The notes under the pieces: model-generated
Databases searched by the model: none
The model's input: the letters and a program-made list of their open reading frames with translations, nothing else
Told to the model about the DNA's origin: nothing
Shown here: one piece after another, positions 1 through 23,702 of the stretch
Layout: each line of letters opens with the position of its first letter
Numbering within the stretch: position 1 is the first letter of the stretch
Made by a program: the position numbers and the translations under genes
Source: a virus
Taxonomy: Duplodnaviria; Heunggongvirae; Uroviricota; Caudoviricetes
Length of the DNA stretch: 23,702 nucleotides
Virus record (IMG/VR): IMGVR_UViG_2645727555_000014
Reading direction: 5' to 3' (one strand)

Positions 1-705
1 TACAACACCATTGAGATGGCGTCGCTGGAATCCTGCATCCGTGAAGATCTCAACGAAAATGCCCCGCGCGCAATGGCGGTTATCGATCCGGTGAAACTGG
101 TTATCGAAAACTACCAGGGCGAAGGCGAAATGGTCACCATGCCGAACCATCCAAACAAACCGGAAATGGGTAGCCGTCAGGTGCCGTTTAGCGGTGAGAT
201 TTGGATCGACCGCGCCGATTTCCGCGAAGAAGCTAACAAGCAGTACAAACGTCTGGTGCTGGGTAAAGAAGTGCGTCTGCGTAATGCTTACGTCATTAAG
301 GCTGAACGCGTGGAGAAAGATGCCGAAGGCAATATCACCACCATCTTCTGTACCTACGATGCCGATACTTTAAGCAAAGATCCGGCAGATGGTCGTAAAG
401 TGAAAGGCGTTATCCACTGGGTAAGCGCGGCCCATGCGCTGCCGGTTGAAATTCGCCTGTACGACCGTCTGTTCAGTGTACCGAACCCAGGTGCTGCGGA
501 TGATTTCCTGTCGGTGATTAACCCGGAATCGCTGGTGATCAAACAGGGCTTTGCTGAACCGTCGCTGAAAGAAGCGGTAGCGGGTAAAGCATTCCAGTTT
601 GAGCGTGAAGGTTATTTCTGCCTCGACAGCCGCCATTCCACGGCGGAAAAACCGGTATTTAACCGCACCGTTGGGCTGCGTGATACCTGGGCGAAGTTAG
701 GTTAA
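1..705 (+). CDS. glnS: glutaminyl-tRNA synthetase, C-terminal part (5' end lies outside the window)
   Basis: Open frame from window position 1 with no start codon in window, stop TAA at 703-705. Translation (...[34 protein letters not shown]...[13 protein letters not shown]) matches my recollection of the C-terminal anticodon-binding region of enterobacterial GlnRS. Followed by an intrinsic terminator. Confidence 0.95.
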
Positions 706-728
706 TAGGTATTTCGCCACATAAAAAA

Positions 729-756
729 GTAAACGCCGCTACTGCGGCGTTTTTTA
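729..756 (+). terminator. rho-independent terminator of glnS; also sits at the 3' end of the convergent minus-strand operon
   Basis: Stem acgccgc (733-739), loop tact, stem gcggcgt (744-750), then T-run 751-755. The stop codon of the convergent methylase gene (754-756) lies inside the T-run. Confidence 0.75.
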
Positions 757-1659
757 CTTCATTATCGCAATTATATCGTTAGCAACTACACGTGTTGACG
801 CCTTGCAGGAAACCGACCGTCTGGCTGCCATATGATGTACTTTAAACCCGTTTCCTTCATATAGTTCACGGATGTTTGGCGCACCACTATTTGTTATCAC
901 TACCTTAGCGCCGCGCTGGTGGGCTTCCACCAATAGAGATACCAGCCGTTTCTGTTCGTCGAAACGGAAGCTATTTCCTGAATAACTGGTAAACCCTTCT
1001 GTATCCGGCAGCGGTTCATACGGCGGATCGCAAAAAATCACATCGCCTTCACCAGCCGCCTCGATGACGCCAGCAAAGTCACCTGATACAAAGGACGTGT
1101 TTTTGAGTACGTCATCAGCCAAAAATGCCTCCATCTCTGCATGTGGGAAGTAGGGCGCTTTGTATTTGCCATACCCCACGTTGAACTCGCCATTTTGGTT
1201 GTACCGCGTTACGCCATTAAAACAGTGCCGATTAAGGTACAAAAAGGCGGCAGCATGATGTAGCTGGTCATACTTTCCTCTGTTAAATGCCTCACGCACT
1301 TCGAGGTAAGCGTCAGCGTTGTTGTAATTTTGGAAAAAACTATATGACAGCGTGACGAGCGAATGTCCTTCTCGCTGCAATGTCTGATAGAAGTTAATCA
1401 GGTCACCGTTAATATCATTAAGCAGGTTGTGGTGAAATCCTGCATTTGTAAATACGGAACCGCCACCAACGAATGGTTCTATTAACCGCTTGCCGTGTGG
1501 TAGATGCTCAAGCACTGTAGGCAACTCTGAGAATTTACCGCCTACCCATTTGAAGATCGGGCGCTCATATTCATCCGGAGTCCGAATGGTGCGCATATAG
1601 CTAATTTCAGCCATCGTATCCTGTTTTTTTATGGCTATGCTTGCTATAGATTTACTCAT
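754..1659 (-). CDS. DNA adenine methyltransferase, Dam family (N6-adenine, DPPY motif)
   Basis: Translation contains FKWVGGK...EPFVGGGSVF...FLYLNR...GEFNV...FCDPPYEP, colinear with Dam as I recall it. Start chosen at ATG 1659 (strong AAGGGGG SD; overlaps the upstream gene stop); alternative start ATG 1614 with an AGGA SD. Confidence 0.85.
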   Translation of the reverse strand: MSKSIASIAIKKQDTMAEISYMRTIRTPDEYERPIFKWVGGKFSELPTVLEHLPHGKRLIEPFVGGGSVFTNAGFHHNLLNDINGDLINFYQTLQREGHSLVTLSYSFFQNYNNADAYLEVREAFNRGKYDQLHHAAAFLYLNRHCFNGVTRYNQNGEFNVGYGKYKAPYFPHAEMEAFLADDVLKNTSFVSGDFAGVIEAAGEGDVIFCDPPYEPLPDTEGFTSYSGNSFRFDEQKRLVSLLVEAHQRGAKVVITNSGAPNIRELYEGNGFKVHHMAARRSVSCKASTRVVANDIIAIMK

Positions 1660-2302
1660 AGAGCACCCCCTTATTCGCTTCGAAAACTGCCTTTGCGAAT
1701 CCATGCGGAGTAGCACTTCGAAAATTAGCCCTTTCAGGTCCAGGTGGCGCGGTATGGATTCTGTTATCTGGCTTGCCTAATGATTCGTCCATTAGGGCAT
1801 CAGGCATGACAAAGCCTTGCCCGCTCCAGAGGCATGTTTTTTTGGTGTAATTGTCTTCCTTGCAATATGCAGTGAAGTGGTAAGGATGGAAGATGTGATC
1901 AGGTTTACGCCAGAATGTCGATATTTGGCTGACCGGGTTTTCAATCATGTACGGGCAACCAATCATCTTTGCAATATCGTAACACTGCCAGACGACCTGC
2001 ATCGCTTTGAACTGGAAAAACGGATCTTTGTCAGCCTTATGCGCAAACCAGCGCGCACCGGAAACAGCAAGGTCCGTGCACGGCGGAAAACCAGCTAAAA
2101 ACACAATACGTTGTAAATTATTTCGGAGAAAAGCATAAACTTCATCACTATCGATAATCGCACTGATACGTGTCAGAACTGCGCCTGATTGCATCAGCTC
2201 ATCTCTGGTCTCTGCGTGTTGTGGATCGACGATAACAGCATCTATACCATGCTCCAGCCAGGGGGCGACCATTTTCCCCGTGAAATCACAAAGACTCACC
2301 AT
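1652..2302 (-). CDS. putative DNA (cytosine-5)-methyltransferase-like protein (atypical, short)
   Basis: Contains GFPPCTDLAVSG (resembles C5-MTase motif IV GFPCQ.FS) and YMIENPV (resembles the ENV motif). Motif I is degenerate. Start taken at internal ATG 2302 because the longer ORF (to 2431) would overlap rdgC by over 100 nt. Assignment is from motif recall only. Confidence 0.45.
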   Translation of the reverse strand: MVSLCDFTGKMVAPWLEHGIDAVIVDPQHAETRDELMQSGAVLTRISAIIDSDEVYAFLRNNLQRIVFLAGFPPCTDLAVSGARWFAHKADKDPFFQFKAMQVVWQCYDIAKMIGCPYMIENPVSQISTFWRKPDHIFHPYHFTAYCKEDNYTKKTCLWSGQGFVMPDALMDESLGKPDNRIHTAPPGPERANFRSATPHGFAKAVFEANKGVLYE

Positions 2303-2315
2303 CAGAGGTCTATTG

Positions 2316-3221
2316 TTAACGTTCTGCTTCACCACCAACGGCCTCCACCAGCGAAGTGAACATCGCGGATAATTCAGCAGTAAACAGGATAAAGTCAGCG
2401 TCAAATCGTTGCGCAACATCCTCTCGATCAATATCGTCGTTCTGGTCGTACAATTCGTCGCTGAACGACAAAGCCTTGATACTCATATCGTCATTCAGTC
2501 TGAAAAATGCACGGTCTTGCCAGTTAACCGCAACTGTGGTTGCAACCTTACCAGCTTCTATATGACTCATGATCTCGTCGGATAGCAGGTCCACTTTTTT
2601 GCAGCGGACCGCGCCGCCATCATCAAGCAATGCTTTTAAGGTCGCTTCCTCACCGGCACGGAAACCGTTCGGGAAGCCATTTTTAATCCAGCCAGTGATG
2701 GTCAGTTCTAATGGGTCTTTCGGAGAGAAGGGGACAACGGGCAAGCTGCCAAGCGATTTCCGTAACAAAGCCAGCTGATCCTCTGCTTTTTTAGCACTGC
2801 TGGCCTCGACAAAAACCAGATGATTGCTTCGGTCTATCAGGATTTTAGCGACTGATTTTCTCGTGAAAGCACGAGGAAGCAGAGAGTGAAGCACTTCATC
2901 CTTCAGCGAATCTTTTTCAGTCTTCTTCAGCTTTCTGTCTTGCTCTTCTTCAAGTGTCAGGATTTTTTTCTGTAACTCTTCTTTGAGCACTTGAGAGGGT
3001 AGGATTTTTTCCTCTCGTTTATGCTGTATCAGAAGAAAACCTTGGTATTCATGGGTGAGGTTGTCGCCAAGAACGGGGGTCCAACCAGCTTTAGCCATAT
3101 CCTGAGAACCGCATGGGGTAAACACAAACTTGCTAAGGGCTGCATTTACTTCTGCAGTATCCCAGCTAACTTCGCGTGAAAGACGATAGATGAAGATATT
3201 TTTGAAAGCGACTGATCTCAT
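2316..3221 (-). CDS. rdgC: recombination-associated protein RdgC homolog
   Basis: 301 aa. N-terminus [13 protein letters not shown]...[14 protein letters not shown] and later [67 protein letters not shown] match E. coli RdgC (303 aa) as I recall it, essentially colinear. Confidence 0.85.
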
Positions 3222-3227
3222 GTCTCA

Positions 3228-3271
3228 CCATTTGTGTTAGAAAATACATATTAATTATCTAACACAAATGG
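3228..3271. promoter_or_regulatory. perfect 13-bp inverted repeat (ccatttgtgttag / ctaacacaaatgg) carrying the TTTTCTAACACAAA box, immediately upstream of rdgC
   Basis: 3228-3240 is the exact reverse complement of 3259-3271, with an 18-nt AT-rich spacer. Lies between the stop of the spike-like gene and the rdgC start codon; no T-run follows on the minus strand. Confidence 0.4.
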
Positions 3272-3280
3272 GTGCATTTT

Positions 3281-3934
3281 CTATCCTTTCTTGAAATCGA
3301 AGTTGCTAGCAGTGGCCTGAAAGGTTCCTCCTGCCTTGAAAGCTATGTCTCCGTTAGCGGTGACAGCAATATTTTCCCCTTTAACATTGATGTTGTTGGC
3401 TGATTTGACGTTAACACTCCCTCCTGCATTCACGATTACATCAGCCGGACCAATGATATATATCTGCCCGGACTCATTCATGCCAATCCTTGAGCCTGCT
3501 GCCGTATTGGCAATTTCATAGCCGCCACCAGCAGTTCGTACTTCAAGAATATTGTTGCGGTGAATAACGAAGTCTTTCGTTGCTGAGATTTTGGGGCGGG
3601 GAGGTGCTCCATCTACTTCCGGCGGCGTCCAGCCGTTGCCTTTGCCAGATGCTTCTGGTGCAACGTTTGGAATTCCTCCCGGTGCATCCTGAGCGGCACC
3701 AACTATCATTGGGCGTCTGGTGTCTATTCGACCGTTAACATCTAAATAAGGAAACTCTACCCAGACCAGGTCACCTTTGACTGTGGGTACAAAAGCGTTT
3801 CCGATGGGTAACAGGTATTCCGCCCAGGGTAGATCGTCATCAGGAACGCCATTCCAGTCAGGTAAAACACGGACTTGAGCACGCATAAGCCCTGCCGGGT
3901 GCACAGTTCCAACAATTTGCGCTCTACGCTTCAT
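3281..3934 (-). CDS. phage protein with gp5/gpV-like N-terminal OB-fold (putative baseplate spike-like), C-terminal Gly/Asn/Val-rich repeat region
   Basis: N-terminus GTVHPAGLMRAQVRVLPDWNGVPDDDLPWAEYLLPIGN...KGDLVWVEFPYLDVNGRIDTRRPMIVGA resembles the OB-fold of phage baseplate spike proteins. C-terminus has repetitive NVKSANNINVKGENIAVTANGDIAFKAGG. ATG 3934 overlaps the upstream stop (ATGA). Confidence 0.45.
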   Translation of the reverse strand: MKRRAQIVGTVHPAGLMRAQVRVLPDWNGVPDDDLPWAEYLLPIGNAFVPTVKGDLVWVEFPYLDVNGRIDTRRPMIVGAAQDAPGGIPNVAPEASGKGNGWTPPEVDGAPPRPKISATKDFVIHRNNILEVRTAGGGYEIANTAAGSRIGMNESGQIYIIGPADVIVNAGGSVNVKSANNINVKGENIAVTANGDIAFKAGGTFQATASNFDFKKG

Positions 3935-4911
3935 TTGTTCGGCACTCCCAATATCATTCGTGTTGTGTAGCCTACGCGGTCTTCAAAGTGCGCAACATTT
4001 TTTACTATCAGCTTACGGGGCATTGATTCATCAATGCGGTTTTCCTGGTCATAGCGGTATACGATAATCTCTATCACCATCCCCGGTTTTATATCAGGAT
4101 TGCCTGCGACTTCTATATCCATTTTGGGGACGAGAGACAGCTGCATATTGCGAAGAGTTTCCATATCAGAGTCGGATATATAACGCACTGGGAGTGAGCT
4201 ATCGCCATATTCGACGTAGCCATCGGTCATGGAATACCCAACAAAACGATATTGATTCTTTGCTGTTGTCGCATGTTCCTGTTGGAGTAGGCGCATTTTG
4301 GACAAAGTGTATTCTGCTTTAGGGTTATTCCCCTCGTAGGTAAATGATGGCGTTTGCTTCATCAGATCAGCCAGGGTGTAAAAGTTAAATTCCCCCCGGC
4401 ATACCCAACATAATGCACCTTTGTCTCGCGCTATCTCCGAAAGCATTTTTGACGGTTTGTCACCGGCATTCAGATGATATGTAACTGCGCGTTTTAGCAC
4501 GCTGCTGGTAATTTTAAGCTTGCCGGAATATGCCTTGAATATAGCGTCTGGTGTTTTGTTGGTATGTAAATTTGTGCGCGGGGAGGGGATCTTAAACCTG
4601 CGCACGTCTTCACTGACAGCAATAACGGTAACAACATCACCAGCCAGCATTGCAGACGTAACAAAGAAATCTGTTTTAAAAGTGCCTGCATTACCGTTTG
4701 GATCGCCCATTTCAGCCACCAGCGATGCACCGTATTTGGCTTTCCAGTCATCAATTACGGTGCCGGTAGCGTCATGAATTTCCAGTTTTAGCAAAGGGGC
4801 TTTGAGGCTGGTTTTTTCTACATATACTGCGGTAAAAATCCAGTCTCGTGGCACTTTGTTATCGTTAATGAGCACTGACTGTAGAAAATATTGTTGTAAC
4901 TCCTGGGCCAC
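3931..4911 (-). CDS. hypothetical phage protein (326 aa)
   Basis: Long ORF, translationally coupled both sides. First in-frame ATG is far inside, so a GTG start at 4911 is inferred (GGGGTGA upstream). No family recognised. Confidence 0.55.
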   Translation of the reverse strand: MAQELQQYFLQSVLINDNKVPRDWIFTAVYVEKTSLKAPLLKLEIHDATGTVIDDWKAKYGASLVAEMGDPNGNAGTFKTDFFVTSAMLAGDVVTVIAVSEDVRRFKIPSPRTNLHTNKTPDAIFKAYSGKLKITSSVLKRAVTYHLNAGDKPSKMLSEIARDKGALCWVCRGEFNFYTLADLMKQTPSFTYEGNNPKAEYTLSKMRLLQQEHATTAKNQYRFVGYSMTDGYVEYGDSSLPVRYISDSDMETLRNMQLSLVPKMDIEVAGNPDIKPGMVIEIIVYRYDQENRIDESMPRKLIVKNVAHFEDRVGYTTRMILGVPNK

Positions 4912-4914
4912 TTA

Positions 4915-5682
4915 TCACCCCATAGATATCGAGGTTTCGGTAATAATACGTTTTGCGTCCAACTCCCATGCTGTGATCACGTCTGCAATCACACTTATCG
5001 GCGCTTGTGTGGCATAAATACGCTCTTCTCCAATTGGTGCTGAAACATCCGTAAAGCCGACTTCTTTGGAATCCTGTATCGAGCAAATCAGCGGGACCGG
5101 GACACGAACAAGGTGAGTGGTTGCTTCAAATTGTGTACCTGTCATCAGGCGAAGCCGTGCGCCCAGCGAATTACACATCAGACTCATGGTCGCTTTATCA
5201 GTTGCCATTAACGTAACGTCATACGTCAGAATGGCCTGGGTGTATTCCAGTTCTGCTAAAGGCATTCCGGTATCCGGTTCGCAAAAACTGGCTACTTTTT
5301 TGCGGTCAATCTGCTGATCATCGTTGATATAATTGATATCCATAGTGCGTGAGATATTGACCAGGGGGAGAGCATCCCGGTTAATGTTCTGGTTTTCAGG
5401 TTTTCTCCCTTGCCCGGCATTTGCGCGACGAACTGCTTTAAGAAACTCGATCGCATTGTCGAAACGGGCCACATAGACACGCTCTGCTGGTGGACGATTC
5501 AGGAATGACGCAAAGCGTTTTTCTTCCGGCGCGGGGGCCACCAGTAAGATATCAGAAAAAATGTTGCTGATTAGCGTCGCAAACGCGTTATCCACGTTTT
5601 CAAAGCCCGTGGTCTGGAATTTTCCTGTGCGTGAGGTTTGCCATTCACCTGTTCGCGCCAGGAGGGTTTTATTTGAAGTCAT
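4915..5682 (-). CDS. hypothetical phage protein (255 aa)
   Basis: ATG at 5682 overlaps the upstream stop (ATGA). No family recognised. Confidence 0.55.
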   Translation of the reverse strand: MTSNKTLLARTGEWQTSRTGKFQTTGFENVDNAFATLISNIFSDILLVAPAPEEKRFASFLNRPPAERVYVARFDNAIEFLKAVRRANAGQGRKPENQNINRDALPLVNISRTMDINYINDDQQIDRKKVASFCEPDTGMPLAELEYTQAILTYDVTLMATDKATMSLMCNSLGARLRLMTGTQFEATTHLVRVPVPLICSIQDSKEVGFTDVSAPIGEERIYATQAPISVIADVITAWELDAKRIITETSISMG

Positions 5683-6470
5683 TCGATCACTCCGTTTTGA
5701 GTCGTATCAAAATTCCTAGCAGGTATGCAGTAGTAAAGCGAACCAACATGCTGTGTGCCGTAGCTAAAAATACGGTGCACGTACCACCAGCGGCGCGCTA
5801 CGCCGTTTACCATCTCTTCATTCCATTCAAGAATTGAGCCGACGGGGACGTTATTTGCTGCAATACGCAGAATCAGAACATCATCGGTTAAGCCATCCTG
5901 CTCACCGTCTGCGTCAATCGCATGGAAAGAGTCACGCCCGTCAGGGTTATCCAGCACATAAACGATTTCAGGTTCCTGGTAAGTCAGTTCGCGTTGGTTG
6001 TTATCCAGTTCAGTGAATGACTCTTCTCCTGTTTCGTCGCTGACTACCCCATATGTGCCAACATCTGGTCGATATAAGAGAGCCTGAAACGCGTCTGGGC
6101 TGGATTCAATAATCAGCATCCAGTCTGCGCGGATTTGGTCGTTAAAGGCTTTATGCCCGTTATAGCGTGCTTTTAACTGTGGAGTCGGTTCTCTGCCAGC
6201 CAGGGAAGATGGAAGTATGGCTATATCTGATTCGCCAGCATCCGGAGTAAGGCCACCGTTGCTATCAGCAAAATTATCATGGCTATCAGCTTTGGCGGCG
6301 GGTTGCTCTTCCAGAATGCTGAATGAATCCGAACCTGTATTGCCATGTTCCGGCGCGCCTCCTGCATTCGCTTCAATCGGCGCTGGCGTTTCTCTCTGCG
6401 TGCTGTCATGTTCTGACTCCTTACTTGCCAGGTTTGCATCGTCAGCAAACCATTCGTCAAAACGGCCCAT
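5679..6470 (-). CDS. hypothetical acidic phage protein, first gene of the leftward operon
   Basis: ORF runs to 6482 with a TTG; start set at ATG 6470 preceded by AGGA. Low-complexity acidic central region. Stop overlaps the next start. Confidence 0.5.
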   Translation of the reverse strand: MGRFDEWFADDANLASKESEHDSTQRETPAPIEANAGGAPEHGNTGSDSFSILEEQPAAKADSHDNFADSNGGLTPDAGESDIAILPSSLAGREPTPQLKARYNGHKAFNDQIRADWMLIIESSPDAFQALLYRPDVGTYGVVSDETGEESFTELDNNQRELTYQEPEIVYVLDNPDGRDSFHAIDADGEQDGLTDDVLILRIAANNVPVGSILEWNEEMVNGVARRWWYVHRIFSYGTQHVGSLYYCIPARNFDTTQNGVIE

Positions 6471-6559
6471 AAGCATCCTCAAAGGTCGATCTGTCAGGTA
6501 TCGAAAGGAAGATTTTCTGGAGATTGTGATTTTGGATGAAGGAGGAGGAATTCATAAAA

Positions 6560-6587
6560 TGCACTTGCGCACAGTGCAACGGTGCGC
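6560..6587. promoter_or_regulatory. overlapping palindromes in the divergent promoter region upstream of higB (candidate HigA operator)
   Basis: TGCACT-tgcgcac-AGTGCA (6560-6578) and gcgcac/gtgcgc (6567-6572 / 6582-6587), located about 45-70 nt upstream of the higB start. Confidence 0.3.
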
Positions 6588-6632
6588 TATAGTTATGGCA
6601 TTCGGTAATCATCACGGAGGATCAAATGACTA

Positions 6633-6935
6633 ATGACCAAAAAAATTAACATAAAGGATTTCAGGGATGCGTGGCTTGATGATTTTTTTGAATTTTCAAC
6701 ACCACATAGAAAGATACCTCCTGATATTCATATGACATTGTCACGGAAGTTGGACATTATCAATGCCGCAACTACCTGTAAGGATTTAAGATCACCACCA
6801 GGTAATCGGTATGAGGAACTGTCAGGGAAGCTAAATGGCTATTCATCAGTAAGGGTGAATAAGCAATATAGGTTAATTTTTAAGTGGGTTAACGGAAAGG
6901 CCGAGGACTTGTATCTCGACCCTCACAAATACTAA
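6633..6935 (+). CDS. higB: type II toxin, HigB family (RelE/ParE superfamily, plasmid maintenance killer type)
   Basis: 100 aa, N-terminus MTKKINIKDFRDAWLDDFF and ...YRLIFKWVNGKAEDLYLDPHKY are typical of the HigB family. Followed by a HigA-type HTH antitoxin gene (toxin-first order typical of higBA). Confidence 0.8.
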   Translation: MTKKINIKDFRDAWLDDFFEFSTPHRKIPPDIHMTLSRKLDIINAATTCKDLRSPPGNRYEELSGKLNGYSSVRVNKQYRLIFKWVNGKAEDLYLDPHKY

Positions 6936-7005
6936 AACAGATACCCGGTTACGGACCGGGTTCTGACCAGAGTCCACTTAATACGCACGCTAGTAAGGGC
7001 AAAAA

Positions 7006-7344
7006 ATGAAACAGGCAACCAGAAAACCGACGACCGTAGGTGATATCCTGCTGTACGAATACCTGGAGCCGTTAGAGCTGAAGATCAACGAGTTGGCAGA
7101 AATACTTCATGTTCATCGTAACACCGTAAGTGCTCTTGTTAATAATAATCGTAAGCTAACGATGGATATGGCATATCGCCTGGCAAAAGCATTCGATACT
7201 TCTGTAGATTTTTGGATTAATCTTCAGACCGCAGTAGACCTGTGGGAAGTCGAAAATGATATGCGCGTTCAGGAAGAGTTAAGTCGTATCAATACTGCTG
7301 AAAAATTTATTTCTCAGCGGAACCTGAATAAAAAAGCAGCCTGA
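7006..7344 (+). CDS. higA: type II antitoxin HigA (XRE-type HTH)
   Basis: 112 aa; TVGDILLYEYLEPLELKINELAEILHVHRNTVSALVNNNRKLTMDMAYRLAKAFDTSVDFWINLQTAVDLW fits the HigA addiction-module antidote family pattern. AAGGG SD upstream. Confidence 0.85.
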   Translation: MKQATRKPTTVGDILLYEYLEPLELKINELAEILHVHRNTVSALVNNNRKLTMDMAYRLAKAFDTSVDFWINLQTAVDLWEVENDMRVQEELSRINTAEKFISQRNLNKKAA

Positions 7345-7365
7345 TATAGTAAAACACATACAAAA

Positions 7366-7394
7366 AGCCCACTTAGCAAGTGGGCTTTCCTTTG
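7366..7394 (+). terminator. hairpin after higA (terminator or attenuator)
   Basis: Stem agcccact (7366-7373), loop tagca, stem agtgggct (7379-7386), then ttcctttg. The next start codon (7401) follows directly. Confidence 0.5.
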
Positions 7395-7400
7395 TAATTA

Positions 7401-7760
7401 ATGAACATTAAACCTATCCGTACAGAACAAGATTATGAGGCCGCACTGCGTGCGGTCGAACCGATGTTCGATAACGAACCGGAAATGAATACTCCGGAAG
7501 GTGATTTCTTTGAGGTTATGAGTCTTCTCATTGAGGAGTACGAGAAAAAACATTACCCAATTGAGCCACCATCACCTATTGAGGCCATTAAATTCCGTAT
7601 GGAACAGCAAGGGCTGACCGTGAAGGATCTGGAACCGGCGATTGGTAAGTCAAATCGTGTTTACGAAGTGCTAAATGGGACACGAAATTTGACGTTACCT
7701 ATGATTCGCCGTTTACATTCCCAGCTTGGCATTCCTCTTGAAAGCTTGGTTGGTATTTGA
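7401..7760 (+). CDS. HTH DNA-binding protein resembling E. coli K-12 HigA (YgjM)-type antitoxins; no cognate toxin adjacent
   Basis: 119 aa. IRTEQDYEAALRAVEPMF and C-terminal GLTVKDLEPAIGKSNRVYEVLNGTRNLTLPMIRRLHSQLGIPLESL resemble the K-12 HigA (YgjM) HTH region as I recall it. No SD; an in-frame TAA sits just upstream at 7395-7397. Confidence 0.65.
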   Translation: MNIKPIRTEQDYEAALRAVEPMFDNEPEMNTPEGDFFEVMSLLIEEYEKKHYPIEPPSPIEAIKFRMEQQGLTVKDLEPAIGKSNRVYEVLNGTRNLTLPMIRRLHSQLGIPLESLVGI

Positions 7761-7822
7761 GTTTGGTGGTCTGGATGACCGCTATTTTCATAAAATAGAT
7801 ATTAGAAATCACGGTAGTTTAT

Positions 7823-8551
7823 ATGAATACAGATTCATCAACAGAAAAATTGACTGAAAATGATCTAATCAAAGTATCTTTTGGAGATGCCATAAAAGAC
7901 AAGCTTTTTAATAAAGTGTTTGCATATATATTAATTTCTTTTCTAATTATTAATTGGAAAGATATACTAATATTGATGAAGTCAAAGGATGATATCCTAT
8001 ATACTTTATCTGTAACATTTGTTGGAGGTAAGATTCCTCTAGTTTATGAAGGCGTTTTGTCTCCTTGGCTTTATCATTTTTGCTTGCCATTTATTTTTGG
8101 AATTATTGCATCAATTGCAGCTCCGATTGTCACTCTTTGCGTATCAAAGCTAACAAGTAAAATATATACAGAGATAAGGTATTTGGATGCCGACATGGAT
8201 CAAAATAAAAGAAAGGCGTTGCAAATAAAAGAGACTGAAATAATAAAAAGTATTAATGATACACAATTCAACAAAAGAATTATGGATGAAAATAAAAATG
8301 AACTTGAGAGATTGCTTAGGCAGCAAAAAGAGATTATGGCGGCAATAAAGTTATTATATGATGATGTTGGAGTTATCATTGAGCTTTTTAAAAGTAGAGG
8401 GGTTGGTATTGACTCCCCAGAAAAGTTATATGATTTTGTAATGGCAATAAAGAAGACTTCGCTTTATAATGGCGATCATGATTTTAATAAATTGGTTGCT
8501 GATATTTCAAATTTATTTGATAAAACGGAAATTGATTTTTCAAAAAGATGA
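7823..8551 (+). CDS. hypothetical membrane protein: two predicted TM helices followed by a long charged coiled-coil-like C-terminal region
   Basis: 242 aa; hydrophobic segments VFAYILISFLIINW and LYHFCLPFIFGIIASIAAPIVTLCV, then a K/E/D-rich region (...KRKALQIKETEIIKSINDTQFNKRIMDENKNELERLLRQQKEIMAAIKLL...). Gene is visibly AT-rich relative to flanks. No family recognised. Confidence 0.65.
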   Translation: MNTDSSTEKLTENDLIKVSFGDAIKDKLFNKVFAYILISFLIINWKDILILMKSKDDILYTLSVTFVGGKIPLVYEGVLSPWLYHFCLPFIFGIIASIAAPIVTLCVSKLTSKIYTEIRYLDADMDQNKRKALQIKETEIIKSINDTQFNKRIMDENKNELERLLRQQKEIMAAIKLLYDDVGVIIELFKSRGVGIDSPEKLYDFVMAIKKTSLYNGDHDFNKLVADISNLFDKTEIDFSKR

Positions 8552-8552
8552 A

Positions 8553-8575
8553 AGCCTAGCCTAGGCAGCTAGGCT
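8553..8575. terminator. hairpin between convergent genes (probable terminator for the minus-strand gene)
   Basis: 8-bp stem agcctagc / gctaggct with a 7-nt loop. On the minus strand it is followed by TTCATCTTTTTG. Confidence 0.45.
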
Positions 8576-8584
8576 ATGTGTGGT

Positions 8585-9778
8585 TTATGCTTTTTTTACA
8601 TACTCCATGAACATTTTTTCAGCTTGTGCTGGTGGTGTTCCAGCCATGACAAGCGCATCAATGAACGCCTGCTTCTTCAGTGCGAACTGATCGGCAAGGC
8701 GTTGCTGAAGCTCCTTGTTTTTCTGTTTCTCACGTTGCAAGGCCGCTTCTTTTGCTGCCGCCCGTCTTTTCTGTGCGTCTGACAACTTTCTGGCCTTGGT
8801 CAATTGGTCACGTAGTTTGTCGATCTTGCCGTTGTCCTTTGCCAGTTTTGTACTTAAAGCGGCCTGGCGCTTCTGATAGAGCCTCCATTCGCGCTTGGCA
8901 GCGTCAACGTTTGTTTTACTGTTGCGATTGCGATTAAACTCCCTCTCGTCTTCTTTTGAGAAGTGTTTGGTTGTACGGCGGCGATCGTCACCAAATGCAA
9001 TTTGCGTTGCGGCCTTTTGTAACGCACGAGCAATACTCATTTGCCAACTAGCGGACTGTAACCGCGTCATTGAGTGGATCACGTGTTTACAGGCGACGCC
9101 TTGTAGCTTAGGGTTACGAACTTTTGGATAGGCGTATTCTTTTGGCGGGGTCAGGGCAAAGTTACCCGCAGTAGCGATGTAACGATACCAGTATTGATGA
9201 CGACCACAGTCACAATCGAAAGACACCCGCCCGGCGCACAGTGATTTAGTGATTTTCAGAGCTGATTTATCGTCTTCTGCGATGTCATCGACCATCTGAT
9301 CCCATTCTTCAAAGCGTATCCGGACGATATGGTGCTGGTGGACGGATATATCCGATGCTTCTACGCGGATATTAATCACGTTGTGGCGAAGAGATACGGG
9401 TGTAGCTCTTTTGATACCAGATCCGTCATCCACGGCGTTATTTGCACGCTTAATATCGATTGCCTGGCTGGATGCCACCAGCTGGGCGTATGTGATGCCA
9501 GCCGTCTTGCTGTCATATTTTTCGCGTGTTTTACTCCGTAGCTTTTCGAAACCTTTCAGGTCGTCTCGCGTGAAGAACGTGCCGCCTTTTTTCTTCCCTA
9601 ACTTGAGAATATCTTCGGCGGATTTGTTCCTCAGTCTACCTGGCGTCAGCGTCCGGTGAGCTTGTCGGCGCTTACGGGTTTGTTCTTTCCTGATAAGGTC
9701 GAATAAACGCGTGAAGTCCTTAGAGGACAGGCCGTCAGTGATATAGCGCCCGTCCTGGTTTTTCAGGAAATCAGGCAT
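8585..9778 (-). CDS. hypothetical phage protein with SWIM-like zinc-finger signature and Lys/Arg-rich coiled-coil C-terminus
   Basis: 397 aa. FDCDCGRHQYWYRYI...VACKHVIHS gives a C-x-C-x(n)-C-x-H spacing. C-terminal ~100 aa strongly basic and heptad-like (KREWRLYQKRQAALSTKLAKDNGKIDKLRDQLTKARKLSDAQKRRAAAKEAALQREKQKNKELQQRL). Confidence 0.55.
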   Translation of the reverse strand: MPDFLKNQDGRYITDGLSSKDFTRLFDLIRKEQTRKRRQAHRTLTPGRLRNKSAEDILKLGKKKGGTFFTRDDLKGFEKLRSKTREKYDSKTAGITYAQLVASSQAIDIKRANNAVDDGSGIKRATPVSLRHNVINIRVEASDISVHQHHIVRIRFEEWDQMVDDIAEDDKSALKITKSLCAGRVSFDCDCGRHQYWYRYIATAGNFALTPPKEYAYPKVRNPKLQGVACKHVIHSMTRLQSASWQMSIARALQKAATQIAFGDDRRRTTKHFSKEDEREFNRNRNSKTNVDAAKREWRLYQKRQAALSTKLAKDNGKIDKLRDQLTKARKLSDAQKRRAAAKEAALQREKQKNKELQQRLADQFALKKQAFIDALVMAGTPPAQAEKMFMEYVKKA

Positions 9779-10100
9779 TTTCTATCTCCGGTTCCGCGCT
9801 CGCGTAATCACGGATCTTGTTCCTCAGCCATGCCACATCAGGAAGAGTTAACGTGGTCCCAGCGGGCATTTCTTCCATTTCTGACTCATGGCCCACCAGC
9901 ACCCGGAATACCCAGCGCAAATCTGCATTGCCATACGCCCTGTAGGCTGCAAGGTCTGAACGATATACTTCATCAATCTTTATCGTGTACTGGAAATTAT
10001 CAGAGTGATACTCCGATACCCGCTTAATCATTTCCTGGTGAAACAGCGCACGAAAAATATCGTCTTCAATGTACCTATCGTCGAGTCTGCTATAGCCCAT
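9771..10100 (-). CDS. hypothetical phage protein (109 aa)
   Basis: ATG at 10100 preceded by GAGG. Its 3' end overlaps the start of the downstream gene by 8 nt. No family recognised. Confidence 0.55.
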   Translation of the reverse strand: MGYSRLDDRYIEDDIFRALFHQEMIKRVSEYHSDNFQYTIKIDEVYRSDLAAYRAYGNADLRWVFRVLVGHESEMEEMPAGTTLTLPDVAWLRNKIRDYASAEPEIENA

Positions 10101-10293
10101 AACAAAGCCTCTCAGTCATAACCTGGGGGAAACTGTATGCAGGGTGTGAAATGCGAGAAACAGACAGGCCACCAGTTCAGGGGGATGGGGTTCATAAATC
10201 CCCTCACTGGTGACAAGTGACTTTCATTAATCTTTATGCGGGGGCCAGCTTCATTTGCTGGCATTAGATTAAAAATCAAACGGAGTAAATGAC

Positions 10294-10428
10294 ATGGATG
10301 TTATCTTCGAATTATTAATGCTAATTGATCTGTTTATGAACGCTTCATTGACCACTCAAATACTCGCGTCAATATTTTTGTTACTCTTCTACCTTGTATT
10401 GAGGGAGTTAACAAAGCTACTAATGTGA
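10294..10428 (+). CDS. possible small hydrophobic peptide (44 aa)
   Basis: Below the ORF-track size cutoff; found by eye. GGAG 9 nt upstream of ATG. Product MDVIFELLMLIDLFMNASLTTQILASIFLLLFYLVLRELTKLLM is almost entirely hydrophobic. Ends at the stop of the convergent gene 10429-11082. Could be spurious. Confidence 0.3.
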   Translation: MDVIFELLMLIDLFMNASLTTQILASIFLLLFYLVLRELTKLLM

Positions 10429-11082
10429 TCAAAGTATCACGGTATCTTCATCAACTTCTTTCCCAGCCAGTGACTTTGGCTGGGAGGTGCCTGCTTTAAC
10501 TTTTTCATGCCCAATAATGGACAGGAACGAAGCGAGTATGCCTGTTTTTTGTTCTTTCTCGACTGTACCGGTCATCTGCTCTACGTAATCCGCACTGGCA
10601 ACGTTGTGGTATACGGTCGCGTAGCAACACAGGATCATCAGAATATGCTCCGGCCTGATGTCCTGCCAGTTCACCCGGTAGACTTCTTCTCCGTTACCGT
10701 TGTATTCGGTGTCAACGATGGAGTCGGGGATTTCGAAAGCACCTTTGTTATTTTGCGGCAGGGATAATAGCTTCTGGAGTTTTAGCTCTCTGTATCTTTC
10801 CATCCCGACGATGATTGCTGCTCTGCCATCGGCATGACGGGTCTTGAGAGTCACCTGGCTTGCTCCGGTGCCAGCGGAGATCGTTGGCGTAATTTCGTCT
10901 ACTAGAACCTTAAATTTGCTTTTCCGCAGGGCTGCTATAGCTGGAGGAATTTTTTGCTTTTGCTCCAATGCTGACGCGGGAAGGGGTTTTACTTCGTTAA
11001 TAATGAGAGCACCGTCTTTCAGTATTGCAGTGAGCATTTGAGGCTTGCTGGTGGTCAGGCTGAATATTGCGATCTTTTCCAT
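10429..11082 (-). CDS. hypothetical phage protein (217 aa)
   Basis: Start set at ATG 11082 (MEKIAIFSL...) with GGAGG about 7 nt upstream, rather than the ORF-track start at 11124. No family recognised. Confidence 0.55.
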   Translation of the reverse strand: MEKIAIFSLTTSKPQMLTAILKDGALIINEVKPLPASALEQKQKIPPAIAALRKSKFKVLVDEITPTISAGTGASQVTLKTRHADGRAAIIVGMERYRELKLQKLLSLPQNNKGAFEIPDSIVDTEYNGNGEEVYRVNWQDIRPEHILMILCCYATVYHNVASADYVEQMTGTVEKEQKTGILASFLSIIGHEKVKAGTSQPKSLAGKEVDEDTVIL

Positions 11083-11427
11083 TGTCCTTCCTCCACGGAT
11101 GACGGATACAAAAAAAGGCCGCACATGGCGGCCTGCTTTGGCGTTATGACTCCCTACCGCGCTTCGGCTGAAAGTTAATCGTCAAAAGAACCTTCAACGG
11201 GAGCCGTTAGCGCGATGGATTATGTGCAGTTTGTGATTTCCAAAATAGTGTCAACCACTTTTTATGGATTTTATTTTTTGACCGAAATTTGGCCTAAATC
11301 ATGTTGATTTGGCTGATTATTTTTATAACATAAAAGTCATTTTGATTGCATGAAGGACGGTGCAGTGAAGTTAAGGGTTTTAGGGACCGCGCTCGCGGCT
11401 AAGATGGTAAAGTATGGAGTTAATGAA

Positions 11428-12261
11428 ATGTTTTTTATAAAAAATGGAAAAAGATGTTCCTCAACAATACTTGCTACTGTTGTTGCTCTCTCTGTTCCCA
11501 CATTTGCCTTTGCTTATGATTTTAGCAAAATTGACTGCAATGCCCCTAAAACCAGACAGATGTTAATCGATGATTATAATGAACTGCTGAAGGACGATCA
11601 GGAAGCAATCTCTGTAATTGATGCTTATAATCAGATCAATGAGATAAGAGAAAAAAATAAGCTCCAATGCCTGGGAACGTATGAATTCTCAGATGGAAGT
11701 GCGCTTAGGGTTAGATATAAGTTATATTTAAATAGCCTCGGCACACCCATATATGAATTTGCTCCAGTTGAGGAATTAACGCAAGATGATGTAAGCGCAT
11801 CTATTCATAATTCCCCTGCAACTCCTGCAAGCATGGCTGGACATGATAAAAAAAATAATGGTGAAACGTATGCCTGTAAGGTGGCTGTAACTTACAAGGG
11901 GGAGCGTTCTAACTATATGGGGGATTCCGGAACATGGGATCGTGTGATTACTGACTATGGCACTTATTTTTCATGGGATTTGCCACGCGGAAACCGAGGC
12001 AACAGCACAGGTCAGGATGCTTTTAGTGGCATGGACGAATCAAAGCCTGTATTAGAAAATCAGCTAGTGAGAAAGGAAACTGAAAAAGATGGTAGCGTGG
12101 TTGATGAATTTAGGACTGATGTAAGTTATGGGGAAAAACAACCAGTTCATAAGTTTGTATATGCTCGTAGAATAAAACCTACAGGCATGAGAGAGTATTA
12201 TGTTACGGATTTAACAGACAAGCGGGCGTTTATGTTTCTGAATTGTCAGAGAGATTCGTGA
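11428..12261 (+). CDS. exported hypothetical protein (signal peptide, four Cys), AT-rich moron
   Basis: Start set at ATG 11428 (GGAG upstream) giving MFFIKNGKRCSSTILATVVALSVPTFAFA-YDF: a classic n/h/c signal peptide with AFA cleavage motif. Mature protein has 4 Cys. Gene and upstream region visibly AT-rich. Confidence 0.65.
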   Translation: MFFIKNGKRCSSTILATVVALSVPTFAFAYDFSKIDCNAPKTRQMLIDDYNELLKDDQEAISVIDAYNQINEIREKNKLQCLGTYEFSDGSALRVRYKLYLNSLGTPIYEFAPVEELTQDDVSASIHNSPATPASMAGHDKKNNGETYACKVAVTYKGERSNYMGDSGTWDRVITDYGTYFSWDLPRGNRGNSTGQDAFSGMDESKPVLENQLVRKETEKDGSVVDEFRTDVSYGEKQPVHKFVYARRIKPTGMREYYVTDLTDKRAFMFLNCQRDS

Positions 12262-12268
12262 TTGACAT

Positions 12269-12297
12269 AGCAGGCTTACTATTAAGCCTGCTTTTTG
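12269..12297. terminator. bidirectional rho-independent terminator between convergent genes
   Basis: 10-bp perfect stem agcaggctta / taagcctgct with loop ctat, followed by a T-run (12293-12296). Confidence 0.8.
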
Positions 12298-12300
12298 GCT

Positions 12301-12660
12301 TTACTCGGTAATAGTTTTGCAGTTGTTTTGATTTAATGACAATCCTAGCTTGCTAGCAGCCAACTCATTTTCTGTGTGAGAACCAGCAAAAATGAAGCCT
12401 TGTTTTATCTTATTTACGGTGAAATATTTATTATACATGAACGCCCAGATAAATGAGGCAATCCACGGGCCAATTCCGGCTGTGAGGAATGCCAGTATCA
12501 GCATCACTACAAATACCCCAATAAAAGTTATAAAGTCTTTCCTGAACAAAGCTGGAAAAGCACCAAACAAGAATGTAGTCCAGGAAAAACCATAAAAACC
12601 GGTGATTGATTCGCCAGTTTGAGGGTTTTCAAGTTTAATTTTAGTAGCCACGATTACCAT
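12301..12660 (-). CDS. small inner-membrane protein (two to three predicted TM helices)
   Basis: 119 aa; hydrophobic segments FSWTTFLFGAFPALF, FIGVFVVMLILAFLTAGIGPWIASFIWAFMY. Start may be ATG 12660 or the GTG three codons downstream. Family not identified with certainty. Confidence 0.55.
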   Translation of the reverse strand: MVIVATKIKLENPQTGESITGFYGFSWTTFLFGAFPALFRKDFITFIGVFVVMLILAFLTAGIGPWIASFIWAFMYNKYFTVNKIKQGFIFAGSHTENELAASKLGLSLNQNNCKTITE

Positions 12661-12796
12661 CCTTTTACATAAAAAACATAGAGTTATAGTGCTGTGTGAG
12701 ATTCTAATGTTACTAATTTACACTTTGTAATGCAATTAAATAACTTTAGGCAGTGGAAGTAACTATTCGTGGCAGACTATCGTTAAGATCTTTCAA

Positions 12797-13081
12797 TTAT
12801 GGTTGCTGTAAGTGGAGGGGAACAGCCTGTTCTATCATCTCGCGTATCAAGCCAACTTCAAGTAGTTCCTCGTATTCCCAGTATCTGTTTGTCACCAGAT
12901 CCAGGCTGGCTATGACCTTGTGCCGGTCATTCGGCATAGCCAATTTTTCTGCTATAACCATCAGTGAAAACTCTTCATCCAGTAGAATTTGATAGCAGTT
13001 TTTTGATAGTTCCACTTCCCTTATGAGACTGAAACGTCGCTGGATTGTGGCAGCAGAGTAAGTGAAATCTATTTTCTTCAT
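12797..13081 (-). CDS. hypothetical protein (94 aa)
   Basis: ORF-track M corresponds to a TTG codon at 13081 with no clear SD; first in-frame ATG is ~40 codons in. Real start uncertain. Confidence 0.35.
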   Translation of the reverse strand: MKKIDFTYSAATIQRRFSLIREVELSKNCYQILLDEEFSLMVIAEKLAMPNDRHKVIASLDLVTNRYWEYEELLEVGLIREMIEQAVPLHLQQP

Positions 13082-13113
13082 CGTGCGGAGAATCCGGTTA
13101 TTTAGTAGTTAAA

Positions 13114-13133
13114 GCCCCGGACAGGCCGGGGCA
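13114..13133 (-). terminator. GC-rich hairpin downstream of the antirepressor gene
   Basis: Stem gccccgg / ccggggc with a 5-nt loop. On the minus strand it is followed by TTTAACT (a weak U-tract). Confidence 0.4.
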
Positions 13134-13140
13134 ACAGTAA

Positions 13141-14082
13141 TTAACTAACAATCCAGTCCGTAGCAACAACATCCTCTGGAGCTAAATCAATCGCATGGAT
13201 TTTCCCATCCCGGATAGTGCGCCAGTGCTTTCGTGATCCACCTTCGGGCCACACCCATACACCTTCAGGCCAGGATGCTCGACGGCATACGATTGCATAG
13301 CCTGTTTTAATCCTCTCTCTGGCGGTATGCAACGACAGGTTTGCCTTTGGACTTTCAGGCACAGGATGGTGGATTGCCTGAAACATCCCCATCTTTGGAT
13401 GATACCAGCGTTTATTGCGTGGTTCTGCCTCCGACATCACCTGCTTAAAGGCTTTCCGGAAGGGGGCCAGGGCCACAATGGAGCGTCGCGCAAGCAAACC
13501 ATCGGGAGTTAAAAACTCATGCGTATCGGTGGGAATCCGGTAAGCGTTGACCAGGTTGCGGCATTTGGCTTCAGTCAGGCCACATTTCGCCGCCAGCTGG
13601 CGGTAGCCAATGTAGCCTTCCGGAATATTGCCTTTCTTTATTTGCTCGAGTGTTTCAGCGACCATCGATACTTGTGCTGATACCTCGGCTACCTGGGCAT
13701 TTACGGCGTTGATCCGGCGTTCATGCTCAAGATGCATTTGCGCCATTTCAGCCAGGATTTCGGCTTTTGATTTTAACTGTACCCGGGCATTCTCCAGTTC
13801 GCGCCAGCGGTCCACCAGCCGGGCGGTAAATTCGGGAGAGAGCTGCGCGACGACGACAATACTATCGCGCTTGCCTTGTTCGCCTTCGAAGACGTAAGCC
13901 TCGACACTACGGCGTAGTCCTAAATTATTGATTTTTTCGAAAACCTCAATTTGAGGAAATCGGACAACGCCGCCTTTGGCTAATGTCTCAATAGTGCGTT
14001 TCACATTGTCATGACGCTTACCTACCAGTTCTGCGATCTCAATACTGGTCATTGTCGCTTTGCGAGAGATGGGCAGATTCAT
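13141..14082 (-). CDS. phage antirepressor, Rha family N-terminal domain with C-terminal extension
   Basis: 313 aa; N-terminal TMTSIEIAELVGKRHDNVKRTIETL matches the phage regulatory protein Rha family signature as I recall it. GGAGG SD; ATG overlaps the stop of the upstream small ORF (TGATG). Confidence 0.8.
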   Translation of the reverse strand: MNLPISRKATMTSIEIAELVGKRHDNVKRTIETLAKGGVVRFPQIEVFEKINNLGLRRSVEAYVFEGEQGKRDSIVVVAQLSPEFTARLVDRWRELENARVQLKSKAEILAEMAQMHLEHERRINAVNAQVAEVSAQVSMVAETLEQIKKGNIPEGYIGYRQLAAKCGLTEAKCRNLVNAYRIPTDTHEFLTPDGLLARRSIVALAPFRKAFKQVMSEAEPRNKRWYHPKMGMFQAIHHPVPESPKANLSLHTARERIKTGYAIVCRRASWPEGVWVWPEGGSRKHWRTIRDGKIHAIDLAPEDVVATDWIVS

Positions 14083-14297
14083 CAGTGTACCTCCACGCAG
14101 TTCATCGGCAGATTCCAGTAATTGAGGATCTCCATCGCATCAAGAGTGAAGCGAGCAGCAAAAATGCAGGGTTCTTCGGGAAGGTATGAGCGCGCTTCTG
14201 CTTCGGTTGCAGCCATGACGTAGATATACAGGTGTTTTTGGCAGGAATAGAAACGCCAGATGAATTCAGAATGAGTTGGGGTAGGGATAGTAGCCAT
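14082..14297 (-). CDS. small hypothetical protein (71 aa), first gene of the antirepressor operon
   Basis: Strong AAAGGAGG SD 8 nt upstream of ATG 14297; translationally coupled to the Rha-family gene. Confidence 0.55.
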   Translation of the reverse strand: MATIPTPTHSEFIWRFYSCQKHLYIYVMAATEAEARSYLPEEPCIFAARFTLDAMEILNYWNLPMNCVEVH

Positions 14298-14455
14298 ATT
14301 GGCAGCCTCCTTTGACTGTGAACGATACCACCGCCGAAGAGACCAATCTTACTGGCGGTGGACTGTGTGGAGTTGGTCTTACCGGCGTCAAAGGGAACCG
14401 GCGCTTCCGAAGAAGCCACCACACAGCCCACCATTGATAGGCGTGCGAGTGCGCC
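14298..14455 (-). promoter_or_regulatory. highly structured leader / candidate regulatory RNA upstream of the antirepressor operon
   Basis: On the transcribed (minus) strand: 13/14-bp long-range helix (14357-14370 with 14419-14432), GCUUC-UUCG-GAAGC hairpin (14403-14416), an 8-bp stem ccaccgcc/ggcggtgg (14328-14335 / 14354-14361) that competes with the long helix, and GAUUGGUCUC in the loop of that stem. Confidence 0.35.
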
Positions 14456-14460
14456 GACAA

Positions 14461-14483
14461 CAAAAAAGACGCTTGTGGCGTCT
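14461..14483 (-). terminator. rho-independent terminator (minus strand)
   Basis: Minus strand reads AGACGC-cacaa-GCGTCT followed by TTTTTTG. About 105 nt downstream of the small minus-strand gene ending at 14589. Confidence 0.5.
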
Positions 14484-14588
14484 ATGTGTCGCCTTTGACA
14501 TTACCGGGAGACCAATCCCGGCACCCGTTTTTCTAAGGTGCCGTAGAAATATACCCCACGATAATGCCAGGGCGCAACAGTCAGTATT

Positions 14589-14756
14589 TTATGCTTTGGC
14601 GGATTTCTTCCGGGCTTGCTTGCAGGCGTAGGCCATTGCTTTAGCTTTCACTTCATCCAGCTTCCCGGTGATCACTTCTTTTCCGAGAGTGACAAACCAG
14701 TCATAGCAACCGCCAGTAATGTTCTTGATTTGAAAGTTGAGGTAGCGAACAGTCAT
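14589..14756 (-). CDS. small hypothetical protein (55 aa)
   Basis: Below the ORF-track size cutoff; found by eye. GGGGGTG SD about 7 nt upstream of ATG 14756, stop TAA at 14589-14591. Product MTVRYLNFQIKNITGGCYDWFVTLGKEVITGKLDEVKAKAMAYACKQARKKSAKA. Confidence 0.45.
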   Translation of the reverse strand: MTVRYLNFQIKNITGGCYDWFVTLGKEVITGKLDEVKAKAMAYACKQARKKSAKA

Positions 14757-14887
14757 TTTGACACCCCCAGCGCGAGTAAAGAATGCAGATTATCGCGTGA
14801 GTGGTGGACGACGAGTGATGGGAAAAGACTGTAGCTGTTCATAGTGTTGTGACTCCTTGCTTTCGGAGCCGCCATCGACTGTTCCAC

Positions 14888-14980
14888 GGTCTGGCGGCGG
14901 CGCAATAAAGGCTGGAACACCGTGAGTCAACGGGGGCTTTTCAGCCACCTATATTGCACCGCCATAGGTCTGGCGGCGGC
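14888..14980. repeat. two copies of a 14-bp direct repeat GGTCTGGCGGCGGC (each followed by CAATAA-like sequence) in a ~250-bp non-coding region
   Basis: Exact copies at 14888-14901 and 14967-14980, spacing 79 bp. No ORF of significant length on either strand in 14843-15087. Confidence 0.6.
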
Positions 14981-15087
14981 AATAATACGAAAAACTAAAC
15001 AGTTTGTCTCAAAAAGTTGACCGGTGTGCCAATCAGTAGTGAATGTACATCGGAGAAATTTACAATTCAACTTAAAATGTTAGAAAA

Positions 15088-15666
15088 CTAATTTATCAAT
15101 TCAATCGCCATCTGATACAACGCCATTTCATCGGCATTGTGCCGTATGAAATCAGCTTTTCCGCCTATTTTTCCATCAGCATGAACAGGGACCAGCCAGG
15201 GATATTGTTCTCGGACCTCGGCTGGCGCTGCGTACTGGTGGTGCCATTTACACAAAGGGAGGACATATTTATGCGCGTTCTCTGCCGTTCTCCCGAAGAT
15301 ATGGTGCAGGGATACTACTGGGCTATGTTGCCCGTGAATATGGCAGGCAATGCAGGGGAGAGTACCGATAGCGGTCTGTATCCGGCGTTCATCGGCTGTG
15401 AGTGATCTGCCCTTCAGGCCGCGTGACGTGTGTGTTTTTTTGGGCGGAGCGGATACAGCTTTATCTTTTCTCCGCTGTTCATATTGCTTTGCTTTTTCAA
15501 TTTTCTTTTGCCGATATTCAGGCGATGCGGCTTTTTCTCTCGCTCGCTGCTGCTGGCGTTGAGCTTGTTGAAGGCGCTTTGCCCTTTGTTCCTCTCGCCA
15601 GGCCGGGTCAGCCAATTTTTGCATGGCTTTTTGTCTCTGTTTCTCCCAATAACTCTGTTTCTGCAT
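15088..15666 (-). CDS. Ref-like (recombination enhancement function) HNH-type nuclease
   Basis: 192 aa. Highly basic N-terminal ~80 aa (KQRQKAMQKLADPAWREEQRAKRLQQAQRQQQRAREK...), then SRGLKGRS, CIACHIHG and LCKWHH His/Cys motifs, resembling phage P1 Ref as I recall it. Confidence 0.6.
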   Translation of the reverse strand: MQKQSYWEKQRQKAMQKLADPAWREEQRAKRLQQAQRQQQRAREKAASPEYRQKKIEKAKQYEQRRKDKAVSAPPKKTHTSRGLKGRSLTADERRIQTAIGTLPCIACHIHGQHSPVVSLHHIFGRTAENAHKYVLPLCKWHHQYAAPAEVREQYPWLVPVHADGKIGGKADFIRHNADEMALYQMAIELIN

Positions 15667-15730
15667 GATGGCAGTCTCTTACTTTTCAACGATTTTTCTA
15701 TGATTGATCAAAATGGTTAGGTATTCAAAA

Positions 15731-15759
15731 TTGATTTTCTAACACAAAACATTAATATC
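15731..15759 (+). promoter_or_regulatory. promoter-like region for the rightward operon, containing the TTTTCTAACACAAA box
   Basis: TTGATT (15731-15736), box TTTTCTAACACAAAAC (15735-15750), TAATAT (15753-15758). Precedes the first ORF of the plus-strand operon by about 30 nt. Confidence 0.4.
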
Positions 15760-15786
15760 ATTCCTGATAACTGTTTGGAGGACATG

Positions 15787-15939
15787 ATGCTTATAGCTTT
15801 AAGTGCGATCCACCAGCCATCTGTGAATGAAATTGGCCTGTTCTATGTGTTGTTTTTCGGGGCGTTGGCGCTACTTGAGCTTGGTATTGAGCTTTTCGCA
15901 GTGCTTATGTTTTGCGTCACGATTTTGGGGAAATTTTGA
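15787..15939 (+). CDS. possible small hydrophobic membrane peptide (50 aa), translationally coupled to the DUF4406-like gene
   Basis: Below the ORF-track size cutoff; found by eye. GGAGGA 4 nt upstream of ATG 15787. Product MLIALSAIHQPSVNEIGLFYVLFFGALALLELGIELFAVLMFCVTILGKF. Stop TGA overlaps ATG 15939 (TGATG). Confidence 0.35.
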   Translation: MLIALSAIHQPSVNEIGLFYVLFFGALALLELGIELFAVLMFCVTILGKF

Positions 15940-16550
15940 TGGTGAAACGTGTTTTGAAAATTTACATCGCGGGGCCGATGACTGGTTATCCAGATTACAA
16001 CCGTGCTGCGTTTAATGCGAAAGCGAGCGAGCTGATGGCTGAAGGGCATATCGTTCTGAATCCAGCTGTGTTACCTGGTGGCCTTTGTCAGAGTGAATAC
16101 ATGGATATTTGCCTGGCAATGGTGCGTTCTGCTGATGCGATCTACTTGCTCAATCGATGGGAGGAATCGATTGGTGCTCGTGCAGAGCACGCGCTGGCTG
16201 AAAAGCTGGGGCTGACTGTAATTTATGAGTCACCAACCAACATTGAATGCCAGGTTGCTCCGCATATTTACCGGGAACTGGTCAATGCACTGCGTGATAT
16301 CGCTGCTGTATATCACGGTACAGAACAGCTTCGTGAGCGTTTAGCCCATACCATTTCCTATTACCTGTCTTTATCTCATGAGCACAAGCTCCGCCAGAAG
16401 GTAATGATCAAATTTATCATGAGGTTATCGAAATCCCTGGCAAACGCCGATCCAAAGAATCCATTACCGAAAGAGGCAATGAATTACCTGAAGTCCTGCA
16501 ACGTTGTTTCTGAAGATGGCGTTCTTTTGGTTAGAAGGAGTTCTGCGTGA
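15939..16550 (+). CDS. DUF4406-like (nucleoside 2-deoxyribosyltransferase-like fold) protein with additional C-terminal region
   Basis: N-terminal ~100 aa (KIYIAGPMTGYPDYNRAAFNAKASEL...NPAVLP...ADAIYLLNRWEESIGARAEHALAEKLGLTV) fits DUF4406 as I recall it; about 100 further residues follow. Start set at ATG 15939 rather than 15912 because of the overlap with the small ORF stop. Confidence 0.65.
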   Translation: MVKRVLKIYIAGPMTGYPDYNRAAFNAKASELMAEGHIVLNPAVLPGGLCQSEYMDICLAMVRSADAIYLLNRWEESIGARAEHALAEKLGLTVIYESPTNIECQVAPHIYRELVNALRDIAAVYHGTEQLRERLAHTISYYLSLSHEHKLRQKVMIKFIMRLSKSLANADPKNPLPKEAMNYLKSCNVVSEDGVLLVRRSSA

Positions 16551-16864
16551 GCTGGCGGGGATGGGGAAGGGCAGAAATCATGATACTCCGCCAGTGCGCC
16601 GGGACTATGACAGTCGAGAGTATTGGGAGGCTGATCGGGCGTACCGGTAGTGCTGTCAGAACCAAAGCGCGGCAACTGCGGATCTGCATGATTCTGAAAG
16701 GAGACTTTCACCCGTCAGCCAAATACCGGCAGGGCGATATAGAACTGGCACGGCAGCTTCATCGGTGTGGTGTTCCCCGCCGTGAGATCGCGGAAAAACT
16801 CGAAATGCCCCTAGGCATGATTAATCAGTACGTTTATTTCGAAAGGAGAGTGTATGAAGTCTGA
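16547..16864 (+). CDS. hypothetical protein with HTH-like segments
   Basis: GTG start overlapping the upstream stop (GTGA). Segments TVESIGRLIGRTGSAVRTKARQL and GVPRREIAEKLEMP look helix-turn-helix-like. Confidence 0.5.
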   Translation: MSWRGWGRAEIMILRQCAGTMTVESIGRLIGRTGSAVRTKARQLRICMILKGDFHPSAKYRQGDIELARQLHRCGVPRREIAEKLEMPLGMINQYVYFERRVYEV

Positions 16865-17342
16865 AGGTTTAACGCCCGCACAACTGGCAGAGCGTAACGC
16901 TGAGTATGTAACGGAAATTTCCCGACTTGAGAAAGCGTGTGCTGCGCTGGCGGCGGAGAATGCTGGGCTGAAACATGCAATGGCTGTAACTCTTGAGCAT
17001 GTGTCGGTCACGGATGCAGGTCAGGCCGGAGTTGCTGCAATGATTATCAACGATGCCCTGCACCACAGCGAAACTCCAGCCACCGATGCTTTTCTGGCTG
17101 AAATTCGTGCGGCGGCTCGCAACGAGGGGATTAACTATACCGCAAGCCGTCTTGCTGCTGCTTTCAACCACGGATTTATCAATAAGTCTTTACGTGAAGT
17201 TTTCGACGTTACACGCATGATTTTGTCAGCGAAAGAAGAGTTGGCTAATGAAGCGCATCCGATTGATGGCCTGTCTGGTGAATATGCGGAGAAATCCCTT
17301 GAAGAATGGGCGGAACAGATTCGCAAAGGAAGCAGCCAGTGA
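16854..17342 (+). CDS. hypothetical phage protein (162 aa)
   Basis: Strong AAAGGAGAG SD before ATG 16854. No family recognised. Confidence 0.55.
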   Translation: MKSEGLTPAQLAERNAEYVTEISRLEKACAALAAENAGLKHAMAVTLEHVSVTDAGQAGVAAMIINDALHHSETPATDAFLAEIRAAARNEGINYTASRLAAAFNHGFINKSLREVFDVTRMILSAKEELANEAHPIDGLSGEYAEKSLEEWAEQIRKGSSQ

Positions 17343-17614
17343 ATATCGACACGACAATAACGATCGATACGCTCCTAAATACCGGTCTGGCACTTCTCGG
17401 TTGGCTTTACATCATGTCCCGTACCTGGCGATGGCTGGGTTCCATTTTCCTAAAAGAGTGGAAAAAACGGCGCAAACAGGAACTACGCCAGAAGGCATTA
17501 GAAGCGTTCTATGACGCATTTGAGCTTAGCCGCATTGAACCAGGCACAACAGCCAGAATAGCGACAAAAGGCGACCTGATGATAGTGATGTTCAGACAGG
17601 AGAAAACCAAATGA
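17339..17614 (+). CDS. small hypothetical protein with one predicted TM helix
   Basis: Start inferred at GTG 17339 overlapping the upstream stop (GTGA); the ORF-track start at 17306 would overlap the previous gene. Hydrophobic segment LLNTGLALLGWLYIM. Confidence 0.45.
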   Translation: MNIDTTITIDTLLNTGLALLGWLYIMSRTWRWLGSIFLKEWKKRRKQELRQKALEAFYDAFELSRIEPGTTARIATKGDLMIVMFRQEKTK

Positions 17615-17835
17615 CAGAACAGACGATGACAAATCGCGAACTTGTTGATGCCGCGATTGAACTTGCTGGCGATTTTTATTCCATGATGGGTTACGAGCAT
17701 CGACCTGGTTTTAAGTATTGGGAGTTACCGCATCCGCAAGAACAACAGGTGTTTGAAATGGCCTGCCGTGCTTTTGAGGTTATTCGCGGTTCTGATGTGA
17801 TGGAGGCCGTTGCCGACTTGGAGGATGAAGAGTGA
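17611..17835 (+). CDS. hypothetical phage protein (74 aa)
   Basis: AGGAG upstream of ATG 17611; stop overlaps the next start. Confidence 0.5.
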   Translation: MTEQTMTNRELVDAAIELAGDFYSMMGYEHRPGFKYWELPHPQEQQVFEMACRAFEVIRGSDVMEAVADLEDEE

Positions 17836-18143
17836 GCATCATTAAAGAAATGCCGGTAGAACGTGATGAATATGGCTGCTGGACACATCCGGAGTATGAG
17901 AAGTTTTGCGCAGGTCGTGAATATATTTCCACTGAGGAATTTGACGCCTGGATGAAGGAAAATAATCTTCAGTGGACTATTCGCAGTATGGATGAAGATG
18001 ATTTTGATCTGGACGCAGCTGGACCCGATATTGCCGCCTGGGAACCGGAGCGACCAGAGGGTGAAGGCTGGTTTGTTGGCTCTATCCATGACACTGAAGA
18101 TGGTCCAGTTTGTATCTGGCTGCGGGAGAAGGTTGCCGCATGA
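17832..18143 (+). CDS. hypothetical phage protein (103 aa)
   Basis: GTG start with GGAGGA 7 nt upstream; stop overlaps the phosphatase start (ATGA). Confidence 0.55.
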
Positions 18144-18832
18144 TCCAGGCTATGCATGAAGTGAATTTATATAGCCGTATTGATGGTTCTGGCTACAGAA
18201 ACATATGGGTTGTTGGTGATCTGCATGGTTGCTACACCAGACTGATGTCCGAACTCCATCGTGTGGATTTTGACCCGGCGCAGGATTTACTGATATCGGT
18301 TGGCGACCTTATCGATCGCGGCACCGAAAATGTTGAATGCCTGGAGCTATTGCAGATGCCCTGGTTTCGGTCGGTTATGGGAAACCACGAGCGATTAATG
18401 ATCGATGCGTTAAGTCCTGATGGCAACGTGAATAACTGGCTAATGAATGGCGGGCAATGGTTCTTCATGCTGGACGCTGATCAGGAAATATTAGCCAGGG
18501 CGCTGGTGGAGCTGGTAATACGTCTGCCCTATATCATTGAGTTGAACACCGGGCATGAAACTATCGTTATAGCCCATGCCGACTATCCAGGTGGAGAGTA
18601 CCAGTTCGGTAAGGATGTGTCGCTTTTTGATGTTGTCTGGTCGCGCAGTCGCGTCGGTGATTCGATAGATGGCATTGGTGGAGAAATCACAGGCGCAGAT
18701 CGCTTTATCTTTGGGCACACACCGGTACGAAGACCAAAAGCATACTGGAATCAGCACTACATAGACACTGGCGCGGTTTTTTGCGGAAATCTGACGCTAA
18801 TGCATGTGAAGGGAGGGCAGCTTAAAGTCTGA
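18140..18832 (+). CDS. serine/threonine protein phosphatase, lambda PPase family (metallophosphoesterase)
   Basis: [18 protein letters not shown]...[22 protein letters not shown]...GNHE...NGGQWFF...IIEL...VIAHADYP...FIFGHTP...[14 protein letters not shown] is near-colinear with phage lambda phosphatase as I recall it. Start set at ATG 18140 (matches the lambda N-terminus) rather than 18110. Confidence 0.9.
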
Positions 18833-18929
18833 TCAAATCATTTACGCACTCAAAATACGTTAGGACATTGATTTTAGTTTTCTAACATATTATTTTACCA
18901 CTCGGAACAAAACAGAGTCGGTATGCATT

Positions 18930-19925
18930 ATGAGTGCAATAATCACCCCATATGTCGTAAATGAAACTGGTGTGGCTGTCTTTCCTGTAGATAAGCCCAC
19001 CAGCAATTACATCGGCGCAGGACGCCGTTTTCTTATATCCCCATTGCCGCGCGAACAGGTTGAAAACACCCCTGATGGCGTCGTGGACCTGAATTATTCC
19101 CTGGTTGCCAACCAGTCACTGACACCCTTTTTTCAAAGTGAGCGCGTATTTAATGCGTTAGGTGGTGAGGATTCTATCGTTCACTGGGTTAGCACCAACA
19201 TTCACGATTGCCAGGCGCATGATAAGCGTGATTGTAGCCACCAGCTAACCACTCACTTCTATAATGGTTCTGCCGTTCGCCTGTGCTGGAAGCATGATGC
19301 GGAATACATGATGAAGGGGTACGGCAAGCTTGACGACCAGCTATCCCTGAATCGCGCCAACTGGATTATGAACTGGGCCGCCAGCGAGTTAAAACTTCCG
19401 CCAGACCGCGATCTTAGCATGGTTGAACTCACCTTTTGGGCCATTCGCCGGAATCTTAAAGACGAGCTACCTGATGAAGCTGGTCGCATTGCATTTTGTC
19501 AGCCAAAGCCTGAGATCCCTACAGGCACTCTGAAAGAGTCGGATATCACCTGGGAGCACAGCACCCGCGAGCTGGTGGATATTACCGCAGAGCAGATCGT
19601 CAACCTGTCTGTAGATGAAGATTCCGGCCTGCTTTATATGCGCCGACCAAAAACGGTCCTCGGTAAAAGCCCGGCTTATCTCCGGTTTGTGGTTTCTCGT
19701 CCGTGCATCGGATGCGGTGGAAAAGTTAATCACCCGTTCATGTACCGCGCCCGCTCGTTAAACGAACACGATCGCTGGGCTGTTCCTCTTTGCGATGAAT
19801 GCGCCAGAAGCGCAGAAAACGATGTCCGGGCATGGGAAAAAACGCATGGCATACGCCTTTACGTAGCCGCTAACCAGCTTTTCGATTTCGCCATCGAGCG
19901 CGGAGTGATCACGTTCAATAACTGA
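18930..19925 (+). CDS. hypothetical phage protein, possibly DUF968 family, with C-terminal Cys/His cluster
   Basis: 331 aa. C-terminal RPCIGCGGKVNHPFMYRARSLNEHDRWAVPLCDEC gives a C-x2-C...H...H...C-x2-C pattern. Family assignment is from memory of lambdoid early-region proteins and is uncertain. Confidence 0.5.
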   Translation: MSAIITPYVVNETGVAVFPVDKPTSNYIGAGRRFLISPLPREQVENTPDGVVDLNYSLVANQSLTPFFQSERVFNALGGEDSIVHWVSTNIHDCQAHDKRDCSHQLTTHFYNGSAVRLCWKHDAEYMMKGYGKLDDQLSLNRANWIMNWAASELKLPPDRDLSMVELTFWAIRRNLKDELPDEAGRIAFCQPKPEIPTGTLKESDITWEHSTRELVDITAEQIVNLSVDEDSGLLYMRRPKTVLGKSPAYLRFVVSRPCIGCGGKVNHPFMYRARSLNEHDRWAVPLCDECARSAENDVRAWEKTHGIRLYVAANQLFDFAIERGVITFNN

Positions 19926-19938
19926 TGGGAACAATGCA

Positions 19939-20238
19939 ATGAGTCAAGGTAATGGTGACGGAGCTGCAAAGTGCAGAATCTCCACTTGTTTGATTAATGA
20001 CAAAAAAATAGAACCGTGCGCGGCGTTGGCACAATCCCTGGAGCAGGATGCTGAATACACGACGCGGAAAGGTCTGCTGAAATACAAAATCTATAACCAT
20101 GAATTAATTCATTCACAAGACCTGATCATGCTGCGGTCAGGCGAGCTTTCTAAATCGCCGATTCGAATTTCATTTTGCCCGTTCTGTGGTGAAAGTCTGA
20201 AAACGTGGGAAGCGGAGGCAACCAGTGATCAAAATTAA
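19939..20238 (+). CDS. small hypothetical protein with Cys pairs (possible zinc ribbon)
   Basis: 99 aa. CRISTC near the N-terminus and CPFCGESLKTW near the C-terminus. Weak SD. Confidence 0.45.
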   Translation: MSQGNGDGAAKCRISTCLINDKKIEPCAALAQSLEQDAEYTTRKGLLKYKIYNHELIHSQDLIMLRSGELSKSPIRISFCPFCGESLKTWEAEATSDQN

Positions 20239-21034
20239 CTATCAAGAACTGCGCGAGGCGGCGGAACAGGCAACGCAAGATGAATGGGTAGCATATATTT
20301 TGCCGGGTCATAACGGCATTTATCCTGCGCGCACGTCTGAGGGTAGGCATTGCGGATACTTTATTGACTGGCATGGCATTGATGGACAAAGGAATGCTGG
20401 TGCTAATGCCCGTTATATCGCGTCTATCCCACCAAAAGTTGCGCTGGCACTCCTGGCCGAAATTAAGTGCCTGGAAGACACAAATATTGATGCCATGTGC
20501 CGAATTGCAGAACTGGAAAAACAATGCGCTGAATGGGAGCGAAAAGCATTAAGCAACTTTGAAGAGTGTGCTGCTATGGCTGAACGTATCGAAGAGTTGC
20601 AGACAAACTCTGCACCAGGTTCGTTTGGCATCATCGGTGAAAATATTCGAACACAGGATAATCGAATAACGTCAGACCCTATGTTTTGTGTGTATCAAAA
20701 GCGCGAAATCGTTGTTGATGCTGATTATGACTATGACCGGATTGTCTGGGTTGATGAAGATGGCAATGAAGCCAATAAACGCCAAAGTCGTCGTCTCGAA
20801 CTACTTCACGAAAACTTTCGAGAGCCACCAGAAAAATGGCGGCGCGTTGCTGTGAAAGATATTGATGAATTCGTGACCTGCTGTTTCACCGAGCAGGGTT
20901 GTAAAGACTACTTGGCAGCCAATGGTCACAATCTTCGCTTGCCTTTTATATATGTAAAAAGCGGTTTCAGGAACGCTGAATATATCGGCATAAGAAACTG
21001 GCTTGCTGGCATTCGCATCAAAGGAGGTGAGTAA
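20225..21034 (+). CDS. Ea22-like (ead/Ea22 family) lambdoid early protein
   Basis: GTG start with GGAGG upstream. N-terminus IKINYQELREAAEQATQDEWV and the central coiled-coil region resemble ead/Ea22-like prophage proteins as I recall them. Confidence 0.6.
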   Translation: MIKINYQELREAAEQATQDEWVAYILPGHNGIYPARTSEGRHCGYFIDWHGIDGQRNAGANARYIASIPPKVALALLAEIKCLEDTNIDAMCRIAELEKQCAEWERKALSNFEECAAMAERIEELQTNSAPGSFGIIGENIRTQDNRITSDPMFCVYQKREIVVDADYDYDRIVWVDEDGNEANKRQSRRLELLHENFREPPEKWRRVAVKDIDEFVTCCFTEQGCKDYLAANGHNLRLPFIYVKSGFRNAEYIGIRNWLAGIRIKGGE

Positions 21035-21210
21035 TGCGTGTGGCATGTATCGGCTTGTTACCGTACCCGACTCGTTTTTGGGCTTCTGCGCTAATTGCAA
21101 AGCCACATGTCCTGATGGCTGACAACATCATCCCGGCACCAAAGCGCCGCCATACCGGTATTGCAGCGGCACGACGAGCAGCAAAGAAACGCAGGAGAGC
21201 AAAACGATGA
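21034..21210 (+). CDS. possible small basic protein (58 aa)
   Basis: Below the ORF-track size cutoff; found by eye. Strong AAGGAGG SD directly upstream; ATG overlaps the upstream stop (TAATG). Arg/Lys-rich C-terminus. Stop overlaps the next start (ATGA). Confidence 0.3.
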   Translation: MRVACIGLLPYPTRFWASALIAKPHVLMADNIIPAPKRRHTGIAAARRAAKKRRRAKR

Positions 21211-21395
21211 AAAACCGTAAAGCAAAGATTCTGTTAGTTCGTAGAAACGCCCCTAGCGTCTGGCAGTGGGTGAGACTCAGCAACCGACGGATGGGGTTGA
21301 TGAAATATTACGGGATGATGGATTGTGGTTTTTGCAAAAAGCCCAGCGCGGCGCAAAACCGCTGGAAAAACCATTTGCGCACTAAAGGAGAGTGA
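21207..21395 (+). CDS. small hypothetical protein (62 aa)
   Basis: ATG overlapping the upstream stop; basic. No family recognised. Confidence 0.4.
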   Translation: MKNRKAKILLVRRNAPSVWQWVRLSNRRMGLMKYYGMMDCGFCKKPSAAQNRWKNHLRTKGE

Positions 21396-21396
21396 T

Positions 21397-21660
21397 ATGG
21401 CAACTTTAACAAAAAAAGAACGGGCATGGTTGAACGAATTACAGGACGTTCTTGATCGCTGCCCATCACCGAAAAAAATTGGTTTTTACACCATTGGCGA
21501 TAAAAGCATTTACCTGTATGACCTGCGCCGCATGGATGAAATCATGGAGGCTCTTGATAATCGTTCGTCAATGGATTGGTGTGTTGCTGTCCATGATATG
21601 AATGCCGGATTTGAAGAAAAGATTTTGTTCCCCTCGTCAGTTGAAAGCACTGCGGGTTAA
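21397..21660 (+). CDS. hypothetical phage protein (87 aa)
   Basis: Start set at ATG 21397 with AGGAG 7 nt upstream; the ORF-track start at 21325 overlaps the previous gene. Confidence 0.55.
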   Translation: MATLTKKERAWLNELQDVLDRCPSPKKIGFYTIGDKSIYLYDLRRMDEIMEALDNRSSMDWCVAVHDMNAGFEEKILFPSSVESTAG

Positions 21661-21670
21661 GGAGTAACAC

Positions 21671-22225
21671 ATGACCACTATTACCAAAGAACGCCTGCTG
21701 ACAATCCAGCAGTGGCGCGAAACATACGGACCTGGTAGCAACGTTGTACTGCCAGCAGAAGAAGCGGAAGAACTGGCACGAATTGCACTGGCAGCGCTTG
21801 AGGCAAAGCCGGTGGCGTGGAAGGTAACCTTCACGCAAATTGACCGTGAATATAACACGTTCACTGGTATGTATTCTGACAAAGCAGAAGTCGAACGGTG
21901 GGTGCGGCTGCATAAAGCATGTAATTTTCGGGCAGATATAACACCGCTTTATACCGCCCAGCCAGTGCCGGTAACTCCGGATGCCTGGATAAGCTGTAGT
22001 GAGCGAATGCCAGAAATGGGAGAGCGACAATGCTATGTGTTAGCAGCTGACTTTAAAAACAACTACCCACCAAACATCCCCAACACTCAGGTCGGCGTAT
22101 ATGGCGACTGGTTTAATGATGGCAATCCCACTTGGGATGACGGTGATGGCGAAGACCTGTATCTCAAAGAGGTAACCCACTGGATGCCGCTACCAGAACC
22201 GCCGCAGGAGGTTAACCGTGGCTAA
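21671..22225 (+). CDS. DUF551-domain phage protein
   Basis: AAGGAG SD. C-terminal region with WISCSERMP...HWMPLPEPP is characteristic of DUF551 proteins of lambdoid prophages as I recall them. Confidence 0.65.
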   Translation: MTTITKERLLTIQQWRETYGPGSNVVLPAEEAEELARIALAALEAKPVAWKVTFTQIDREYNTFTGMYSDKAEVERWVRLHKACNFRADITPLYTAQPVPVTPDAWISCSERMPEMGERQCYVLAADFKNNYPPNIPNTQVGVYGDWFNDGNPTWDDGDGEDLYLKEVTHWMPLPEPPQEVNRG

Positions 22226-22499
22226 CCTGCAACTTGCCGTCAAAGGTGAATACTTCGATGCCATGATTCGCGGGGAGAAAACAGAAGAATATCGCCTGTG
22301 TAATGACTACTGGAATAAGCGAATTATGTTCCGGGAGTATGACCGCCTGATTATCACAAAGGGATATCCGAAGCGCGACGACTTCAGTCGCAGAATTGAC
22401 GTCCCGTATAACGGATATGAAATAAAAACAATCACACATCCACACTTCGGTGATAAACCGGTAAAGGTGTTCGCGATAAAAGTGAAGATTAATAGCTAA
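22218..22499 (+). CDS. ASCH-domain-like protein
   Basis: GTG start with GCAGGAGG upstream, overlapping the upstream stop. Contains GEKTEEYR, which fits the ASCH GxKxxExR motif. Confidence 0.55.
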   Translation: MANLQLAVKGEYFDAMIRGEKTEEYRLCNDYWNKRIMFREYDRLIITKGYPKRDDFSRRIDVPYNGYEIKTITHPHFGDKPVKVFAIKVKINS

Positions 22500-22522
22500 A
22501 TTTCAATTAACACGGAGTAATT

Positions 22523-22816
22523 ATGTGGCGCGGTAATAATCATGGCGGAAGTCAGATGATACTTACCGAATATACGTTCGACCACAAAACCAATAAATCA
22601 CGTTCAGTATATTTGCTTCGGCACAATAGCCGCGTAAGAAATACCGTTCTGGAGCAAAATCTGACCGTTGAAATGGATAATTTGGGAAACTTCAAGCCAA
22701 CAATATCGCTTGATGATTTTCCGTGTGGTTTAAGCGAAAGAGAAGCAATGCTGAAATTAGCAGAATGGCTACAAAGATTAATCATTGCTATTGAAGATAA
22801 CTGGTCTGAACCTTAA
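22523..22816 (+). CDS. hypothetical phage protein (97 aa)
   Basis: GGAG SD upstream of ATG 22523. No family recognised. Confidence 0.5.
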   Translation: MWRGNNHGGSQMILTEYTFDHKTNKSRSVYLLRHNSRVRNTVLEQNLTVEMDNLGNFKPTISLDDFPCGLSEREAMLKLAEWLQRLIIAIEDNWSEP

Positions 22817-22822
22817 ATTAAT

Positions 22823-23197
22823 ATGATGACACTAAAACATTTTCTTGACCGCCCATTATGGGCGGCAGCCGCAGGCTATGACTTTAATTATATGGATTGC
22901 ATGTCTTATACTGCCAATGCATACGACCATTCGTTCAGCCTGCTGTTTAATTCTTTAAGAATATTGCCGGAAACAGAAGTTGGAGAGCTTCATTTATGGA
23001 TATTGGGCTTTATCGCGGCTGGAGTTGGTATTGCCGTATGGCCTTTTATTTTCTGGCTGGTGGCTGTTGTAGTGTGGTTTAAGTGCAAGACGTACCGGAA
23101 AAAGTATTTCTTAGGTGATGGAATGACTGATATTGCCAAAATGAACATTGAAAAATGGACTAAGGAATGTGAAAAGAAATGGCGCAAAAAGAAATGA
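22823..23197 (+). CDS. hypothetical membrane protein with Lys-rich C-terminus
   Basis: Hydrophobic segment LWILGFIAAGVGIAVWPFIFWLVAVVVWF followed by KKWRKKK. No clear SD, start uncertain. Confidence 0.45.
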   Translation: MMTLKHFLDRPLWAAAAGYDFNYMDCMSYTANAYDHSFSLLFNSLRILPETEVGELHLWILGFIAAGVGIAVWPFIFWLVAVVVWFKCKTYRKKYFLGDGMTDIAKMNIEKWTKECEKKWRKKK

Positions 23198-23619
23198 CTA
23201 CTCTAACGACAGCATACTTACAGCAATTGGTATTTTTTGCAGGCGAGGCTACTTGTCATCCTGACGCAAACTATTTATTGGAATTTGAGAGGTTAGCGTC
23301 ACCCGGTATCGTTCTGGAACTGGCCCAACAGGTGCTGGCCTTGAGACAAAAAGAGCAACATGAAAGTAATACGTGTAGATTGAATTTTGAGCAGTGGCTG
23401 GAACAGCAACGCGGAAAAATCGATGTGGACTGTGGTTGTGTGTCCACTGAAACATTCATGCACTGGCTGCGGGTAGCTTACGAGGCTGGCAACTATCCGG
23501 ATATTCCTGATAGTTCGGTGCCAGGGCCAGGAAAGGGCATCACCGGTGAACGTATCCGCATTAAACCGCATGTTTATCGCGAACTGGTTAACCGTCTCCA
23601 CGATACAGCGATCGAGTAG
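23179..23619 (+). CDS. hypothetical phage protein (146 aa)
   Basis: ORF overlapping the previous gene by 19 nt; start uncertain (alternative ATG 23194). C-terminus KPHVYRELVNRLHDTAIE repeats a motif seen in the DUF4406-like protein. Confidence 0.5.
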   Translation: MAQKEMTTLTTAYLQQLVFFAGEATCHPDANYLLEFERLASPGIVLELAQQVLALRQKEQHESNTCRLNFEQWLEQQRGKIDVDCGCVSTETFMHWLRVAYEAGNYPDIPDSSVPGPGKGITGERIRIKPHVYRELVNRLHDTAIE

Positions 23620-23702
23620 GCAGCCTGACGGCTGCGGCTTGTCATGGTCTGCAATTACCGTTATAAAAACAGGCAATGTCATTGTCTTTCAGGTGGTTAT
23701 AT

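Follow-up and report, generated by a model that had tools for sequence, protein, structure and literature searches.

Organization of the locus

The window (the whole 23,702-nucleotide stretch of viral DNA that was analysed) carries three closely packed, overlapping genes on the minus strand: an rdgC/hrdC homolog (2316-3221; 301 aa), a mini C5-cytosine DNA methyltransferase-like gene of the 'phage Dcm' family (1652-2332; 226 aa when read from GTG 2332), referred to below as mini-Dcm, and a Dam-family N6-adenine DNA methyltransferase gene (754-1659; 301 aa from ATG 1659). An earlier note, made from the sequence alone, had named an RdgC homolog, a C5-MTase-like protein and a Dam-family enzyme as tightly coupled genes at the end of an operon. 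All three identities and the coupling hold, as does the operon end: a bidirectional intrinsic terminator (731-752, both strands), a GC-rich hairpin (9-bp stem, six of the pairs GC) that has T-runs on either strand, parts Dam from the convergent glnS, a phage-borne glutaminyl-tRNA synthetase gene.

The element is a D6-like, P1-related phage-plasmid (prophage) of E. coli. The whole window is 96% identical to phage D6 across 86% of its length, and the nucleotide identity over 700-3300 is 91%. The corresponding D6 genes orf65-orf64-orf63 (GenBank MF356679) share the element type, gene order, overlaps and terminator of the window, and are annotated in GenBank as RdgC family (orf65, also described as 'similar to P1 hrdC'), putative DNA-cytosine methylase (orf64) and site-specific DNA-adenine methylase (orf63). 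The trio is already known from this annotation, and the observation is real but ordinary. The window differs from D6 in a divergent allele over a patch of ~1 kb (1840-2860; 84-88% identity, against ~99% in the flanks) that takes in two-thirds of rdgC, at its 3' end, and two-thirds of mini-Dcm, at its 5' end. The trio is present in 65 complete E. coli genomes, on plasmids of ~90 kb, and the order RdgC, mini-Dcm, Dam recurs on an 85-kb phage-plasmid contig that is more distantly related.

The rdgC gene and its upstream region

The first gene encodes a member of the RdgC family, as established by Pfam (PF04381, E 4.8e-102, 341.7 bits, covering 6-298 of 301 residues) and NCBIfam (NF001462, 387 bits, cutoff 330), together with PHROG 724. 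Compared with D6 orf65, its dN/dS is 0.08. The 59-nt gap 5' of rdgC holds a palindrome with 18-nt arms (3228-3271), possibly an operator or an mRNA hairpin, which overlaps a weak promoter-like site (3283..3254) and has an RNA fold of -21.5 kcal/mol (z -5.3). The palindrome is 100% identical in D6, although the body of rdgC is only 84.5% identical, and there is no second copy of it in the window. This conserved element may mark a promoter or operator of its own for rdgC, or an attenuator.

The Dam gene

The last gene of the trio belongs to the Dam family (D12 class N6-adenine MTases). It is matched by PF02086 (E 2e-56, 192 bits, cutoff 22; Pfam) and TIGR00571 (249.5 bits, cutoff 114.85; NCBIfam), and both the catalytic motif D-P-P-Y (1018-1029, minus strand) and the F-x-G-x-G motif FVGGGS (1456-1473, minus strand) can be read from the sequence. 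The protein scores below the cutoff of the E. coli Dam equivalog model (241 versus 441), and it is therefore a family member and not the host ortholog. The overlap of its start codon with the preceding stop codon, pointed out in the earlier note, amounts to 8 nt (ATGAGTAA, 1652-1659, minus strand) and is consistent with translational coupling to mini-Dcm. A GGGGG Shine-Dalgarno sequence lies 5' of the Dam start, and the 8-nt overlap is identical in D6.

Gene model of mini-Dcm

The reading frame of the middle gene was previously given as 217 aa, which is probably 10 codons too short; its context in the sequence favours a start at GTG 2332 over ATG 2302. A GGAGG Shine-Dalgarno sequence inside the rdgC end (2342-2346, minus strand) is positioned 9 nt before GTG 2332 and 6 nt before GTG 2335, an in-frame alternative start. 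The other alternative, ATG 2302, would give 216 aa, and the same codon is Val in D6. All mini-Dcm homologs have 5-10 residues ahead of the first strand, and the gene calls for the D6 homolog and for a 98%-identical cluster (P0001) are both 226 aa long. A start at GTG 2332 gives mini-Dcm a 17-nt overlap with the rdgC stop.

Family and fold of mini-Dcm

In domain searches with the mini-Dcm ORF, the sole match was PHROG 757 'DNA methyltransferase' (E 6.3e-79). No curated C5-MTase family profile matched: neither PF00145 nor NCBIfam gave a hit with thresholds as loose as E<=10 or E<=1. A search of PDB sequences was likewise empty, also when a profile was used. The family is nevertheless very large: it is represented in 1,572 phage records and forms at least 6,918 clusters when grouped at 90% identity, or at least 2,550 at 50%. 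In the nin regions of lambdoid prophages and in T1-like phages, its members have no Dam gene beside them. Elsewhere mini-Dcm and Dam are joined in one fusion protein (P0121), and another homolog carries an intein directly ahead of the catalytic Cys.

The fold of mini-Dcm is that of a C5-MTase catalytic domain. Foldseek matches against the PDB are weak (E ~1e-3, TM ~0.4), as is the hhalign match of the family to DNMT3A (E 2.6e-4, probability 42%), in which motifs I, IV and VI are aligned. The catalytic domain of DNMT3A/DNMT3B counts among the closest known systems. DNA enzymes lead the structural matches, ahead of the RNA MTases in the list (FtsJ, Spb1). This order bears on whether the mini enzyme might methylate RNA, such as tRNA, and not DNA. 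Dnmt2 is a precedent for a C5-DNA-MTase fold able to act on tRNA, the convergent neighbour is a tRNA synthetase gene and the region resembling a target-recognition domain (TRD) is small. Besides the structural ranking, the genomic company of the family (Dam, RdgC, nin region) is DNA-related and a homolog from phage K42 modified msDNA (see below), and we consider an RNA substrate very improbable.

Catalytic motifs and conservation

The GFPPC and ENP motifs described in the earlier note are present in mini-Dcm, and with them the Pro-Cys nucleophile of C5-MTase motif IV and the Glu of motif VI. Motif IV (G-F-P-P-C, 2078-2092, minus strand) contains the catalytic Cys85, and Cys is found at this position in 137/137 diverse members of the family. 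Motif VI (E-N-P-V, 1931-1942, minus strand) contains Glu131; E131 and P133 are likewise kept in 137/137. The motif I-like sequence L-C-D-F-T-G (residues 14-19; 2276-2293, minus strand) follows the family consensus (F/C/Y)-D-x-(T/S)-G, and of the 137 members, 111 retain D16 and 110 retain G19. The equivalent sequence is F-D-G-S-G in T1-like members, F-D-G-I-A-T-G in DNMT3A and C-D-F-T-G in the window. Because the window sequence is without the first Gly of FxGxG, SAM binding by mini-Dcm is something that we infer.

Motif X diverges from the pattern G-N-(A/S)-V. The motif X-like sequence of the window is F-R-S-A-T-P (1706-1723, minus strand), in which Arg205, present in 127/137 members, replaces the Asn of most bacterial C5-MTases; the two residues were equated from the sequence pattern and not from a superposition of structures. 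An Arg motif X is also found in DNMT3A (G-R-S-W-S-V-P) and in SpCmoX (G-R-M-V-P-P).

The suggestion that the protein has no obvious TRD stands in part. Only ~55 residues separate motifs VIII and X (from W-R-K-P-D to F-R-S-A-T-P), but this stretch is conserved across the family and not variable, with Y162, K164, T166, W169, F174 and P177 among its conserved residues. Two other suggestions do not survive the comparison. Motif I had been called degenerate, yet C-D-x-T-G is how motif I normally reads in the mini-Dcm family, and is close to its form in DNMT3A. The enzyme had been thought possibly inactive, whereas the comparison with D6 reveals strong purifying selection (dN/dS 0.08 over ~82 substitutions). 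On both grounds, family conservation of the motif and dN/dS, we dropped the idea that a degenerate motif I marks an inactive enzyme. Conservation at the sequence level argues that mini-Dcm is probably active and not degenerate.

A related proposal sees in the short ORF a remnant that has lost catalysis, or else a non-enzymatic partner that assists the adjacent Dam or binds DNA in the manner of DNMT3L, which supports DNMT3A. Its 226-aa length, atypical motif I and lack of a Pfam match would fit this proposal, as would its overlap with the Dam gene and its fusion to Dam elsewhere. The invariant catalytic Cys and Glu and the low dN/dS speak against it, as do the occurrence of the family without Dam and the dependence of the effect of the K42 homolog on catalytic residues. 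A dead or purely accessory protein is thus highly unlikely, and an active mini-Dcm is retained as the preferred reading.

Comparison with the Dcm of phage K42

The K42/KarlJaspers-type Dcm of Drexlerviridae belongs to the same protein family. The window ORF shares 37% identity (E 1e-44) with a Warwickvirus homolog, which carries C82, E128, K175 and K176, precisely the residues mutated in phage K42 Dcm; they correspond to C85, E131, K164 and K165 in the window. The K42-type enzyme is similar in size (236 aa, compared with 226 aa), but differs in having a canonical motif I (F-D-G-S-G versus C-D-F-T-G) and in residing in a virulent siphovirus, unpaired with RdgC or Dam. In a preprint, K42 Dcm increased 5mC on msDNA as measured by LC-MS/MS, while the quadruple mutant did not; 5mC alone was monitored, and CCWGG specificity was assumed, not mapped. 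The K42-type Dcm is a trigger of retron Ec86/Eco1, and in dcm+ MG1655 the retron was triggered by the phage enzyme and not by the host Dcm. Experimental support for 5mC formation by the window enzyme is by proxy, through this 37%-identical homolog, and suggests by analogy that it may do the same.

The near-invariant Arg205 raises a different possibility, namely that the mini enzyme is a CmoX-like, carboxy-SAM (Cx-SAM)-dependent cytosine C5-carboxymethyltransferase that draws Cx-SAM from the host E. coli CmoA and installs 5-carboxymethylcytosine instead of or besides 5mC. CmoX candidates have been defined by an S-P-P-C motif and by an Arg (R350) that replaces Asn304 of HhaI and binds the carboxylate. 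The window has F-P-P-C, with Phe and not Ser, and Arg205 at the motif X position; the motif IV regions are comparable (G-S-P-P-C-S-A-F-S-V-A-G in SpCmoX, G-F-P-P-C-T-D-L-A-V-S-G in the window), and the K42 study, in which 5mC alone was monitored, leaves room for such a product. However, the SAM enzyme M.HaeIII has G-P-P-C-Q and DNMT3A, also a SAM enzyme, has the Arg, and the equation of PPC plus Arg with Cx-SAM use was downgraded for this reason. The K42 homolog did increase 5mC. The genomic association also differs: 4,257 CmoA are encoded on the contigs of 5,615 candidate CmoX, usually together with an amide ligase, whereas the window, D6 and the other neighbourhoods examined (loci L005-L009) contain neither cmoA nor an amide-ligase gene. 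SpCmoX itself (Synechococcus phage S-B43; PDB 8yf3) is a 372-aa protein with a full TRD, is encoded beside cmoA and an amide ligase, and uses Cx-SAM only. On balance, we regard a CmoX-like activity of the window enzyme as improbable. The broader version, in which the entire phage mini-Dcm family, including the D6-like gene and the Ec86-triggering enzyme of Drexlerviridae, accepts host carboxy-SAM and writes 5-carboxymethylcytosine with or without 5mC, seems just as doubtful; if true, it would explain why Ec86 fires on the phage enzyme but not on the host Dcm.

Comparison with the P1 hrdC-dmt module

The gene order of the window matches that of P1, where the functions encoded after hrdC are first C5-type, then Dam-type. 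With this order, the overlaps and a predicted single transcription unit, the trio has the organization of a P1-type hrdC-dmt module. P1 Dmt combines PF00145 and PF02086 domains in one 754-aa fusion with a canonical PF00145 C5 domain, whereas the window has two genes. The C-terminal half of P1 Dmt (residues 465-753), inter-domain linker included, shares 67% identity with the window Dam. In contrast, no similarity between mini-Dcm and the N-terminal half was detected by BLASTP or hhalign. The idea that D6 carries a simple split of P1 dmt consequently survives for the Dam part only; for the C5 part it was rejected. At the sequence level the Dam part is an ortholog, and the C5 part is a non-orthologous replacement of the P1 C5 domain. 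By analogy with P1 Dmt, the window Dam is probably GATC-specific.

The surroundings of the two modules differ. The P1 uhr-hrdC-dmt operon is repressor-controlled, under the C1 operator Op68, is dispensable for plaque formation and was non-essential in a CRISPRi screen, as expected of an accessory module. The window module has no uhr gene and directly follows baseplate genes, whereas that of P1 lies behind the C1-controlled Pdmt; no match to the P1 C1 operator consensus was found within the window.

Proposed model and significance

Taken together, the locus is probably an accessory 'hrdC-dmt'-type module of a D6-like phage-plasmid that encodes RdgC, an active mini C5-MTase and Dam. The gene identities, fold, motif conservation, purifying selection and synteny are direct observations, and the model predicts SAM as cofactor, DNA as substrate and GATC as the Dam target. 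The three genes would be translated from a single minus-strand mRNA that ends at the terminator, with translation of Dam coupled to that of mini-Dcm through the 8-nt overlap. By homology, the RdgC-family protein would be a ring-shaped dsDNA binder that restrains RecA. In mini-Dcm, Cys85 of F-P-P-C would attack cytosine C6 and Glu131 of E-N-P would protonate N3, with the methyl group coming from SAM. The two orphan methylases may then jointly place m5C and m6A marks on the DNA of phage and plasmid, in a split counterpart of the bifunctional Dmt of P1 in which the PF00145 module would have been swapped for a phage mini-Dcm member. P1 Dam also serves pac cleavage. The biological role of the module may be restriction protection, as the earlier note suggested, and/or, by analogy with P1 Dam, control of packaging and replication.

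The direct significance is small, as the trio is already annotated in D6 and mirrors P1 hrdC-dmt. The wider interest lies in a very large phage/prophage family of mini C5-methyltransferases. It has no Pfam or NCBIfam model and its members are still labelled 'hypothetical protein' in RefSeq; orphan cytosine methylases are therefore under-counted in phage and plasmid annotation. Since mini-Dcm family members and phage Dam enzymes have both been reported as triggers of retron defence, D6-like plasmids carry two potential triggers.

Gene organization

ORF listing, translation and profile searches bore out three minus-strand genes: an RdgC homolog (2316-3221; PF04381, E = 4.8e-102; NF001462, 387 bits against a cutoff of 330), a short C5-methyltransferase-like gene ending at 1652 (mini-Dcm) and a Dam-type gene from ATG 1659 to 754 (PF02086, E = 2e-56; TIGR00571, 249.5 bits against a cutoff of 114.85) with DPPY (1018-1029) and FVGGGS motifs. 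The GFPPC and ENP motifs reported for the middle ORF in the earlier note are present (GFPPC, ENPV and LCDFTG), and the Dam start does overlap the preceding stop (ATGAGTAA, 1652-1659). The trio was also placed at an operon end, in line with a hairpin found after the Dam gene at 731-752, which has a perfect 9-bp GC-rich stem and a T-run on each strand and is the predicted terminator shared by this unit and the convergent glnS. The window at 16-705 (plus strand) is the 3' part of this phage-plasmid-borne glutaminyl-tRNA synthetase gene (orf62 of phage D6), with matches to chromosomal glnS in 5,425 of 5,426 E. coli genomes. Because best-match identity is mostly 95-99%, the phage copy looks to have been captured recently from the host's housekeeping gene.

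The evidence does not favour the 217-aa mini-Dcm model starting at ATG 2302, which is probably an internal codon. A GGAGG sequence (2342-2346) lies upstream of two in-frame GTG codons (2335 and 2332), codon 2302 is Val in D6, all homologs have 5-10 residues ahead of the first β-strand, and 226 aa is the called length in D6 and in cluster P0001, which is 98% identical to the window protein. With a GTG start there is a 17-nt overlap between the mini-Dcm and the rdgC end, which would make the whole trio translationally coupled.

A palindrome with 18-nt arms (3228-3271) lies in the intergenic region 3222-3280, which separates rdgC from the baseplate gene. The RNA form has a folding energy of -21.5 kcal/mol (z -5.3), with the 3' arm extending to the Shine-Dalgarno sequence of rdgC. 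A weak promoter-like site (TAGAAA-18-GATAAT) overlaps the palindrome, which is 100% identical in D6, against ~85% for the rdgC body. An intrinsic terminator was ruled out because there is no T-run; the palindrome could be an operator or a translational or processing hairpin.

Identity and activity of the mini-Dcm

A domain search, proposed earlier for the 217-aa protein, matched PHROG 757 'DNA methyltransferase' (E = 6.3e-79) but gave nothing in Pfam, NCBIfam or PDB sequences, profile query included. The family comprises at least 6,918 clusters at 90% identity and 2,550 representatives at 50% identity (E ≤ 1e-3), and occurs in 1,572 phage records that include T1-like Drexlerviridae, Klebsiella siphoviruses and rV5-like, Vibrio, Campylobacter and Flavobacterium phages. 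All of the 137 diverse members compared have C85, E131 and P133, and >90% keep D36, G92, K99, K164, T166, W169, R205, P209 and G211. The family profile aligns with DNMT3A at motifs I, IV and VI (E = 2.6e-4), and Foldseek matches among viral models are phage proteins named DNA-cytosine methylase.

In structural comparisons the short protein scored 12.3 with both CmoX (PDB 8yf3) and DNMT3B, 11.8 with the prophage methyltransferase 3g7u, 10.8 with DNMT3A, 9.9 with DNMT1 and 9.6 with M.HhaI, the best generic Rossmann protein (SDR) scoring 9.9. The tied best match is thus SpCmoX, a carboxy-SAM (Cx-SAM)-dependent C5-carboxymethyltransferase, and the signature described by its authors, S-P-P-C plus Arg in place of HhaI Asn304, resembles F-P-P-C and Arg205 in a matching motif-X pattern here. 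That the mini-Dcm likewise uses Cx-SAM is nevertheless improbable. Neither feature is diagnostic singly, because SAM enzymes show them: M.HaeIII has G-P-P-C-Q with G-N-A-V-P, and DNMT3A has G-S-P-C-N with G-R-S-W-S-V-P. A phage K42 homolog makes 5mC, and no cmoA or ligase gene lies nearby in the window, D6 or the homolog neighbourhoods examined.

An active, SAM-dependent C5-cytosine methyltransferase of DNA is the most likely identity of the short protein. The suggestion that it may be inactive, with a degenerate motif I, is not supported: its CDFTG-type motif is of the kind usual among members, (F/C/Y)-D-x-(T/S)-G, to which F-D-G-I-A-T-G of DNMT3A is close. A dN/dS of 0.08 despite 12-15% nucleotide difference from D6 indicates strong purifying selection on rdgC and mini-Dcm genes. 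For the Drexlerviridae phage K42, a preprint reports that the 711-bp dcm triggers retron Ec86, that its expression raised msDNA 5mC by LC-MS/MS and that a C82A/E128A/K175A/K176A mutant was inert; a CCWGG site was assumed, not mapped (bioRxiv 10.1101/2023.08.16.553469). By sequence, K42 Dcm is a mini-Dcm, because all four mutated residues, C82, E128, K175 and K176, stand at exactly those positions in the Warwickvirus G3B1 homolog, which matches the window ORF (37% identity, E = 1e-44). Between motifs VIII and X lie ~55 residues that are unusually conserved across the family, suggesting that members have much of their DNA-contact surface in common.

In P0219, a 548-aa family protein from the representative search, a Hint and LAGLIDADG intein separates F-P-P from the catalytic Cys (…GFPP/CFTGDTLV…IVHN/CTNLSVSG…), and the methyltransferase nucleophile also serves as the intein +1 residue. 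Inteins usually occupy functionally critical positions.

Comparison with P1 and linkage of the methylases

In P1, uhr-hrdC-dmt lies behind the C1-controlled promoter Pdmt, and the 754-aa Dmt joins a C5 domain of the canonical PF00145 type to a Dam domain (PF02086). The Dam of the window shares 67% identity with residues 465-753 of Dmt, a span that includes the linker, whereas the short ORF has no similarity to the N-terminal half of Dmt by BLASTP or hhalign, so the RdgC, C5-type, Dam-type layout is common to both, but a non-orthologous C5 module has taken the place of the P1 one. When P1 was screened by CRISPRi, uhr, hrdC and dmt each proved non-essential, in keeping with an accessory module.

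The RdgC, mini-Dcm, Dam order is found again in an 85-kb contig of a more distant phage-plasmid, where an 87-aa uhr-like gene precedes the trio, as in P1. In P0121 (563 aa; 218-1909 of metagenomic contig L014) a single polypeptide holds both enzymes, residues 2-253 being a mini-Dcm and 303-546 a Dam domain, an arrangement analogous to Dmt but with a mini-type C5 module; the fusion was seen solely on this 2-kb contig and may be an assembly artefact. Linkage is not obligatory, because the mini-Dcm stands alone in Cronobacter lambdoid prophages and in T1-like phages, in the latter among small early genes. The Cronobacter homologs (L007-L009, 5001-5690; ~59% identity) lie between ninB and ninE/ninF, a position that orphan methylases occupy in other lambdoid phages.

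Protection from restriction is a plausible role for the trio methylases. P1 Dam methylation licenses pac cleavage and affects oriR. Phage Dam is also reported as a retron trigger. K42 Dcm fires Ec86 in E. coli MG1655, in a study where 5mC alone was measured, with sites unmapped (bioRxiv 10.1101/2023.08.16.553469). MG1655 has its own CCWGG-specific Dcm and yet shows no self-activation, so the K42 enzyme must differ from the host one in site, kinetics or product. As phage Dcm and Dam are both reported triggers, methylase genes may carry a cost. The BASEL authors describe Drexlerviridae methyltransferase genes as without a simple link to restriction resistance.

Distribution and novelty

At the locus, identity to Escherichia phage D6 (a plasmid prophage related to P1) is 91%, and for the whole window it is 96% across 86% of its length. 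Against D6, a mosaic patch at ~1840-2860, which takes in the last two-thirds of rdgC and the first two-thirds of the mini-Dcm gene, shows 84-88% identity and dS 0.57-0.78, compared with ~99% and 0.006-0.04 for the flanking dam and baseplate genes; it looks like allelic replacement by recombination within the operon. Low-GC islands (34-41% against ~48% elsewhere) lie on the plus strand at 6500-8600 and 11000-13000, their D6 counterparts being RelE/HigA toxin-antitoxin genes with orf73 and a simB-like gene, respectively.

The trio occurs in 65 of 5,426 complete E. coli genomes, on ~90 kb plasmids, with the middle gene labelled 'hypothetical protein' in RefSeq. The best E. coli match (RefSeq plasmid NZ_CP031917.1, 99%) has pseudogene flags, frameshifted or partial, on all four of glnS, dam, mini-Dcm and rdgC; they are intact in other plasmids, and the flags are probably assembly errors, not biology. 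GenBank describes D6 orf65 as 'RdgC family, similar to P1 hrdC', orf64 as 'putative DNA-cytosine methylase' and orf63 as 'site-specific DNA-adenine methylase, similar to C-terminal half of P1 dmt'. The D6 annotation therefore already covers the trio, which is a variant P1 hrdC-dmt module; the residual value of the finding rests with the mini-Dcm family, which is un-modelled and poorly characterised.

Follow-up and report, generated by a model that had tools for sequence, protein, structure and literature searches.

We suggest that a short DNA box recurring in the intergenic spacers of this virus record is most probably the conserved operator core of a D6-type C1 repressor, a distant homologue of the P1/P7 C1 protein encoded outside the DNA analysed here. 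The window, which denotes the whole stretch of 23,702 nucleotides, shows 95% identity to phage D6 and 98% identity to D6-like E. coli plasmids, and it belongs to a D6-like plasmid prophage within the P1 family. A lambdoid prophage identity was rejected, as the element is a P1-like plasmid prophage. The region of the window is present in about 118 plasmid records, and phage-plasmids of the D6-like kind occur widely in E. coli, Salmonella, and Shigella. The proposed regulator gene, c1, is absent from the window and a D6-type c1 is present in D6 and in plasmid NZ_CP031917; because c1 lies outside the window, the link between C1 and the boxes rests on these complete relatives. The D6-type C1 protein is assigned to Pfam family PF27008.

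Frequency, shape, and conservation of the box

The box TTTTCTAACA occurs in four exact copies in the window, at 3235-3244 and 15078-15087 on the minus strand and at 15735-15744 and 18878-18887 on the plus strand, versus 0.09 expected, and none of 100 shuffled sequences contained at least four copies. All four are intergenic, in the spacers between gene 5 and rdgC (site 1), between the ref stop codon and the isrK-C4-icd-ant operon (site 2), between ref and the rightward operon (site 3), and between ppp and a DUF968 gene (site 4). The original prediction of a recurrent box in at least four promoter or leader regions is thus borne out. Two checks had been set beforehand, namely the frequency relative to base composition, which the box far exceeds, and positional conservation in homologous prophages, which is kept also in much more diverged prophages. 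When the C1 protein is 44-51% identical to D6 C1, the box positions are retained and the flanks have diverged; in the D6-clade elements L007 and L008 (C1 51% and 44% identical to D6 C1), TTTCTAACA is found at c1, lpa, pmgS, and the DUF968 gene. The box could in principle be a chance recurrence, or a functionless remnant of a small repeated or mobile sequence, with nothing in favour of this except that the exact match is short. However, the shuffling result, the position-specific conservation across diverged elements, and the limited extent of the sequence common to the sites (only ~20-35 bp, without flanking repeats) effectively refute this explanation, and we consider its probability negligible.

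In the complete D6 genome, the full unit is an asymmetric motif of ~19 nt, AAATTAGTTTTCTAACAYA, of which TTTTCTAACA is the core; the information profile is asymmetric over ~19 nt and reaches its maximum on TTTTCTAACA rather than on the dyad. Using a PWM, which gave ~3 hits at a score of at least 8 in shuffled sequence, we found 15 strong motif copies in D6, 14 of which are intergenic, and non-coding DNA makes up 10% of that genome (P = 2e-13). Plasmid NZ_CP031917 carries the same set of motif sites. Several sites are made up of inverted pairs, TTAGR-N16-TCTAA, and an inverted partner at exactly N16 was present for 5 of 21 candidate cores (P = 1e-9). Unpaired motif copies include site 2 and the D6 sites at c1, pmgS, and orf117.

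A TTGAT(T/A) element had been reported next to several copies of the box, and it does adjoin three of the four (15731-15736, 18868-18873, and, on the minus strand, 15099-15094), while the rdgC locus lacks it. Allowing one mismatch added just three matches. The rdgC partner accounts for one; the remaining two, at 11321 and 12050, compare with 2.15 expected by chance. The one-mismatch copy TTTTATAACA at 11321-11330, proposed to precede the exported-protein gene, is therefore at chance level. Its motif (11314-11333, plus strand) scores 12.9 in the PWM versus 24-29 for the accepted sites and is without the invariant C of TCTAA, and we regard this doubtful weak copy as unsupported.

A generic promoter or host-factor element, that is, an AT-rich UP-like or spacer sequence or an H-NS, IHF, or SlyA-type site, appears highly improbable. 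The box is indeed AT-rich and adjoins -35-like TTGAT hexamers, and its mini-dyad TTAG-N4-CTAA resembles the SlyA consensus TTAGCAAGCTAA. In addition, H-NS binds the P1 ref regulatory region (PMC4713147). However, ten bases stay unchanged among elements with flanks just 68-85% identical, the information content is asymmetric and not centred on the dyad, and P1, which has the same hosts and orthologous regulated genes, is without any copy of the box.

The four predicted operators

Site 1 is a predicted bivalent operator (3228-3271, no strand assigned) that precedes the dmt genes and rdgC, the hrdC homologue. The first gene downstream is rdgC itself (2316-3221, minus strand; Pfam RdgC, E 4.8e-102). 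The site comprises two inverted half-sites, detected by the PWM at 3251-3232 (minus) and 3248-3267 (plus), with cores TTAGA (3237-3241) and TCTAA (3258-3262) spaced by 16 nt. The inverted partner described at this locus as a 13-bp palindrome is real and longer than claimed, with 18-nt arms at 3228-3245 and 3254-3271 that are 94% complementary and include 14 perfect nucleotides (CCATTTGTGTTAGA / TCTAACACAAATGG); it is one TTAGR-N16-TCTAA inverted pair. Both halves, TGTGTTAGAAAAT and AATTATCTAACAC, are kept in 68%-identical relatives. Site 1 also overlaps a promoter-like match (9/12) and is the sole window site that passes the consensus scan, and its positional equivalent in P1 is Odmt, upstream of uhr-hrdC-dmt.

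Outside the core, the arms of site 1 co-vary, which is unexpected under a pure protein-site model. It is conceivable, although unlikely, that at this site only, and as an extra layer rather than a replacement of operator function, the palindrome folds into an RNA hairpin when transcription reads through from the late gene-5 operon, and that this hairpin masks the rdgC Shine-Dalgarno sequence or stabilises the upstream mRNA end. The 18-nt stem, the predicted RNA fold of -23.6 kcal/mol (z-score -4.4) in which CACC pairs with GGUG of the rdgC Shine-Dalgarno sequence, and the compensatory changes at 3 of 17 pairs in diverged relatives, in a comparison of five sequences only, point in this direction. 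On the contrary, the stem core is the same box that is found elsewhere without a good partner, and the hairpin gives no account of sites 2-4. No U-tract was found after the stem, so that it is not an intrinsic terminator.

Site 2, AAATTAGTTTTCTAACATTT (15075-15094, minus strand), is a predicted monovalent operator that heads the leftward isrK-C4-icd-ant operon and shares sequence with the TAG stop codon of ref (15090-15088). An E. marmotae plasmid retains this site, and the putative -35 element TTGATA reads TTAATA there. Its positional equivalents are two P1 operators: Omat, which likewise overlaps the stop codon of ref, and Oc4/Op51, situated ahead of c4-icd-ant just as site 2 precedes the C4 RNA gene. 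The immI-like operon under site 2, all on the minus strand, contains in one leader an isrK-like small RNA (14462-14541; Rfam RF01394, 60 bits) and the C4 antisense RNA gene (14351-14438; Rfam RF01695, 75.3 bits, E 2.6e-13), followed by its cargo, an icd-like gene (14082-14297; D6 annotation) and a Rha-type antirepressor gene (13141-14082; Pfam Phage_pRha).

Sites 2 and 3 flank ref, which encodes a RecA-dependent nuclease (15088-15666, minus strand; Pfam RecA_dep_nuc, E 1.3e-34). Site 3 is a predicted bivalent operator (15712-15747, plus strand) between the divergent ref and rightward early operon, with a strong half at 15728-15747 (plus) and a weak partner; P1 Oref is its positional equivalent. 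In the E. marmotae plasmid, the flanks of site 3 have diverged around an unchanged block, GTTAGAnAnTCAAAATTGATTTTCTAACACAAAA, and a perfect TGTGTTAGAAAA makes up the left arm. Site 4 (18857-18890, plus strand) is likewise predicted to be bivalent, with its strong half at 18871-18890 (plus), upstream of the DUF968 gene, a pdcB homologue (18930-19925, plus strand; Pfam DUF968, E 4.1e-45). The sole conserved block upstream of the DUF968 gene in L008 is ATTGATTTTARTTTTCTAACAYATTA. The inverted partners of sites 3 and 4, TTAGG at 15717-15721 and 18860-18864, each lie exactly 16 nt before TCTAA and had been overlooked originally. Candidate promoters were noted by eye at site 3 (TTGATT 15731-15736, 16 nt, TAATAT 15753-15758; below the scan threshold) and at site 4 (TTGATT 18868-18873, 17 nt, TATTTT 18891-18896); the promoter-like matches at sites 2-4 reach 8/12, and none was reported by the consensus scan.

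Comparison with P1/P7 C1 operators and other regulators

P1 C1 binds asymmetric 17-bp operators at 22 scattered positions and has repL and lpa under its control (PMC8546580), and ref, ssb, dmt, kilA, and ban are also under C1 control in P1 (PMC4713147). We compared the boxes with the P1/P7 operator set (Op2, Op51, Op53, Op68, Op72, Op86, Op94, Op99, and others; consensus ATTGCTCTAATAAATTT). Both systems have many dispersed intergenic copies on a plasmid prophage of ~90 kb, an asymmetric site of ~17-19 nt with a TCTAA core in the same orientation, monovalent and bivalent forms, and a cognate repressor of PF27008, and the targets, predicted ones in the D6 type, are in both c1, lpa, repL, c4-icd-ant, ref, the ref 3' end, hrdC-dmt, and pmgR/S. 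In D6, one motif site precedes the c1 ATG by 12 nt, and others are found at lpa, repL, two C4-icd-ant operons, both ref ends, hrdC/rdgC-dmt, and pmgS, and the operators annotated in P1 as Oc1, Olpa, OrepL, Oc4, Oref, Omat, Odmt, and OpmgR match the D6 and window sites in position gene by gene.

The two systems differ in specificity, with TTTTCTAACA in the D6 type versus TTGCTCTAAT in P1. The sequence TTCTAACA has 12 copies in D6, 4 in the window, and none in P1, whereas P1 carries 18 copies of its own core TGCWCTAAT, D6 a single one, and the window none. No match to the P1/P7 consensus was found in the window, where only the TCTAA core and its orientation are common to both, and therefore the boxes represent the D6-type and not the P1 specificity. 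When the two motif profiles were aligned, the best alignment kept both in one orientation and superposed their TCTAA cores (ATTGCTCTAATAAATTT versus WRTTTTCTAACAYAWWT); only 12 of 500 column shuffles reached as high a score, and the likeness is modest (P ~0.02). In L017, an element of the P1 clade, both lpa and the DUF968 gene are preceded by CTCTAAT sites, the one at the DUF968 gene in the position of site 4. Across the sequences compared, the type of box thus follows the clade of the repressor. The proteins themselves are 21% identical, and D6 C1 is ~60 amino acids longer with an extra C-terminal helical region. The geometry differs as well: the halves of D6-type bivalent sites point outward with cores 21 bp apart, whereas in P1 Oban and Oc1ab two 17-mers overlap by their AAATTT tails with cores ~12 bp apart. 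No Lxc or Coi homologue was recognised in the D6 type, where the gene next to ulx was examined.

It has been considered that another phage-encoded regulator binds the box, such as a small HTH protein (7401-7760), a HigA-like antitoxin (7006-7344), or the late activator Lpa. HTH proteins are encoded in the window and Lpa is kept in all box-bearing D6-clade loci, but the site 12 nt before the c1 start codon and the sites at exact P1 C1-operator positions point to C1, and an antitoxin of a toxin-antitoxin system normally regulates its own operon only. As for Lpa, the late operons of D6 bear a different motif, AAATCACA followed after ~10 nt by TAnnnT, upstream of R/S, sit, prt, gene 7, ddrB, gene 23, and mat, and the box is absent from these late promoters except in the common gene 23/orf52 spacer. 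The P1 Lpa-dependent late promoters resemble the present case in that a short box is repeated at many promoters; their 9-bp -22 box, AAGTGACTT, lies ~4-5 nt upstream of the -10 hexamer in front of late operons. It is, however, unrelated to the box in sequence and serves other genes (structural and lysis operons). The box was rejected as an Lpa-type -22 box, as it is unlike those of P1 and absent upstream of structural operons, and AAATCACA seems to take the place of AAGTGACTT at late promoters of the D6 type. Together these points make another phage regulator quite improbable. The original suggestion that a single prophage regulator uses the boxes as a common operator or activator site is supported by frequency and positional conservation, and the evidence points to D6-type C1; because the motif of the late activator is a different sequence at different promoters, repression is favoured over activation.

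Proposed mechanism and significance

We infer that C1 binds the boxes and represses by binding at the predicted promoter locations. In a lysogen, C1 would sit on single sites or on inverted copies whose TCTAA cores are two helical turns apart, within or beside the -35 and -10 elements of predicted weak sigma-70 promoters. Occupied operators would silence ref, the DUF968 gene, rdgC-dmt, and both the C4-icd-antirepressor and the rightward early operons, together with lpa, repL, pmgS, and the c1 gene at other places on the element. If C1 activity were lost, all silenced genes would be released jointly, as in P1.

The predicted models of both C1 clades resemble Tus, with moderate pLDDT (70-76) and a TM of ~0.3, and we treat this as a lead only; no sequence similarity was found between C1 and E. 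coli Tus, which arrests forks at Ter sites, in contrast to the transcriptional repression proposed for C1. A tentative possibility is that a repressor with a Tus-like fold reads the boxes, that the P1/D6 C1 family is a transcriptional offshoot of the replication-terminator fold and clamps asymmetric sites as a monomer, and that the rdgC site doubles as a hairpin gating rdgC translation on late read-through transcripts. A monomer clamp, if true, would account for the asymmetry of the operators and for bivalent sites as simply two oppositely oriented monomers, and the D6 clade would then add a second specificity and a new back-to-back geometry to the recognition code.

The system is the known P1 strategy, in which one master repressor governs scattered early genes, written with a different DNA word, and not a new kind of regulation. 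The operator word would give a one-line prediction of the C1 regulon and immunity type for any P1-family element and would explain why D6-type and P1-type elements should not cross-repress. It would also list the genes released upon induction, among them ref, which in P1 makes DNA-damaging antibiotics kill more effectively (PMC4713147), and it may offer another naturally occurring specificity with which to examine how C1, an unusual monomeric protein, reads DNA.

Recurrent boxes in the window and the genes beside them

Escherichia phage D6, a plasmid prophage of the P1 family, is 95% identical to the window, and E. coli plasmids of ~90 kb are 96-98% identical to it; window positions correspond approximately to D6 coordinates minus 60,881. 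Four exact copies of the box TTTTCTAACA were found in these 23.7 kb, at 3235-3244(-) (site 1), 15078-15087(-) (site 2), 15735-15744(+) (site 3) and 18878-18887(+) (site 4). The chance expectation is 0.09 copies, and none of 100 dinucleotide-preserving shuffles of the window gave four. All four copies lie in short intergenic spacers and have the same orientation as their downstream genes. The recurrence of the box in at least four regulatory regions, far above its shuffle expectation, confirms the original prediction. When one mismatch was allowed, three further matches appeared. One of them is the inverted partner of site 1 at 3255-3264, and the palindrome described before rdgC is longer than had been claimed (arms 3228-3245 and 3254-3271, 18 nt at 94%, 14 nt of them perfect). 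The other two, at 11321 and 12050, equal the number expected by chance (2.15) and were dropped, so that the copy at 11321 does not stand as a further site.

Site 1 adjoins rdgC, the homologue of P1 hrdC, sites 2 and 3 adjoin ref, and site 4 adjoins the DUF968 gene, a homologue of P1 pdcB. Site 2 also adjoins the operon of icd and a Rha-type antirepressor, whose leader contains an isrK-like Hfq-binding small RNA at 14462-14541(-) (Rfam RF01394, 60 bits) and, directly downstream of it, a C4 antisense RNA at 14351-14438(-) (Rfam). Therefore, site 2 heads a module of the P1 immI type. D6-like elements contain two separate icd-antirepressor modules (D6 20693-21279 and window 13141-15094), each preceded by a box, and the second, with the Rha-type antirepressor, is the one in the window. 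Genes for a RelE/ParE-type toxin, a HigA-type HTH antitoxin and a further small HTH protein lie between tail gene blocks at 6633-7760(+), and no box was found near them. The window also carries a glutaminyl-tRNA synthetase (glnS) homologue at 16-705(+), which is annotated in D6 and the E. coli plasmids and is unusual cargo for a phage-plasmid.

Correspondence with the C1 operators of P1

The complete D6 genome contains 12 copies of TTCTAACA, and their alignment gave an asymmetric motif of ~19 nt, AAATTAGTTTTCTAACAYA. A position weight matrix made from the copies identified 15 strong sites in D6, including two degenerate ones immediately upstream of lpa (TTTTCTAATACAA) and repL (AAATTGCTAACATAG). 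Fourteen of the 15 are non-coding, while non-coding DNA makes up 10.2% of D6 (binomial P = 2e-13). This set of sites recurs at the corresponding places in the D6-like plasmid NZ_CP031917, which also carries a D6-type c1 gene.

C1, the master repressor of P1, acts at 22 dispersed asymmetric 17-bp operators (consensus ATTGCTCTAATAAATTT); repL and lpa are under its control (PMC8546580), as are ref, dmt, ssb, kilA and ban (PMC4713147). When the experimentally based operator positions annotated in the P1 record were compared with the boxes, counterparts were found for Oc1a-e of c1/coi (D6 196-215, 12 nt before the c1 ATG), Olpa of lpa (D6 4629-4648), OrepL of kilA-repL (D6 22464-22483) and OpmgRa/b and OpmgT of pmgR/pmgS (the D6 8910-10334 cluster). 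Oc4 (Op51) of c4-icd-ant corresponds to both D6 21260-21279 and site 2, Oref of ref to site 3, and Odmt of uhr-hrdC-dmt to site 1. Omat overlaps the ref stop codon in P1, and site 2, its match, likewise overlaps the ref TAG. At the place of lxc, D6 has a gene without similarity to the Lxc of P1. We suggest that the boxes are likely operators of the D6-type C1, which supports and sharpens the earlier proposal of a shared operator or activator site of one prophage regulator.

Box type, repressor type and other readings

The C1 proteins of D6 (345 aa) and P1 (283 aa) are 21% identical, and both belong to Pfam PF27008 (Phage_P7_repressor_C1); a local Pfam search returned no domain for either. The word TTCTAACA occurs 12 times in D6, four times in the window and not in P1, whereas TGCWCTAAT occurs once in D6, 18 times in P1 and not in the window, and P1-type operators in the window were thus rejected. 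In the related metagenomic elements L007 and L008, whose C1 proteins are 51% and 44% identical to that of D6, respectively, TTTCTAACA is kept upstream of c1, lpa, pmgS, the orf117 homologue and the DUF968 gene. The element L017 has a C1 of the P1 clade (54% identical to P1 C1), and its CTCTAAT-type sites lie upstream of lpa and the DUF968 gene, the latter at the position orthologous to site 4. Parts of the window, namely ppp and genes downstream of it, recur at 95% identity in P1-like phages. However, since the genes that follow ppp are ordered differently there, no P1 spacer corresponds directly to that of site 4, and an operator swap in near-identical P1-like DNA was therefore set aside and L017 compared instead. 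When the P1 and D6 motif profiles were aligned, the best alignment placed the TCTAA cores on top of each other, with both motifs running in the same direction, and only 12 of 500 column shuffles reached its score. The commonest 9-10-mer in the C1 neighbourhoods of L007, L008 and L017 was Chi (GCTGGTGG and its complement).

The box might alternatively be a site for a host factor, but this is unlikely since the box is absent from P1, which shares these hosts. A SlyA-like mini-dyad, TTAG-N4-CTAA, was rejected because the conservation is asymmetric and P1 lacks the box. Another phage regulator might bind the box, but this too is unlikely; no candidate is distributed as such a regulator should be. 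A box of the late activator Lpa was excluded: the -22 boxes of P1 are AAGTGACTT, and the D6 late operons (gene 7, mat, R/S, pmgB-sit, prt, ddrB and gene 23) carry AAATCACA, followed ~10 nt later by a TAnnnT hexamer. This late motif lies at window 6525-6532(-) and 11232-11239(-), and at D6 38135, 45511, 25241, 27747, 54144, 19215 and other positions; in the D6 clade it probably takes the place of AAGTGACTT as the Lpa box. The sole P1-type late-promoter match in D6 or the window (GACAAGTGACTTTCATTAATCT) is at window 10207-10233(+), between gene 26 and mat.

Paired sites, candidate promoters and C1 models

The boxes are kept in position in homologous prophages, namely in NZ_CP031917, L007, L008 and an E. 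marmotae plasmid. The last of these is ~85% identical, and its boxes remain unaltered despite divergence of the adjoining leader and 5' coding sequences. Upstream of the DUF968 gene, L008 and the window have only ATTGATTTTARTTTTCTAACAYATTA in common, and at the rdgC site TGTGTTAGAAAAT and AATTATCTAACAC are retained in 68%-identical relatives. Some sites form inverted pairs, in which exactly 16 nt separate TTAGA or TTAGG from a following TCTAA and the cores are spaced 21 bp apart. Three such pairs were found in the window (rdgC, ref/orf88 and DUF968) and two in D6 (icd-1 and lpa), so that five of 21 candidate cores are paired, against a chance of 0.002 per site (P = 1e-9). Site 2 has no inverted partner. 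The left arms of sites 3 and 4 read as a perfect TGTGTTAGAA(AA) in the E. marmotae plasmid. The halves of these bivalent sites face outward, whereas those of P1 Oban and Oc1ab overlap via AAATTT tails.

The inverted repeat of site 1 may also act as an RNA hairpin, adding a post-transcriptional layer on rdgC. The predicted hairpin at 3205-3285(-) is stable (-23.6 kcal/mol, z -4.4) and includes part of the rdgC Shine-Dalgarno sequence in its pairing. Outside the core, co-variation of its arms was seen in two diverged relatives (68% identical), but this comparison covers five sequences only, too few to settle the matter.

Returning to the operator reading, every window site is flanked by two promoter-like hexamers, one resembling a -35 element and the other, TA-rich, a -10 element. 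Most of these candidates were not reported by consensus promoter scans: site 1 passed (TAGAAA, 18 nt, GATAAT), while the candidates at site 2 (TTGATA, 17 nt, TTTAAG), site 3 (TTGATT, 16 nt, TAATAT) and site 4 (TTGATT, 17 nt, TATTTT) did not. The TTGAT elements noticed earlier beside the boxes are best read as the -35 hexamers of candidate promoters, and that of site 4 is conserved in L008. Since only site 1 passes the scan, it is by analogy with P1 that we suggest that the bound repressor would occlude these promoters.

When the D6-type and P1-type C1 proteins were modelled independently with AlphaFold2 (pLDDT 70 and 76, respectively), the top PDB match of both was the E. coli replication terminator Tus in complex with Ter DNA (Foldseek E 1.5e-6, TM ~0.3). 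Tus binds an asymmetric site as a monomer, and the same is reported for P1 C1. A C1 profile gave no match to PDB sequences, there is no sequence-level signal, and a literature search found no C1-Tus link; the resemblance of the models is a lead and not a result.

Searching the literature for the box string or D6 operators turned up no description, although the sites may already be listed in the paper on the D6 genome (Gilcrease & Casjens 2018). Dispersed C1 operators are textbook P1 biology and already known as a principle; what is new here is the operator word of the D6 clade, its site list and its bivalent geometry.

Follow-up and report, generated by a model that had tools for sequence, protein, structure and literature searches.

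The gene at 7401-7760 of a 23,702-nucleotide viral sequence (IMG/VR record IMGVR_UViG_2645727555_000014, all of which is referred to here as the window) is probably the antitoxin half of an overwritten higB2-higA2 operon, most likely surviving as a weakly expressed relic behind the higB1-higA1 pair that took the place of its toxin gene. At the level of sequence, four elements of this explanation are established: the homology of the gene, the breakpoints of the replacement, the loss of its expression signals and the spread of the successive states of the site among relatives. All features below are given on the + strand.

At 99.2% identity the window corresponds to the P1-like plasmid prophage Escherichia phage D6 (91-kb genome), in whose record the toxin-antitoxin (TA) genes are flanked by homologues of P1 gene 7 and gene 25. 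The bare observation of two HigA genes is not new, since orf71 and orf72 are each labelled a HigA-family antitoxin in the GenBank record of D6 already. Three ORFs were found, as the original prediction stated, at 6633-6935, 7006-7344 and 7401-7760; their homologues number in the thousands (best E 1e-66) and the genes of the TA locus are therefore real rather than chance ORFs. D6 also carries phd-doc at another place in its genome.

An intact higBA pair and a second antitoxin

The genes at 6633-7344 form a toxin-first bicistron, both products of which match their family profiles (PF05015 and TIGR02607) over the full length, and the predicted intact higB-higA pair is indeed present, as a standard member of the Rts1 / GraTA / YbaQ lineage. 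The first gene, higB1 (6633-6935, 100 aa), encodes a RelE-fold toxin of the PF05015 HigB-like family (GraT / Rts1-HigB type), which matches HigB-like_toxin over profile positions 1-91 of 91 (E 4e-35, 120.5 bits against a cut-off of 27), phrog_3066 'toxin of TA system' (E 4e-37) and P. putida GraT (6F8S_B, E 3e-14), and which shares 80% of its amino acids with the E. coli chromosomal toxin encoded upstream of ybaQ. Its cognate, higA1 (7006-7344, 112 aa), encodes a single-domain YbaQ-like HigA that matches TIGR02607 antidote_HigA (E 8e-30, 102.5 bits against a cut-off of 47.7), has E. coli YbaQ (2EBY, E 1e-53) as its closest solved relative and shows 75% global identity to YbaQ of a chromosomal toxin-ybaQ operon.

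The pair appears to have its own promoter/operator at 6560-6593, comprising a -35-like TTGCGC (6565-6570), a -10-like TATAGT (6588-6593) and an overlapping imperfect palindrome TGCACTTGCGCACAGTGCA (6560-6578); the chromosomal toxin-ybaQ operon (L024) has the same upstream palindrome at the same 17-nt spacing, and a consensus promoter scan did not list the site at 6560-6593. The pair differs from this chromosomal homologue in its higB1-higA1 spacer, which measures 70 nt rather than 35 nt and does contain the hairpin that had been predicted there: a stem-loop at 6943-6961 with a 7-bp G+C-rich stem, extendable to 6938-6965, and no U-tract behind it on the + strand. The 86-nt stretch around it (6925-7010) folds at -20.8 kcal/mol (z = -2.4), and the stem is preserved in the distant lineage L018 through a double change from T-A to C-G. 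Another predicted hairpin, ahead of the second HTH gene, also proved real: both the terminator scan and folding place a terminator-like hairpin, GCCCACTT-AGCA-AAGTGGGC, with an interrupted T-tract at 7364-7393. The hairpin proper (7364-7388) is matched by the scan on both strands and ends 12 nt upstream of the higA2 ATG; the surrounding 86 nt (7335-7420) fold at -17.9 kcal/mol (z = -2.6), and an Rfam scan of 6400-8700 yielded nothing above the gathering score, with sub-threshold matches overlapping this hairpin.

The second HTH protein, HigA2 (7401-7760, 119 aa), is different from the first and, as had been proposed, of the E. coli K-12 (YgjM) type. It consists of an N-terminal two-helix domain (about residues 9-51) and a C-terminal XRE HTH (59-116), and an AlphaFold (AF2) model with a pLDDT of 92 places helices at 9-22, 32-51 and 59-116. 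Its closest solved relatives by phmmer are the HigA proteins of E. coli K-12 and Shigella (5IFG_B, 5YCL_A; E 7e-7), residues 6-112 aligning with 24-132 of 5IFG_B. When the model was searched against the PDB, the only chains to match over about 120 columns were HigA (6KML_B, 6KMQ_B, 6JQ4 and 5YCL), the four best matches comprising three from HigBA complexes and one free K-12 HigA, and the best fold-matched K-12-type HigA aligned end to end at 28-30% identity. HigA2 therefore has the same two-domain build as the antitoxin of the K-12 HigB-HigA system (YgjN-YgjM; PF09907 plus two-domain HigA; 5IFG, 6KML, 6JQ4), although it is shorter (119 aa against 138 aa) and belongs to a distinct subfamily of prophages and plasmids. 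By homology and two-domain fold 7401-7760 is a K-12-type HigA, yet the locus is not a complete module, because its orthologues are linked to a toxin and the copy in the window is not.

Toxin-linked orthologues 82-100% identical to HigA2 were found at ten or more loci, the intact modules coming from Kluyvera, a Salmonella lambdoid prophage, Citrobacter, an STEC O26 prophage and six D6-like or P1-like plasmids. It is these neighbours that bear out the orphan-antitoxin reading of the original prediction: in Kluyvera, Citrobacter, Salmonella, STEC prophages and sister D6-like plasmids, orthologues 82-92% identical have a PF09907 HigB gene directly upstream, and in the intact modules this gene, of 100 aa, stops 2-5 nt before higA2. 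As in the K-12 operon, the toxin is preceded by a promoter with palindromes; GTCCCAT-NN-TGGGAC palindromes, which are likely to be the higBA2 operators, lie upstream in 4/4 independent intact modules, and K-12 HigA binds palindromes within its own promoter (PMC11980606).

Unlike K-12 HigBA, the window has neither the toxin nor the promoter, operators or Shine-Dalgarno (SD) sequence. A PF09907 HigB gene is found directly upstream of higA2 neither in the window nor in D6, and the absence of a cognate toxin, which had been predicted, was borne out by tblastn, in which three HigB2 toxins used as queries found only chance-level matches (E at least 0.22) in the window and in the complete D6 genome; no higB2 remnant was seen in either. 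Nor does either sequence, the window or the 91-kb D6 genome, contain the GTCCCAT-NN-TGGGAC palindromes when up to 2 mismatches are allowed, which leaves the orphan with no palindromic putative operators in a promoter of its own and HigA2 presumably with no remaining DNA target in the phage genome. The lack of an SD before the start codon, also part of the original prediction, is equally clear: the bases ahead of the ATG at 7401 read cctttgtaatta where toxin-linked copies have ctGGAGtaa, so that the native GGAG, which lies within the end of higB2, has been replaced. We infer that higA2 is transcribed solely by read-through of the 7364-7388 terminator and translated without an SD. The U-tract of this terminator is interrupted, and read-through past it could therefore be substantial. 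SD-independent initiation can be supported by AU-rich leaders.

Replacement of the ancestral module

Pairwise blastn against two sister plasmids, L013 and L014, located the breakpoints at 6532/6533 and 7393/7394: homology reaches 6532 and restarts at 7394, and between these points a self-contained cassette of 861 bp (6533-7393), comprising promoter/operator, higB1, spacer, higA1 and terminator, stands in place of the 383 bp that hold the promoter and higB2 of the sister plasmids. The orphan has consequently lost its promoter, operators and SD, and because no more than 7 nt separate the break from the higA2 start codon, the antitoxin gene itself was left intact. Behind it, a terminator-like hairpin at 7764-7784 (terminator scan) has been retained from the former higBA2 operon, its counterpart in L013 having a stronger stem and T-run; homology with L014, which carries higBA2 but not the downstream orf73, extends to 7782.

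The right-hand junction (7394-7400), where the native SD is gone, was examined by comparing the sequences upstream of higA2 at 6 orphan and 9 toxin-linked loci. It is common to 6/6 of the orphan loci, with a single base change in L018, and since all six share it, the distant L018 included, the sequences point to one replacement event that was followed by spread. The incoming cassette has a GC content of 0.41, as against 0.46 for the window, and diverges by 0.1-1.0% among its carriers, the exception being L018 (about 6.6%). The E. coli chromosomal toxin-ybaQ loci were considered as its direct donor and rejected, because their DNA identity to it is only about 70%.

When the states of the site were counted in 112 PLSDB records of related plasmids, the higB2 (PF09907)-higA2 operon was intact in 21, complete with its promoter and palindromic putative operators, 18 had higBA1 followed by a full-length orphan higA2, and about 73 had higBA1 followed by higA2 cut to a 66-codon stub, which PGAP calls a pseudogene; forms bearing higBA1 thus make up about 81% of the records.

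These states suggest the following history. An ancestral higB2-higA2 operon of K-12 type would have been a moron flanked by the homologues of P1 tail genes 7 and 25 until a single recombination swapped 383 bp of it (promoter, operators and higB2) for higB1-higA1, a self-contained cassette from the second HigBA lineage (PF05015 plus YbaQ-like HigA), equipped with its own promoter/operator and terminator. The position of the break, within 7 nt of the start codon, would have spared higA2, which is then most likely to have been weakly expressed and on its way out, and in most relatives it would have been trimmed to the 66-codon stub when the orf73 cassette behind it was later exchanged. That the antitoxin gene outlasted the toxin gene, and not the reverse, is what addiction predicts. 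Under addiction, loss of a toxin gene should be harmless, while loss of an antitoxin gene should be harmful as long as toxin protein remains; since only the latter loss is harmful, orphan antitoxins may be regarded as the expected fossils of TA turnover. For the D6-like higA-higB, post-segregational killing is assumed in the literature (PMC6799933), and the addiction module that works at this site today is probably higBA1, beside phd-doc.

Segregating sites number 8 nonsynonymous and 32 synonymous in orphan alleles as against 1 and 26 in toxin-linked ones, a trend towards relaxed constraint in orphans that is non-significant (Fisher p = 0.07). The reading frame is intact in all full-length orphans examined (7 of the 18 listed), among which pairwise dN/dS is low (0.02-0.13), but the higBA1 cassette diverges by 0.1-1% as against 4-8% for the adjoining higA2, and most of the diversity of orphan higA2 was therefore imported by recombination with toxin-linked alleles. 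For this reason dN/dS does not measure selection on the orphan and was dropped as a sign of it. An orphan antitoxin beside an intact foreign higBA pair is in all a clear but ordinary case of TA turnover on a mobile element.

Alternative roles for the orphan

A tentative alternative, close to the decoy that the original prediction raised and which we hold to be rather unlikely, is that the orphan has been retained since a low level of HigA2 neutralises HigB2 of incompatible sister phage-plasmids or of lambdoid prophages, so that a higBA1 plasmid could displace or co-exist with such rivals without toxin-mediated arrest or abortive infection, while the rivals themselves have no antidote to HigB1. 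HigA2 of the window differs by 3-4 residues from toxin-linked alleles in sister plasmids, and the orphan of L019 is identical to the toxin-linked allele WP_021551809.1 of L014; given such near-identity HigA2, if made, should bind HigB2. The same host range also holds targets, namely the 21 sister plasmids with higBA2 and about 150 E. coli chromosomes, mostly STEC-type; at the sole chromosomal locus examined (O26 RM10386) higBA2 lies in the early region of a lambdoid prophage, its HigB2 being 90% identical to the plasmid toxin and its HigA2 92% identical to the orphan. The predominance of higBA1-bearing forms also agrees with such a role. The 66-codon stub, moreover, retains the entire N-terminal two-helix domain, which we take to be the HigB-binding part in K-12 HigA, and exactly because this domain was kept the stub may share the role of HigA2. 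Against all this stand the loss of the SD, the lack of any promoter belonging to higA2 itself and the terminator 12 nt upstream of the gene; in about two thirds of the relatives the gene is truncated, and the orphans trend to extra amino-acid changes. From the sequences, neutralisation of HigB2 from rival plasmids or prophages is possible; that orphan HigA2, and maybe the 66-residue stub, is a retained weapon in the competition between mobile elements seems to us unlikely.

A family overlap with PD-lambda-2 has been counted in favour of the same idea. This system is an abortive-infection defence against lambda-vir with genes for a HigB-like A, a HigA-like HTH-peptidase fusion B and a P4-antitoxin-like C (PMC9519451). 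HigB2 of the sister plasmids matches PD-Lambda-2_A (E 1e-41), and HigA2 matches the N-terminus of PD-Lambda-2_B in PADLOC (E 5e-44, profile positions 1-119 of 402). Membership in PD-lambda-2 was nevertheless rejected, as the match covers only the HigA-like 119/402 positions of the B profile and the window has no A gene, peptidase domain or C gene.

Precedents for trans-acting antitoxins are available. Anti-addiction is exemplified by the chromosomal ccd of Erwinia chrysanthemi, which acts against F ccd. Orphan antitoxins are abundant in E. coli (PMC10790755); among those offered as precedents, the orphan DarG-like antitoxins of T4-like phages serve as phage counter-defence (PMC11825919) and a plasmid-borne orphan hipB adjoins a higA/relE pair (PMC11541004). 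Like these, HigA2 is toxinless, sits on a mobile element beside an unrelated complete TA pair and has candidate target toxins in competing elements of the same hosts. It differs from them in that its origin can be traced base by base to the replacement of a toxin gene, and in that its expression signals are lost and the gene is shortened in most relatives, its activity in trans being a candidate property only.

Very unlikely, by comparison, is the suggestion of the original prediction that HigA2 regulates the downstream membrane/coiled-coil gene. This gene, orf73 (7823-8551), belongs to an AT-rich variable cassette (7783-8589, GC 0.30) that is context and lies outside the TA relic; its alleles are 35-80% identical in amino acids across sister plasmids, it has no Pfam or PADLOC match and falls in phrog_8191 (function unknown), and tblastn against phages found it in D6 itself only. 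The two genes do adjoin on the same strand, 62 nt apart, and a promoter-like site (7677-7705) lies within the 3' end of higA2, but a terminator-like hairpin stands between them, orf73 alleles follow an HTH-less stub in about 73 plasmids, higA2 occurs in L014 and L019, which both lack the orf73 cassette, and the genes downstream of higA2 orthologues elsewhere are unrelated. This distribution, together with the missing higBA2-type operator palindrome in the window and D6, largely refutes the suggestion.

Still less probable is a tripartite system with HigA2 as a second antitoxin or co-regulator for HigB1. The three genes are co-oriented and close, and higA2 has no evident route of expression other than read-through from the higBA1 promoter. 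The partner of HigA2 in every intact context is, however, a PF09907 toxin, whereas HigB1 belongs to PF05015; pairs of higBA1 type occur alone on E. coli chromosomes, higA2 is merely a stub in most relatives, and a terminator and a recombination scar separate higA1 from higA2, so this reading was rejected. Finally, an ordinary XRE-family repressor outside TA biology, as might be read from the Pfam result (HTH_3 alone, residues 63-115), the empty NCBIfam search and the PHROGs label 'transcriptional regulator' for its family, is refuted by the strict linkage of HigA2 orthologues to PF09907 toxins and by the agreement of HigA2 with K-12 and Shigella HigA in both sequence and fold along its whole length, and has next to no probability.

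Significance of the overwritten module

With the preferred reading, that of a relic left by the replacement of higB2, the locus becomes a well-resolved natural case of a phage-plasmid on which one TA module has overwritten another, with every stage represented among sequenced relatives: the intact old module, the new module with the orphan, and the new module with the stub. The case makes clear why TA turnover usually leaves orphan antitoxins behind, and it calls for caution in annotation, since 'two HigA genes' do not here imply a three-component system. Should the orphan act in trans after all, its carriers could evict incompatible higBA2 siblings while staying addictive through a toxin that these rivals cannot neutralise, and they could enter STEC lysogens with prophage HigBA2 or PD-lambda-2-like abortive-infection modules, which would account for the dominance of the higBA1 forms. 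An orphan or stub active in this way would also make the locus a simple system for testing how phage-plasmids counter addiction and abortive infection, for which natural isogenic variants already exist.

Identity of the three genes

Across the 3 kb that hold the finding, identity is 99.2% with Escherichia phage D6 (MF356679), a P1-like plasmid prophage, and 99.1–99.5% with four ~90-kb plasmids of E. coli and Salmonella. The three open reading frames, found exactly where the original prediction had placed them, correspond to orf70, orf71 and orf72 of the D6 record, in which they lie on the opposite strand, flanked by tail genes resembling P1 gene 7 and gene 25. Both orf71 and orf72 are labelled there 'HigA family addiction module anti-toxin', so the identity of the second HTH gene is not new and, orphan antitoxins being common (PMC10790755), the surprise is small.

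The first gene, higB1 (6633–6935, plus strand), encodes a full-length HigB-like toxin of PF05015 (E 4e-35), whose closest solved relative is P. putida GraT, and the second, higA1 (7006–7344, plus strand), encodes a HigA matching TIGR02607 (E 8e-30), with E. coli YbaQ as a close relative (2EBY, E 1e-53), both as predicted; together (higBA1) they look like a normal, self-contained module. Upstream of higBA1 lies an imperfect palindrome, TGCACTTGCGCACAGTGC, which recurs, at the same distance from a -10-like hexamer, at the chromosomal toxin-ybaQ operon of E. coli. The higB1-higA1 spacer, rightly described as unusually long, measures 70 nt, twice the chromosomal one, and contains a stem-loop (6943–6961, plus strand; 7-bp G+C stem), which the divergent plasmid L018 preserves with a different loop and a compensatory double change, T-A to C-G. 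No U-run follows this stem on the coding strand, and its putative role is therefore more likely that of a processing or stability element setting the toxin:antitoxin ratio than that of a terminator. The same interval scored as terminator-like on the minus strand, yet no minus-strand gene ends there.

The higA1 region is matched by ~4,800 E. coli chromosomes, most of them over the antitoxin part alone, and a RelE/ParE toxin gene is kept upstream of ybaQ in a few hundred; on these matches, most host copies of ybaQ are orphans of the higBA1 type. As the chromosomal pair is 75% (HigA1) and 80% (HigB1) identical to that of the plasmid, host-encoded YbaQ might weaken the action of the plasmid's HigB1.

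The third gene, higA2 (7401–7760, plus strand), has an XRE HTH in its C-terminal half only, and the sole significant solved relatives of its product are the HigA proteins of E. coli K-12 and Shigella, aligned near end-to-end (E 7e-7). In its AlphaFold model (pLDDT 92) a linker joins two N-terminal helices to an HTH domain of five helices, and among PDB folds only the K-12 and Shigella HigA chains match its whole length, the remaining matches spanning just the 60-residue HTH. The profile comparison suggested in the original prediction thus gave a YbaQ-like higA1 and a K-12/Shigella-like higA2, in line with the resemblance it had proposed.

Thousands of homologues of this protein exist, the best 120 being 73–92% identical. 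In Kluyvera, Citrobacter and a Salmonella lambdoid prophage, a 100-aa PF09907 HigB_toxin gene (higB2) ends 3–5 nt upstream of intact copies, which supports reading higA2 as an orphan antitoxin, while in some otherwise identical contigs the toxin gene is not called. The early region of a STEC O26 prophage shows this toxin-antitoxin arrangement too, its antitoxin being 92% identical to that of the window. Neither the window nor the whole 91-kb D6 genome contains a PF09907-type toxin gene or fragment, and the cognate toxin is indeed missing.

Temperate phages repeatedly carry such higB2-higA2 modules as morons: between minor tail and tape-measure genes in Salmonella lambdoid prophages (L007–L010), near dicB and ydaT in the early/immunity region of the E. 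coli O26 STEC prophage (L027), and adjoining c1 and an integrase in a P1-like phage-plasmid (L023). Sister plasmid NZ_CP058619.1 (L015) carries a further 'HigA family addiction module antitoxin' gene a few kb downstream (5403–5467), so the present site may not be the only TA hot spot on D6-like plasmids.

Replacement of one module by another

The 112 PLSDB records matching 7345–7822 fall into three states. An intact higB2-higA2 operon, with the match starting at the toxin stop codon, is present in 21, and a window-like succession of higBA1, terminator and full-length orphan in 18; in about 73 the match ends near codon ~60 of the orphan, where a different downstream sequence takes over and leaves a 66-codon ORF, flagged as a pseudogene by PGAP and placed by PHROGs in a separate 66-residue family. 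In pairwise alignment with the intact state, homology extends to 6532, is lost and returns at 7394, so that 861 bp (promoter, higB1, spacer, higA1 and terminator) stand in for the 383 bp (promoter and higB2) of the sister plasmids. The junction is common to all six orphan loci examined, apart from a single base in one plasmid that belongs to a different replicon cluster and has a tail gene 23% divergent; this points to one event, later spread by recombination.

The exchange affected the signals of the antitoxin gene. In intact modules its SD, GGAG, falls within the final codons of higB2, and those bases are replaced in the window, where the gene, as claimed, has no SD; the orphan starts 12 nt past a terminator-like hairpin (7364–7388) that, like the spacer stem, had been predicted and exists, and the terminator-like hairpin of the former operon (7764–7784, plus strand) is kept behind it. 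In L013, an intact sister plasmid, the native promoter is of good sigma-70 quality (TTTACA, 17 nt, TATACT) and is overlapped by GTCCCAT-NN-TGGGAC palindromes; each of the four independent intact modules examined has exact copies of them upstream (L013, 2118–2201; L007, about 2666; L003, about 2667; L012, 2638 and 2668). K-12 HigA binds palindromes in its promoter (PMC11980606), and by likeness these are probably HigA2 operators. No such site, with up to two mismatches allowed, occurs in the window or the full D6 genome.

Relic, antidote or regulator

All seven full-length orphans read are intact, with low pairwise dN/dS. Among carriers the higBA1 cassette differs by 0.1–1% and the adjoining higA2 by 4–8%, and the protein of one orphan is the same as that of a toxin-linked allele; the diversity of the orphan was thus imported through recombination with intact modules, which makes the low dN/dS uninformative about selection. 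Segregating sites (8 nonsynonymous to 32 synonymous among orphan alleles, 1 to 26 among linked ones) lean toward relaxed constraint on the orphan, not significantly (p = 0.07). Given this trend and the truncation of the gene in about two thirds of relatives, we consider it fairly probable that the orphan is a relic.

A rather improbable alternative is that the antidote, kept after the poison was swapped, would let the plasmid displace HigB2-bearing rivals or enter such lysogens. HigA2, if made, should neutralise HigB2, since it is nearly identical to the linked alleles. HigB2 is found in 21 of the 112 sister plasmids, most of the same replicon cluster, as well as in some 150 out of 5,426 complete E. 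coli genomes; a single chromosomal locus was examined, and it is a prophage early region with a HigB2 90% identical to the plasmid toxin. The truncated ORF retains exactly the N-terminal two-helix domain, which we take to be the toxin-binding part in the K-12 HigBA structures. A similar idea has been proposed for orphan antitoxins on plasmids (PMC11541004) and shown in T4-like phages (PMC11825919).

The suggestion that HigA2 regulates the downstream membrane gene (orf73) was rejected: orf73 persists behind the HTH-less truncated ORF, higA2 exists without orf73, and its orthologues elsewhere have unrelated neighbours. An AT-rich cassette (7783–8589, plus strand; GC 0.30 against 0.46 for the window) carries orf73 (7823–8551), whose 242-aa product belongs to phrog_8191, of unknown function, and has no Pfam or PADLOC match. 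In D6-like plasmids otherwise 95–99% identical its alleles (242–275 aa) are only 35–80% identical, and some plasmids lack it altogether; the cassette looks like a fast-turnover moron, possibly with a role in exclusion or defence. A promoter-like site (7677–7705; GGGACA, 17 nt, TATGAT) lies upstream of orf73, within the 3' half of the orphan; such sites are no more numerous in the region than in shuffled sequence.

Membership in PD-lambda-2 was also rejected. In PADLOC, HigB2 matches its component A (E 1e-41) and HigA2 matches component B over its first 119 positions out of 402 (E 5e-44), but PD-lambda-2 B has a peptidase domain and requires a third gene (PMC9519451); as the window has neither, the relationship is one of kinship only.

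The analysis adds a nucleotide-by-nucleotide account of how one TA module overwrote another, every intermediate being still extant, together with a concrete anti-addiction hypothesis that can be tested.

Follow-up and report, generated by a model that had tools for sequence, protein, structure and literature searches.

Does the AT-rich gene among the tail genes of a P1-family phage-plasmid encode an antiphage effector, and does the HTH gene in front of it serve as its regulator? The original prediction, made from sequence, joined the two in a regulator–effector unit carried as prophage cargo next to a complete higB–higA pair. The window analysed here is a stretch of 23,702 nucleotides from a Caudoviricetes virus. 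Both open reading frames lie where they had been placed, at 7401–7760 (119 aa) and 7823–8551 (242 aa) on the plus strand. The second is indeed far richer in AT than its neighbours, with a GC content of 0.293 against 0.44 in the HTH gene upstream and 0.49 in the tail gene downstream. The element that carries them is a P1-family (D6-type) phage-plasmid, or plasmid prophage, and sequence comparison finds phage D6 99.5% identical to the window. The genes form a plus-strand island with the order higB (PF05015), higA, 119 aa HTH gene, 242 aa gene. To its left lies a tail gene, the homologue of P1 gene 7 (5679–6482, minus strand; phrog_1906, tail protein, 1.6e-116), annotated in D6 as 'similar to P1 gene 7'. 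To its right lies a second tail gene, the homologue of P1 gene 25 (8585–9778, minus strand; phrog_1722, 5e-196; 57% identical to P1 gp25), also identified by the D6 annotation. In P1 itself genes 7 and 25 are adjacent, 3 nt apart, in the LP26 late operon. The description as accessory cargo is borne out; by this comparison the island is mosaic cargo, apparently inserted antisense into the late tail operon of a D6-type phage-plasmid.

The first two island genes are a complete higB–higA pair, as had been claimed, and form a predicted type II toxin–antitoxin module of the Rts1 type. The RelE-like HigB toxin (6633–6935, plus strand) matches PF05015 over its full length (4.4e-35) and phrog_3066, 'toxin of TA system' (3.7e-37), and has no PADLOC match. 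Its cognate HigA antitoxin (7006–7344, plus strand) has an N-terminal HTH (TIGR02607, antidote_HigA, 7.9e-30, above the cut-off; PF01381, 7e-11) and follows the toxin directly on the same strand after a gap of 70 nt. A perfect 11-bp hairpin at 7364–7388, terminator-like on both strands (RNA fold −17.9 kcal/mol, z = −5.4), closes this unit 12 nt 5' of the next start codon. Homology with the type B loci of sister plasmids (L003–L005) ends at 6532 and restarts at 7394. The plus-strand segment between these breakpoints, 6533–7393, contains a promoter region, the Rts1-type higB and higA and the terminator. It appears to be a swapped-in cassette that took the place of the PF09907 higB and operator-bearing promoter known from the sister plasmids.

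The 119 aa HTH protein, here called HigA2 (7401–7760, plus strand), has the architecture of the Escherichia coli K-12-type HigA: an N-terminal toxin-binding half is followed by a C-terminal HTH (HTH_3 at residues 63–115). Residues 6–112 align with the HigA of PDB 5ycl/5ifg (E 6e-7), and the protein is 97% identical to the HigA that follows a PF09907 HigB in L003–L005. In the sister plasmids this toxin lies directly 5' of the K-12-type HigA; it is found at the same site in L003–L005, L025–L027, L029 and L031. The window has no cognate PF09907 HigB directly upstream of HigA2, in agreement with the earlier description of a HigA-type protein lacking its adjacent toxin. Because the PF09907 toxin and the autoregulated promoter have been replaced, HigA2 is an orphan antitoxin under relaxed selection. 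The pN/pS ratio of the gene is 0–0.02 where the toxin is present versus 0.08–0.26 in orphans, and strong purifying selection is confined to loci with PF09907 HigB. The locus sequence, invariably plasmid-borne, is present in 95 of 5,426 complete E. coli genomes, and only 19 of the 95 have the full toxin–antitoxin pair. On roughly half of these plasmids the HTH gene consists of its first ~65 codons only, followed by a full-length membrane gene. Other orphan alleles carry a nonsense codon (L024) or a frameshift (L028), and in every case the membrane reading frame is intact. Once orphaned, HigA2 decays and the membrane gene keeps its reading frame.

The ancestral (type B) promoter carries twin, palindromic copies of the HigA operator TCCCAnnnTGGGA. 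No such operator precedes the membrane gene, where the sole near match is a one-mismatch site inside the coding end of HigA2; the whole window contains two one-mismatch sites, no more than expected by chance. No convincing sigma-70 promoter for the membrane gene was found in the window, consensus matches being no commoner than in shuffled sequence. The gene lies behind two hairpins: the one at 7364–7388 that closes the Rts1-type unit, and a small one with a short T-run at 7764–7784 (plus strand; fold −14.5 kcal/mol, z = −4.9), which separates HigA2 from the membrane gene. The latter is conserved in L003–L005 and L020–L031, and lineage C has different hairpins at the same position. The hairpin said to close the module exists at 8553–8576, between the convergent 242 aa and tail genes (fold −15 kcal/mol; z = −3.3 on the minus strand and −1.2 on the plus strand). 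With the better T-run on the minus strand, it would rather serve the convergent tail gene, or both genes, as a terminator. HigA2 does not appear to be a dedicated regulator of the gene that follows it.

The 242 aa protein belongs to a hypervariable family of membrane and coiled-coil proteins. Its gene is preceded by a weak ribosome-binding site. It matches phrog_8191 (6e-115); matches of the family extend over five PHROGs, all of unknown function. The protein had been called unassignable, and it has stayed so under profile and structure searches. Neither it nor 31 relatives match a Pfam or NCBIfam family, and no Pfam family recurs in the 32 members. Six members have no match among the 5,027 PADLOC models (PADLOC-DB v2.0.0), and one further member has weak coiled-coil matches only (E ≥ 0.001). 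In PADLOC, HigA2 has a partial PD-Lambda-2_B match and the 242 aa protein none. The structural model of the protein has no match in the PDB or BFVD (solved and viral predicted structures). Known membrane effectors and exclusion proteins in PADLOC-DB v2.0.0 and Pfam, including SLATT, have no sequence match to the family. A literature search found no paper on the protein or on a cassette of HigBA plus a membrane protein.

Two N-terminal transmembrane helices had been proposed. The segment at about 82–108 is strongly hydrophobic in every family member by hydropathy. The segment at 32–50 is weaker: it reaches Kyte–Doolittle values of 1.8–1.9 in most D6-site alleles, but one such allele and the distant members fall short of the threshold. 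Two helices are plausible, and one alone is firm. As to the charged coiled-coil tail, residues 108–242 contain 24 K/R and 24 D/E, a nearly balanced charge, and the AlphaFold2 model (25-sequence alignment, pLDDT 77.2) has a continuous helix over residues 81–193 followed by two short helices, with confidence in the helical core. An earlier model from 5 sequences (pLDDT 59.8) was too poor for use. With a marginal first hydrophobic helix and near-balanced charge, membrane topology is uncertain; we infer both the topology and the expression of the protein. A conserved membrane core (residues 25–112) precedes a hypervariable coiled coil, probably cytoplasmic, and a small C-terminal domain. Within the core S39, N44, W45, P89, G93 and P101 are invariant or near-invariant across the 32 members, down to 14% identity.

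Variation in the family is concentrated outside this core. The D6 site is occupied by at least seven alleles with 33–78% identity, between flanks that are 95–100% identical. Mean allele identity is 62% in the membrane core versus 27% in the coiled coil, and the variable segment starts just 3' of the conserved hairpin at 7764–7784. All seven D6-site alleles are AT-rich (GC 0.29–0.33), so AT-richness characterises the gene family rather than being noise. An exhaustive profile search of 1.84 billion proteins yielded 56 representative homologues at E<1e-3. A word-indexed search recovered few of the distant relatives by comparison, and the genomic contexts given here are a limited subset. A scan of reference genomes yielded one locus. 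Among isolated phages D6 alone carries a homologue (tblastn), and P2 orf30 is not one.

The predicted co-occurrence of the two genes holds in part. HigA-linked copies are found on D6-like phage-plasmids, another phage-plasmid-like element, IncFIB plasmids and a Leclercia chromosome. Here the membrane gene follows three HigBA lineages, 27–54% identical to each other, with constant adjacency and a gap of 40–100 nt after HigA. Other copies, however, have no HTH gene. Solitary copies without an HTH neighbour are found in P2-like prophages, between gpS and gpV, and in an integrase islet; the tail genes of P2 are reported to contain a hotspot for defence systems and accessory genes (10.64898/2026.02.27.708500). 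Another solitary copy lies in the end of a Pantoea prophage near the O-antigen-modifying gtrABC, and one is found beside MmeI-type restriction, DruA (Druantia) and resolvase genes. A distant homologue is located among housekeeping genes, again without an HTH gene. The membrane gene itself is truncated or disrupted in L023, L029 and the Klebsiella plasmid L006. In L006, the one such plasmid examined, IS903B cuts the membrane gene and HigBA is intact; an N-terminal-only match of this kind is typical of most of the 55 Klebsiella plasmid matches. Taken over these contexts, persistence of the membrane gene does not seem to depend on the antitoxin HigA2.

The sister loci suggest how the present arrangement may have arisen. 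The ancestral unit would have comprised three genes, encoding a PF09907-type HigB toxin, a K-12-type HigA antitoxin and the membrane protein. The first two would be close relatives of PD-lambda-2 component A and of the N-terminal module of component B. The type B partner toxin (L003) matches PADLOC PD-Lambda-2_A over its full length (2.6e-42), and HigA2 matches PD-Lambda-2_B (5.3e-44) at profile positions 1–119 of 402. In the lineage of the window, the toxin and promoter would then have been exchanged for a complete Rts1-type higBA with its own terminator. An independent, parallel toxin swap is found in L042, where HigA and the membrane gene are also retained. At the D6 site the membrane gene itself may be exchanged as a cassette among the alleles.

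Several known systems provide the closest comparisons. PD-lambda-2, a validated abortive-infection defence system, has three genes (Vassallo et al. 2022, PMC9519451): the first product is HigB-like, the second joins a HigA-HTH to an ImmA/IrrE peptidase, and the third is P4-antitoxin-like. Its defence requires the third gene (PMC9519451). The present family shares with it the order of toxin-like, HigA-like and third gene on mobile elements, as well as the two component matches described above. It differs in that the window locus has no ImmA/IrrE peptidase domain, none being found by Pfam or PADLOC in HigA2 or downstream. Component A is absent from the window, which has a PF05015 HigB instead. 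The third gene encodes an unrelated membrane/coiled-coil protein, with no PADLOC match to the P4-antitoxin-like component C. E. coli K-12 HigB–HigA (YgjN–YgjM; PDB 5ifg, 5ycl) has in common with HigA2 the two-domain HigA, and the sister loci have its matching PF09907 toxin and twin-palindrome promoter. In the window both toxin and promoter are gone, and a third gene follows the antitoxin. The K-12 higBA locus is not known to have such a third gene. Toxin–antitoxin–chaperone (TAC) systems (HigBAC, CmdTAC) are likewise ordered toxin, antitoxin, accessory protein, with control of the antitoxin and phage sensing assigned to the third protein (PMC11980606, PMC9519451). Unlike theirs, the third gene of the present locus does not encode a SecB-like protein (no match in Pfam or NCBIfam); its product is hypervariable and predicted to be membrane-bound, and the gene outlasts the loss of toxin and antitoxin. 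In Caulobacter, higX likewise lies downstream of higBA, but is unrelated. Exclusion proteins of the inner membrane are also encoded by prophage 'morons' inserted among tail genes, HK97 gp15 being one. The 242 aa gene is like such morons in being a small AT-rich tail-region gene of a temperate phage with a predicted inner-membrane product. The likeness is one of description, and the 242 aa protein is much larger, with a long, probably cytoplasmic coiled coil.

What, then, is the membrane gene for? Low GC content, a weak ribosome-binding site and lack of a family assignment might suggest a mere open frame in an AT-rich spacer. The frame nevertheless stays open at similar length in alleles with as little as 33–78% identity, the six core residues are kept across 32 members, and 56 representative homologues and a confident helical core argue for a real gene. 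Conservation of the reading frame refutes the spacer reading, and its probability is negligible. The original prediction would have the HTH protein repress or neutralise a toxic membrane effector that kills the infected cell. Constant close adjacency in all HigA-linked copies agrees with this, as does the joint retention of HigA and membrane gene through two independent HigB replacements (window type and L042); the two may work together. A dedicated two-gene unit is nonetheless quite improbable and is not upheld as proposed. The supposed regulator is a toxin-less antitoxin, repeatedly inactivated by truncation, nonsense mutation or frameshift beside an intact membrane gene. It is under relaxed pN/pS in orphans and strong purifying selection solely alongside the PF09907 HigB. 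Moreover, the ancestral operator motif is missing from the membrane-gene leader, and solitary homologues have no HTH neighbour.

Two further readings deserve mention. The membrane protein could be the third component of a tripartite toxin–antitoxin defence system, in the manner of PD-lambda-2 or TAC, which senses phage or controls the antitoxin. Its variable domain would detect a phage cue and free HigB to shut down translation. In the window such a system would be crippled by the loss of its own toxin, or re-wired to the incoming higBA. Across three divergent HigBA lineages, on four kinds of replicon, toxin, antitoxin and third gene keep this order on one strand. HigA divergence between lineages (27–54%) is similar to that of the membrane protein (28–33%), as expected from long co-inheritance. 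Genes 1 and 2 match PD-Lambda-2_A and the N-terminal part of PD-Lambda-2_B, and PD-lambda-2 defence depends on a third gene (PMC9519451). Against this stand the intact membrane genes without their toxin and with HigA2 truncated, nonsense-mutated or frameshifted, the solitary copies in prophages and islets, and the intact HigBA in the one examined Klebsiella plasmid with an IS903B-cut membrane gene. The tripartite reading is unlikely. It is also conceivable that the protein acts outside phage conflict, as a lysogenic-conversion or envelope-modifying factor, or as a plasmid-maintenance or host-fitness gene that hitch-hikes beside addiction modules. Toxin–antitoxin (addiction) modules are known to stabilise cargo of any kind beside them. 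The family has no similarity to known defence proteins (PADLOC); one homologue lies beside gtrABC, a classic conversion region, and another amid housekeeping genes. We consider this reading unlikely, given extreme allele diversification outside the membrane core between near-identical flanks, which is more typical of arms-race genes, and the recurrence of the gene at accessory sites of phages where defence genes are frequent.

The reading favoured here, held with moderate confidence and argued from context and evolutionary pattern, is that the 242 aa protein may be a self-sufficient prophage membrane protein for phage exclusion or abortive defence. The location of its family in prophage accessory slots, in one case beside restriction and Druantia genes, and the kinship of the HTH protein with a PD-lambda-2 component make such a role a fair hypothesis. 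The protein would be made from the prophage in the lysogen and protect the cell or plasmid against other phages. By one route, the variable cytoplasmic part would recognise a phage product and the conserved membrane core would disturb the inner membrane, causing abortive infection. By another, the protein would block genome entry at the inner membrane, as in superinfection exclusion. In the intact cassette, infection-driven de-repression of the toxin–antitoxin promoter could raise expression of the membrane gene by read-through of the small hairpin. A bolder extension is offered tentatively. The protein might found a family of single-gene inner-membrane sensor–effectors (five PHROGs, no Pfam entry), in which rival phages, perhaps sibling phage-plasmids, are recognised in an allele-specific way through the hypervariable coiled coil and C-terminal domain. 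Placed ancestrally behind a PD-lambda-2-type HigBA promoter and boosted by infection-induced de-repression, it would represent a new modular coupling of an addiction module to a membrane immune effector.

Should the protein prove to act in exclusion or defence, the prophage-borne immune repertoire would gain a new, widely scattered family. Its range covers P1/D6-like and other phage-plasmids, P2-like and other prophages, IncFIB plasmids and small islands. A defensive role would also explain a sharply hypervariable spot in plasmids of about 2% of completely sequenced E. coli, and PD-lambda-2-type HigBA modules would be shown to accept different third genes. Whatever the function, the locus is a clean natural experiment in toxin–antitoxin evolution: the toxin has been swapped, the antitoxin decays in various ways and the downstream gene is maintained.

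Four plus-strand genes make up the locus. The first two form the complete higB–higA pair that had been predicted upstream: a 100-aa PF05015 HigB (6633-6935, +; Pfam, 4.4e-35) and its 112-aa HigA partner (7006-7344, +; TIGR02607, 7.9e-30; HTH_3). Past this pair sits a perfect 11-bp hairpin (7364-7388; -17.9 kcal/mol, z = -5.4), with 12 nt from its end to the next start codon. HigA2 (119 aa, 7401-7760, +), a small conserved hairpin (7764-7784; -14.5 kcal/mol) and the membrane gene (242 aa, 7823-8551, +) follow. ORF calling placed both of these genes exactly where the original prediction had them, and the AT-richness noted for the second is real: its GC is 0.293, and the profile stays at ~0.30 over 7800-8600 between flanks of 0.41-0.51. 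Over 2.4 kb, the identity to the P1-family plasmid prophage Escherichia phage D6 is 99.5%. Among complete E. coli genomes, 102 of 5,426 match the stretch, on plasmids of ~90 kb and on no chromosome. In D6, the four genes sit between two tail genes of the minus strand, which the annotation gives as homologues of P1 genes 7 and 25. Genes 7 and 25 of P1 are separated by 3 nt within the same LP26-driven late operon, so the four genes form an island inserted antisense into the tail operon, consistent with the proposed prophage accessory cargo. Upstream of the gene 7 homologue, an inverted repeat, TGCACTGTGCGCAAGTGCA, followed by TTTTAT, lies on the minus strand at 6560-6578. Because the island splits gene 7 from gene 25, the gene 7 homologue may require a separate late promoter in this arrangement.

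Other features of the window include a second low-GC patch (11200-13000, 0.35-0.42). It holds two genes that fall in PHROGs of unknown function: one of 303 aa, which the D6 annotation calls simB-like (a superimmunity accessory function), and one of 119 aa on the minus strand. Next to an Ant anti-repressor gene (13141-14082, -), Rfam detects C4 antisense RNA (14351-14438, -; 75 bits) and isrK (14462-14541, -; 60 bits); the stretch is the P1-type immI (c4-icd-ant) immunity region. A low-GC intergenic stretch at 15400-16000 lies between genes for a Ref-like RecA-filament endonuclease (15088-15666, -) and a nucleoside 2-deoxyribosyltransferase-like protein (15912-16550, +).

HigA2 carries its HTH in the C-terminal half (Pfam scan), and residues 6-112 align with the solved E. 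coli K-12 HigA (5ycl, 5ifg; 6e-7). No PF09907 HigB lies beside it, which upholds its description as a toxin-less HigA-type gene; the locus holds a canonical Rts1-type higBA together with a K-12-type HigA that lacks its toxin. The history of this arrangement is visible in sister plasmids, reached via homologues of the 242-aa protein. At the D6 site, between the gene 7 and gene 25 homologues, these carry a 100-aa PF09907 HigB (a full-length PD-Lambda-2_A match in PADLOC, 2.6e-42), then a 119-aa HigA 97% identical to HigA2, then a membrane-protein homologue. DNA comparison sets the limits of homology with the window at 6532 and 7394. By these breakpoints, the PF05015 higBA and its terminator have displaced the PF09907 higB together with its promoter. 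In the sister plasmids this promoter has two TCCCAnnnTGGGA palindromes around -35/-10-like elements, the classic layout of an autoregulated toxin–antitoxin operon. A search for the motif across the window gave no exact copies, and one-mismatch sites did not exceed chance frequency. Island anatomy and history are well supported.

The membrane protein falls in no described family. Pfam, NCBIfam and PADLOC scans gave no family match for it or its relatives, and structure searches of PDB and BFVD returned nothing resembling it, in line with the original view that it could not be assigned. When 1.84 billion representatives were searched exhaustively with a profile, only 56 proteins reached E<=1e-3, most of them 200-290 aa long. 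All 32 members of one alignment match phrog_8191 and many match four further PHROGs, all five being of 'unknown function'. That alignment has invariant residues at N44, P89 and P101 and near-invariant ones at S39 and G93; a second alignment, of 25 members, adds W45 to the near-invariant set. Two TM helices had been proposed. By hydropathy, the segment at ~82-108 is strong in every family member, whereas that at 32-50 is weaker: most D6-site alleles exceed the threshold there, but one of these alleles and the distant relatives do not. Charges near the segments are almost balanced, with K/R in slight excess N-terminal to the first helix and past the second one, which would place both termini in the cytoplasm. 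The AlphaFold2 model (pLDDT 77, 25-sequence alignment) has short helices to residue 67, a small hairpin, a helix at 81-193 and two short C-terminal helices.

At the D6 site, at least seven membrane alleles, 33-78% identical, occur between flanks that are 95-100% identical. Mean identity among them is 62% in the membrane core (25-112), 27% in the coiled coil and 37% in the C-terminal part. The divergent segment starts directly past the 7764-7784 hairpin, and lineage C has unrelated hairpins in the equivalent position. A single allele class can occur behind both toxin types (for example, homologous loci L003 and L020; L005 and L024), which argues that toxin and membrane cassettes reassort independently around a constant HigA2. 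The pS of HigA2 (<=0.27) is far too low for its neighbour's 33-60% protein identity, so the alleles are old lineages that recombination has exchanged, or evolve very fast, or both. The membrane gene is not intact everywhere: two D6-like viral contigs, L023 (3859-4440) and L029 (4001-4444), have shortened ORFs of 193 and 147 aa in allele classes otherwise of 246-259 aa.

Three lineages, with HigA identities of only 27-54% between them, place the membrane gene behind a K-12-type HigA: D6-like phage-plasmids of E. coli and Salmonella; Enterobacter D6-like plasmids, Klebsiella IncFIB plasmids and a Leclercia chromosome, the last as a 2-kb islet flanked by a two-component system and an ABC transporter; and a 97-kb phage-plasmid-like contig of Pseudocitrobacter. 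In Klebsiella pneumoniae plasmid pQDE2-C (L006, 4938-6765), the one such plasmid examined, IS903B splits the membrane-gene homologue and leaves HigB–HigA intact; most of the 55 Klebsiella plasmid matches listed are likewise N-terminal-only (residues 8-126). A relative of the Pseudocitrobacter element (L042, 2822-5720) has a TacA-like/GNAT pair and a ParE/HTH pair in place of HigB, and retains HigA at 96% and the membrane gene at 68% identity. This repeats the event in the window, the toxin swapped and HigA and membrane gene kept. Its three tandem toxin–antitoxin-type units upstream of the membrane gene indicate that the promoter-proximal slot of the cassette seems to collect such modules. Solitary membrane genes, with no HigBA, are found in the gpS–gpV slot of P2-like prophages of Klebsiella and Rahnella; in a Pantoea prophage, downstream of umuDC-like genes and near gtrABC; in an integrase/IS3 islet; beside an MmeI-type restriction enzyme, DruA and a resolvase; and, in one copy, amid housekeeping genes. 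Co-resident genes in the gpS–gpV slot encode 247 aa in Klebsiella (L036, 5833-6576, -; a weak HNH_5 hint only) and 254 aa in Rahnella (L041, 3638-4402, -), the latter recorded as DUF6650, an assignment that found no support in a Pfam scan at E<=0.001. P2-like accessory and defence hotspots in late and tail genes are described in a 2026 preprint (10.64898/2026.02.27.708500); the gpS–gpV slot may be one of these.

The original prediction joined HigA2 and the membrane protein as regulator and effector, a reading that can be weighed against the fate of HigA2 once its toxin is lost. A survey of 32 loci distinguishes four arrangements. Type A (the window, D6 and six others) has PF05015 higBA, intact HigA2 and the membrane gene; type A' (ten loci) shares this layout, with HigA2 ending after ~65 codons and annotated in RefSeq as a pseudogene. 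Type B (eight loci) has PF09907 HigB, HigA2 and the membrane gene, and type C (four loci) a different PF09907-like HigB, a 139-aa HigA and the membrane gene. Purifying selection on HigA2 is very strong in type B (pN/pS 0-0.02, with pS reaching 0.27). Among orphans pN/pS is 0.08-0.26, and a nonsense codon is present in L024 and a frameshift in L028. Among the complete E. coli genomes, 95 plasmids have HigA2 sequence, 19 of them as the full type B pair; by an estimate from evenly spaced entries, about a quarter of HigA2-bearing plasmids have an intact orphan and about half a truncated one. The membrane ORF stays full length in loci where orphan HigA2 is truncated, nonsense-mutated, frameshifted or relaxed, which tells against the proposed pairing. 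The simplest reading is that selection keeps HigA2 to neutralize its own toxin and that it drifts once the toxin is gone, the membrane protein requiring it neither as antidote nor as activator.

Of described systems the nearest is PD-lambda-2, which comprises a HigB-like protein, a HigA-like HTH–ImmA/IrrE peptidase fusion and a P4-antitoxin-like protein; abortive defence against lambda requires all three (Vassallo et al., PMC9519451). PADLOC finds none of the three defining components in the window. It gives the 242-aa protein no match, and HigA2 covers only positions 1-119 of the 402-position PD-Lambda-2_B profile (5.3e-44), corresponding to its HigA module minus the peptidase. Nor is the locus a TAC system. 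The likeliest role for the membrane protein, at about even odds, is interference with other phages as a prophage product sufficient by itself. Rival readings are a genuine tripartite defence built on HigBA, the regulator–effector pair of the original prediction, and an accessory role outside defence. The variable, probably cytoplasmic part might sense and the conserved core disturb the membrane; alternatively, genome entry might be blocked at the inner membrane. A promoter scan for the membrane gene of the window gave nothing convincing, and the gene sits behind two hairpins. Where the cassette is intact, read-through transcription from the autoregulated toxin–antitoxin promoter would reach it, tying membrane-protein level to antitoxin state. 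The locus is a prophage accessory cassette linked to HigBA, with an uncharacterized, hypervariable membrane protein. The pattern is suggestive and directly testable.

Follow-up and report, generated by a model that had tools for sequence, protein, structure and literature searches.

A C4 antisense RNA and an IsrK-like leader upstream of icd and a Rha-type antirepressor gene: a probable immI control module of a D6-like phage-plasmid

Known systems and comparison with the present locus

In the annotated P1 record, a promoter, a1/b1, c4, a2/b2, icd and ant follow each other in this order. C4 RNA matures through RNase P cleavage at a GGW motif (PMC5320573); its b' segment occludes the ribosome-binding site and its a' segment gives specificity (PMC5320573; PMC12197685). 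In the Salmonella prophage Gifsy-1 (isrK - orf45/STnc1160 - anrP), IsrK binds Hfq, reads through its own terminator, is complementary to the processed RNA STnc1160 located downstream, and acts in trans to switch on translation of the antirepressor; it has been called a structural homologue of P4 seqA (PMC4825925).

We analysed a stretch of 23,702 nucleotides (the window; record IMGVR_UViG_2645727555_000014). An earlier note had pointed to a structured region in it as a possible regulatory leader, antisense target or small RNA acting on the antirepressor. This is borne out by our analysis. The region contains a gene for a C4 antisense RNA, the target sites of this RNA in two pairs (a and b) and an IsrK-like leader RNA (Table 1). 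Very probably it is the module of RNAs and sites that controls a P1-type immI (secondary immunity) operon on the minus strand of a D6-like phage-plasmid. Both RNA families match the minus strand only, i.e. the strand of icd and ant. By homology with P1, the module would silence the phage antirepressor gene; the feature is real, though of an ordinary kind. Its novelty is low because c4, icd and antirepressor homologues have already been published for D6-like plasmids (PMC6799933).

Table 1. Features of the putative immI module and its surroundings. Positions are those of the window.
Feature	Position	Strand	Evidence or remark
Second, diverged C4-like RNA (tentative)	14890..14969	minus	Rfam RF01695, 37.7 bits, below threshold 45; E 8e-6 (351-nt search)
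Candidate sigma-70 promoter of leader	14548..14577	minus	sequence and positional homology
IsrK-like leader RNA	14462..14541	minus	Rfam RF01394, 60 bits vs threshold 50, E 9e-11
Leader hairpin 1	14541-14521	minus	predicted fold of 80-mer
Leader hairpin 2, a1 in loop	14521-14504	minus	predicted fold of 80-mer
Target site a1, UUGGUCU	14509..14515	minus	core of decamer 14508-14517; perfect 7-nt complement of a'
Target site b1, GUCAAAGG	14492..14499	minus	perfect 8-nt complement of b' loop CCUUUGAC
Intrinsic terminator, AGACGC-CACAA-GCGUCU + UUUUUU	14462..14483	minus	stem 14483-14467, then six-U run; hairpin -7.8 kcal/mol
C4 antisense RNA gene	14351..14438	minus	Rfam RF01695, 75.3 bits vs threshold 45, E 2.6e-13
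C4 b', CCUUUGAC	14387..14394	minus	hairpin-2 loop
C4 a', AGACCAA	14373..14379	minus	single-stranded junction between hairpin 2 and 3' arm of closing stem
Alternative hairpin presenting a2 in loop	14328..14361	minus	8/8 pairs
Target site a2, UUGGUCU	14346-14340	minus	loop of alternative hairpin; perfect 7-nt complement of a'
Target site b2, GUCAAAGG (14316-14309), with icd Shine-Dalgarno	14306..14316	minus	perfect 8-nt complement of b'
icd, 71 aa	14082..14297	minus	56% identical to P1 Icd, 96% to D6 Icd
Antirepressor gene, 313 aa, Rha N-terminal domain	13141..14082	minus	Pfam Phage_pRha, E 2.8e-8

The locus shares with P1/P7 immI the succession of promoter, a1/b1 leader, C4, a2, b2 at the icd ribosome-binding site, icd and overlapping antirepressor gene. 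Also common to both are the Icd product, the three-helix fold of C4, in which hairpin 2 has b' in its loop and a' is part of the junction, and an a2 hairpin that uses the 3' arm of C4. Unlike in P1/P7, the antirepressor has a Rha domain, falls into PHROG 63 and is not related to Ant1/2, and the leader scores as IsrK, not as P1-type c4-a1b1. No C1 operator or sim genes were identified beside the promoter, where ref and small ORFs are the neighbours. The a/b sequences, UUGGUCU and GUCAAAGG, differ from UUGACAG and GUUAGUG of P1.

A matching order of elements was found by sequence and Rfam comparison in D6, Gifsy-1 and Stx2 phage F039, the latter two without a separate icd ORF; in F039, both RNAs are already labelled in GenBank. 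In Gifsy-1, too, an IsrK-type leader forms two hairpins, the second of which holds an a-site in its loop, and ends in an intrinsic terminator; a C4-family RNA comes next, and then an antirepressor gene with a b-site at its ribosome-binding site. The promoter spacing is identical as well. In contrast to the present element, Gifsy-1 is a lambdoid chromosomal prophage and not a plasmid prophage, it lacks icd, its b2 lies directly on the anrP Shine-Dalgarno sequence, the "orf45" frame overlaps the C4 gene, and a/b are UUGGCG and UCACCG. In D6 and D6-like plasmid prophages (MF356679; pYU39_89), DNA identity is 87% over 751 nt, the Rfam matches are the same, and the genes likewise come in the order mat, simB-like, pmgF-like, ant, icd, RNA module, orf85/86 and ref. 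D6 nevertheless carries another C4 allele (a' GUCUCAA, b' CCUUUUGC) and all four targets change to match; the closing stem differs as well, and terminator and C4 lie 20 nt closer together in the present element.

The immunity system of satellite phage P4 (CI RNA, seqA/seqC) resembles the module in logic. CI RNA, also a small RNA, likewise arises by processing of the leader of its own target operon and pairs with two complementary sites, which flank it upstream and downstream; its effect, however, is premature transcription termination of replication genes and not occlusion of an icd ribosome-binding site. The sar RNA of P22 is a cis-encoded antisense RNA, made from the opposite strand across the ant start. 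By base pairing where ant translation begins, this small RNA holds down antirepressor synthesis, and it is listed as acting in trans (PMC12197685). The earlier note had named both P22 sar and P1 c4 as precedents, and the region turned out to be the latter system. Neither RNA family matches the strand opposite to icd and ant, and a promoter scan yielded no convergent promoter. Unlike sar, the regulator lies on the same strand as its target, would be excised from the operon transcript and has two short discontinuous pairing segments.

Genes and RNA elements of the module

The operon downstream of the region had been described as a Rha antirepressor operon. It does contain a Rha-type antirepressor gene, but its first gene is icd. 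The icd product is, by its sequence, a homologue of the host cell-division inhibitor Icd (PHROG 1426, E 9e-41; RefSeq name "Icd-like"). Neither Icd nor the small ORFs have a Pfam match, and PHROGs gives only family matches without function for them. The antirepressor belongs to PHROG 63 ("anti-repressor Ant", E 1.3e-62). The stop codon of icd and the start codon of the antirepressor gene overlap as TGATG, which suggests translational coupling of the two genes. The order c4, icd and coupled antirepressor gene is thus that of a P1-type immI operon. BLASTP comparison with P1 Ant1 gave E 0.10, i.e. no significant similarity to Ant1; the antirepressor cargo is therefore not conserved with P1.

All structural elements that the earlier note had listed were recovered on the minus strand at the positions it gave, far beyond chance. 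The long-range helix between GGUGGGCUGUGUGG (14432-14419) and CCACACAGUCCACC (14370-14357) is paired at 14 of 14 positions (13 Watson-Crick pairs and one G.U), and a repeat search returned the same arms. The tetraloop hairpin GCUUC-UUCG-GAAGC occupies 14416-14403. An 8-bp stem joins CCACCGCC (14361-14354) with GGCGGUGG (14335-14328); since positions 14357-14361 are common to this stem and the long helix, the two are mutually exclusive. The decamer GAUUGGUCUC occurs exactly twice in the window (14339-14348 and 14508-14517, both on the minus strand), each time in a hairpin loop; chance expectation is 0.06, and two copies were found in none of 100 shuffles. Folding of the 301-nt minus-strand RNA gave -129.7 kcal/mol, compared with -97.5 +/- 5.7 for shuffled sequences (z = -5.7). 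A tRNA/tmRNA scan of the window found none, so the region is not a tRNA-like integration site.

Two further properties had escaped notice. The two decamer copies, which contain C4 target site a (a1 upstream and a2 downstream of C4), can pair with a stretch of the RNA between them that is single-stranded, and a second site, GUCAAAGG (site b), is also repeated (14499-14492 and 14316-14309).

The leader matches the IsrK model over its full length (positions 1-77 of 77), terminator included; for comparison, Gifsy-1 itself scores 79.3 bits. In the predicted fold of the 80-mer, two hairpins are followed by a single-stranded linker carrying b1 and then by the intrinsic terminator. A hairpin with U-run is present at the matching position in D6-like, P1-like, Gifsy-1 and Stx-phage relatives. 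The c4-a1b1 model RF03163, which was built on P1-type leaders, gives only 17.6 bits here against a threshold of 46.7 (P1, 51 bits; Gifsy-1, 48.1 bits). Despite this low score, c4-a1b1 architecture and a1/b1 sites are present, and the IsrK-like leader is the counterpart of the P1 c4-a1b1 leader.

The candidate promoter of the leader is composed of a -35 hexamer TTGCGC (14577-14572), an 18-nt spacer and a -10 hexamer TATATT (14553-14548), with a predicted start at G 14541 after 6 nt. The same geometry occurs in Gifsy-1 PisrK (TTGACA-18-TATATT-6-A), Stx2 phage F039 (TTGACT-18-TATATT-6-A) and P1 P1c4. A strict consensus scan did not report this promoter because its -35 hexamer matches the consensus at only 3 of 6 bases. 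We thus infer it from positional homology together with a moderate consensus match.

The C4 match likewise spans the complete model (positions 1-87 of 87). Mature C4 is predicted, from homology to the C4 of 77 nt annotated in P1, to extend over 79 nt (14432-14354). Its 15-bp closing stem, to which the long-range helix described above corresponds, encloses the UUCG hairpin (14416-14403) and hairpin 2 with the b' loop. The position where RNase P is predicted to cut (14432) carries a GGU motif, and the closing stem is followed by GCCA. The 5' arm of the alternative a2 hairpin is the 3' arm of the closing stem, and the two structures are mutually exclusive because of this shared arm.

Co-variation of C4 with its target sites

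Related loci were collected from genome contigs (6) and viral contigs (80). The set used for co-variation comprised 70 unique upstream regions, in which C4 occurs in 13 variants and a/b in at least 10 combinations. Base pairing was scored in 17 representatives. The closing stem of C4 is 100% paired in them, with 8 pairs changed on both sides, and in hairpin 1, 4 of the 5 pairs have changed on both sides. The three-helix fold of C4 is thus backed by compensatory changes. The a2 hairpin is also kept through such changes, in D6-type (GCUACCGC/GCGGUAGC) and P1-type sequences (88% of cells paired, three pairs changed on both sides).

Sites a1/b1 repeat a2/b2 exactly and show the same complementarity to C4. 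Direct complement search in the 70 regions revealed that the four target sites follow a' and b' of C4 in every class; the only exceptions are G.U wobbles, confined to the L005 class, and a single variant (L053) that is mismatched at a1 and at no other site. In the 17 representatives, 91.8% of cells are paired, compared with 34-46% in slid controls, and 27 pairs have changed on both sides. The joint change of a'/b' and the four sites is direct comparative evidence for their pairing. "Not paired" cells in four P1-group rows are alignment artefacts, since MAFFT set a/b sites of these rows one or two columns out of register; by direct complement search, P1-group sites are perfect. RNAduplex predicted unrealistic full-length duplexes of C4 with its targets, and 2 and 6 of 500 shuffles were as good. 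As this is weakly informative, target pairing rests on co-variation instead.

Site b2 overlaps the icd Shine-Dalgarno sequence AAGGAGG, which lies 8 nt before the ATG. The distance from the start of b2 to the ATG is 19 nt in the present element and in the D6-like and L005 classes, and 18 nt in the P1 type. Because L053 tolerates a mismatched a1 and keeps a2/b2 matched, a1 may be dispensable and the downstream pair may be under stronger constraint.

Proposed switch, alternative readings and significance

Experiments on P1 and Gifsy-1 suggest how the module may work. Transcription would start at about 14541 from a constitutive promoter near 14577-14548. The first 80 nt would form the IsrK-like leader, in which a hairpin loop exposes a1, a linker carries b1 and the intrinsic terminator stands at the end. 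Read-through transcripts would contain C4; as in P1, RNase P is expected to cut ahead of the GGU at 14432 and so release a stable RNA of about 79 nt. The b' loop CCUUUGAC of this RNA would pair with b2, and its junction segment a' (AGACCAA) with a2, both in the mRNA of the same operon. By analogy with P1, covering of the icd Shine-Dalgarno sequence at b2 would block icd translation, so that the coupled antirepressor would not be made, and the untranslated mRNA would also be terminated by Rho. With the antirepressor off, lysogeny and superinfection immunity would be kept. The a/b sequences would set immunity specificity; heteroimmunity to D6 is predicted, since both a and b sites differ from those of D6. 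Copies a1/b1 on the short leader most likely compete for C4, as a decoy, or refold the read-through mRNA. The leader would thus probably be the positive arm of the switch, as IsrK is in Gifsy-1.

The ranking of the two RNAs could also be reversed, with the leader and its a1/b1 as the main regulator and C4 as a secondary one, as has been proposed for Gifsy-1 IsrK. The silent read-through mRNA would then pair a1/b1 in cis with its C4 segment, and the short terminated leader would open it in trans for translation of icd and the antirepressor. We regard this as possible but somewhat doubtful; it overlaps with the C4-based explanation and differs only in which RNA is limiting. The IsrK match including the terminator, promoter geometry identical to that of PisrK and the a1/b1 copies complementary to C4 all agree with it, and Gifsy-1 IsrK, for which alternative structures A and B are described, activates anrP translation in trans at least 100-fold (PMC4825925). 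On the other hand, P1 genetics identifies c4 as a repressor of ant, the heteroimmunity of P1 and P7 has been mapped to C4 and the sites that it targets (PMC12197685; PMC5320573), and a2/b2 of L053 are matched though its a1 is not. A purely cis-acting leader, i.e. an attenuator or riboswitch whose exclusive helices sense a ligand or ribosome position without any trans-acting RNA, is extremely unlikely. The mutually exclusive helices (C4 closing stem and a2 hairpin) are real and conserved and a terminator lies upstream, but this terminator precedes the alternative helices and is not one of them. Moreover, no riboswitch family matched even at E <= 1, and co-variation of loop and junction nucleotides with four distant sites is a signature of intermolecular antisense pairing.

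Could the region encode a protein instead? Two ORFs do exist: a plus-strand frame of 110 aa (14299-14631), annotated as orf84 in the D6 GenBank record, and a minus-strand "orf45-like" frame beginning at a conserved AUG (14434). RefSeq also places a partial "hypothetical protein" over the C4 gene, and translation of Gifsy-1 orf45 was reported to be necessary for coupling to anrP (PMC4825925). The plus-strand frame, however, displays no codon-position bias, with substitutions spread evenly over codon positions 1/2/3 (e.g. 25/24/24 in comparison with the D6 type) and indels that are not multiples of three, and it is broken in about 40% of related variants (to at most 66 aa in about 30 of 70). The minus-strand frame varies from 14 aa in P1 through 39 in D6, 45 in Gifsy-1 and 110 here to 119 in L005, with unrelated sequences. 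The pattern of variation is that of compensatory base pairs. Neither frame was retained as a conserved protein, and a coding role is very unlikely; the verdict of "no convincing ORF" in the earlier note holds.

A second, diverged C4-like RNA was detected upstream of the module (Table 1). It is conserved in 29 D6-like loci, whose 18 unique copies vary too little for covariation analysis. Its candidate targets are UGGAACA (14886-14880) and GAGUCA (14855-14850), the latter at the Shine-Dalgarno sequence of a small ORF with ATG at 14842. This RNA may thus have its own a/b-type sites at the ribosome-binding region of two small ORFs (ATG 14842; 14756-14589). As these ORFs lie just upstream of the IsrK-like/C4 unit, read-through from the upstream unit could feed or gate the main switch. 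A two-tier antisense cascade in D6-like immI is a speculative reading, which we consider rather unlikely. Equally speculative is a separate idea concerning a and b alleles, of which about seven each occur in mixed combinations, the Stx-phage allele among them. Sites a and b may behave as independently exchangeable modules; if true, a combinatorial immunity code would span P1-like, D6-like and lambdoid phages.

The regulatory system itself is already known and the current view of its mechanism is unchanged. The main value of the finding lies in annotation of phage-plasmids that are widespread in E. coli and Salmonella and often have genes for resistance or virulence as cargo. RefSeq/GenBank records of such phage-plasmids leave both RNAs unmarked and place spurious hypothetical CDSs there, such as a partial pseudo-CDS over C4 or D6 orf84 on the opposite strand. 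Gifsy-1 IsrK/STnc1160, P1 c4-a1b1/C4 and the elements of Stx phages can be seen as one regulatory cassette placed on different antirepressors, and recognition of the module would allow mutual immunity or heteroimmunity of plasmid prophages to be predicted from a/b sequences of 7 nt and 8 nt.

RNA families and genes of the module

When the whole window was scanned with Rfam at curated thresholds, a check proposed in an earlier note on the sequence, only two matches exceeded threshold: C4 antisense RNA and IsrK. Both lie on the minus strand within 14298-14588, the region described there as densely structured RNA. All elements listed in that note are present, read on the minus strand. The long helix has 14/14 positions paired (one G.U), and a repeat search returns the same arms. 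It forms the closing stem of C4 and encloses the UUCG hairpin, which is C4 hairpin 1. The 8-bp stem, with 8/8 pairs, cannot coexist with the long helix because five bases are common to both. The IsrK-like RNA ends in the terminator, a hairpin with six U after it. The 301-nt minus-strand RNA folds 5.7 SD better than dinucleotide shuffles. There are exactly two copies of the decamer GAUUGGUCUC in the whole 23.7 kb, against 0.06 expected by chance, and 0/100 shuffles had two.

The window belongs to the D6-like plasmid prophages. Over this region, identity is 99% with a 92.8-kb E. coli plasmid and 87% with phage D6, which shares the gene order. The first ORF directly downstream of the RNA module is an icd homologue, whose stop codon is overlapped by the ATG of the antirepressor ORF (TGATG). 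The Rha-type antirepressor ORF of the window is intact (313 aa); the closest public relative, plasmid pZ1323HEC0010-2, has a truncated pseudogene annotated in its place (5188-5883).

Features of the immI-type module and its upstream region
Feature	Position	Strand	Remarks
Candidate leader promoter	14577-14541	minus	TTGCGC-18-TATATT-6-G; positional homology
IsrK (RF01394)	14462-14541	minus	60 bits, threshold 50
a1	14515-14509	minus	UUGGUCU, exact complement of a'
b1	14499-14492	minus	GUCAAAGG, exact complement of b'
Terminator	14483-14462	minus	
C4 antisense RNA (RF01695)	14351-14438	minus	75.3 bits, threshold 45
Long helix	14432-14419 / 14370-14357	minus	
Hairpin GCUUC-UUCG-GAAGC	14416-14403	minus	
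C4 b'	14394-14387	minus	CCUUUGAC, hairpin-2 loop
C4 a'	14379-14373	minus	AGACCAA, junction segment
8-bp stem (a2 hairpin)	14361-14354 / 14335-14328	minus	CCACCGCC / GGCGGUGG
Decamer copies	14339-14348, 14508-14517		
a2	14346-14340	minus	UUGGUCU, exact complement of a'
b2	14316-14309	minus	GUCAAAGG, exact complement of b'
icd homologue, 71 aa	14297-14082	minus	56% identity to P1 Icd; "Icd-like" in RefSeq
Antirepressor ORF	14082-13141	minus	Rha N-terminal domain; PHROG 'anti-repressor Ant', E about 1e-62
Second C4-like RNA	14890-14969	minus	
29-aa ORF	ATG 14842		
55-aa ORF	14756-14589		

Pairing of C4 with its targets

The a' segment of C4 is exactly complementary to UUGGUCU, the core of the decamer, in both copies; the repeated loop decamer is therefore an antisense target. 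The repeat was correctly noticed earlier, but its partner within C4 and the second pair of sites, b1 and b2, had been missed. Site b2 extends into the icd Shine-Dalgarno sequence AAGGAGG. The curated P1 record gives the order P2c4/P1c4 promoters, a1, b1, 77-nt C4 RNA, a2, b2, icd and ant1/2, and the window carries the same parts.

In P1, the a1/b1 region has its own Rfam family, c4-a1b1 (RF03163), in the same clan as C4. The c4-a1b1 and IsrK models match the same bases in Gifsy-1, where a C4-family RNA follows 25 nt further on and a2 and b2 lie on the anrP ribosome-binding site. IsrK, the P1 leader and window 14541-14462 share two hairpins, the second of which presents the a-site in its loop, then a linker containing the b-site, and a terminator. 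Given this common layout and the overlapping Rfam models, the three are thus the same element. The candidate leader promoter corresponds in position to TTGACA-18-TATATT-6-A of Gifsy-1, where the IsrK model starts at the corresponding position, and to TTGACT-18-TATATT-6-A of Stx2 phage F039.

Using alignment of Icd, 86 related loci were gathered. Their upstream regions fall into 70 distinct sequences and their C4 RNAs into 13, and each region was searched directly for the longest complement to its C4's own a' and b'. All four sites (a1, b1, a2 and b2) are perfect over 7-8 nt in the six D6-like classes and in the four of P1/P7-like type. The alleles differ: a' GUCUCAA with UUGAGAC and b' CCUUUUGC with GCAAAAGG in the D6 type; CUGUCAA with UUGACAG and UCACUAAC with GUUAGUG(A) in P1; CUGCUAA with UUAGCAG and UCGUAAGU with ACUUACG(A) in the L008 class. 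Gifsy-1 and F039 add two more classes obeying the same rule. The L005 class, of which NZ_PTRE01000134 is an example, pairs with single G.U wobbles: a1 is perfect and a2, b1 and b2 have one wobble each. In locus L053 (IMGVR_UViG_2778261639_000014), a2, b1 and b2 match and a1 is mismatched: the leader carries UUGAGAC, yet C4 a' is GUUCCAA and a2 UUGGAAC. Judged from its sequence, this leader appears to be recombinant; the mismatch at a1 suggests that a1 is less tightly constrained than a2 and b2.

Compensatory changes, a further check proposed in the note, were found both in the stems and in the C4-target pairs. In an alignment of 17 sequences, 91.8% of cells are paired when intramolecular and C4-target structures are combined, versus 34-46% with partners slid, and 27 pairs are changed on both sides. 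The unpaired cells belong to four P1-group rows, misplaced by MAFFT by a column or two, in which the sites are perfect by direct search. Pairing reaches 100% in the closing stem of C4, where 8 pairs are changed on both sides. The same kind of support was obtained for pairing of a1/b1 with a'/b' and for the mutually exclusive a2 hairpin (GCUACCGC / GCGGUAGC in the D6 type; CCUGCCACC / GGUAGCAGG in P1, 8/9 positions), which is therefore a conserved feature and not a coincidence.

Two immI-type modules of differing specificity occur together in some phage-plasmids or genomes: L047 (two icd matches), L005 with L009 on one contig, and L006 with L007 in one genome. This is consistent with the second c4/icd region described in pYU39_89 (PMC6799933). 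Two contigs labelled 'MAG: Bacillota bacterium' (L004, JAFAFU010000035.1; L008, JAFAFU010000019.1) carry enterobacterial P1/D6-type icd and C4; the label probably reflects mis-binning or contamination of metagenome-assembled genomes.

Other readings of the region and a second C4-like RNA

The earlier view that the region holds no convincing ORF stands. A protein from the plus-strand ORF 14299-14631 (D6 orf84) is rejected: substitutions fall evenly across the three codon positions, indels have lengths not divisible by three, and about 40% of variants have an interrupted frame. A conserved AUG at 14434 opens an ORF equivalent to Gifsy-1 'orf45'; its length varies between 14 and 119 aa, the sequences are unrelated, and it is no conserved protein. 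In the L005 class this ORF continues in frame into icd (119 aa). A cis-only attenuator or riboswitch would leave co-variation with four distant sites unexplained, and the Rfam search returned no riboswitch or attenuator family. A cis-antisense RNA of the P22 sar type is ruled out by strand. The C4 and IsrK-like RNAs are marked in neither the pZ1323HEC0010-2 nor the D6 record. In the former, the C4 gene is covered by a partial pseudo-CDS, 'hypothetical protein' (6176-6235, window 14375-14434); in the latter, the opposite strand bears an ORF of 99 aa (orf84, 3304-3603). Both look spurious.

Further upstream, a permissive search revealed a second C4-like RNA, which scores 37.7 bits with RF01695 and falls short of the threshold of 45 (E 8e-6 from a 351-nt search). 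It has the three-helix layout, and CCA follows the closing stem. UGGAACA at 14886-14880 is the complement of its junction UGUUCCA, and GAGUCA at 14855-14850 that of its loop UGACUC; the latter site lies within the Shine-Dalgarno region of a 29-aa ORF that is followed by a 55-aa ORF. It is kept in 29 D6-like loci, nearly invariant and with too little variation for covariation. From its sequence, it may be a second tier of antisense RNA, lying upstream of immI. It is flanked by the two copies of a perfect direct repeat of 14 nt, GGTCTGGCGGCGGC (14888-14901 and 14967-14980); in the minus-strand RNA, the upstream copy is an alternative to the downstream copy as partner of the closing-stem 5' arm. 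A terminator-like hairpin (15018-15035, minus) follows ref, and just downstream of it is a promoter-like GAGACA-17-TATTAT (14982-15010, minus). This promoter-like site could start a transcript that includes the small ORFs as well as the second C4-like RNA, and possibly reads into the immI leader. A perfect 11-nt inverted repeat, TTACTGGCGGT / ACCGCCAGTAA (14349-14359 and 14709-14719, 349 nt between arms), makes the C4 3' end and tail complementary to a stretch of the same RNA strand that lies within the 55-aa ORF; this may be chance.

Probable immunity function

The module is already known: both RNA families are curated in Rfam, the GenBank record of F039 labels the same RNA pair, and c4, icd and antirepressor homologues were reported in D6-like plasmid prophages (PMC6799933). 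Protein comparison revealed no relatedness of the Rha-type antirepressor to P1 Ant1. This a/b allele, and the cassette joined to such an antirepressor, are variations within a known kind.

In P1, the operon transcript is cut by RNase P at a GGW motif to release C4, b' occludes the ribosome-binding site, a' provides specificity, and heteroimmunity with P7 comes down to a few base differences (PMC5320573, PMC12197685, PMC2190699). By analogy, GGU at 14432 would be the GGW motif here, and C4 would act as the negative arm. Block of icd translation in P1 reportedly leads to Rho-dependent termination before ant (Biere, Citron and Schuster in 1992). In Gifsy-1, some transcripts end at the IsrK terminator, and the short IsrK RNA, complementary to the processed downstream RNA STnc1160, switches on in trans antirepressor translation from read-through mRNA (PMC4825925). 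The leader of the window is probably likewise the positive arm, as C4 decoy and/or remodeller of read-through RNA. Neither the a nor the b sequence of the window element is that of D6, so heteroimmunity between the two is expected at immI.

Follow-up and report, generated by a model that had tools for sequence, protein, structure and literature searches.

The locus and its promoter-like elements

The DNA analysed here is a 23,702-nucleotide stretch of a viral genome (IMG/VR record IMGVR_UViG_2645727555_000014), referred to below as the window. Judged by its sequence, it is a D6-like, P1-type plasmid prophage, and positions 14440-15700 are 96.5% identical to Escherichia phage D6. The repeat region that is the subject of this analysis was also found in 119 plasmid records from E. 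coli, Salmonella and Shigella, nearly all of about 90 kb and non-mobilizable. Among 5426 complete E. coli genomes, 99 (~2%) carry it, in each case on a plasmid and never on the chromosome.

The minus strand carries every relevant gene of the region. In the direction of reading, a gene for a Ref-type RecA-dependent nuclease (15666..15088) adjoins the repeat-bearing intergenic region, which is followed by a 29-codon ORF (14842..14753), equivalent to orf86 of D6, and by a 55-amino-acid gene (14756..14589), equivalent to D6 orf85 (phrog_7786), the constant downstream cargo. The stop codon of the 29-codon ORF overlaps the start of orf85 in an ATGA sequence, as the first-pass annotation had described for this leader-like ORF and its upstream AAGGAG, and its statement that the region holds no large ORF was accurate. 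Next comes a canonical immI module, consisting of an isrK-type RNA that forms its a1/b1 region (14541..14462; RF01394, 60 bits), a canonical C4 antisense RNA (14438..14351; RF01695, 75.3 bits), an icd-like gene (14297..14082) and an ant/Rha antirepressor gene (14082..13141); the icd-ant pair of the window comes only after this second, canonical C4. Prophage regulators (Ant/Rha) are encoded near the repeats. When the protein product of orf85 was used to scan GTDB, there were 0 matches, and a search of 5.8 billion proteins returned only 16 clusters, all of them on enterobacterial plasmids of ~90 kb. The 29-codon ORF had no match in Pfam, PHROG or NCBIfam. It was also considered as an icd remnant, an idea that was rejected when tblastn with the Icd-like protein of pHX138 matched only the canonical icd and nothing in 14753-14842.

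Promoters and the start site were assigned from consensus matches only. A proximal promoter-like element, GAGACA-17-TATTAT (14982..15010, minus strand), is the sole sigma-70-like match in 14300-15300, and its start site is predicted at ~14977-14974, inside the upstream copy of the repeat; CGAGACAAA and a TATNAT-type -10 are conserved, and the spacer between them diverges, in each lineage possessing the RNA described below. Further upstream on the same strand lies a second promoter-like element, TTGAAT-17-TACATT (15042..15070), which agrees with the consensus at 8/12 positions, under the cut-off of the scan tool, and has hexamers that are conserved and a spacer that varies in three lineages. 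Its -35 is abutted by an operator-like 17-mer, AGTTTTCTAACATTTTA (15073..15089, minus strand), with the core TTTTCTAACA, a candidate repressor site. The 17-mer recurs with one mismatch at 18876-18892 and is invariant in all lineages, while the core has four exact copies in the window, all intergenic and once arranged as an inverted pair. We regard TTTTCTAACA as a candidate operator of the D6-type repressor; the P1 C1 operator consensus, ATTGCTCTAATAAATTT, is not matched anywhere in the window when as many as 3 mismatches are allowed. A weak terminator-like hairpin (15018..15035, minus strand) follows the ref-like gene and is poorly conserved in sister lineages.

A C4-type RNA and its complementary sites

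The 14-base sequence GGTCTGGCGGCGGC occurs exactly at 14888-14901 and 14967-14980, confirming the earlier report of direct repeats, with a spacing of 79 bp. No third copy was found in the window, even allowing 2 mismatches, against 0.08 expected in shuffles. Read on the minus strand the repeat is GCCGCCGCCAGACC, and if a 2-nt indel is admitted the minus-strand similarity grows to TATTGC[GC]CGCCGCCAGACC (14888-14907 versus 14967-14984). The GC-rich inverted partner that had been noticed beside each copy is present as UGGCGGU at 14964-14958 and UGGCGGC at 14874-14868, both complements of the nearby repeat sequence.

Between the repeats, and overlapping both of them, the minus strand encodes a C4-type antisense RNA (14969..14890), recognised by its match to Rfam family RF01695, its predicted fold and its covariation with paralogs. 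In a permissive Rfam scan (a 901-nt search) the match to RF01695 extended over the full length of the model (1-87) with a score of 37.7 bits (E = 2e-5). This RNA and all of its scored relatives fall below the curated gathering score of the family, which is 45 bits; the homologous RNAs in D6, pHX138, S. dysenteriae, L035, L036 and L077 reach 38-42.7 bits on the C4 model. The RNA is absent from the D6 annotation because the sub-type lies consistently just below the Rfam threshold. A curated re-annotation of pYU39_89 lists isrK, c4 and icd at this locus and another c4/icd near repL, and enters nothing between ref and orf85 (PMC6799933). A search of IMG/VR to widen the family returned the contigs already found and 5 new ones.

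Structure prediction for the isolated RNA yields, at minimum free energy (-35.5 kcal/mol), the C4 architecture: 12+4 pairs make up an outer stem, which encloses hairpin 1 (GGCU-GAAA-AGCC) and hairpin 2 (CCGU-UGACUC-ACGG), followed by a 7-nt single-stranded junction, UGUUCCA. Folding of the region gives z = -3.55. Across seven sequences from the three lineages that carry this module (module 1, the canonical one being module 2), 97.7% of cells are paired in the C4 fold. No double-sided compensatory change occurs within the module-1 lineages, where the only changes are four one-sided, pair-preserving ones, and covariation support for the fold rests on the comparison with paralogs. Set against the C4 of P1 and three canonical C4s, 12/18 pairs of the outer stem show compensatory double changes; its cells are paired in 95% of cases versus 75% in shuffles, a value that 0/500 shuffles reach. 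The stem holds its register across paralogs despite entirely different sequences.

This fold assigns each repeat copy a place in the RNA. The upstream copy (R1; 14967..14980, minus strand) covers the 5' leader and predicted start-site region; it lies directly 5' of UGGCGGUGCAAUA, the 5' strand of the outer stem, with which it can pair. The downstream copy (R2; 14888..14901, minus strand) comprises the 3' strand of the acceptor-like outer stem (GCCGCC), a GCCA tail and GACC. The prerequisites of an RNase P substrate are found in the sequence, namely a stem of 12-17 bp followed by GCCA here and by ACCA in relatives; neither a tRNA nor a tmRNA was detected with ARAGORN. PMC4919922 and PMC11143913, citing Hartmann et al. 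1995, describe the C4 precursor as a substrate of RNase P. From this family precedent, together with the acceptor-like stem and the RCCA tail, we infer that the RNA is processed by RNase P, with a mature form predicted, by analogy, at about 14963..14892.

Candidate targets were located by a loop-restricted complement search, which replaced ViennaRNA duplexfold of whole RNAs against UTRs, uninformative because the stem strands dominate. Two single-stranded elements of the RNA, positioned as a' and b' are in P1 C4, have complements shortly downstream on the minus strand. The junction sequence UGUUCCA (a'; 14913..14919) complements UGGAACA (14880..14886), an a2-like site that lies at +4 downstream of the RNA, the place that a2 also takes in P1 and module 2, and is invariant in three lineages. 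The hairpin-2 loop UGACUC (b'; 14924..14929) complements GAGUCA (14855-14850), a b2-like site that overlaps the Shine-Dalgarno sequence AAGGAG (14858-14853) of the 29-codon ORF and sits inside AAGGAGUCA (14858-14850), at +35 after the RNA. The a'/a2 complementarity is 7 nt long, b'/b2 is 6 nt here and 7 in pHX138, and the two sites stand in the correct order. In shuffles of the 48-nt UTR the arrangement arises at a frequency of 4.5e-5 for these particular words and 2e-4 for any words of equal length, and the a2..b2 pair occurs once in the window. A scan of GTDB genomes for the a'/b'/a2/b2 pattern gave 0 matches.

The same geometry recurs across modules, with a2 at +4/+5 and b2 at +35/+36, while the sequences differ and each RNA fits its own targets. 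The a' and b' elements are CUGUCAA and UCACUAAC in P1, AGACCAA and CCUUUGAC in the canonical module of the window, GUCUCAA and CCUUUUGC in that of D6, and GUUCCAA and CCUUUUGC in that of L035, compared with UGUUCCA and UGACUC in the module between the repeats. Upstream of the RNA there are no perfect a1/b1 sites; the two candidates, UGGCACA and GAGACA, each carry a central mismatch, and the former is not conserved while the latter is the -35 box. RF03163 (c4-a1b1) likewise had no match upstream of the RNA at E <= 10. Taken together, these features identify the RNA as a compact C4 antisense RNA that scores under the family threshold, had gone unannotated and comes with its own a2/b2 targets; its likely target is the 29-codon ORF that is ATGA-coupled to orf85.

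Conservation of the module and of the repeat pair

Across three lineages whose flanks have diverged to ~76% identity, the RNA, a2, the Shine-Dalgarno/b2 site and both pairs of promoter hexamers are invariant; the spacers and R1 diverge. The C4-type region is 98% identical to that of D6, versus only 72% for the canonical module. One record, L031 (pSa1423-90k), was left out of the comparison because its many single-base indels resemble assembly errors. The mini-ORF and its coupling to orf85 are kept in L035-L037, where the ORF has 31 codons. In the lineage of pHX138 and the S. dysenteriae plasmids a genuine Icd-like gene (NF033153, 48 bits) takes its place directly downstream.

A different arrangement is seen in L075, a more distant element whose orf85 is 67% identical. 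It has no proximal promoter, no C4-like RNA and no mini-ORF, and the operator-like 17-mer is retained without the RNA; the operator and the upstream promoter abut orf85, with a TTGATA-17-TACATT unit directly upstream of the gene, and the canonical isrK and C4 follow. Since all three pieces are absent together, the module behaves as a cassette, and comparison of these sequences indicates that it is an optional one, inserted between a conserved, probably repressor-controlled promoter and orf85.

In D6, 32 IMG/VR contigs and 4 sampled plasmids, R1 reads GCCGCCGC[C/T]ATACC and R2 reads GCCGCC[A/G]CCAGACC, and the two match each other at 11-13/14 positions; in two sister lineages (the pHX138/S. dysenteriae plasmids and L035-L037) they match at only 6/14. 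Within a block that is highly conserved elsewhere, R1 varies most, and R2 is invariant apart from A/G at a discriminator-like position. The search for a 100% match to 14880-14990 covered 114 plasmids and 99 complete E. coli genomes and found none. Judged against outgroups, the copies became identical here through two derived SNPs, one a T->G change at 14970 on the minus strand in copy 1, the other an A->G change at 14895 in copy 2. These comparisons mark the 14/14 identity as incidental and private to this sequence, the outcome of two SNPs added to an ancestral similarity of 12/14, and not as a functional unit in its own right. An alignment of homologues had been proposed as a check on the conservation of the repeats, with its failure in close relatives counting against them: the alignment finds the repeat as such unconserved, its copies having lost their relation in the sister lineages, and finds the RNA retained there.

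R1 resembles R2 because both are complementary to one 5' strand. All three module-1 lineages show significant complementarity of the leader to that strand (z = -4.3, -4.1, -3.6 and -2.2), and so do P1 (z = -3.4) and the canonical C4 of the window (z = -2.3); it is not significant in the canonical C4 of D6 or of L035.

Proposed regulation and alternative readings

The closest known counterpart is the C4 of P1 and P7 (RF01695), for which we relied on the NC_005856 annotation of P1. There C4 occupies 344-420 of L039, a2 (TTGACAG) lies 3 nt downstream, b2 (GTTAGTGA) covers the Shine-Dalgarno sequence of icd, P2c4 and P1c4 precede the RNA as tandem promoters with the C1 operator Oc4 at the upstream one, and a1/b1 are marked 'putative'. 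The element described here shares with P1/P7 C4 a long acceptor-like outer stem around two hairpins, b' in the loop of hairpin 2 and a' in the 3' junction, a2 at 3-5 nt after the RNA, b2 over the Shine-Dalgarno of a short ORF whose translation is coupled to that of the gene after it, an RCCA-like tail and a leader complementary to the 5' strand; the Oc4-P2c4-P1c4-c4 arrangement is mirrored by tandem promoter-like elements with an operator-like site at the upstream one. It differs in being shorter, with a hairpin-2 loop of 6 nt versus ~12 and hence a 6-nt b', in scoring below the Rfam gathering threshold and lacking perfect a1/b1 sites, and in having a very short leader if the proximal promoter is used. 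Moreover, its proposed control is over the 29-codon ORF and orf85 rather than icd and ant, and it stands in tandem, upstream of a second, canonical isrK-C4-icd-ant module of different specificity.

That second module, 450 bp downstream, belongs to the same family as the isrK/c4-a1b1 and C4 modules of D6-like, Stx and Gifsy-type prophages (RF01394, RF03163, RF01695). Two direct repeats are found in it, GATTGGTCTC and GTCAAAGG, each in two copies; these are its a1/a2 and b1/b2 targets, whereas the 14-mers are leader and 3' stem strand and not loop targets; the module between the repeats also lacks an isrK-like upstream RNA. A likeness by description only is offered by the CI immunity RNA of the satellite phage P4 (seqA/seqB/seqC), a small antisense RNA processed from the transcript that it regulates and flanked by direct repeats (PMC4825925). 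Flanking by direct repeats is shared with the present RNA, as would be its origin by processing from the regulated transcript; in P4, unlike here, the repeats serve as the antisense targets and regulation ends in termination of transcription.

In light of these comparisons, we hold it very probable that the region is a complete, compact immI-type regulatory module built on a C4-type antisense RNA of the minus strand. The proximal promoter (15010-14982) would transcribe an RNA of ~72-80 nt (14969..14890), which would fold into a long, tRNA-acceptor-like outer stem enclosing two small hairpins, with R2 supplying the 3' strand of that stem and the RCCA-like tail, and R1 the short leader or start-site region. 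By analogy with P1 C4, the leader would be removed by RNase P. The mature RNA would then pair through a' (UGUUCCA) with a2 and through b' (UGACUC) with b2 inside the Shine-Dalgarno. With complements of its loop and junction placed downstream and at the ribosome-binding site, we infer that this pairing would occlude the site and block translation of the 29-codon ORF, and thereby also of the translationally coupled orf85. Of the three functions that the first-pass annotation had offered, a regulatory switch is the closest, inasmuch as the locus reads as a regulatory element; where that suggestion needs revision is in the agent, which would be an RNA of the C4 antisense type, acting from the minus strand.

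A reading that refines this explanation and is compatible with it, although we consider it rather unlikely, treats the sequence as a cis-acting RNA switch of four segments: R1 (1), the 5' strand of the outer stem (2), R2 (3) and UGGCGGC (4; 14868..14874, minus strand). The segments have two ways of pairing, R1 being similar to R2 and UGGCGGU (14964-14958) to UGGCGGC. Pairing of 2 with 3, plus 1 with 4, would give the C4 fold and a processable antisense RNA, while pairing of 1 with 2 and 3 with 4 would leave the C4 stem unformed and place a2 in a hairpin loop. Transcripts from the upstream promoter, with the full leader, would favour the latter and serve as mRNA; those started at the proximal promoter would tend to the C4 fold and serve as repressor. 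Predicted energies agree in direction, with the C4 fold favoured for a proximal start (-55.4 versus -52.3 kcal/mol) and the R1ext:A1 plus R2:A2 pairing favoured for an upstream start (-63.5 versus -61.0 kcal/mol), but the gaps of 2.5-3 kcal/mol are within the error of the model, and the start sites are themselves predictions. The leader complementarity found in the three module-1 lineages and P1 (z = -2.2 to -4.3) fits the switch, although the module-2 C4s of D6 and L035 are without it, and conservation of the leader ATTGCC may reflect the -10/discriminator. Hairpins equivalent to 3:4, formed by the 3' strand and displaying a2, also exist in P1 (CCUGC/GCAGG) and in the canonical module (CCACCGCC/GGCGGUGG). 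A compensatory C-G to U-A change in the leader hairpin is found where the C4 stem breaks (L035/L036), but covariation of this kind was seen only once, and for the alternative helices the shuffle control was not significant. The stronger form of this idea, an attenuator-like switch in which the choice between tandem promoters sets the 'regulator' or 'message' fate of one sequence, appears to us less likely again; a constitutive proximal start would then yield an RNase P-processable C4-type repressor, and an operator-controlled upstream start a leader-trapped, unprocessed mRNA.

The remaining alternatives to the antisense module concern the repeats or the integrity of the RNA. We think it improbable that the C4-like RNA arose by duplication of the canonical C4 module 450 bp downstream and is now decaying and without function, with the repeats as duplication debris: such decay would suit the sub-threshold Rfam score, the presence in this lineage of a 29-codon ORF in place of icd and the absence of the cassette from L075, but it would sit poorly with the invariance of the RNA, both targets and the promoter hexamers between ~76% identical flanks, with 98% identity to D6 in this region versus 72% in the canonical module, with the preserved mini-ORF and ATGA coupling, and with a loop/target complementarity that is intact and specific. 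That the 14-mers are DNA-level protein-binding sites, either iterons or operators of the prophage regulators, seems very improbable, even though two exact intergenic copies lie beside promoters and Ant/Rha regulators are encoded nearby. Against this earlier suggestion speak the number of copies, two only and none further in the window even with 2 mismatches, and the free variation of copy 1, the least conserved part, which keeps only 6/14 of the repeat relation in sister lineages that retain everything else; copy 2, for its part, is fully accounted for by RNA pairing. A much better operator candidate, TTTTCTAACA, which has 4 exact copies, all between genes, lies upstream, and the window shows no match to the P1-type C1 operator consensus. 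Almost no weight falls on a site-specific recombination or integration site, also proposed earlier, or on a tRNA-like attachment remnant. Direct repeats with inverted partners, an acceptor-like stem with a CCA tail and an adjacent Ref-type nuclease might bring such a site to mind, but Ref is a RecA-dependent nuclease and not a site-specific recombinase, there is no adjacent recombinase, the element is a plasmid prophage, ARAGORN detects no tRNA, and >100 relatives show no structural polymorphism or rearrangement at the repeats.

The antisense module proposed here is an expected kind of element in an expected place, and the copy is new to a family that was already known. It indicates that the C4 model of Rfam, at its standard threshold, misses RNAs of a compact sub-type. 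In E. coli, Salmonella and Shigella, D6-like phage-plasmids occur commonly; they are annotated with two C4 RNAs, to which the RNA between the repeats would add a third, with the mini-ORF and orf85 as its concrete target. Should the attenuator-like switch be true, a promoter-encoded choice between regulator and message might be general to C4-family RNAs, P1 sharing the leader complementarity. Finally, the tandem position of a C4-type module before a canonical immI module, the two having orthogonal specificity, suggests layered antisense control of the lysis-lysogeny circuitry.

Operator-like sites in the intergenic regions

The 10-mer TTTTCTAACA is present in four exact copies in the window, at 3235-3244 (-), 15078-15087 (-), 15735-15744 (+) and 18878-18887 (+), and the first of these is accompanied by an inverted partner with one mismatch at 3255-3264 (+). 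Every copy, including the inverted partner, is intergenic and adjoins promoter-like sequence. A further copy of the 17-mer AGTTTTCTAACATTTTA, with one mismatch, was identified at 18876-18892. The P1 operator consensus itself was not found in the window, and we propose the TTTTCTAACA/AGTTTTCTAACATTTTA sites as a candidate operator for the D6-type C1 repressor.

orf85 behind variable upstream regions

The 55-residue product of orf85 (14589-14756, -) has a basic C-terminal tail and belongs to phrog_7786. Its family is tiny: a set of 5.8 billion proteins contains 16 clusters of it, every one located on enterobacterial plasmids of ~90 kb. The gene is nevertheless the constant cargo of the regulatory region described here. 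A different arrangement was seen in L075, an 88 kb JGI metagenome contig that represents a more distant D6-like element. There, at 1380-1500, the operator-like site and the TTGATA-17-TACATT promoter lie immediately 5' of the orf85 homologue, without a C4-like RNA, proximal promoter or mini-ORF; the same intergenic region carries additional TTTTCTAACA copies, one of them inverted.

In two other relatives the 3' terminus of the orf85 homologue carries an inserted IS605/IS200-family element (L076 1672-2894; L077 1672-3189). This insertion encodes TnpB, with a Cas12f1-like TNB domain, together with a Y1 transposase, and alters the C-terminus of the homologue to yield a protein of 62 residues. The homologous region of Salmonella pSa1423-90k (L031 2450-2900) contains many single-base indels, which also hit the Shine-Dalgarno sequence and the C4-like RNA, both invariant elsewhere; these indels are most likely assembly errors rather than biology.

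Target-site repeats and specificity of the canonical immI module

The canonical isrK and C4 RNAs (14351-14541, -) have their own direct repeats of target sites. One copy of GATTGGTCTC lies in the isrK hairpin loop and the second directly 3' of canonical C4, while GTCAAAGG has one copy within isrK and another that covers the Shine-Dalgarno sequence of icd. The 3' strand of canonical C4, CCACCGCC, is able to pair with the downstream GGCGGTGG, in which case the target site a2 is displayed in a loop.

In the sister lineage represented by L035 and L036, the C4-like RNA (L035 884-962; L036 1470-1548) has the junction sequence UGUUCCAAC. Since this includes GUUCCAA, the a' word of the same element's canonical C4 (L035 323-410; a2 = UUGGAAC), a-site cross-talk between the two modules is possible in this lineage.

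Compared with D6, the canonical immI module of the window (14290-14560; L001 3880-4110) shows only ~72% identity, against 98% for the C4-like module that lies upstream of it. The a'/b' words of canonical C4 also differ, being AGACCAA/CCUUUGAC in the window and GUCUCAA/CCUUUUGC in D6. Taken together, these sequence differences suggest that the element is hetero-immune to D6 at immI, as in the case of P1 and P7.

Follow-up and report, generated by a model that had tools for sequence, protein, structure and literature searches.

The window, by which we mean the whole stretch of 23,702 nucleotides that was analysed, shows 98.6% DNA identity to phage D6, and as much to an E. coli plasmid, and on sequence grounds it is a D6-like plasmid prophage of E. 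coli that belongs to the P1 family. Two of its genes are considered here. The first encodes a hydrophobic peptide of 50 amino acids (MLIALSAIHQPSVNEIGLFYVLFFGALALLELGIELFAVLMFCVTILGKF; positions 15787-15939, plus strand, ATG to TGA), which was delineated by conservation and hydropathy and corresponds to D6 orf88 and to family phrog_8890. The second encodes a DUF4406 protein of 203 aa (15939-16550, plus strand, assigned with Pfam and PHROG), which is D6 orf89. Together they are the opening genes of a tightly packed rightward operon, and both are already catalogued, as members of families that are known but uncharacterised. The divergent neighbour (15088-15666, minus strand) encodes the RecA-dependent nuclease Ref, as recognized by Pfam PF16786 (E = 1.3e-34) and by existing annotations, and by it the locus is recognisable as the early region next to ref in a D6-like genome. 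Downstream, the DUF4406 stop codon is overlapped by the GTG start of a gene for a 105-aa HTH DNA-binding protein (16547-16864, plus strand; phrog_323 'transcriptional regulator', E = 4e-26; 'DNA-binding protein' in RefSeq). An HTH homologue adjoins DUF4406 on the downstream side in 13 of 14 D6-like loci and on the upstream side in 5 of 66 other loci. The operon contains no genes for base biosynthesis or base modification, and an Rfam scan of the region from 14.5 to 17.5 kb gave no match overlapping either of the two genes.

The position at the head of an early operon, which was part of the original prediction for this DNA, agrees with the rightward orientation of the operon and with the presence of an adjoining operator-like site. 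This site, the 18-mer AAATTGATTTTCTAACAC at 15728-15745 (plus strand), was recognized by counting the motif and by its location in a block that is conserved among three diverged lineages, with flanks that diverge. Allowing up to three mismatches, the motif occurs at 4 sites in the window, as compared to 0.03 expected, and one of these is found a short distance upstream of the immunity region's c4-like antisense RNA. The 18-mer is probably a binding site for a phage repressor of the C1 type. The operator consensus of P1 C1 itself, ATTGCTCTAATAAATTT, gave 0 matches with three mismatches or fewer, and the motif that was found instead is a different, D6-type one. The operator-like site overlaps the -35 region of a putative sigma-70 promoter for the operon (15731-15758, plus strand, read from the sequence), with TTGATT at 15731-15736, a spacer of 16 nt, and TAATAT at 15753-15758 as the -10 region. 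Its -35 is inside the conserved block, and it has 8 of the 12 consensus positions, under the scanner threshold of 9 of 12; the consensus promoter scan reported none between ref and the small ORF. In view of the overlap between the site and the putative promoter, the operon is probably repressor-controlled and expressed early.

The start of the peptide is fixed by the single ATG of L035, a D6-like relative, which aligns with the ATG at 15787. A Shine-Dalgarno sequence GGAGG (15777-15781, plus strand, read from the sequence) is located 5 nt 5' of this codon, which bears out the good ribosome-binding site that had been proposed, and it is present as GGAGG or GGGAG in diverged lineages. The peptide matches the phrog_8890 profile over its full length (positions 1-50 of 50, E = 2.3e-35), a family to which no function has been assigned. 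As anticipated, the small ORF is conserved, being open and of full length in 33 of 33 related viral loci, and the other two frames of the region carry stops. Against the two most diverged lineages, dN/dS values according to Nei-Gojobori were 0.10 (dS 1.7) and 0.21 (dS 1.2), with dS saturated. Because of the open frame in all loci, the low dN/dS, the closure of the other frames and the existence of a PHROG family, the 50-aa ORF has to be regarded as a real gene; dN/dS and frame openness also rule out constraint at the DNA level, rather than coding, as the cause of its conservation. The gene is annotated as orf88 in phage D6, and in the closest RefSeq plasmid it was left uncalled by NCBI's PGAP. 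It is carried by 112 plasmids and is unannotated in most of the plasmid records among those listed. Apparent decay of the copies P0124, L162 (one-base insertion in a G run) and L163 (indel-rich assembly) looks like the result of sequencing errors, and the seemingly truncated copy P0123 reflects an alternative GTG start call.

The predicted hydrophobicity of the peptide is evident from a GRAVY of 1.64 and from Kyte-Doolittle means over 19 residues of 2.0-2.3 for residues 16-48, with a maximum of 2.31 and a customary threshold of 1.6. One transmembrane segment is predicted, at about residues 16-47, and it encloses the invariant core L27-A28-L29-x-E31-L32-G33-I34-E35-L36-F37-A38 (LALxELGIELFA). 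The Hessa position-independent sum amounts to 0.0 to +2 kcal/mol, which is borderline for membrane insertion due to the two glutamates, E31 and E35. Models from Pfam, NCBIfam and PADLOC were not matched, and neither an antisense RNA nor any other feature of a type I toxin was detected at the gene. Judging from these properties, the gene most likely encodes a separate protein of the inner membrane that has a single helix. This helix would enter the inner membrane with its two conserved glutamates on one face, an arrangement that points to self-association, or to docking onto a partner in the membrane. Presumably the nearest analogues are small single-pass inner-membrane proteins of enterobacteria and their phages, such as AcrZ, KdpF and type I toxins of the Hok kind, which the peptide resembles in its length of 50 aa, its one long hydrophobic segment and its strong ribosome-binding site. 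It differs from these proteins, however, by the two conserved glutamates within the predicted membrane segment and by the absence of similarity to any of the models named above.

The stop codon of the peptide gene overlaps the next ATG, as originally described, in the sequence TGATG (15937-15941, plus strand), in which one base is common to both genes. This overlap is kept in all related loci, including L035, and the final peptide codons (GGG/GAG AAA) provide an SD-like GGGGAAA or GGAGAAA for the ATG of the DUF4406 gene. Since each of the seven gene junctions that follow one another between 15939 and 18143 has a stop/start overlap, the overlap between these two genes is generic rather than special; it represents the normal packing of the operon and probably leads to co-translation. 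RNA structure that would enforce coupling was not detected, the predicted fold of 15895-15995 being no better than that of shuffled sequences (z 0.22). A fusion of peptide and enzyme by programmed -1 frameshifting was also considered, as a T TTG GGG heptamer precedes the stop and the frame relation is right, but the heptamer is not conserved (C CTG GGG in the L014 lineage, G CTG GAG in L035) and the idea was rejected.

The assignment of the N-terminal half of the 203-aa protein to DUF4406 is firm. Residues 7-96 align with positions 2-91 of the 91 in Pfam model PF14359 (E = 1.1e-33; 116 bits against a cut-off of 22), and the protein is a full-length match to phrog_5781 (E = 5e-102). The catalytic domain (residues 1-100; 15939-16238, plus strand) contains a Y9-x-x-G12-P13-M-T15-G16 loop, N21, D66, and the motif W74-x-x-S77-x-G79-x-x-x-E83. 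Modelling gives a nucleoside-deoxyribosyltransferase/TIR-like fold, that is, the flavodoxin-like alpha/beta architecture of the NDT superfamily. Inspection of the putative active site, as had been proposed, revealed that the triad Tyr9/Asp66/Glu83 is kept, matching by position the Tyr/Asp(Asn)/Glu triad of the superfamily. In 20 sequences, down to 39% identity, the residues Y9, G12, P13, T15, G16, N21, W74, S77, G79 and E83 are invariant, and residue 66 is D in 16, E in 2, G in 1 and H in 1; it is N in the L014 lineage. The domain thus has the whole model and the invariant residues in common with the DUF4406 family as it is known from PF14359, phrog_5781, phrog_355 ('nucleoside 2-deoxyribosyltransferase') and D6 orf89.

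Similarity to enzymes of established function is more distant. Profile alignment placed YIAGP and S-x-G-A-x-x-E on deoxyribosyltransferase motifs, with E83 on the Glu of D-x-G-T-x-x-E in the T. brucei deoxyribosyltransferase (E = 0.036). With the nucleoside 2-deoxyribosyltransferases of PF05014 (L. leichmannii, T. brucei, Leishmania) as reference, the DUF4406 protein differs by having Ser at the Asp of this motif and by missing the C-terminal tail, which in the classical enzymes completes the neighbouring active site. PF05014 was not among the Pfam matches of the 203-aa protein at E ≤ 1, and a distant DUF4406 homologue (P0088) has an overlapping precomputed PF05014 hit. For Rcl/DNPH1 (2'-deoxynucleoside 5'-phosphate N-hydrolase), MilB (CMP/hydroxymethyl-CMP hydrolase) and DmtZ, sequence similarity at best reaches the limit of detection (E values from 0.036 to 0.2), and the DUF4406 domain is about 40-60 residues shorter than these proteins. 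A non-significant hhalign alignment with an Rcl sequence (E = 0.2) placed G-P-M-T-G on G-S-I-R-G-G, S77 on Ser87 and E83 on Glu93. In Rcl, the 5'-phosphate pocket is presumably formed by the glycine-rich loop after strand 1 and the Ser that is six residues before the catalytic Glu. The fold relatives that were recovered include deoxyribosyltransferases, MilB, TIR domains and ThsB, the TIR-like protein of Thoeris. Sequence searches of the PDB with the full protein and with its C-terminal part gave nothing significant, NCBIfam gave no useful match for the protein, and in PADLOC the sole hit, to CARF_HEPN, was weak (E = 0.0036, 14.6 bits). In the searchable literature, we found no biochemical data or published assay for any DUF4406 protein. 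The domain is very common in phages, with at least 582 viral stretches confirmed in one scan and with varied fusions, among which are relatives fused to MazG-like dNTP pyrophosphatase domains (phrog_12019) and 'dATP/dGTP diphosphohydrolase' hits.

The protein was also predicted to carry about 100 extra residues, and these are indeed present, since the domain extends to residue 96 and the protein is 203 aa long. Most DUF4406 members are about 95-120 residues in length or have other extensions, and the form of 203-207 aa that combines the domain with two helical modules turned up, in our searches, exclusively in Escherichia, Salmonella and Shigella, in plasmid prophages of the D6-like type. Module A, defined by homologue searches and modelling, comprises residues 107-142 (16257-16364, plus strand) with the motif PHIYRELVNALRD..GTEQLRERLAHTIS; module B, defined in the same way, comprises residues 151-197 (16389-16529, plus strand), LRQKVMIKFIMRLSKSLANADPKNPLPKEAMNYLKSCNVVSEDGVLL. 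An exhaustive search with the C-terminal part retrieved 226 cluster representatives at E ≤ 1e-3, mostly over module A, and a word-indexed search gave only the protein's own family. The proteins retrieved with module A are mosaic early proteins, with DUF551 in 3 of the 10 that were scanned against Pfam and with the motif sometimes in tandem. Module A is modelled as a helix-loop-helix (pLDDT 92-98), and a recombination junction occurs in L021 right after its ...LRD. Module B, of which the model is helical as well (pLDDT 64-83), also occurs in three proteins that lack DUF4406 (P0127, P0131, P0132) and shows weak matches to phrog_660 and phrog_33463. Residues 98-203 have no Pfam or NCBIfam match, including Ead/Ea22 (PF13935) and DUF551 (PF04448), and comparison of the C-terminal model with the PDB by Foldseek gave no match at E ≤ 0.001. 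Proteins of the Ead_Ea22 and DUF551 kinds are also encoded in the window itself, as is a truncated copy of the motif, and L035 has the peptide and the DUF4406 domain without the extension. The PH[IV]YRELVNxLRD...QLRER motif and the second helical module are thus common to the extension and to Ead/Ea22-like and DUF551 early proteins of lambdoid phages, with the difference that here they sit on an enzyme domain and in the lambdoid mosaic proteins on DUF551. The idea of a dedicated additional C-terminal domain must therefore be abandoned, as both modules are common to hundreds of unrelated lambdoid early proteins and are absent in L035. From these comparisons, the tail of about 100 residues is a set of exchangeable mosaic modules that recombine independently of the enzyme domain and are outside the catalytic unit; it probably serves for oligomerisation or docking.

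The explanation that we favour, to which we would give slightly less than an even chance, is that of an early repressor-controlled operon in which the DUF4406 protein is a (deoxy)nucleoside monophosphate N-glycosidase and the peptide an independent inner-membrane protein. By analogy with Rcl/DNPH1, MilB and DmtZ, the substrate of the DUF4406 protein would most likely be a (deoxy)nucleoside 5'-monophosphate, whose N-glycosidic bond it would cleave. The nucleophile would be Glu83, positioned by Tyr9 and with Asp66 assisting, and the phosphate would be held by the G-P-M-T-G loop and Ser77. Phage DmtZ, which is a dAMP N-glycosidase as well as a deoxyribose-5-phosphate transferase, depends for its activity on a Tyr/Asn/Glu triad that was described as characteristic of the superfamily (PMC12884076). 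Other members of the fold use nucleosides (deoxyribosyltransferases) or CMP (MilB). The deoxyribosyltransferase/TIR fold also includes members that act on NAD+. Given the use of nucleosides and CMP elsewhere in the fold, the choice of substrate is a guess. Base cleavage would trim or reshape a nucleotide pool in early development, and the nucleotide-modifying or nucleotide-depleting role that was proposed at first would be consistent with the conserved triad. Peptide and enzyme are most likely functionally independent, and would stay together through inheritance of the block within the lineage.

A rather unlikely alternative is a single functional unit of the two proteins, in which the peptide would anchor, activate or gate the N-glycosidase at the inner membrane, or in which a membrane effector would be combined with a nucleotide sensor; such a unit might serve in superinfection exclusion, or as a counter-defence against immunity that relies on nucleotide signals. 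Such a partnership would fit the presence of the D6-like DUF4406 lineage in all 33 viral loci that have the peptide, the adjacency of the pair with TGATG in three lineages of saturated synonymous divergence, its retention in L035, where all intervening accessory genes were lost, and a fold that is common to TIR domains and ThsB. However, a homologous upstream peptide is missing from all of the other phage DUF4406 loci that were examined, about 35 distinct ones, and the peptide is thus no general partner of the domain. Overlaps are universal in the operon, so that the supposition that the coupling is unusual or specific does not hold. Moreover, synteny is equally conserved for Ref, ppp and pdcB, and linkage alone thus explains the co-occurrence. 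The peptide gene and the N-domain also differ sharply in divergence, with dS values of 1.7 versus 0.39 for L014 and 0.27 versus 0.03 for L021, which points to recombination between them, and neither protein has a convincing match to a defence model in PADLOC.

Equally improbable, in our opinion, is a role without turnover, in which the DUF4406 protein would be an oligomeric 'sponge' or scaffold that binds or sequesters a nucleotide or a nucleotide-derived signal and is assembled by the helical tail. The small size of the domain (about 95 residues, without the classical C-terminal tail), its extremely wide distribution in phages with varied fusions, and the incomplete conservation of Asp66 are compatible with such a role. 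On the other hand, Glu83, Tyr9, Ser77 and the G-P-x-T-G loop do not vary even in sequences of 39% identity, as would be expected of an enzyme, and with the exception of adaptor-type TIR domains, the characterised fold members that were recovered are glycosidases or transferases (PMC12884076).

The protein could also be an enzyme that acts on DNA or on a nucleoside, for example by base exchange or excision in DNA modification, perhaps guided by the HTH protein, and this we consider quite improbable. Deoxyribosyltransferases proper do use nucleosides, and in 18 of 80 loci an HTH homologue is the neighbour of DUF4406, on one side or the other; yet Pfam detects no DNA-binding domain in the 203-aa protein, the operon is devoid of genes for base biosynthesis or modification, and PF05014 thresholds are not reached. 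Modified bases are not known from the D6-like and lambdoid phages that carry DUF4406. Finally, a dedicated two-component early function of D6-like phage-plasmids, in which a membrane helix with an acidic stripe recruits or activates an N-glycosidase at the inner membrane that destroys a nucleotide-derived immune signal or a specific nucleotide at the site of DNA entry, is very improbable; if true, it would be a new kind of module for counter-defence or exclusion, derived from the deoxyribosyltransferase/TIR fold.

These findings will not surprise specialists and open no long-standing question. The 50-aa gene is a clean case of a conserved small protein that is skipped by standard annotation pipelines, and the intragenic mosaicism at the PHIYRELVN motif illustrates the way in which enzyme domains of temperate phages gain helical tails that can be exchanged. 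Among the unexplained domains of phage early regions DUF4406 is one of the commoner ones, and a first assignment of a substrate would provide an annotation for many genomes. The recent finding, made with DmtZ, that phages reshape nucleotide pools by means of this fold would be extended as well (PMC12884076).

The 50-residue reading frame at 15787-15939 (+) has a GGAGG 5 nt before its ATG, and its TGA overlaps the ATG of the 203-codon DUF4406 gene at 15939-16550 (+) by one base, both as originally described. An alternative ATG one codon upstream of 15787 lies too near to the GGAGG; in the most diverged relative only one ATG is present, and it aligns with that at 15787. The peptide-DUF4406 pair was recovered from 33 related viral loci, in all of which the small frame is conserved as an open frame of 50 codons and the TGATG junction is identical. 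Three well-diverged lineages were compared, namely the window type, the type of locus L014 (70% peptide identity) and locus L035 (58% peptide identity). The dN/dS ratio of the peptide gene (Nei-Gojobori) is 0.10 between the window and L014 (dS 1.7) and 0.21 between the window and L035 (dS 1.2); the other two frames of the same DNA contain stops, and their ratios are 0.4-3.4. Among the invariant positions are L27-A28-L29, E31-L32-G33-I34-E35-L36-F37-A38, F42, V44, T45 and K49, and the peptide belongs to phrog_8890 (E 2e-35). By these evolutionary criteria, the small ORF is a genuine gene.

The almost fully hydrophobic character ascribed to the peptide is reflected in a GRAVY of 1.64. The Kyte-Doolittle mean is 1.7-2.3 in every 19-residue window from residue 16 to 32, where the customary threshold is 1.6, and the position-independent Hessa sum is borderline, at 0 to +2 kcal/mol, because of two conserved glutamates that lie 40 degrees apart on a helical wheel. 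The most economical prediction is that the peptide forms one membrane helix, with an acidic stripe. It had no match in Pfam, NCBIfam or PADLOC. A protein-level search located it on 112 plasmids from Escherichia, Salmonella and Shigella, with at least 80% of its length covered in 107. The few broken copies, which show an extra base in a run of G or come from one assembly full of indels, look like sequencing errors. Among phage records only D6 carries the peptide, and among 185,579 species-representative genomes it was found on a single short contig, JAFAFN010000164.1 (3.2 kb), assigned to an 'Actinomycetes bacterium' MAG. The peptide gene on this contig is 100% identical to the E. coli plasmid version, and the contig is probably an enterobacterial contaminant of the bin.

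The 2.4 kb around the gene pair are 98.6% identical to Escherichia phage D6, a P1-family plasmid prophage, and match a 93-kb E. coli plasmid over their full length with the same identity; of 5426 complete E. coli genomes, 85 contain at least 80% of the region. In the D6 annotation, orf88 is a hypothetical gene of 153 nt and orf89 is DUF4406 domain-containing and 'similar to N-term half gp57 of phage N15', while the annotation of the closest RefSeq plasmid includes the DUF4406 gene but omits the peptide gene. Both genes are already known from the D6 annotation, Pfam and PHROGs.

The predicted DUF4406 similarity was borne out, residues 7-96 matching the Pfam family end to end (E 1.1e-33). Foldseek searches of viral models gave numerous proteins labelled 'deoxyribosyltransferase' or DUF4406, among them fusions to dATP/dGTP diphosphohydrolase-type domains, and in PHROGs the domain is also tied to a family of MazG-like pyrophosphatases. 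A profile built from 16 DUF4406 domains reached the deoxyribosyltransferases of T. brucei (E 0.036) and Leishmania (E 0.21), aligning K-I-Y-I-A-G-P with R-K-I-Y-I-A-G-P and S77-x-G-A-x-x-E83 with D-x-G-T-x-x-E. Since the protein gave no match to the Pfam family model for nucleoside deoxyribosyltransferases proper, it was filed under DUF4406 and the superfamily rather than under that family. In an alignment reaching metagenomic members of 39-48% identity, Y9, G12, P13, G16, N21, P42, W74, S77, G79 and E83 are invariant, residue 15 is T or S, and D66 is mostly Asp, being Asn in the L014 lineage. One member of this superfamily, the phage enzyme DmtZ, was characterised as hydrolysing dAMP and as using 2-aminoadenine as the acceptor in deoxyribose 5-phosphate transfer; for activity it needs a Tyr/Asn/Glu triad that was called characteristic of the superfamily (2026, PMC12884076). 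The corresponding positions hold Y9, D66 and E83, the last of which aligns with the Glu of D-x-G-T-x-x-E. An hhalign comparison with rat Rcl placed G-P-M-T-G on G-S-I-R-G-G and S77 on Ser87, with an E of 0.2 that is not significant. The Rcl loop and Ser87 contact phosphate, and Rcl-like phosphate contacts in the DUF4406 protein may be taken as a lead only. No functional study of DUF4406 was found in the literature searched. The enzyme half is typical of its family, which is uncharacterised, very common in phages and part of the deoxyribosyltransferase superfamily, and its catalytic constellation is intact.

The roughly 100 added residues are indeed present, whereas their description as an extra C-terminal domain was not supported. 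An exhaustive search with residues 98-203 gave 226 cluster representatives at E<=1e-3, nearly all matching residues about 103-150 only. The common element, PH[IV]YRELVNxLRDxAxxYxGxxQLRERxxxT[IL]S, occurs at varied positions in proteins of 50 to 700 residues, at times twice in tandem, and DUF551 was also present in 3 of 10 matches scanned against Pfam. A second element (residues 151-197) is common to three proteins lacking a DUF4406 domain (P0127, P0131 and P0132). Ead_Ea22 and DUF551 proteins are encoded in the same window, and a second, truncated PHVYRELVN motif copy, KPHVYRELVNRLHDTAIE, lies at 23557-23610 (+), cut short by the stop codon at the end of an ORF (23179-23619); it could be a recombination-junction remnant or a truncated mosaic protein. 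The extension matched no Pfam or NCBIfam model and gave no significant hit to a solved structure; modelled alone, it forms four helices (mean pLDDT 80.5), the motif being a confident helix-loop-helix. Between the window and L014, dS is 0.39 for the N-domain and 0-0.03 for the extension; between the window and related locus L021, it is 0.03 and 0.4-0.8, respectively, with the switch directly after ...YRELVNALRD. Because one junction lies exactly there, the motif may serve as a recombination linker. Constraint is weaker on the extension (dN/dS 0.28-0.56) than on the N-domain (0.13-0.27), and the DUF4406 protein of L035 has 97 residues and no extension, with peptide and overlap kept. The extension thus assorts independently of the enzyme domain and is a helical mosaic module, exchangeable and drawn from the pool of lambdoid early genes, most likely with a role in oligomerisation or docking. 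The DUF4406 gene is mosaic within itself, near-identical and diverged versions of N-domain and tail being mixed among L014, L021, L023 and L030 relative to 15939-16550. In two natural deletion variants on E. coli contigs (P0058 and P0064), the DUF4406 gene keeps part of the tail and then continues in frame into the C-terminus of the helix-turn-helix (HTH) protein encoded downstream or into other downstream sequence.

To the left of the peptide gene, on the opposite strand, lies ref, encoding a RecA-dependent nuclease (Pfam E 1.3e-34), followed by an immunity region with icd, antirepressor and a c4-like antisense RNA. The latter, at 14890-14969 (-), matches the full Rfam model RF01695 with 37.7 bits (E 6.7e-05), below the gathering score of 45, and, as in the immI region of P1, precedes the icd-like and antirepressor genes. 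Directly downstream on the same strand, at 14500-14554 (-), are partial sub-threshold matches to isrK (28.6 bits) and the c4 target a1b1 (17.6 bits). The stretch separating ref from the peptide gene contains one block that is conserved in the three lineages, with diverging flanks (consensus CTATGATTGATCAnAnnnGTTAGAnAnTCAAAATTGAwTTTCTAACACA). Its right half is the 18-mer AAATTGATTTTCTAACAC, of which four copies with up to 3 mismatches occur in the window, where 0.03 would be expected: a head-to-head overlapping pair at 3234-3251 (-) and 3248-3265 (+), one just upstream of the c4-like RNA at 15077-15094 (-), and one, at 15728-15745 (+), between ref and the small ORF. C1 operators are arranged in this way in P1, although the P1 operator consensus is absent from the window, and the 18-mer is probably the operator of a D6-type C1 repressor. 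The last copy overlaps the -35 of a promoter (TTGATT, 16-nt spacer, TAATAT) that is plausible but falls below the scan threshold. It is therefore reasonable to infer that the peptide gene stands at the head of an early, repressor-controlled operon.

The translational coupling is not unusual, since all seven consecutive junctions from 15939 to 18143 overlap (by 1, 4, 11, 4, 4, 4 and 4 bases), and the local RNA fold at the junction is no better than shuffled controls. It is unlikely that the peptide and the DUF4406 protein form a functional partnership. All 33 loci that carry the peptide also have this DUF4406 lineage, and the pair persists in L035, whose operon is reduced to peptide, DUF4406, phosphoesterase and pdcB; however, the synteny of ref, ppp and pdcB is equally conserved, and dS of the peptide gene and N-domain differs strongly (1.7 versus 0.39 in L014; 0.27 versus 0.03 in L021), which points to recombination between them. 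Vertical linkage is therefore sufficient to explain the pairing. Nor does the peptide accompany DUF4406 elsewhere: about 35 distinct DUF4406 loci of other phages have no homologue upstream, that position being taken by a DnaB-like helicase, a helix-turn-helix protein or another soluble protein. A -1 frameshift fusing peptide to enzyme was rejected, the only slippery-like heptamer not being conserved.

A metagenomic viral contig (L040; DUF4406 39% identity) has an unrelated 43-aa ORF upstream, with an ATGA overlap and a hydrophobic stretch (MKKRTIIFLASLFLGIGGVTYIGYTLY...), a single case that is probably coincidence. The diverged D6-like L035 (IMGVR_UViG_2908543018_000007, 81 kb), with ref, peptide, 97-aa DUF4406, metallophosphoesterase and pdcB and without HTH, DUF4752 and other accessory genes, is a minimal natural comparator. 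A homologue of the HTH gene at 16547-16864 (+) in the window directly follows DUF4406 in 13 of 14 D6-like loci and directly precedes it in 5 of 66 unrelated phage loci (L062, L103 and three others); HTH-DUF4406 is a recurrent adjacency in either order.

As a best mechanistic guess, the DUF4406 protein would be expressed early and act as an N-glycosidase on a (deoxy)nucleoside monophosphate, and the peptide would be an independent small inner-membrane protein encoded beside it. The locus offers a tractable entry point for finding a substrate for DUF4406 and a role for an overlooked small protein.
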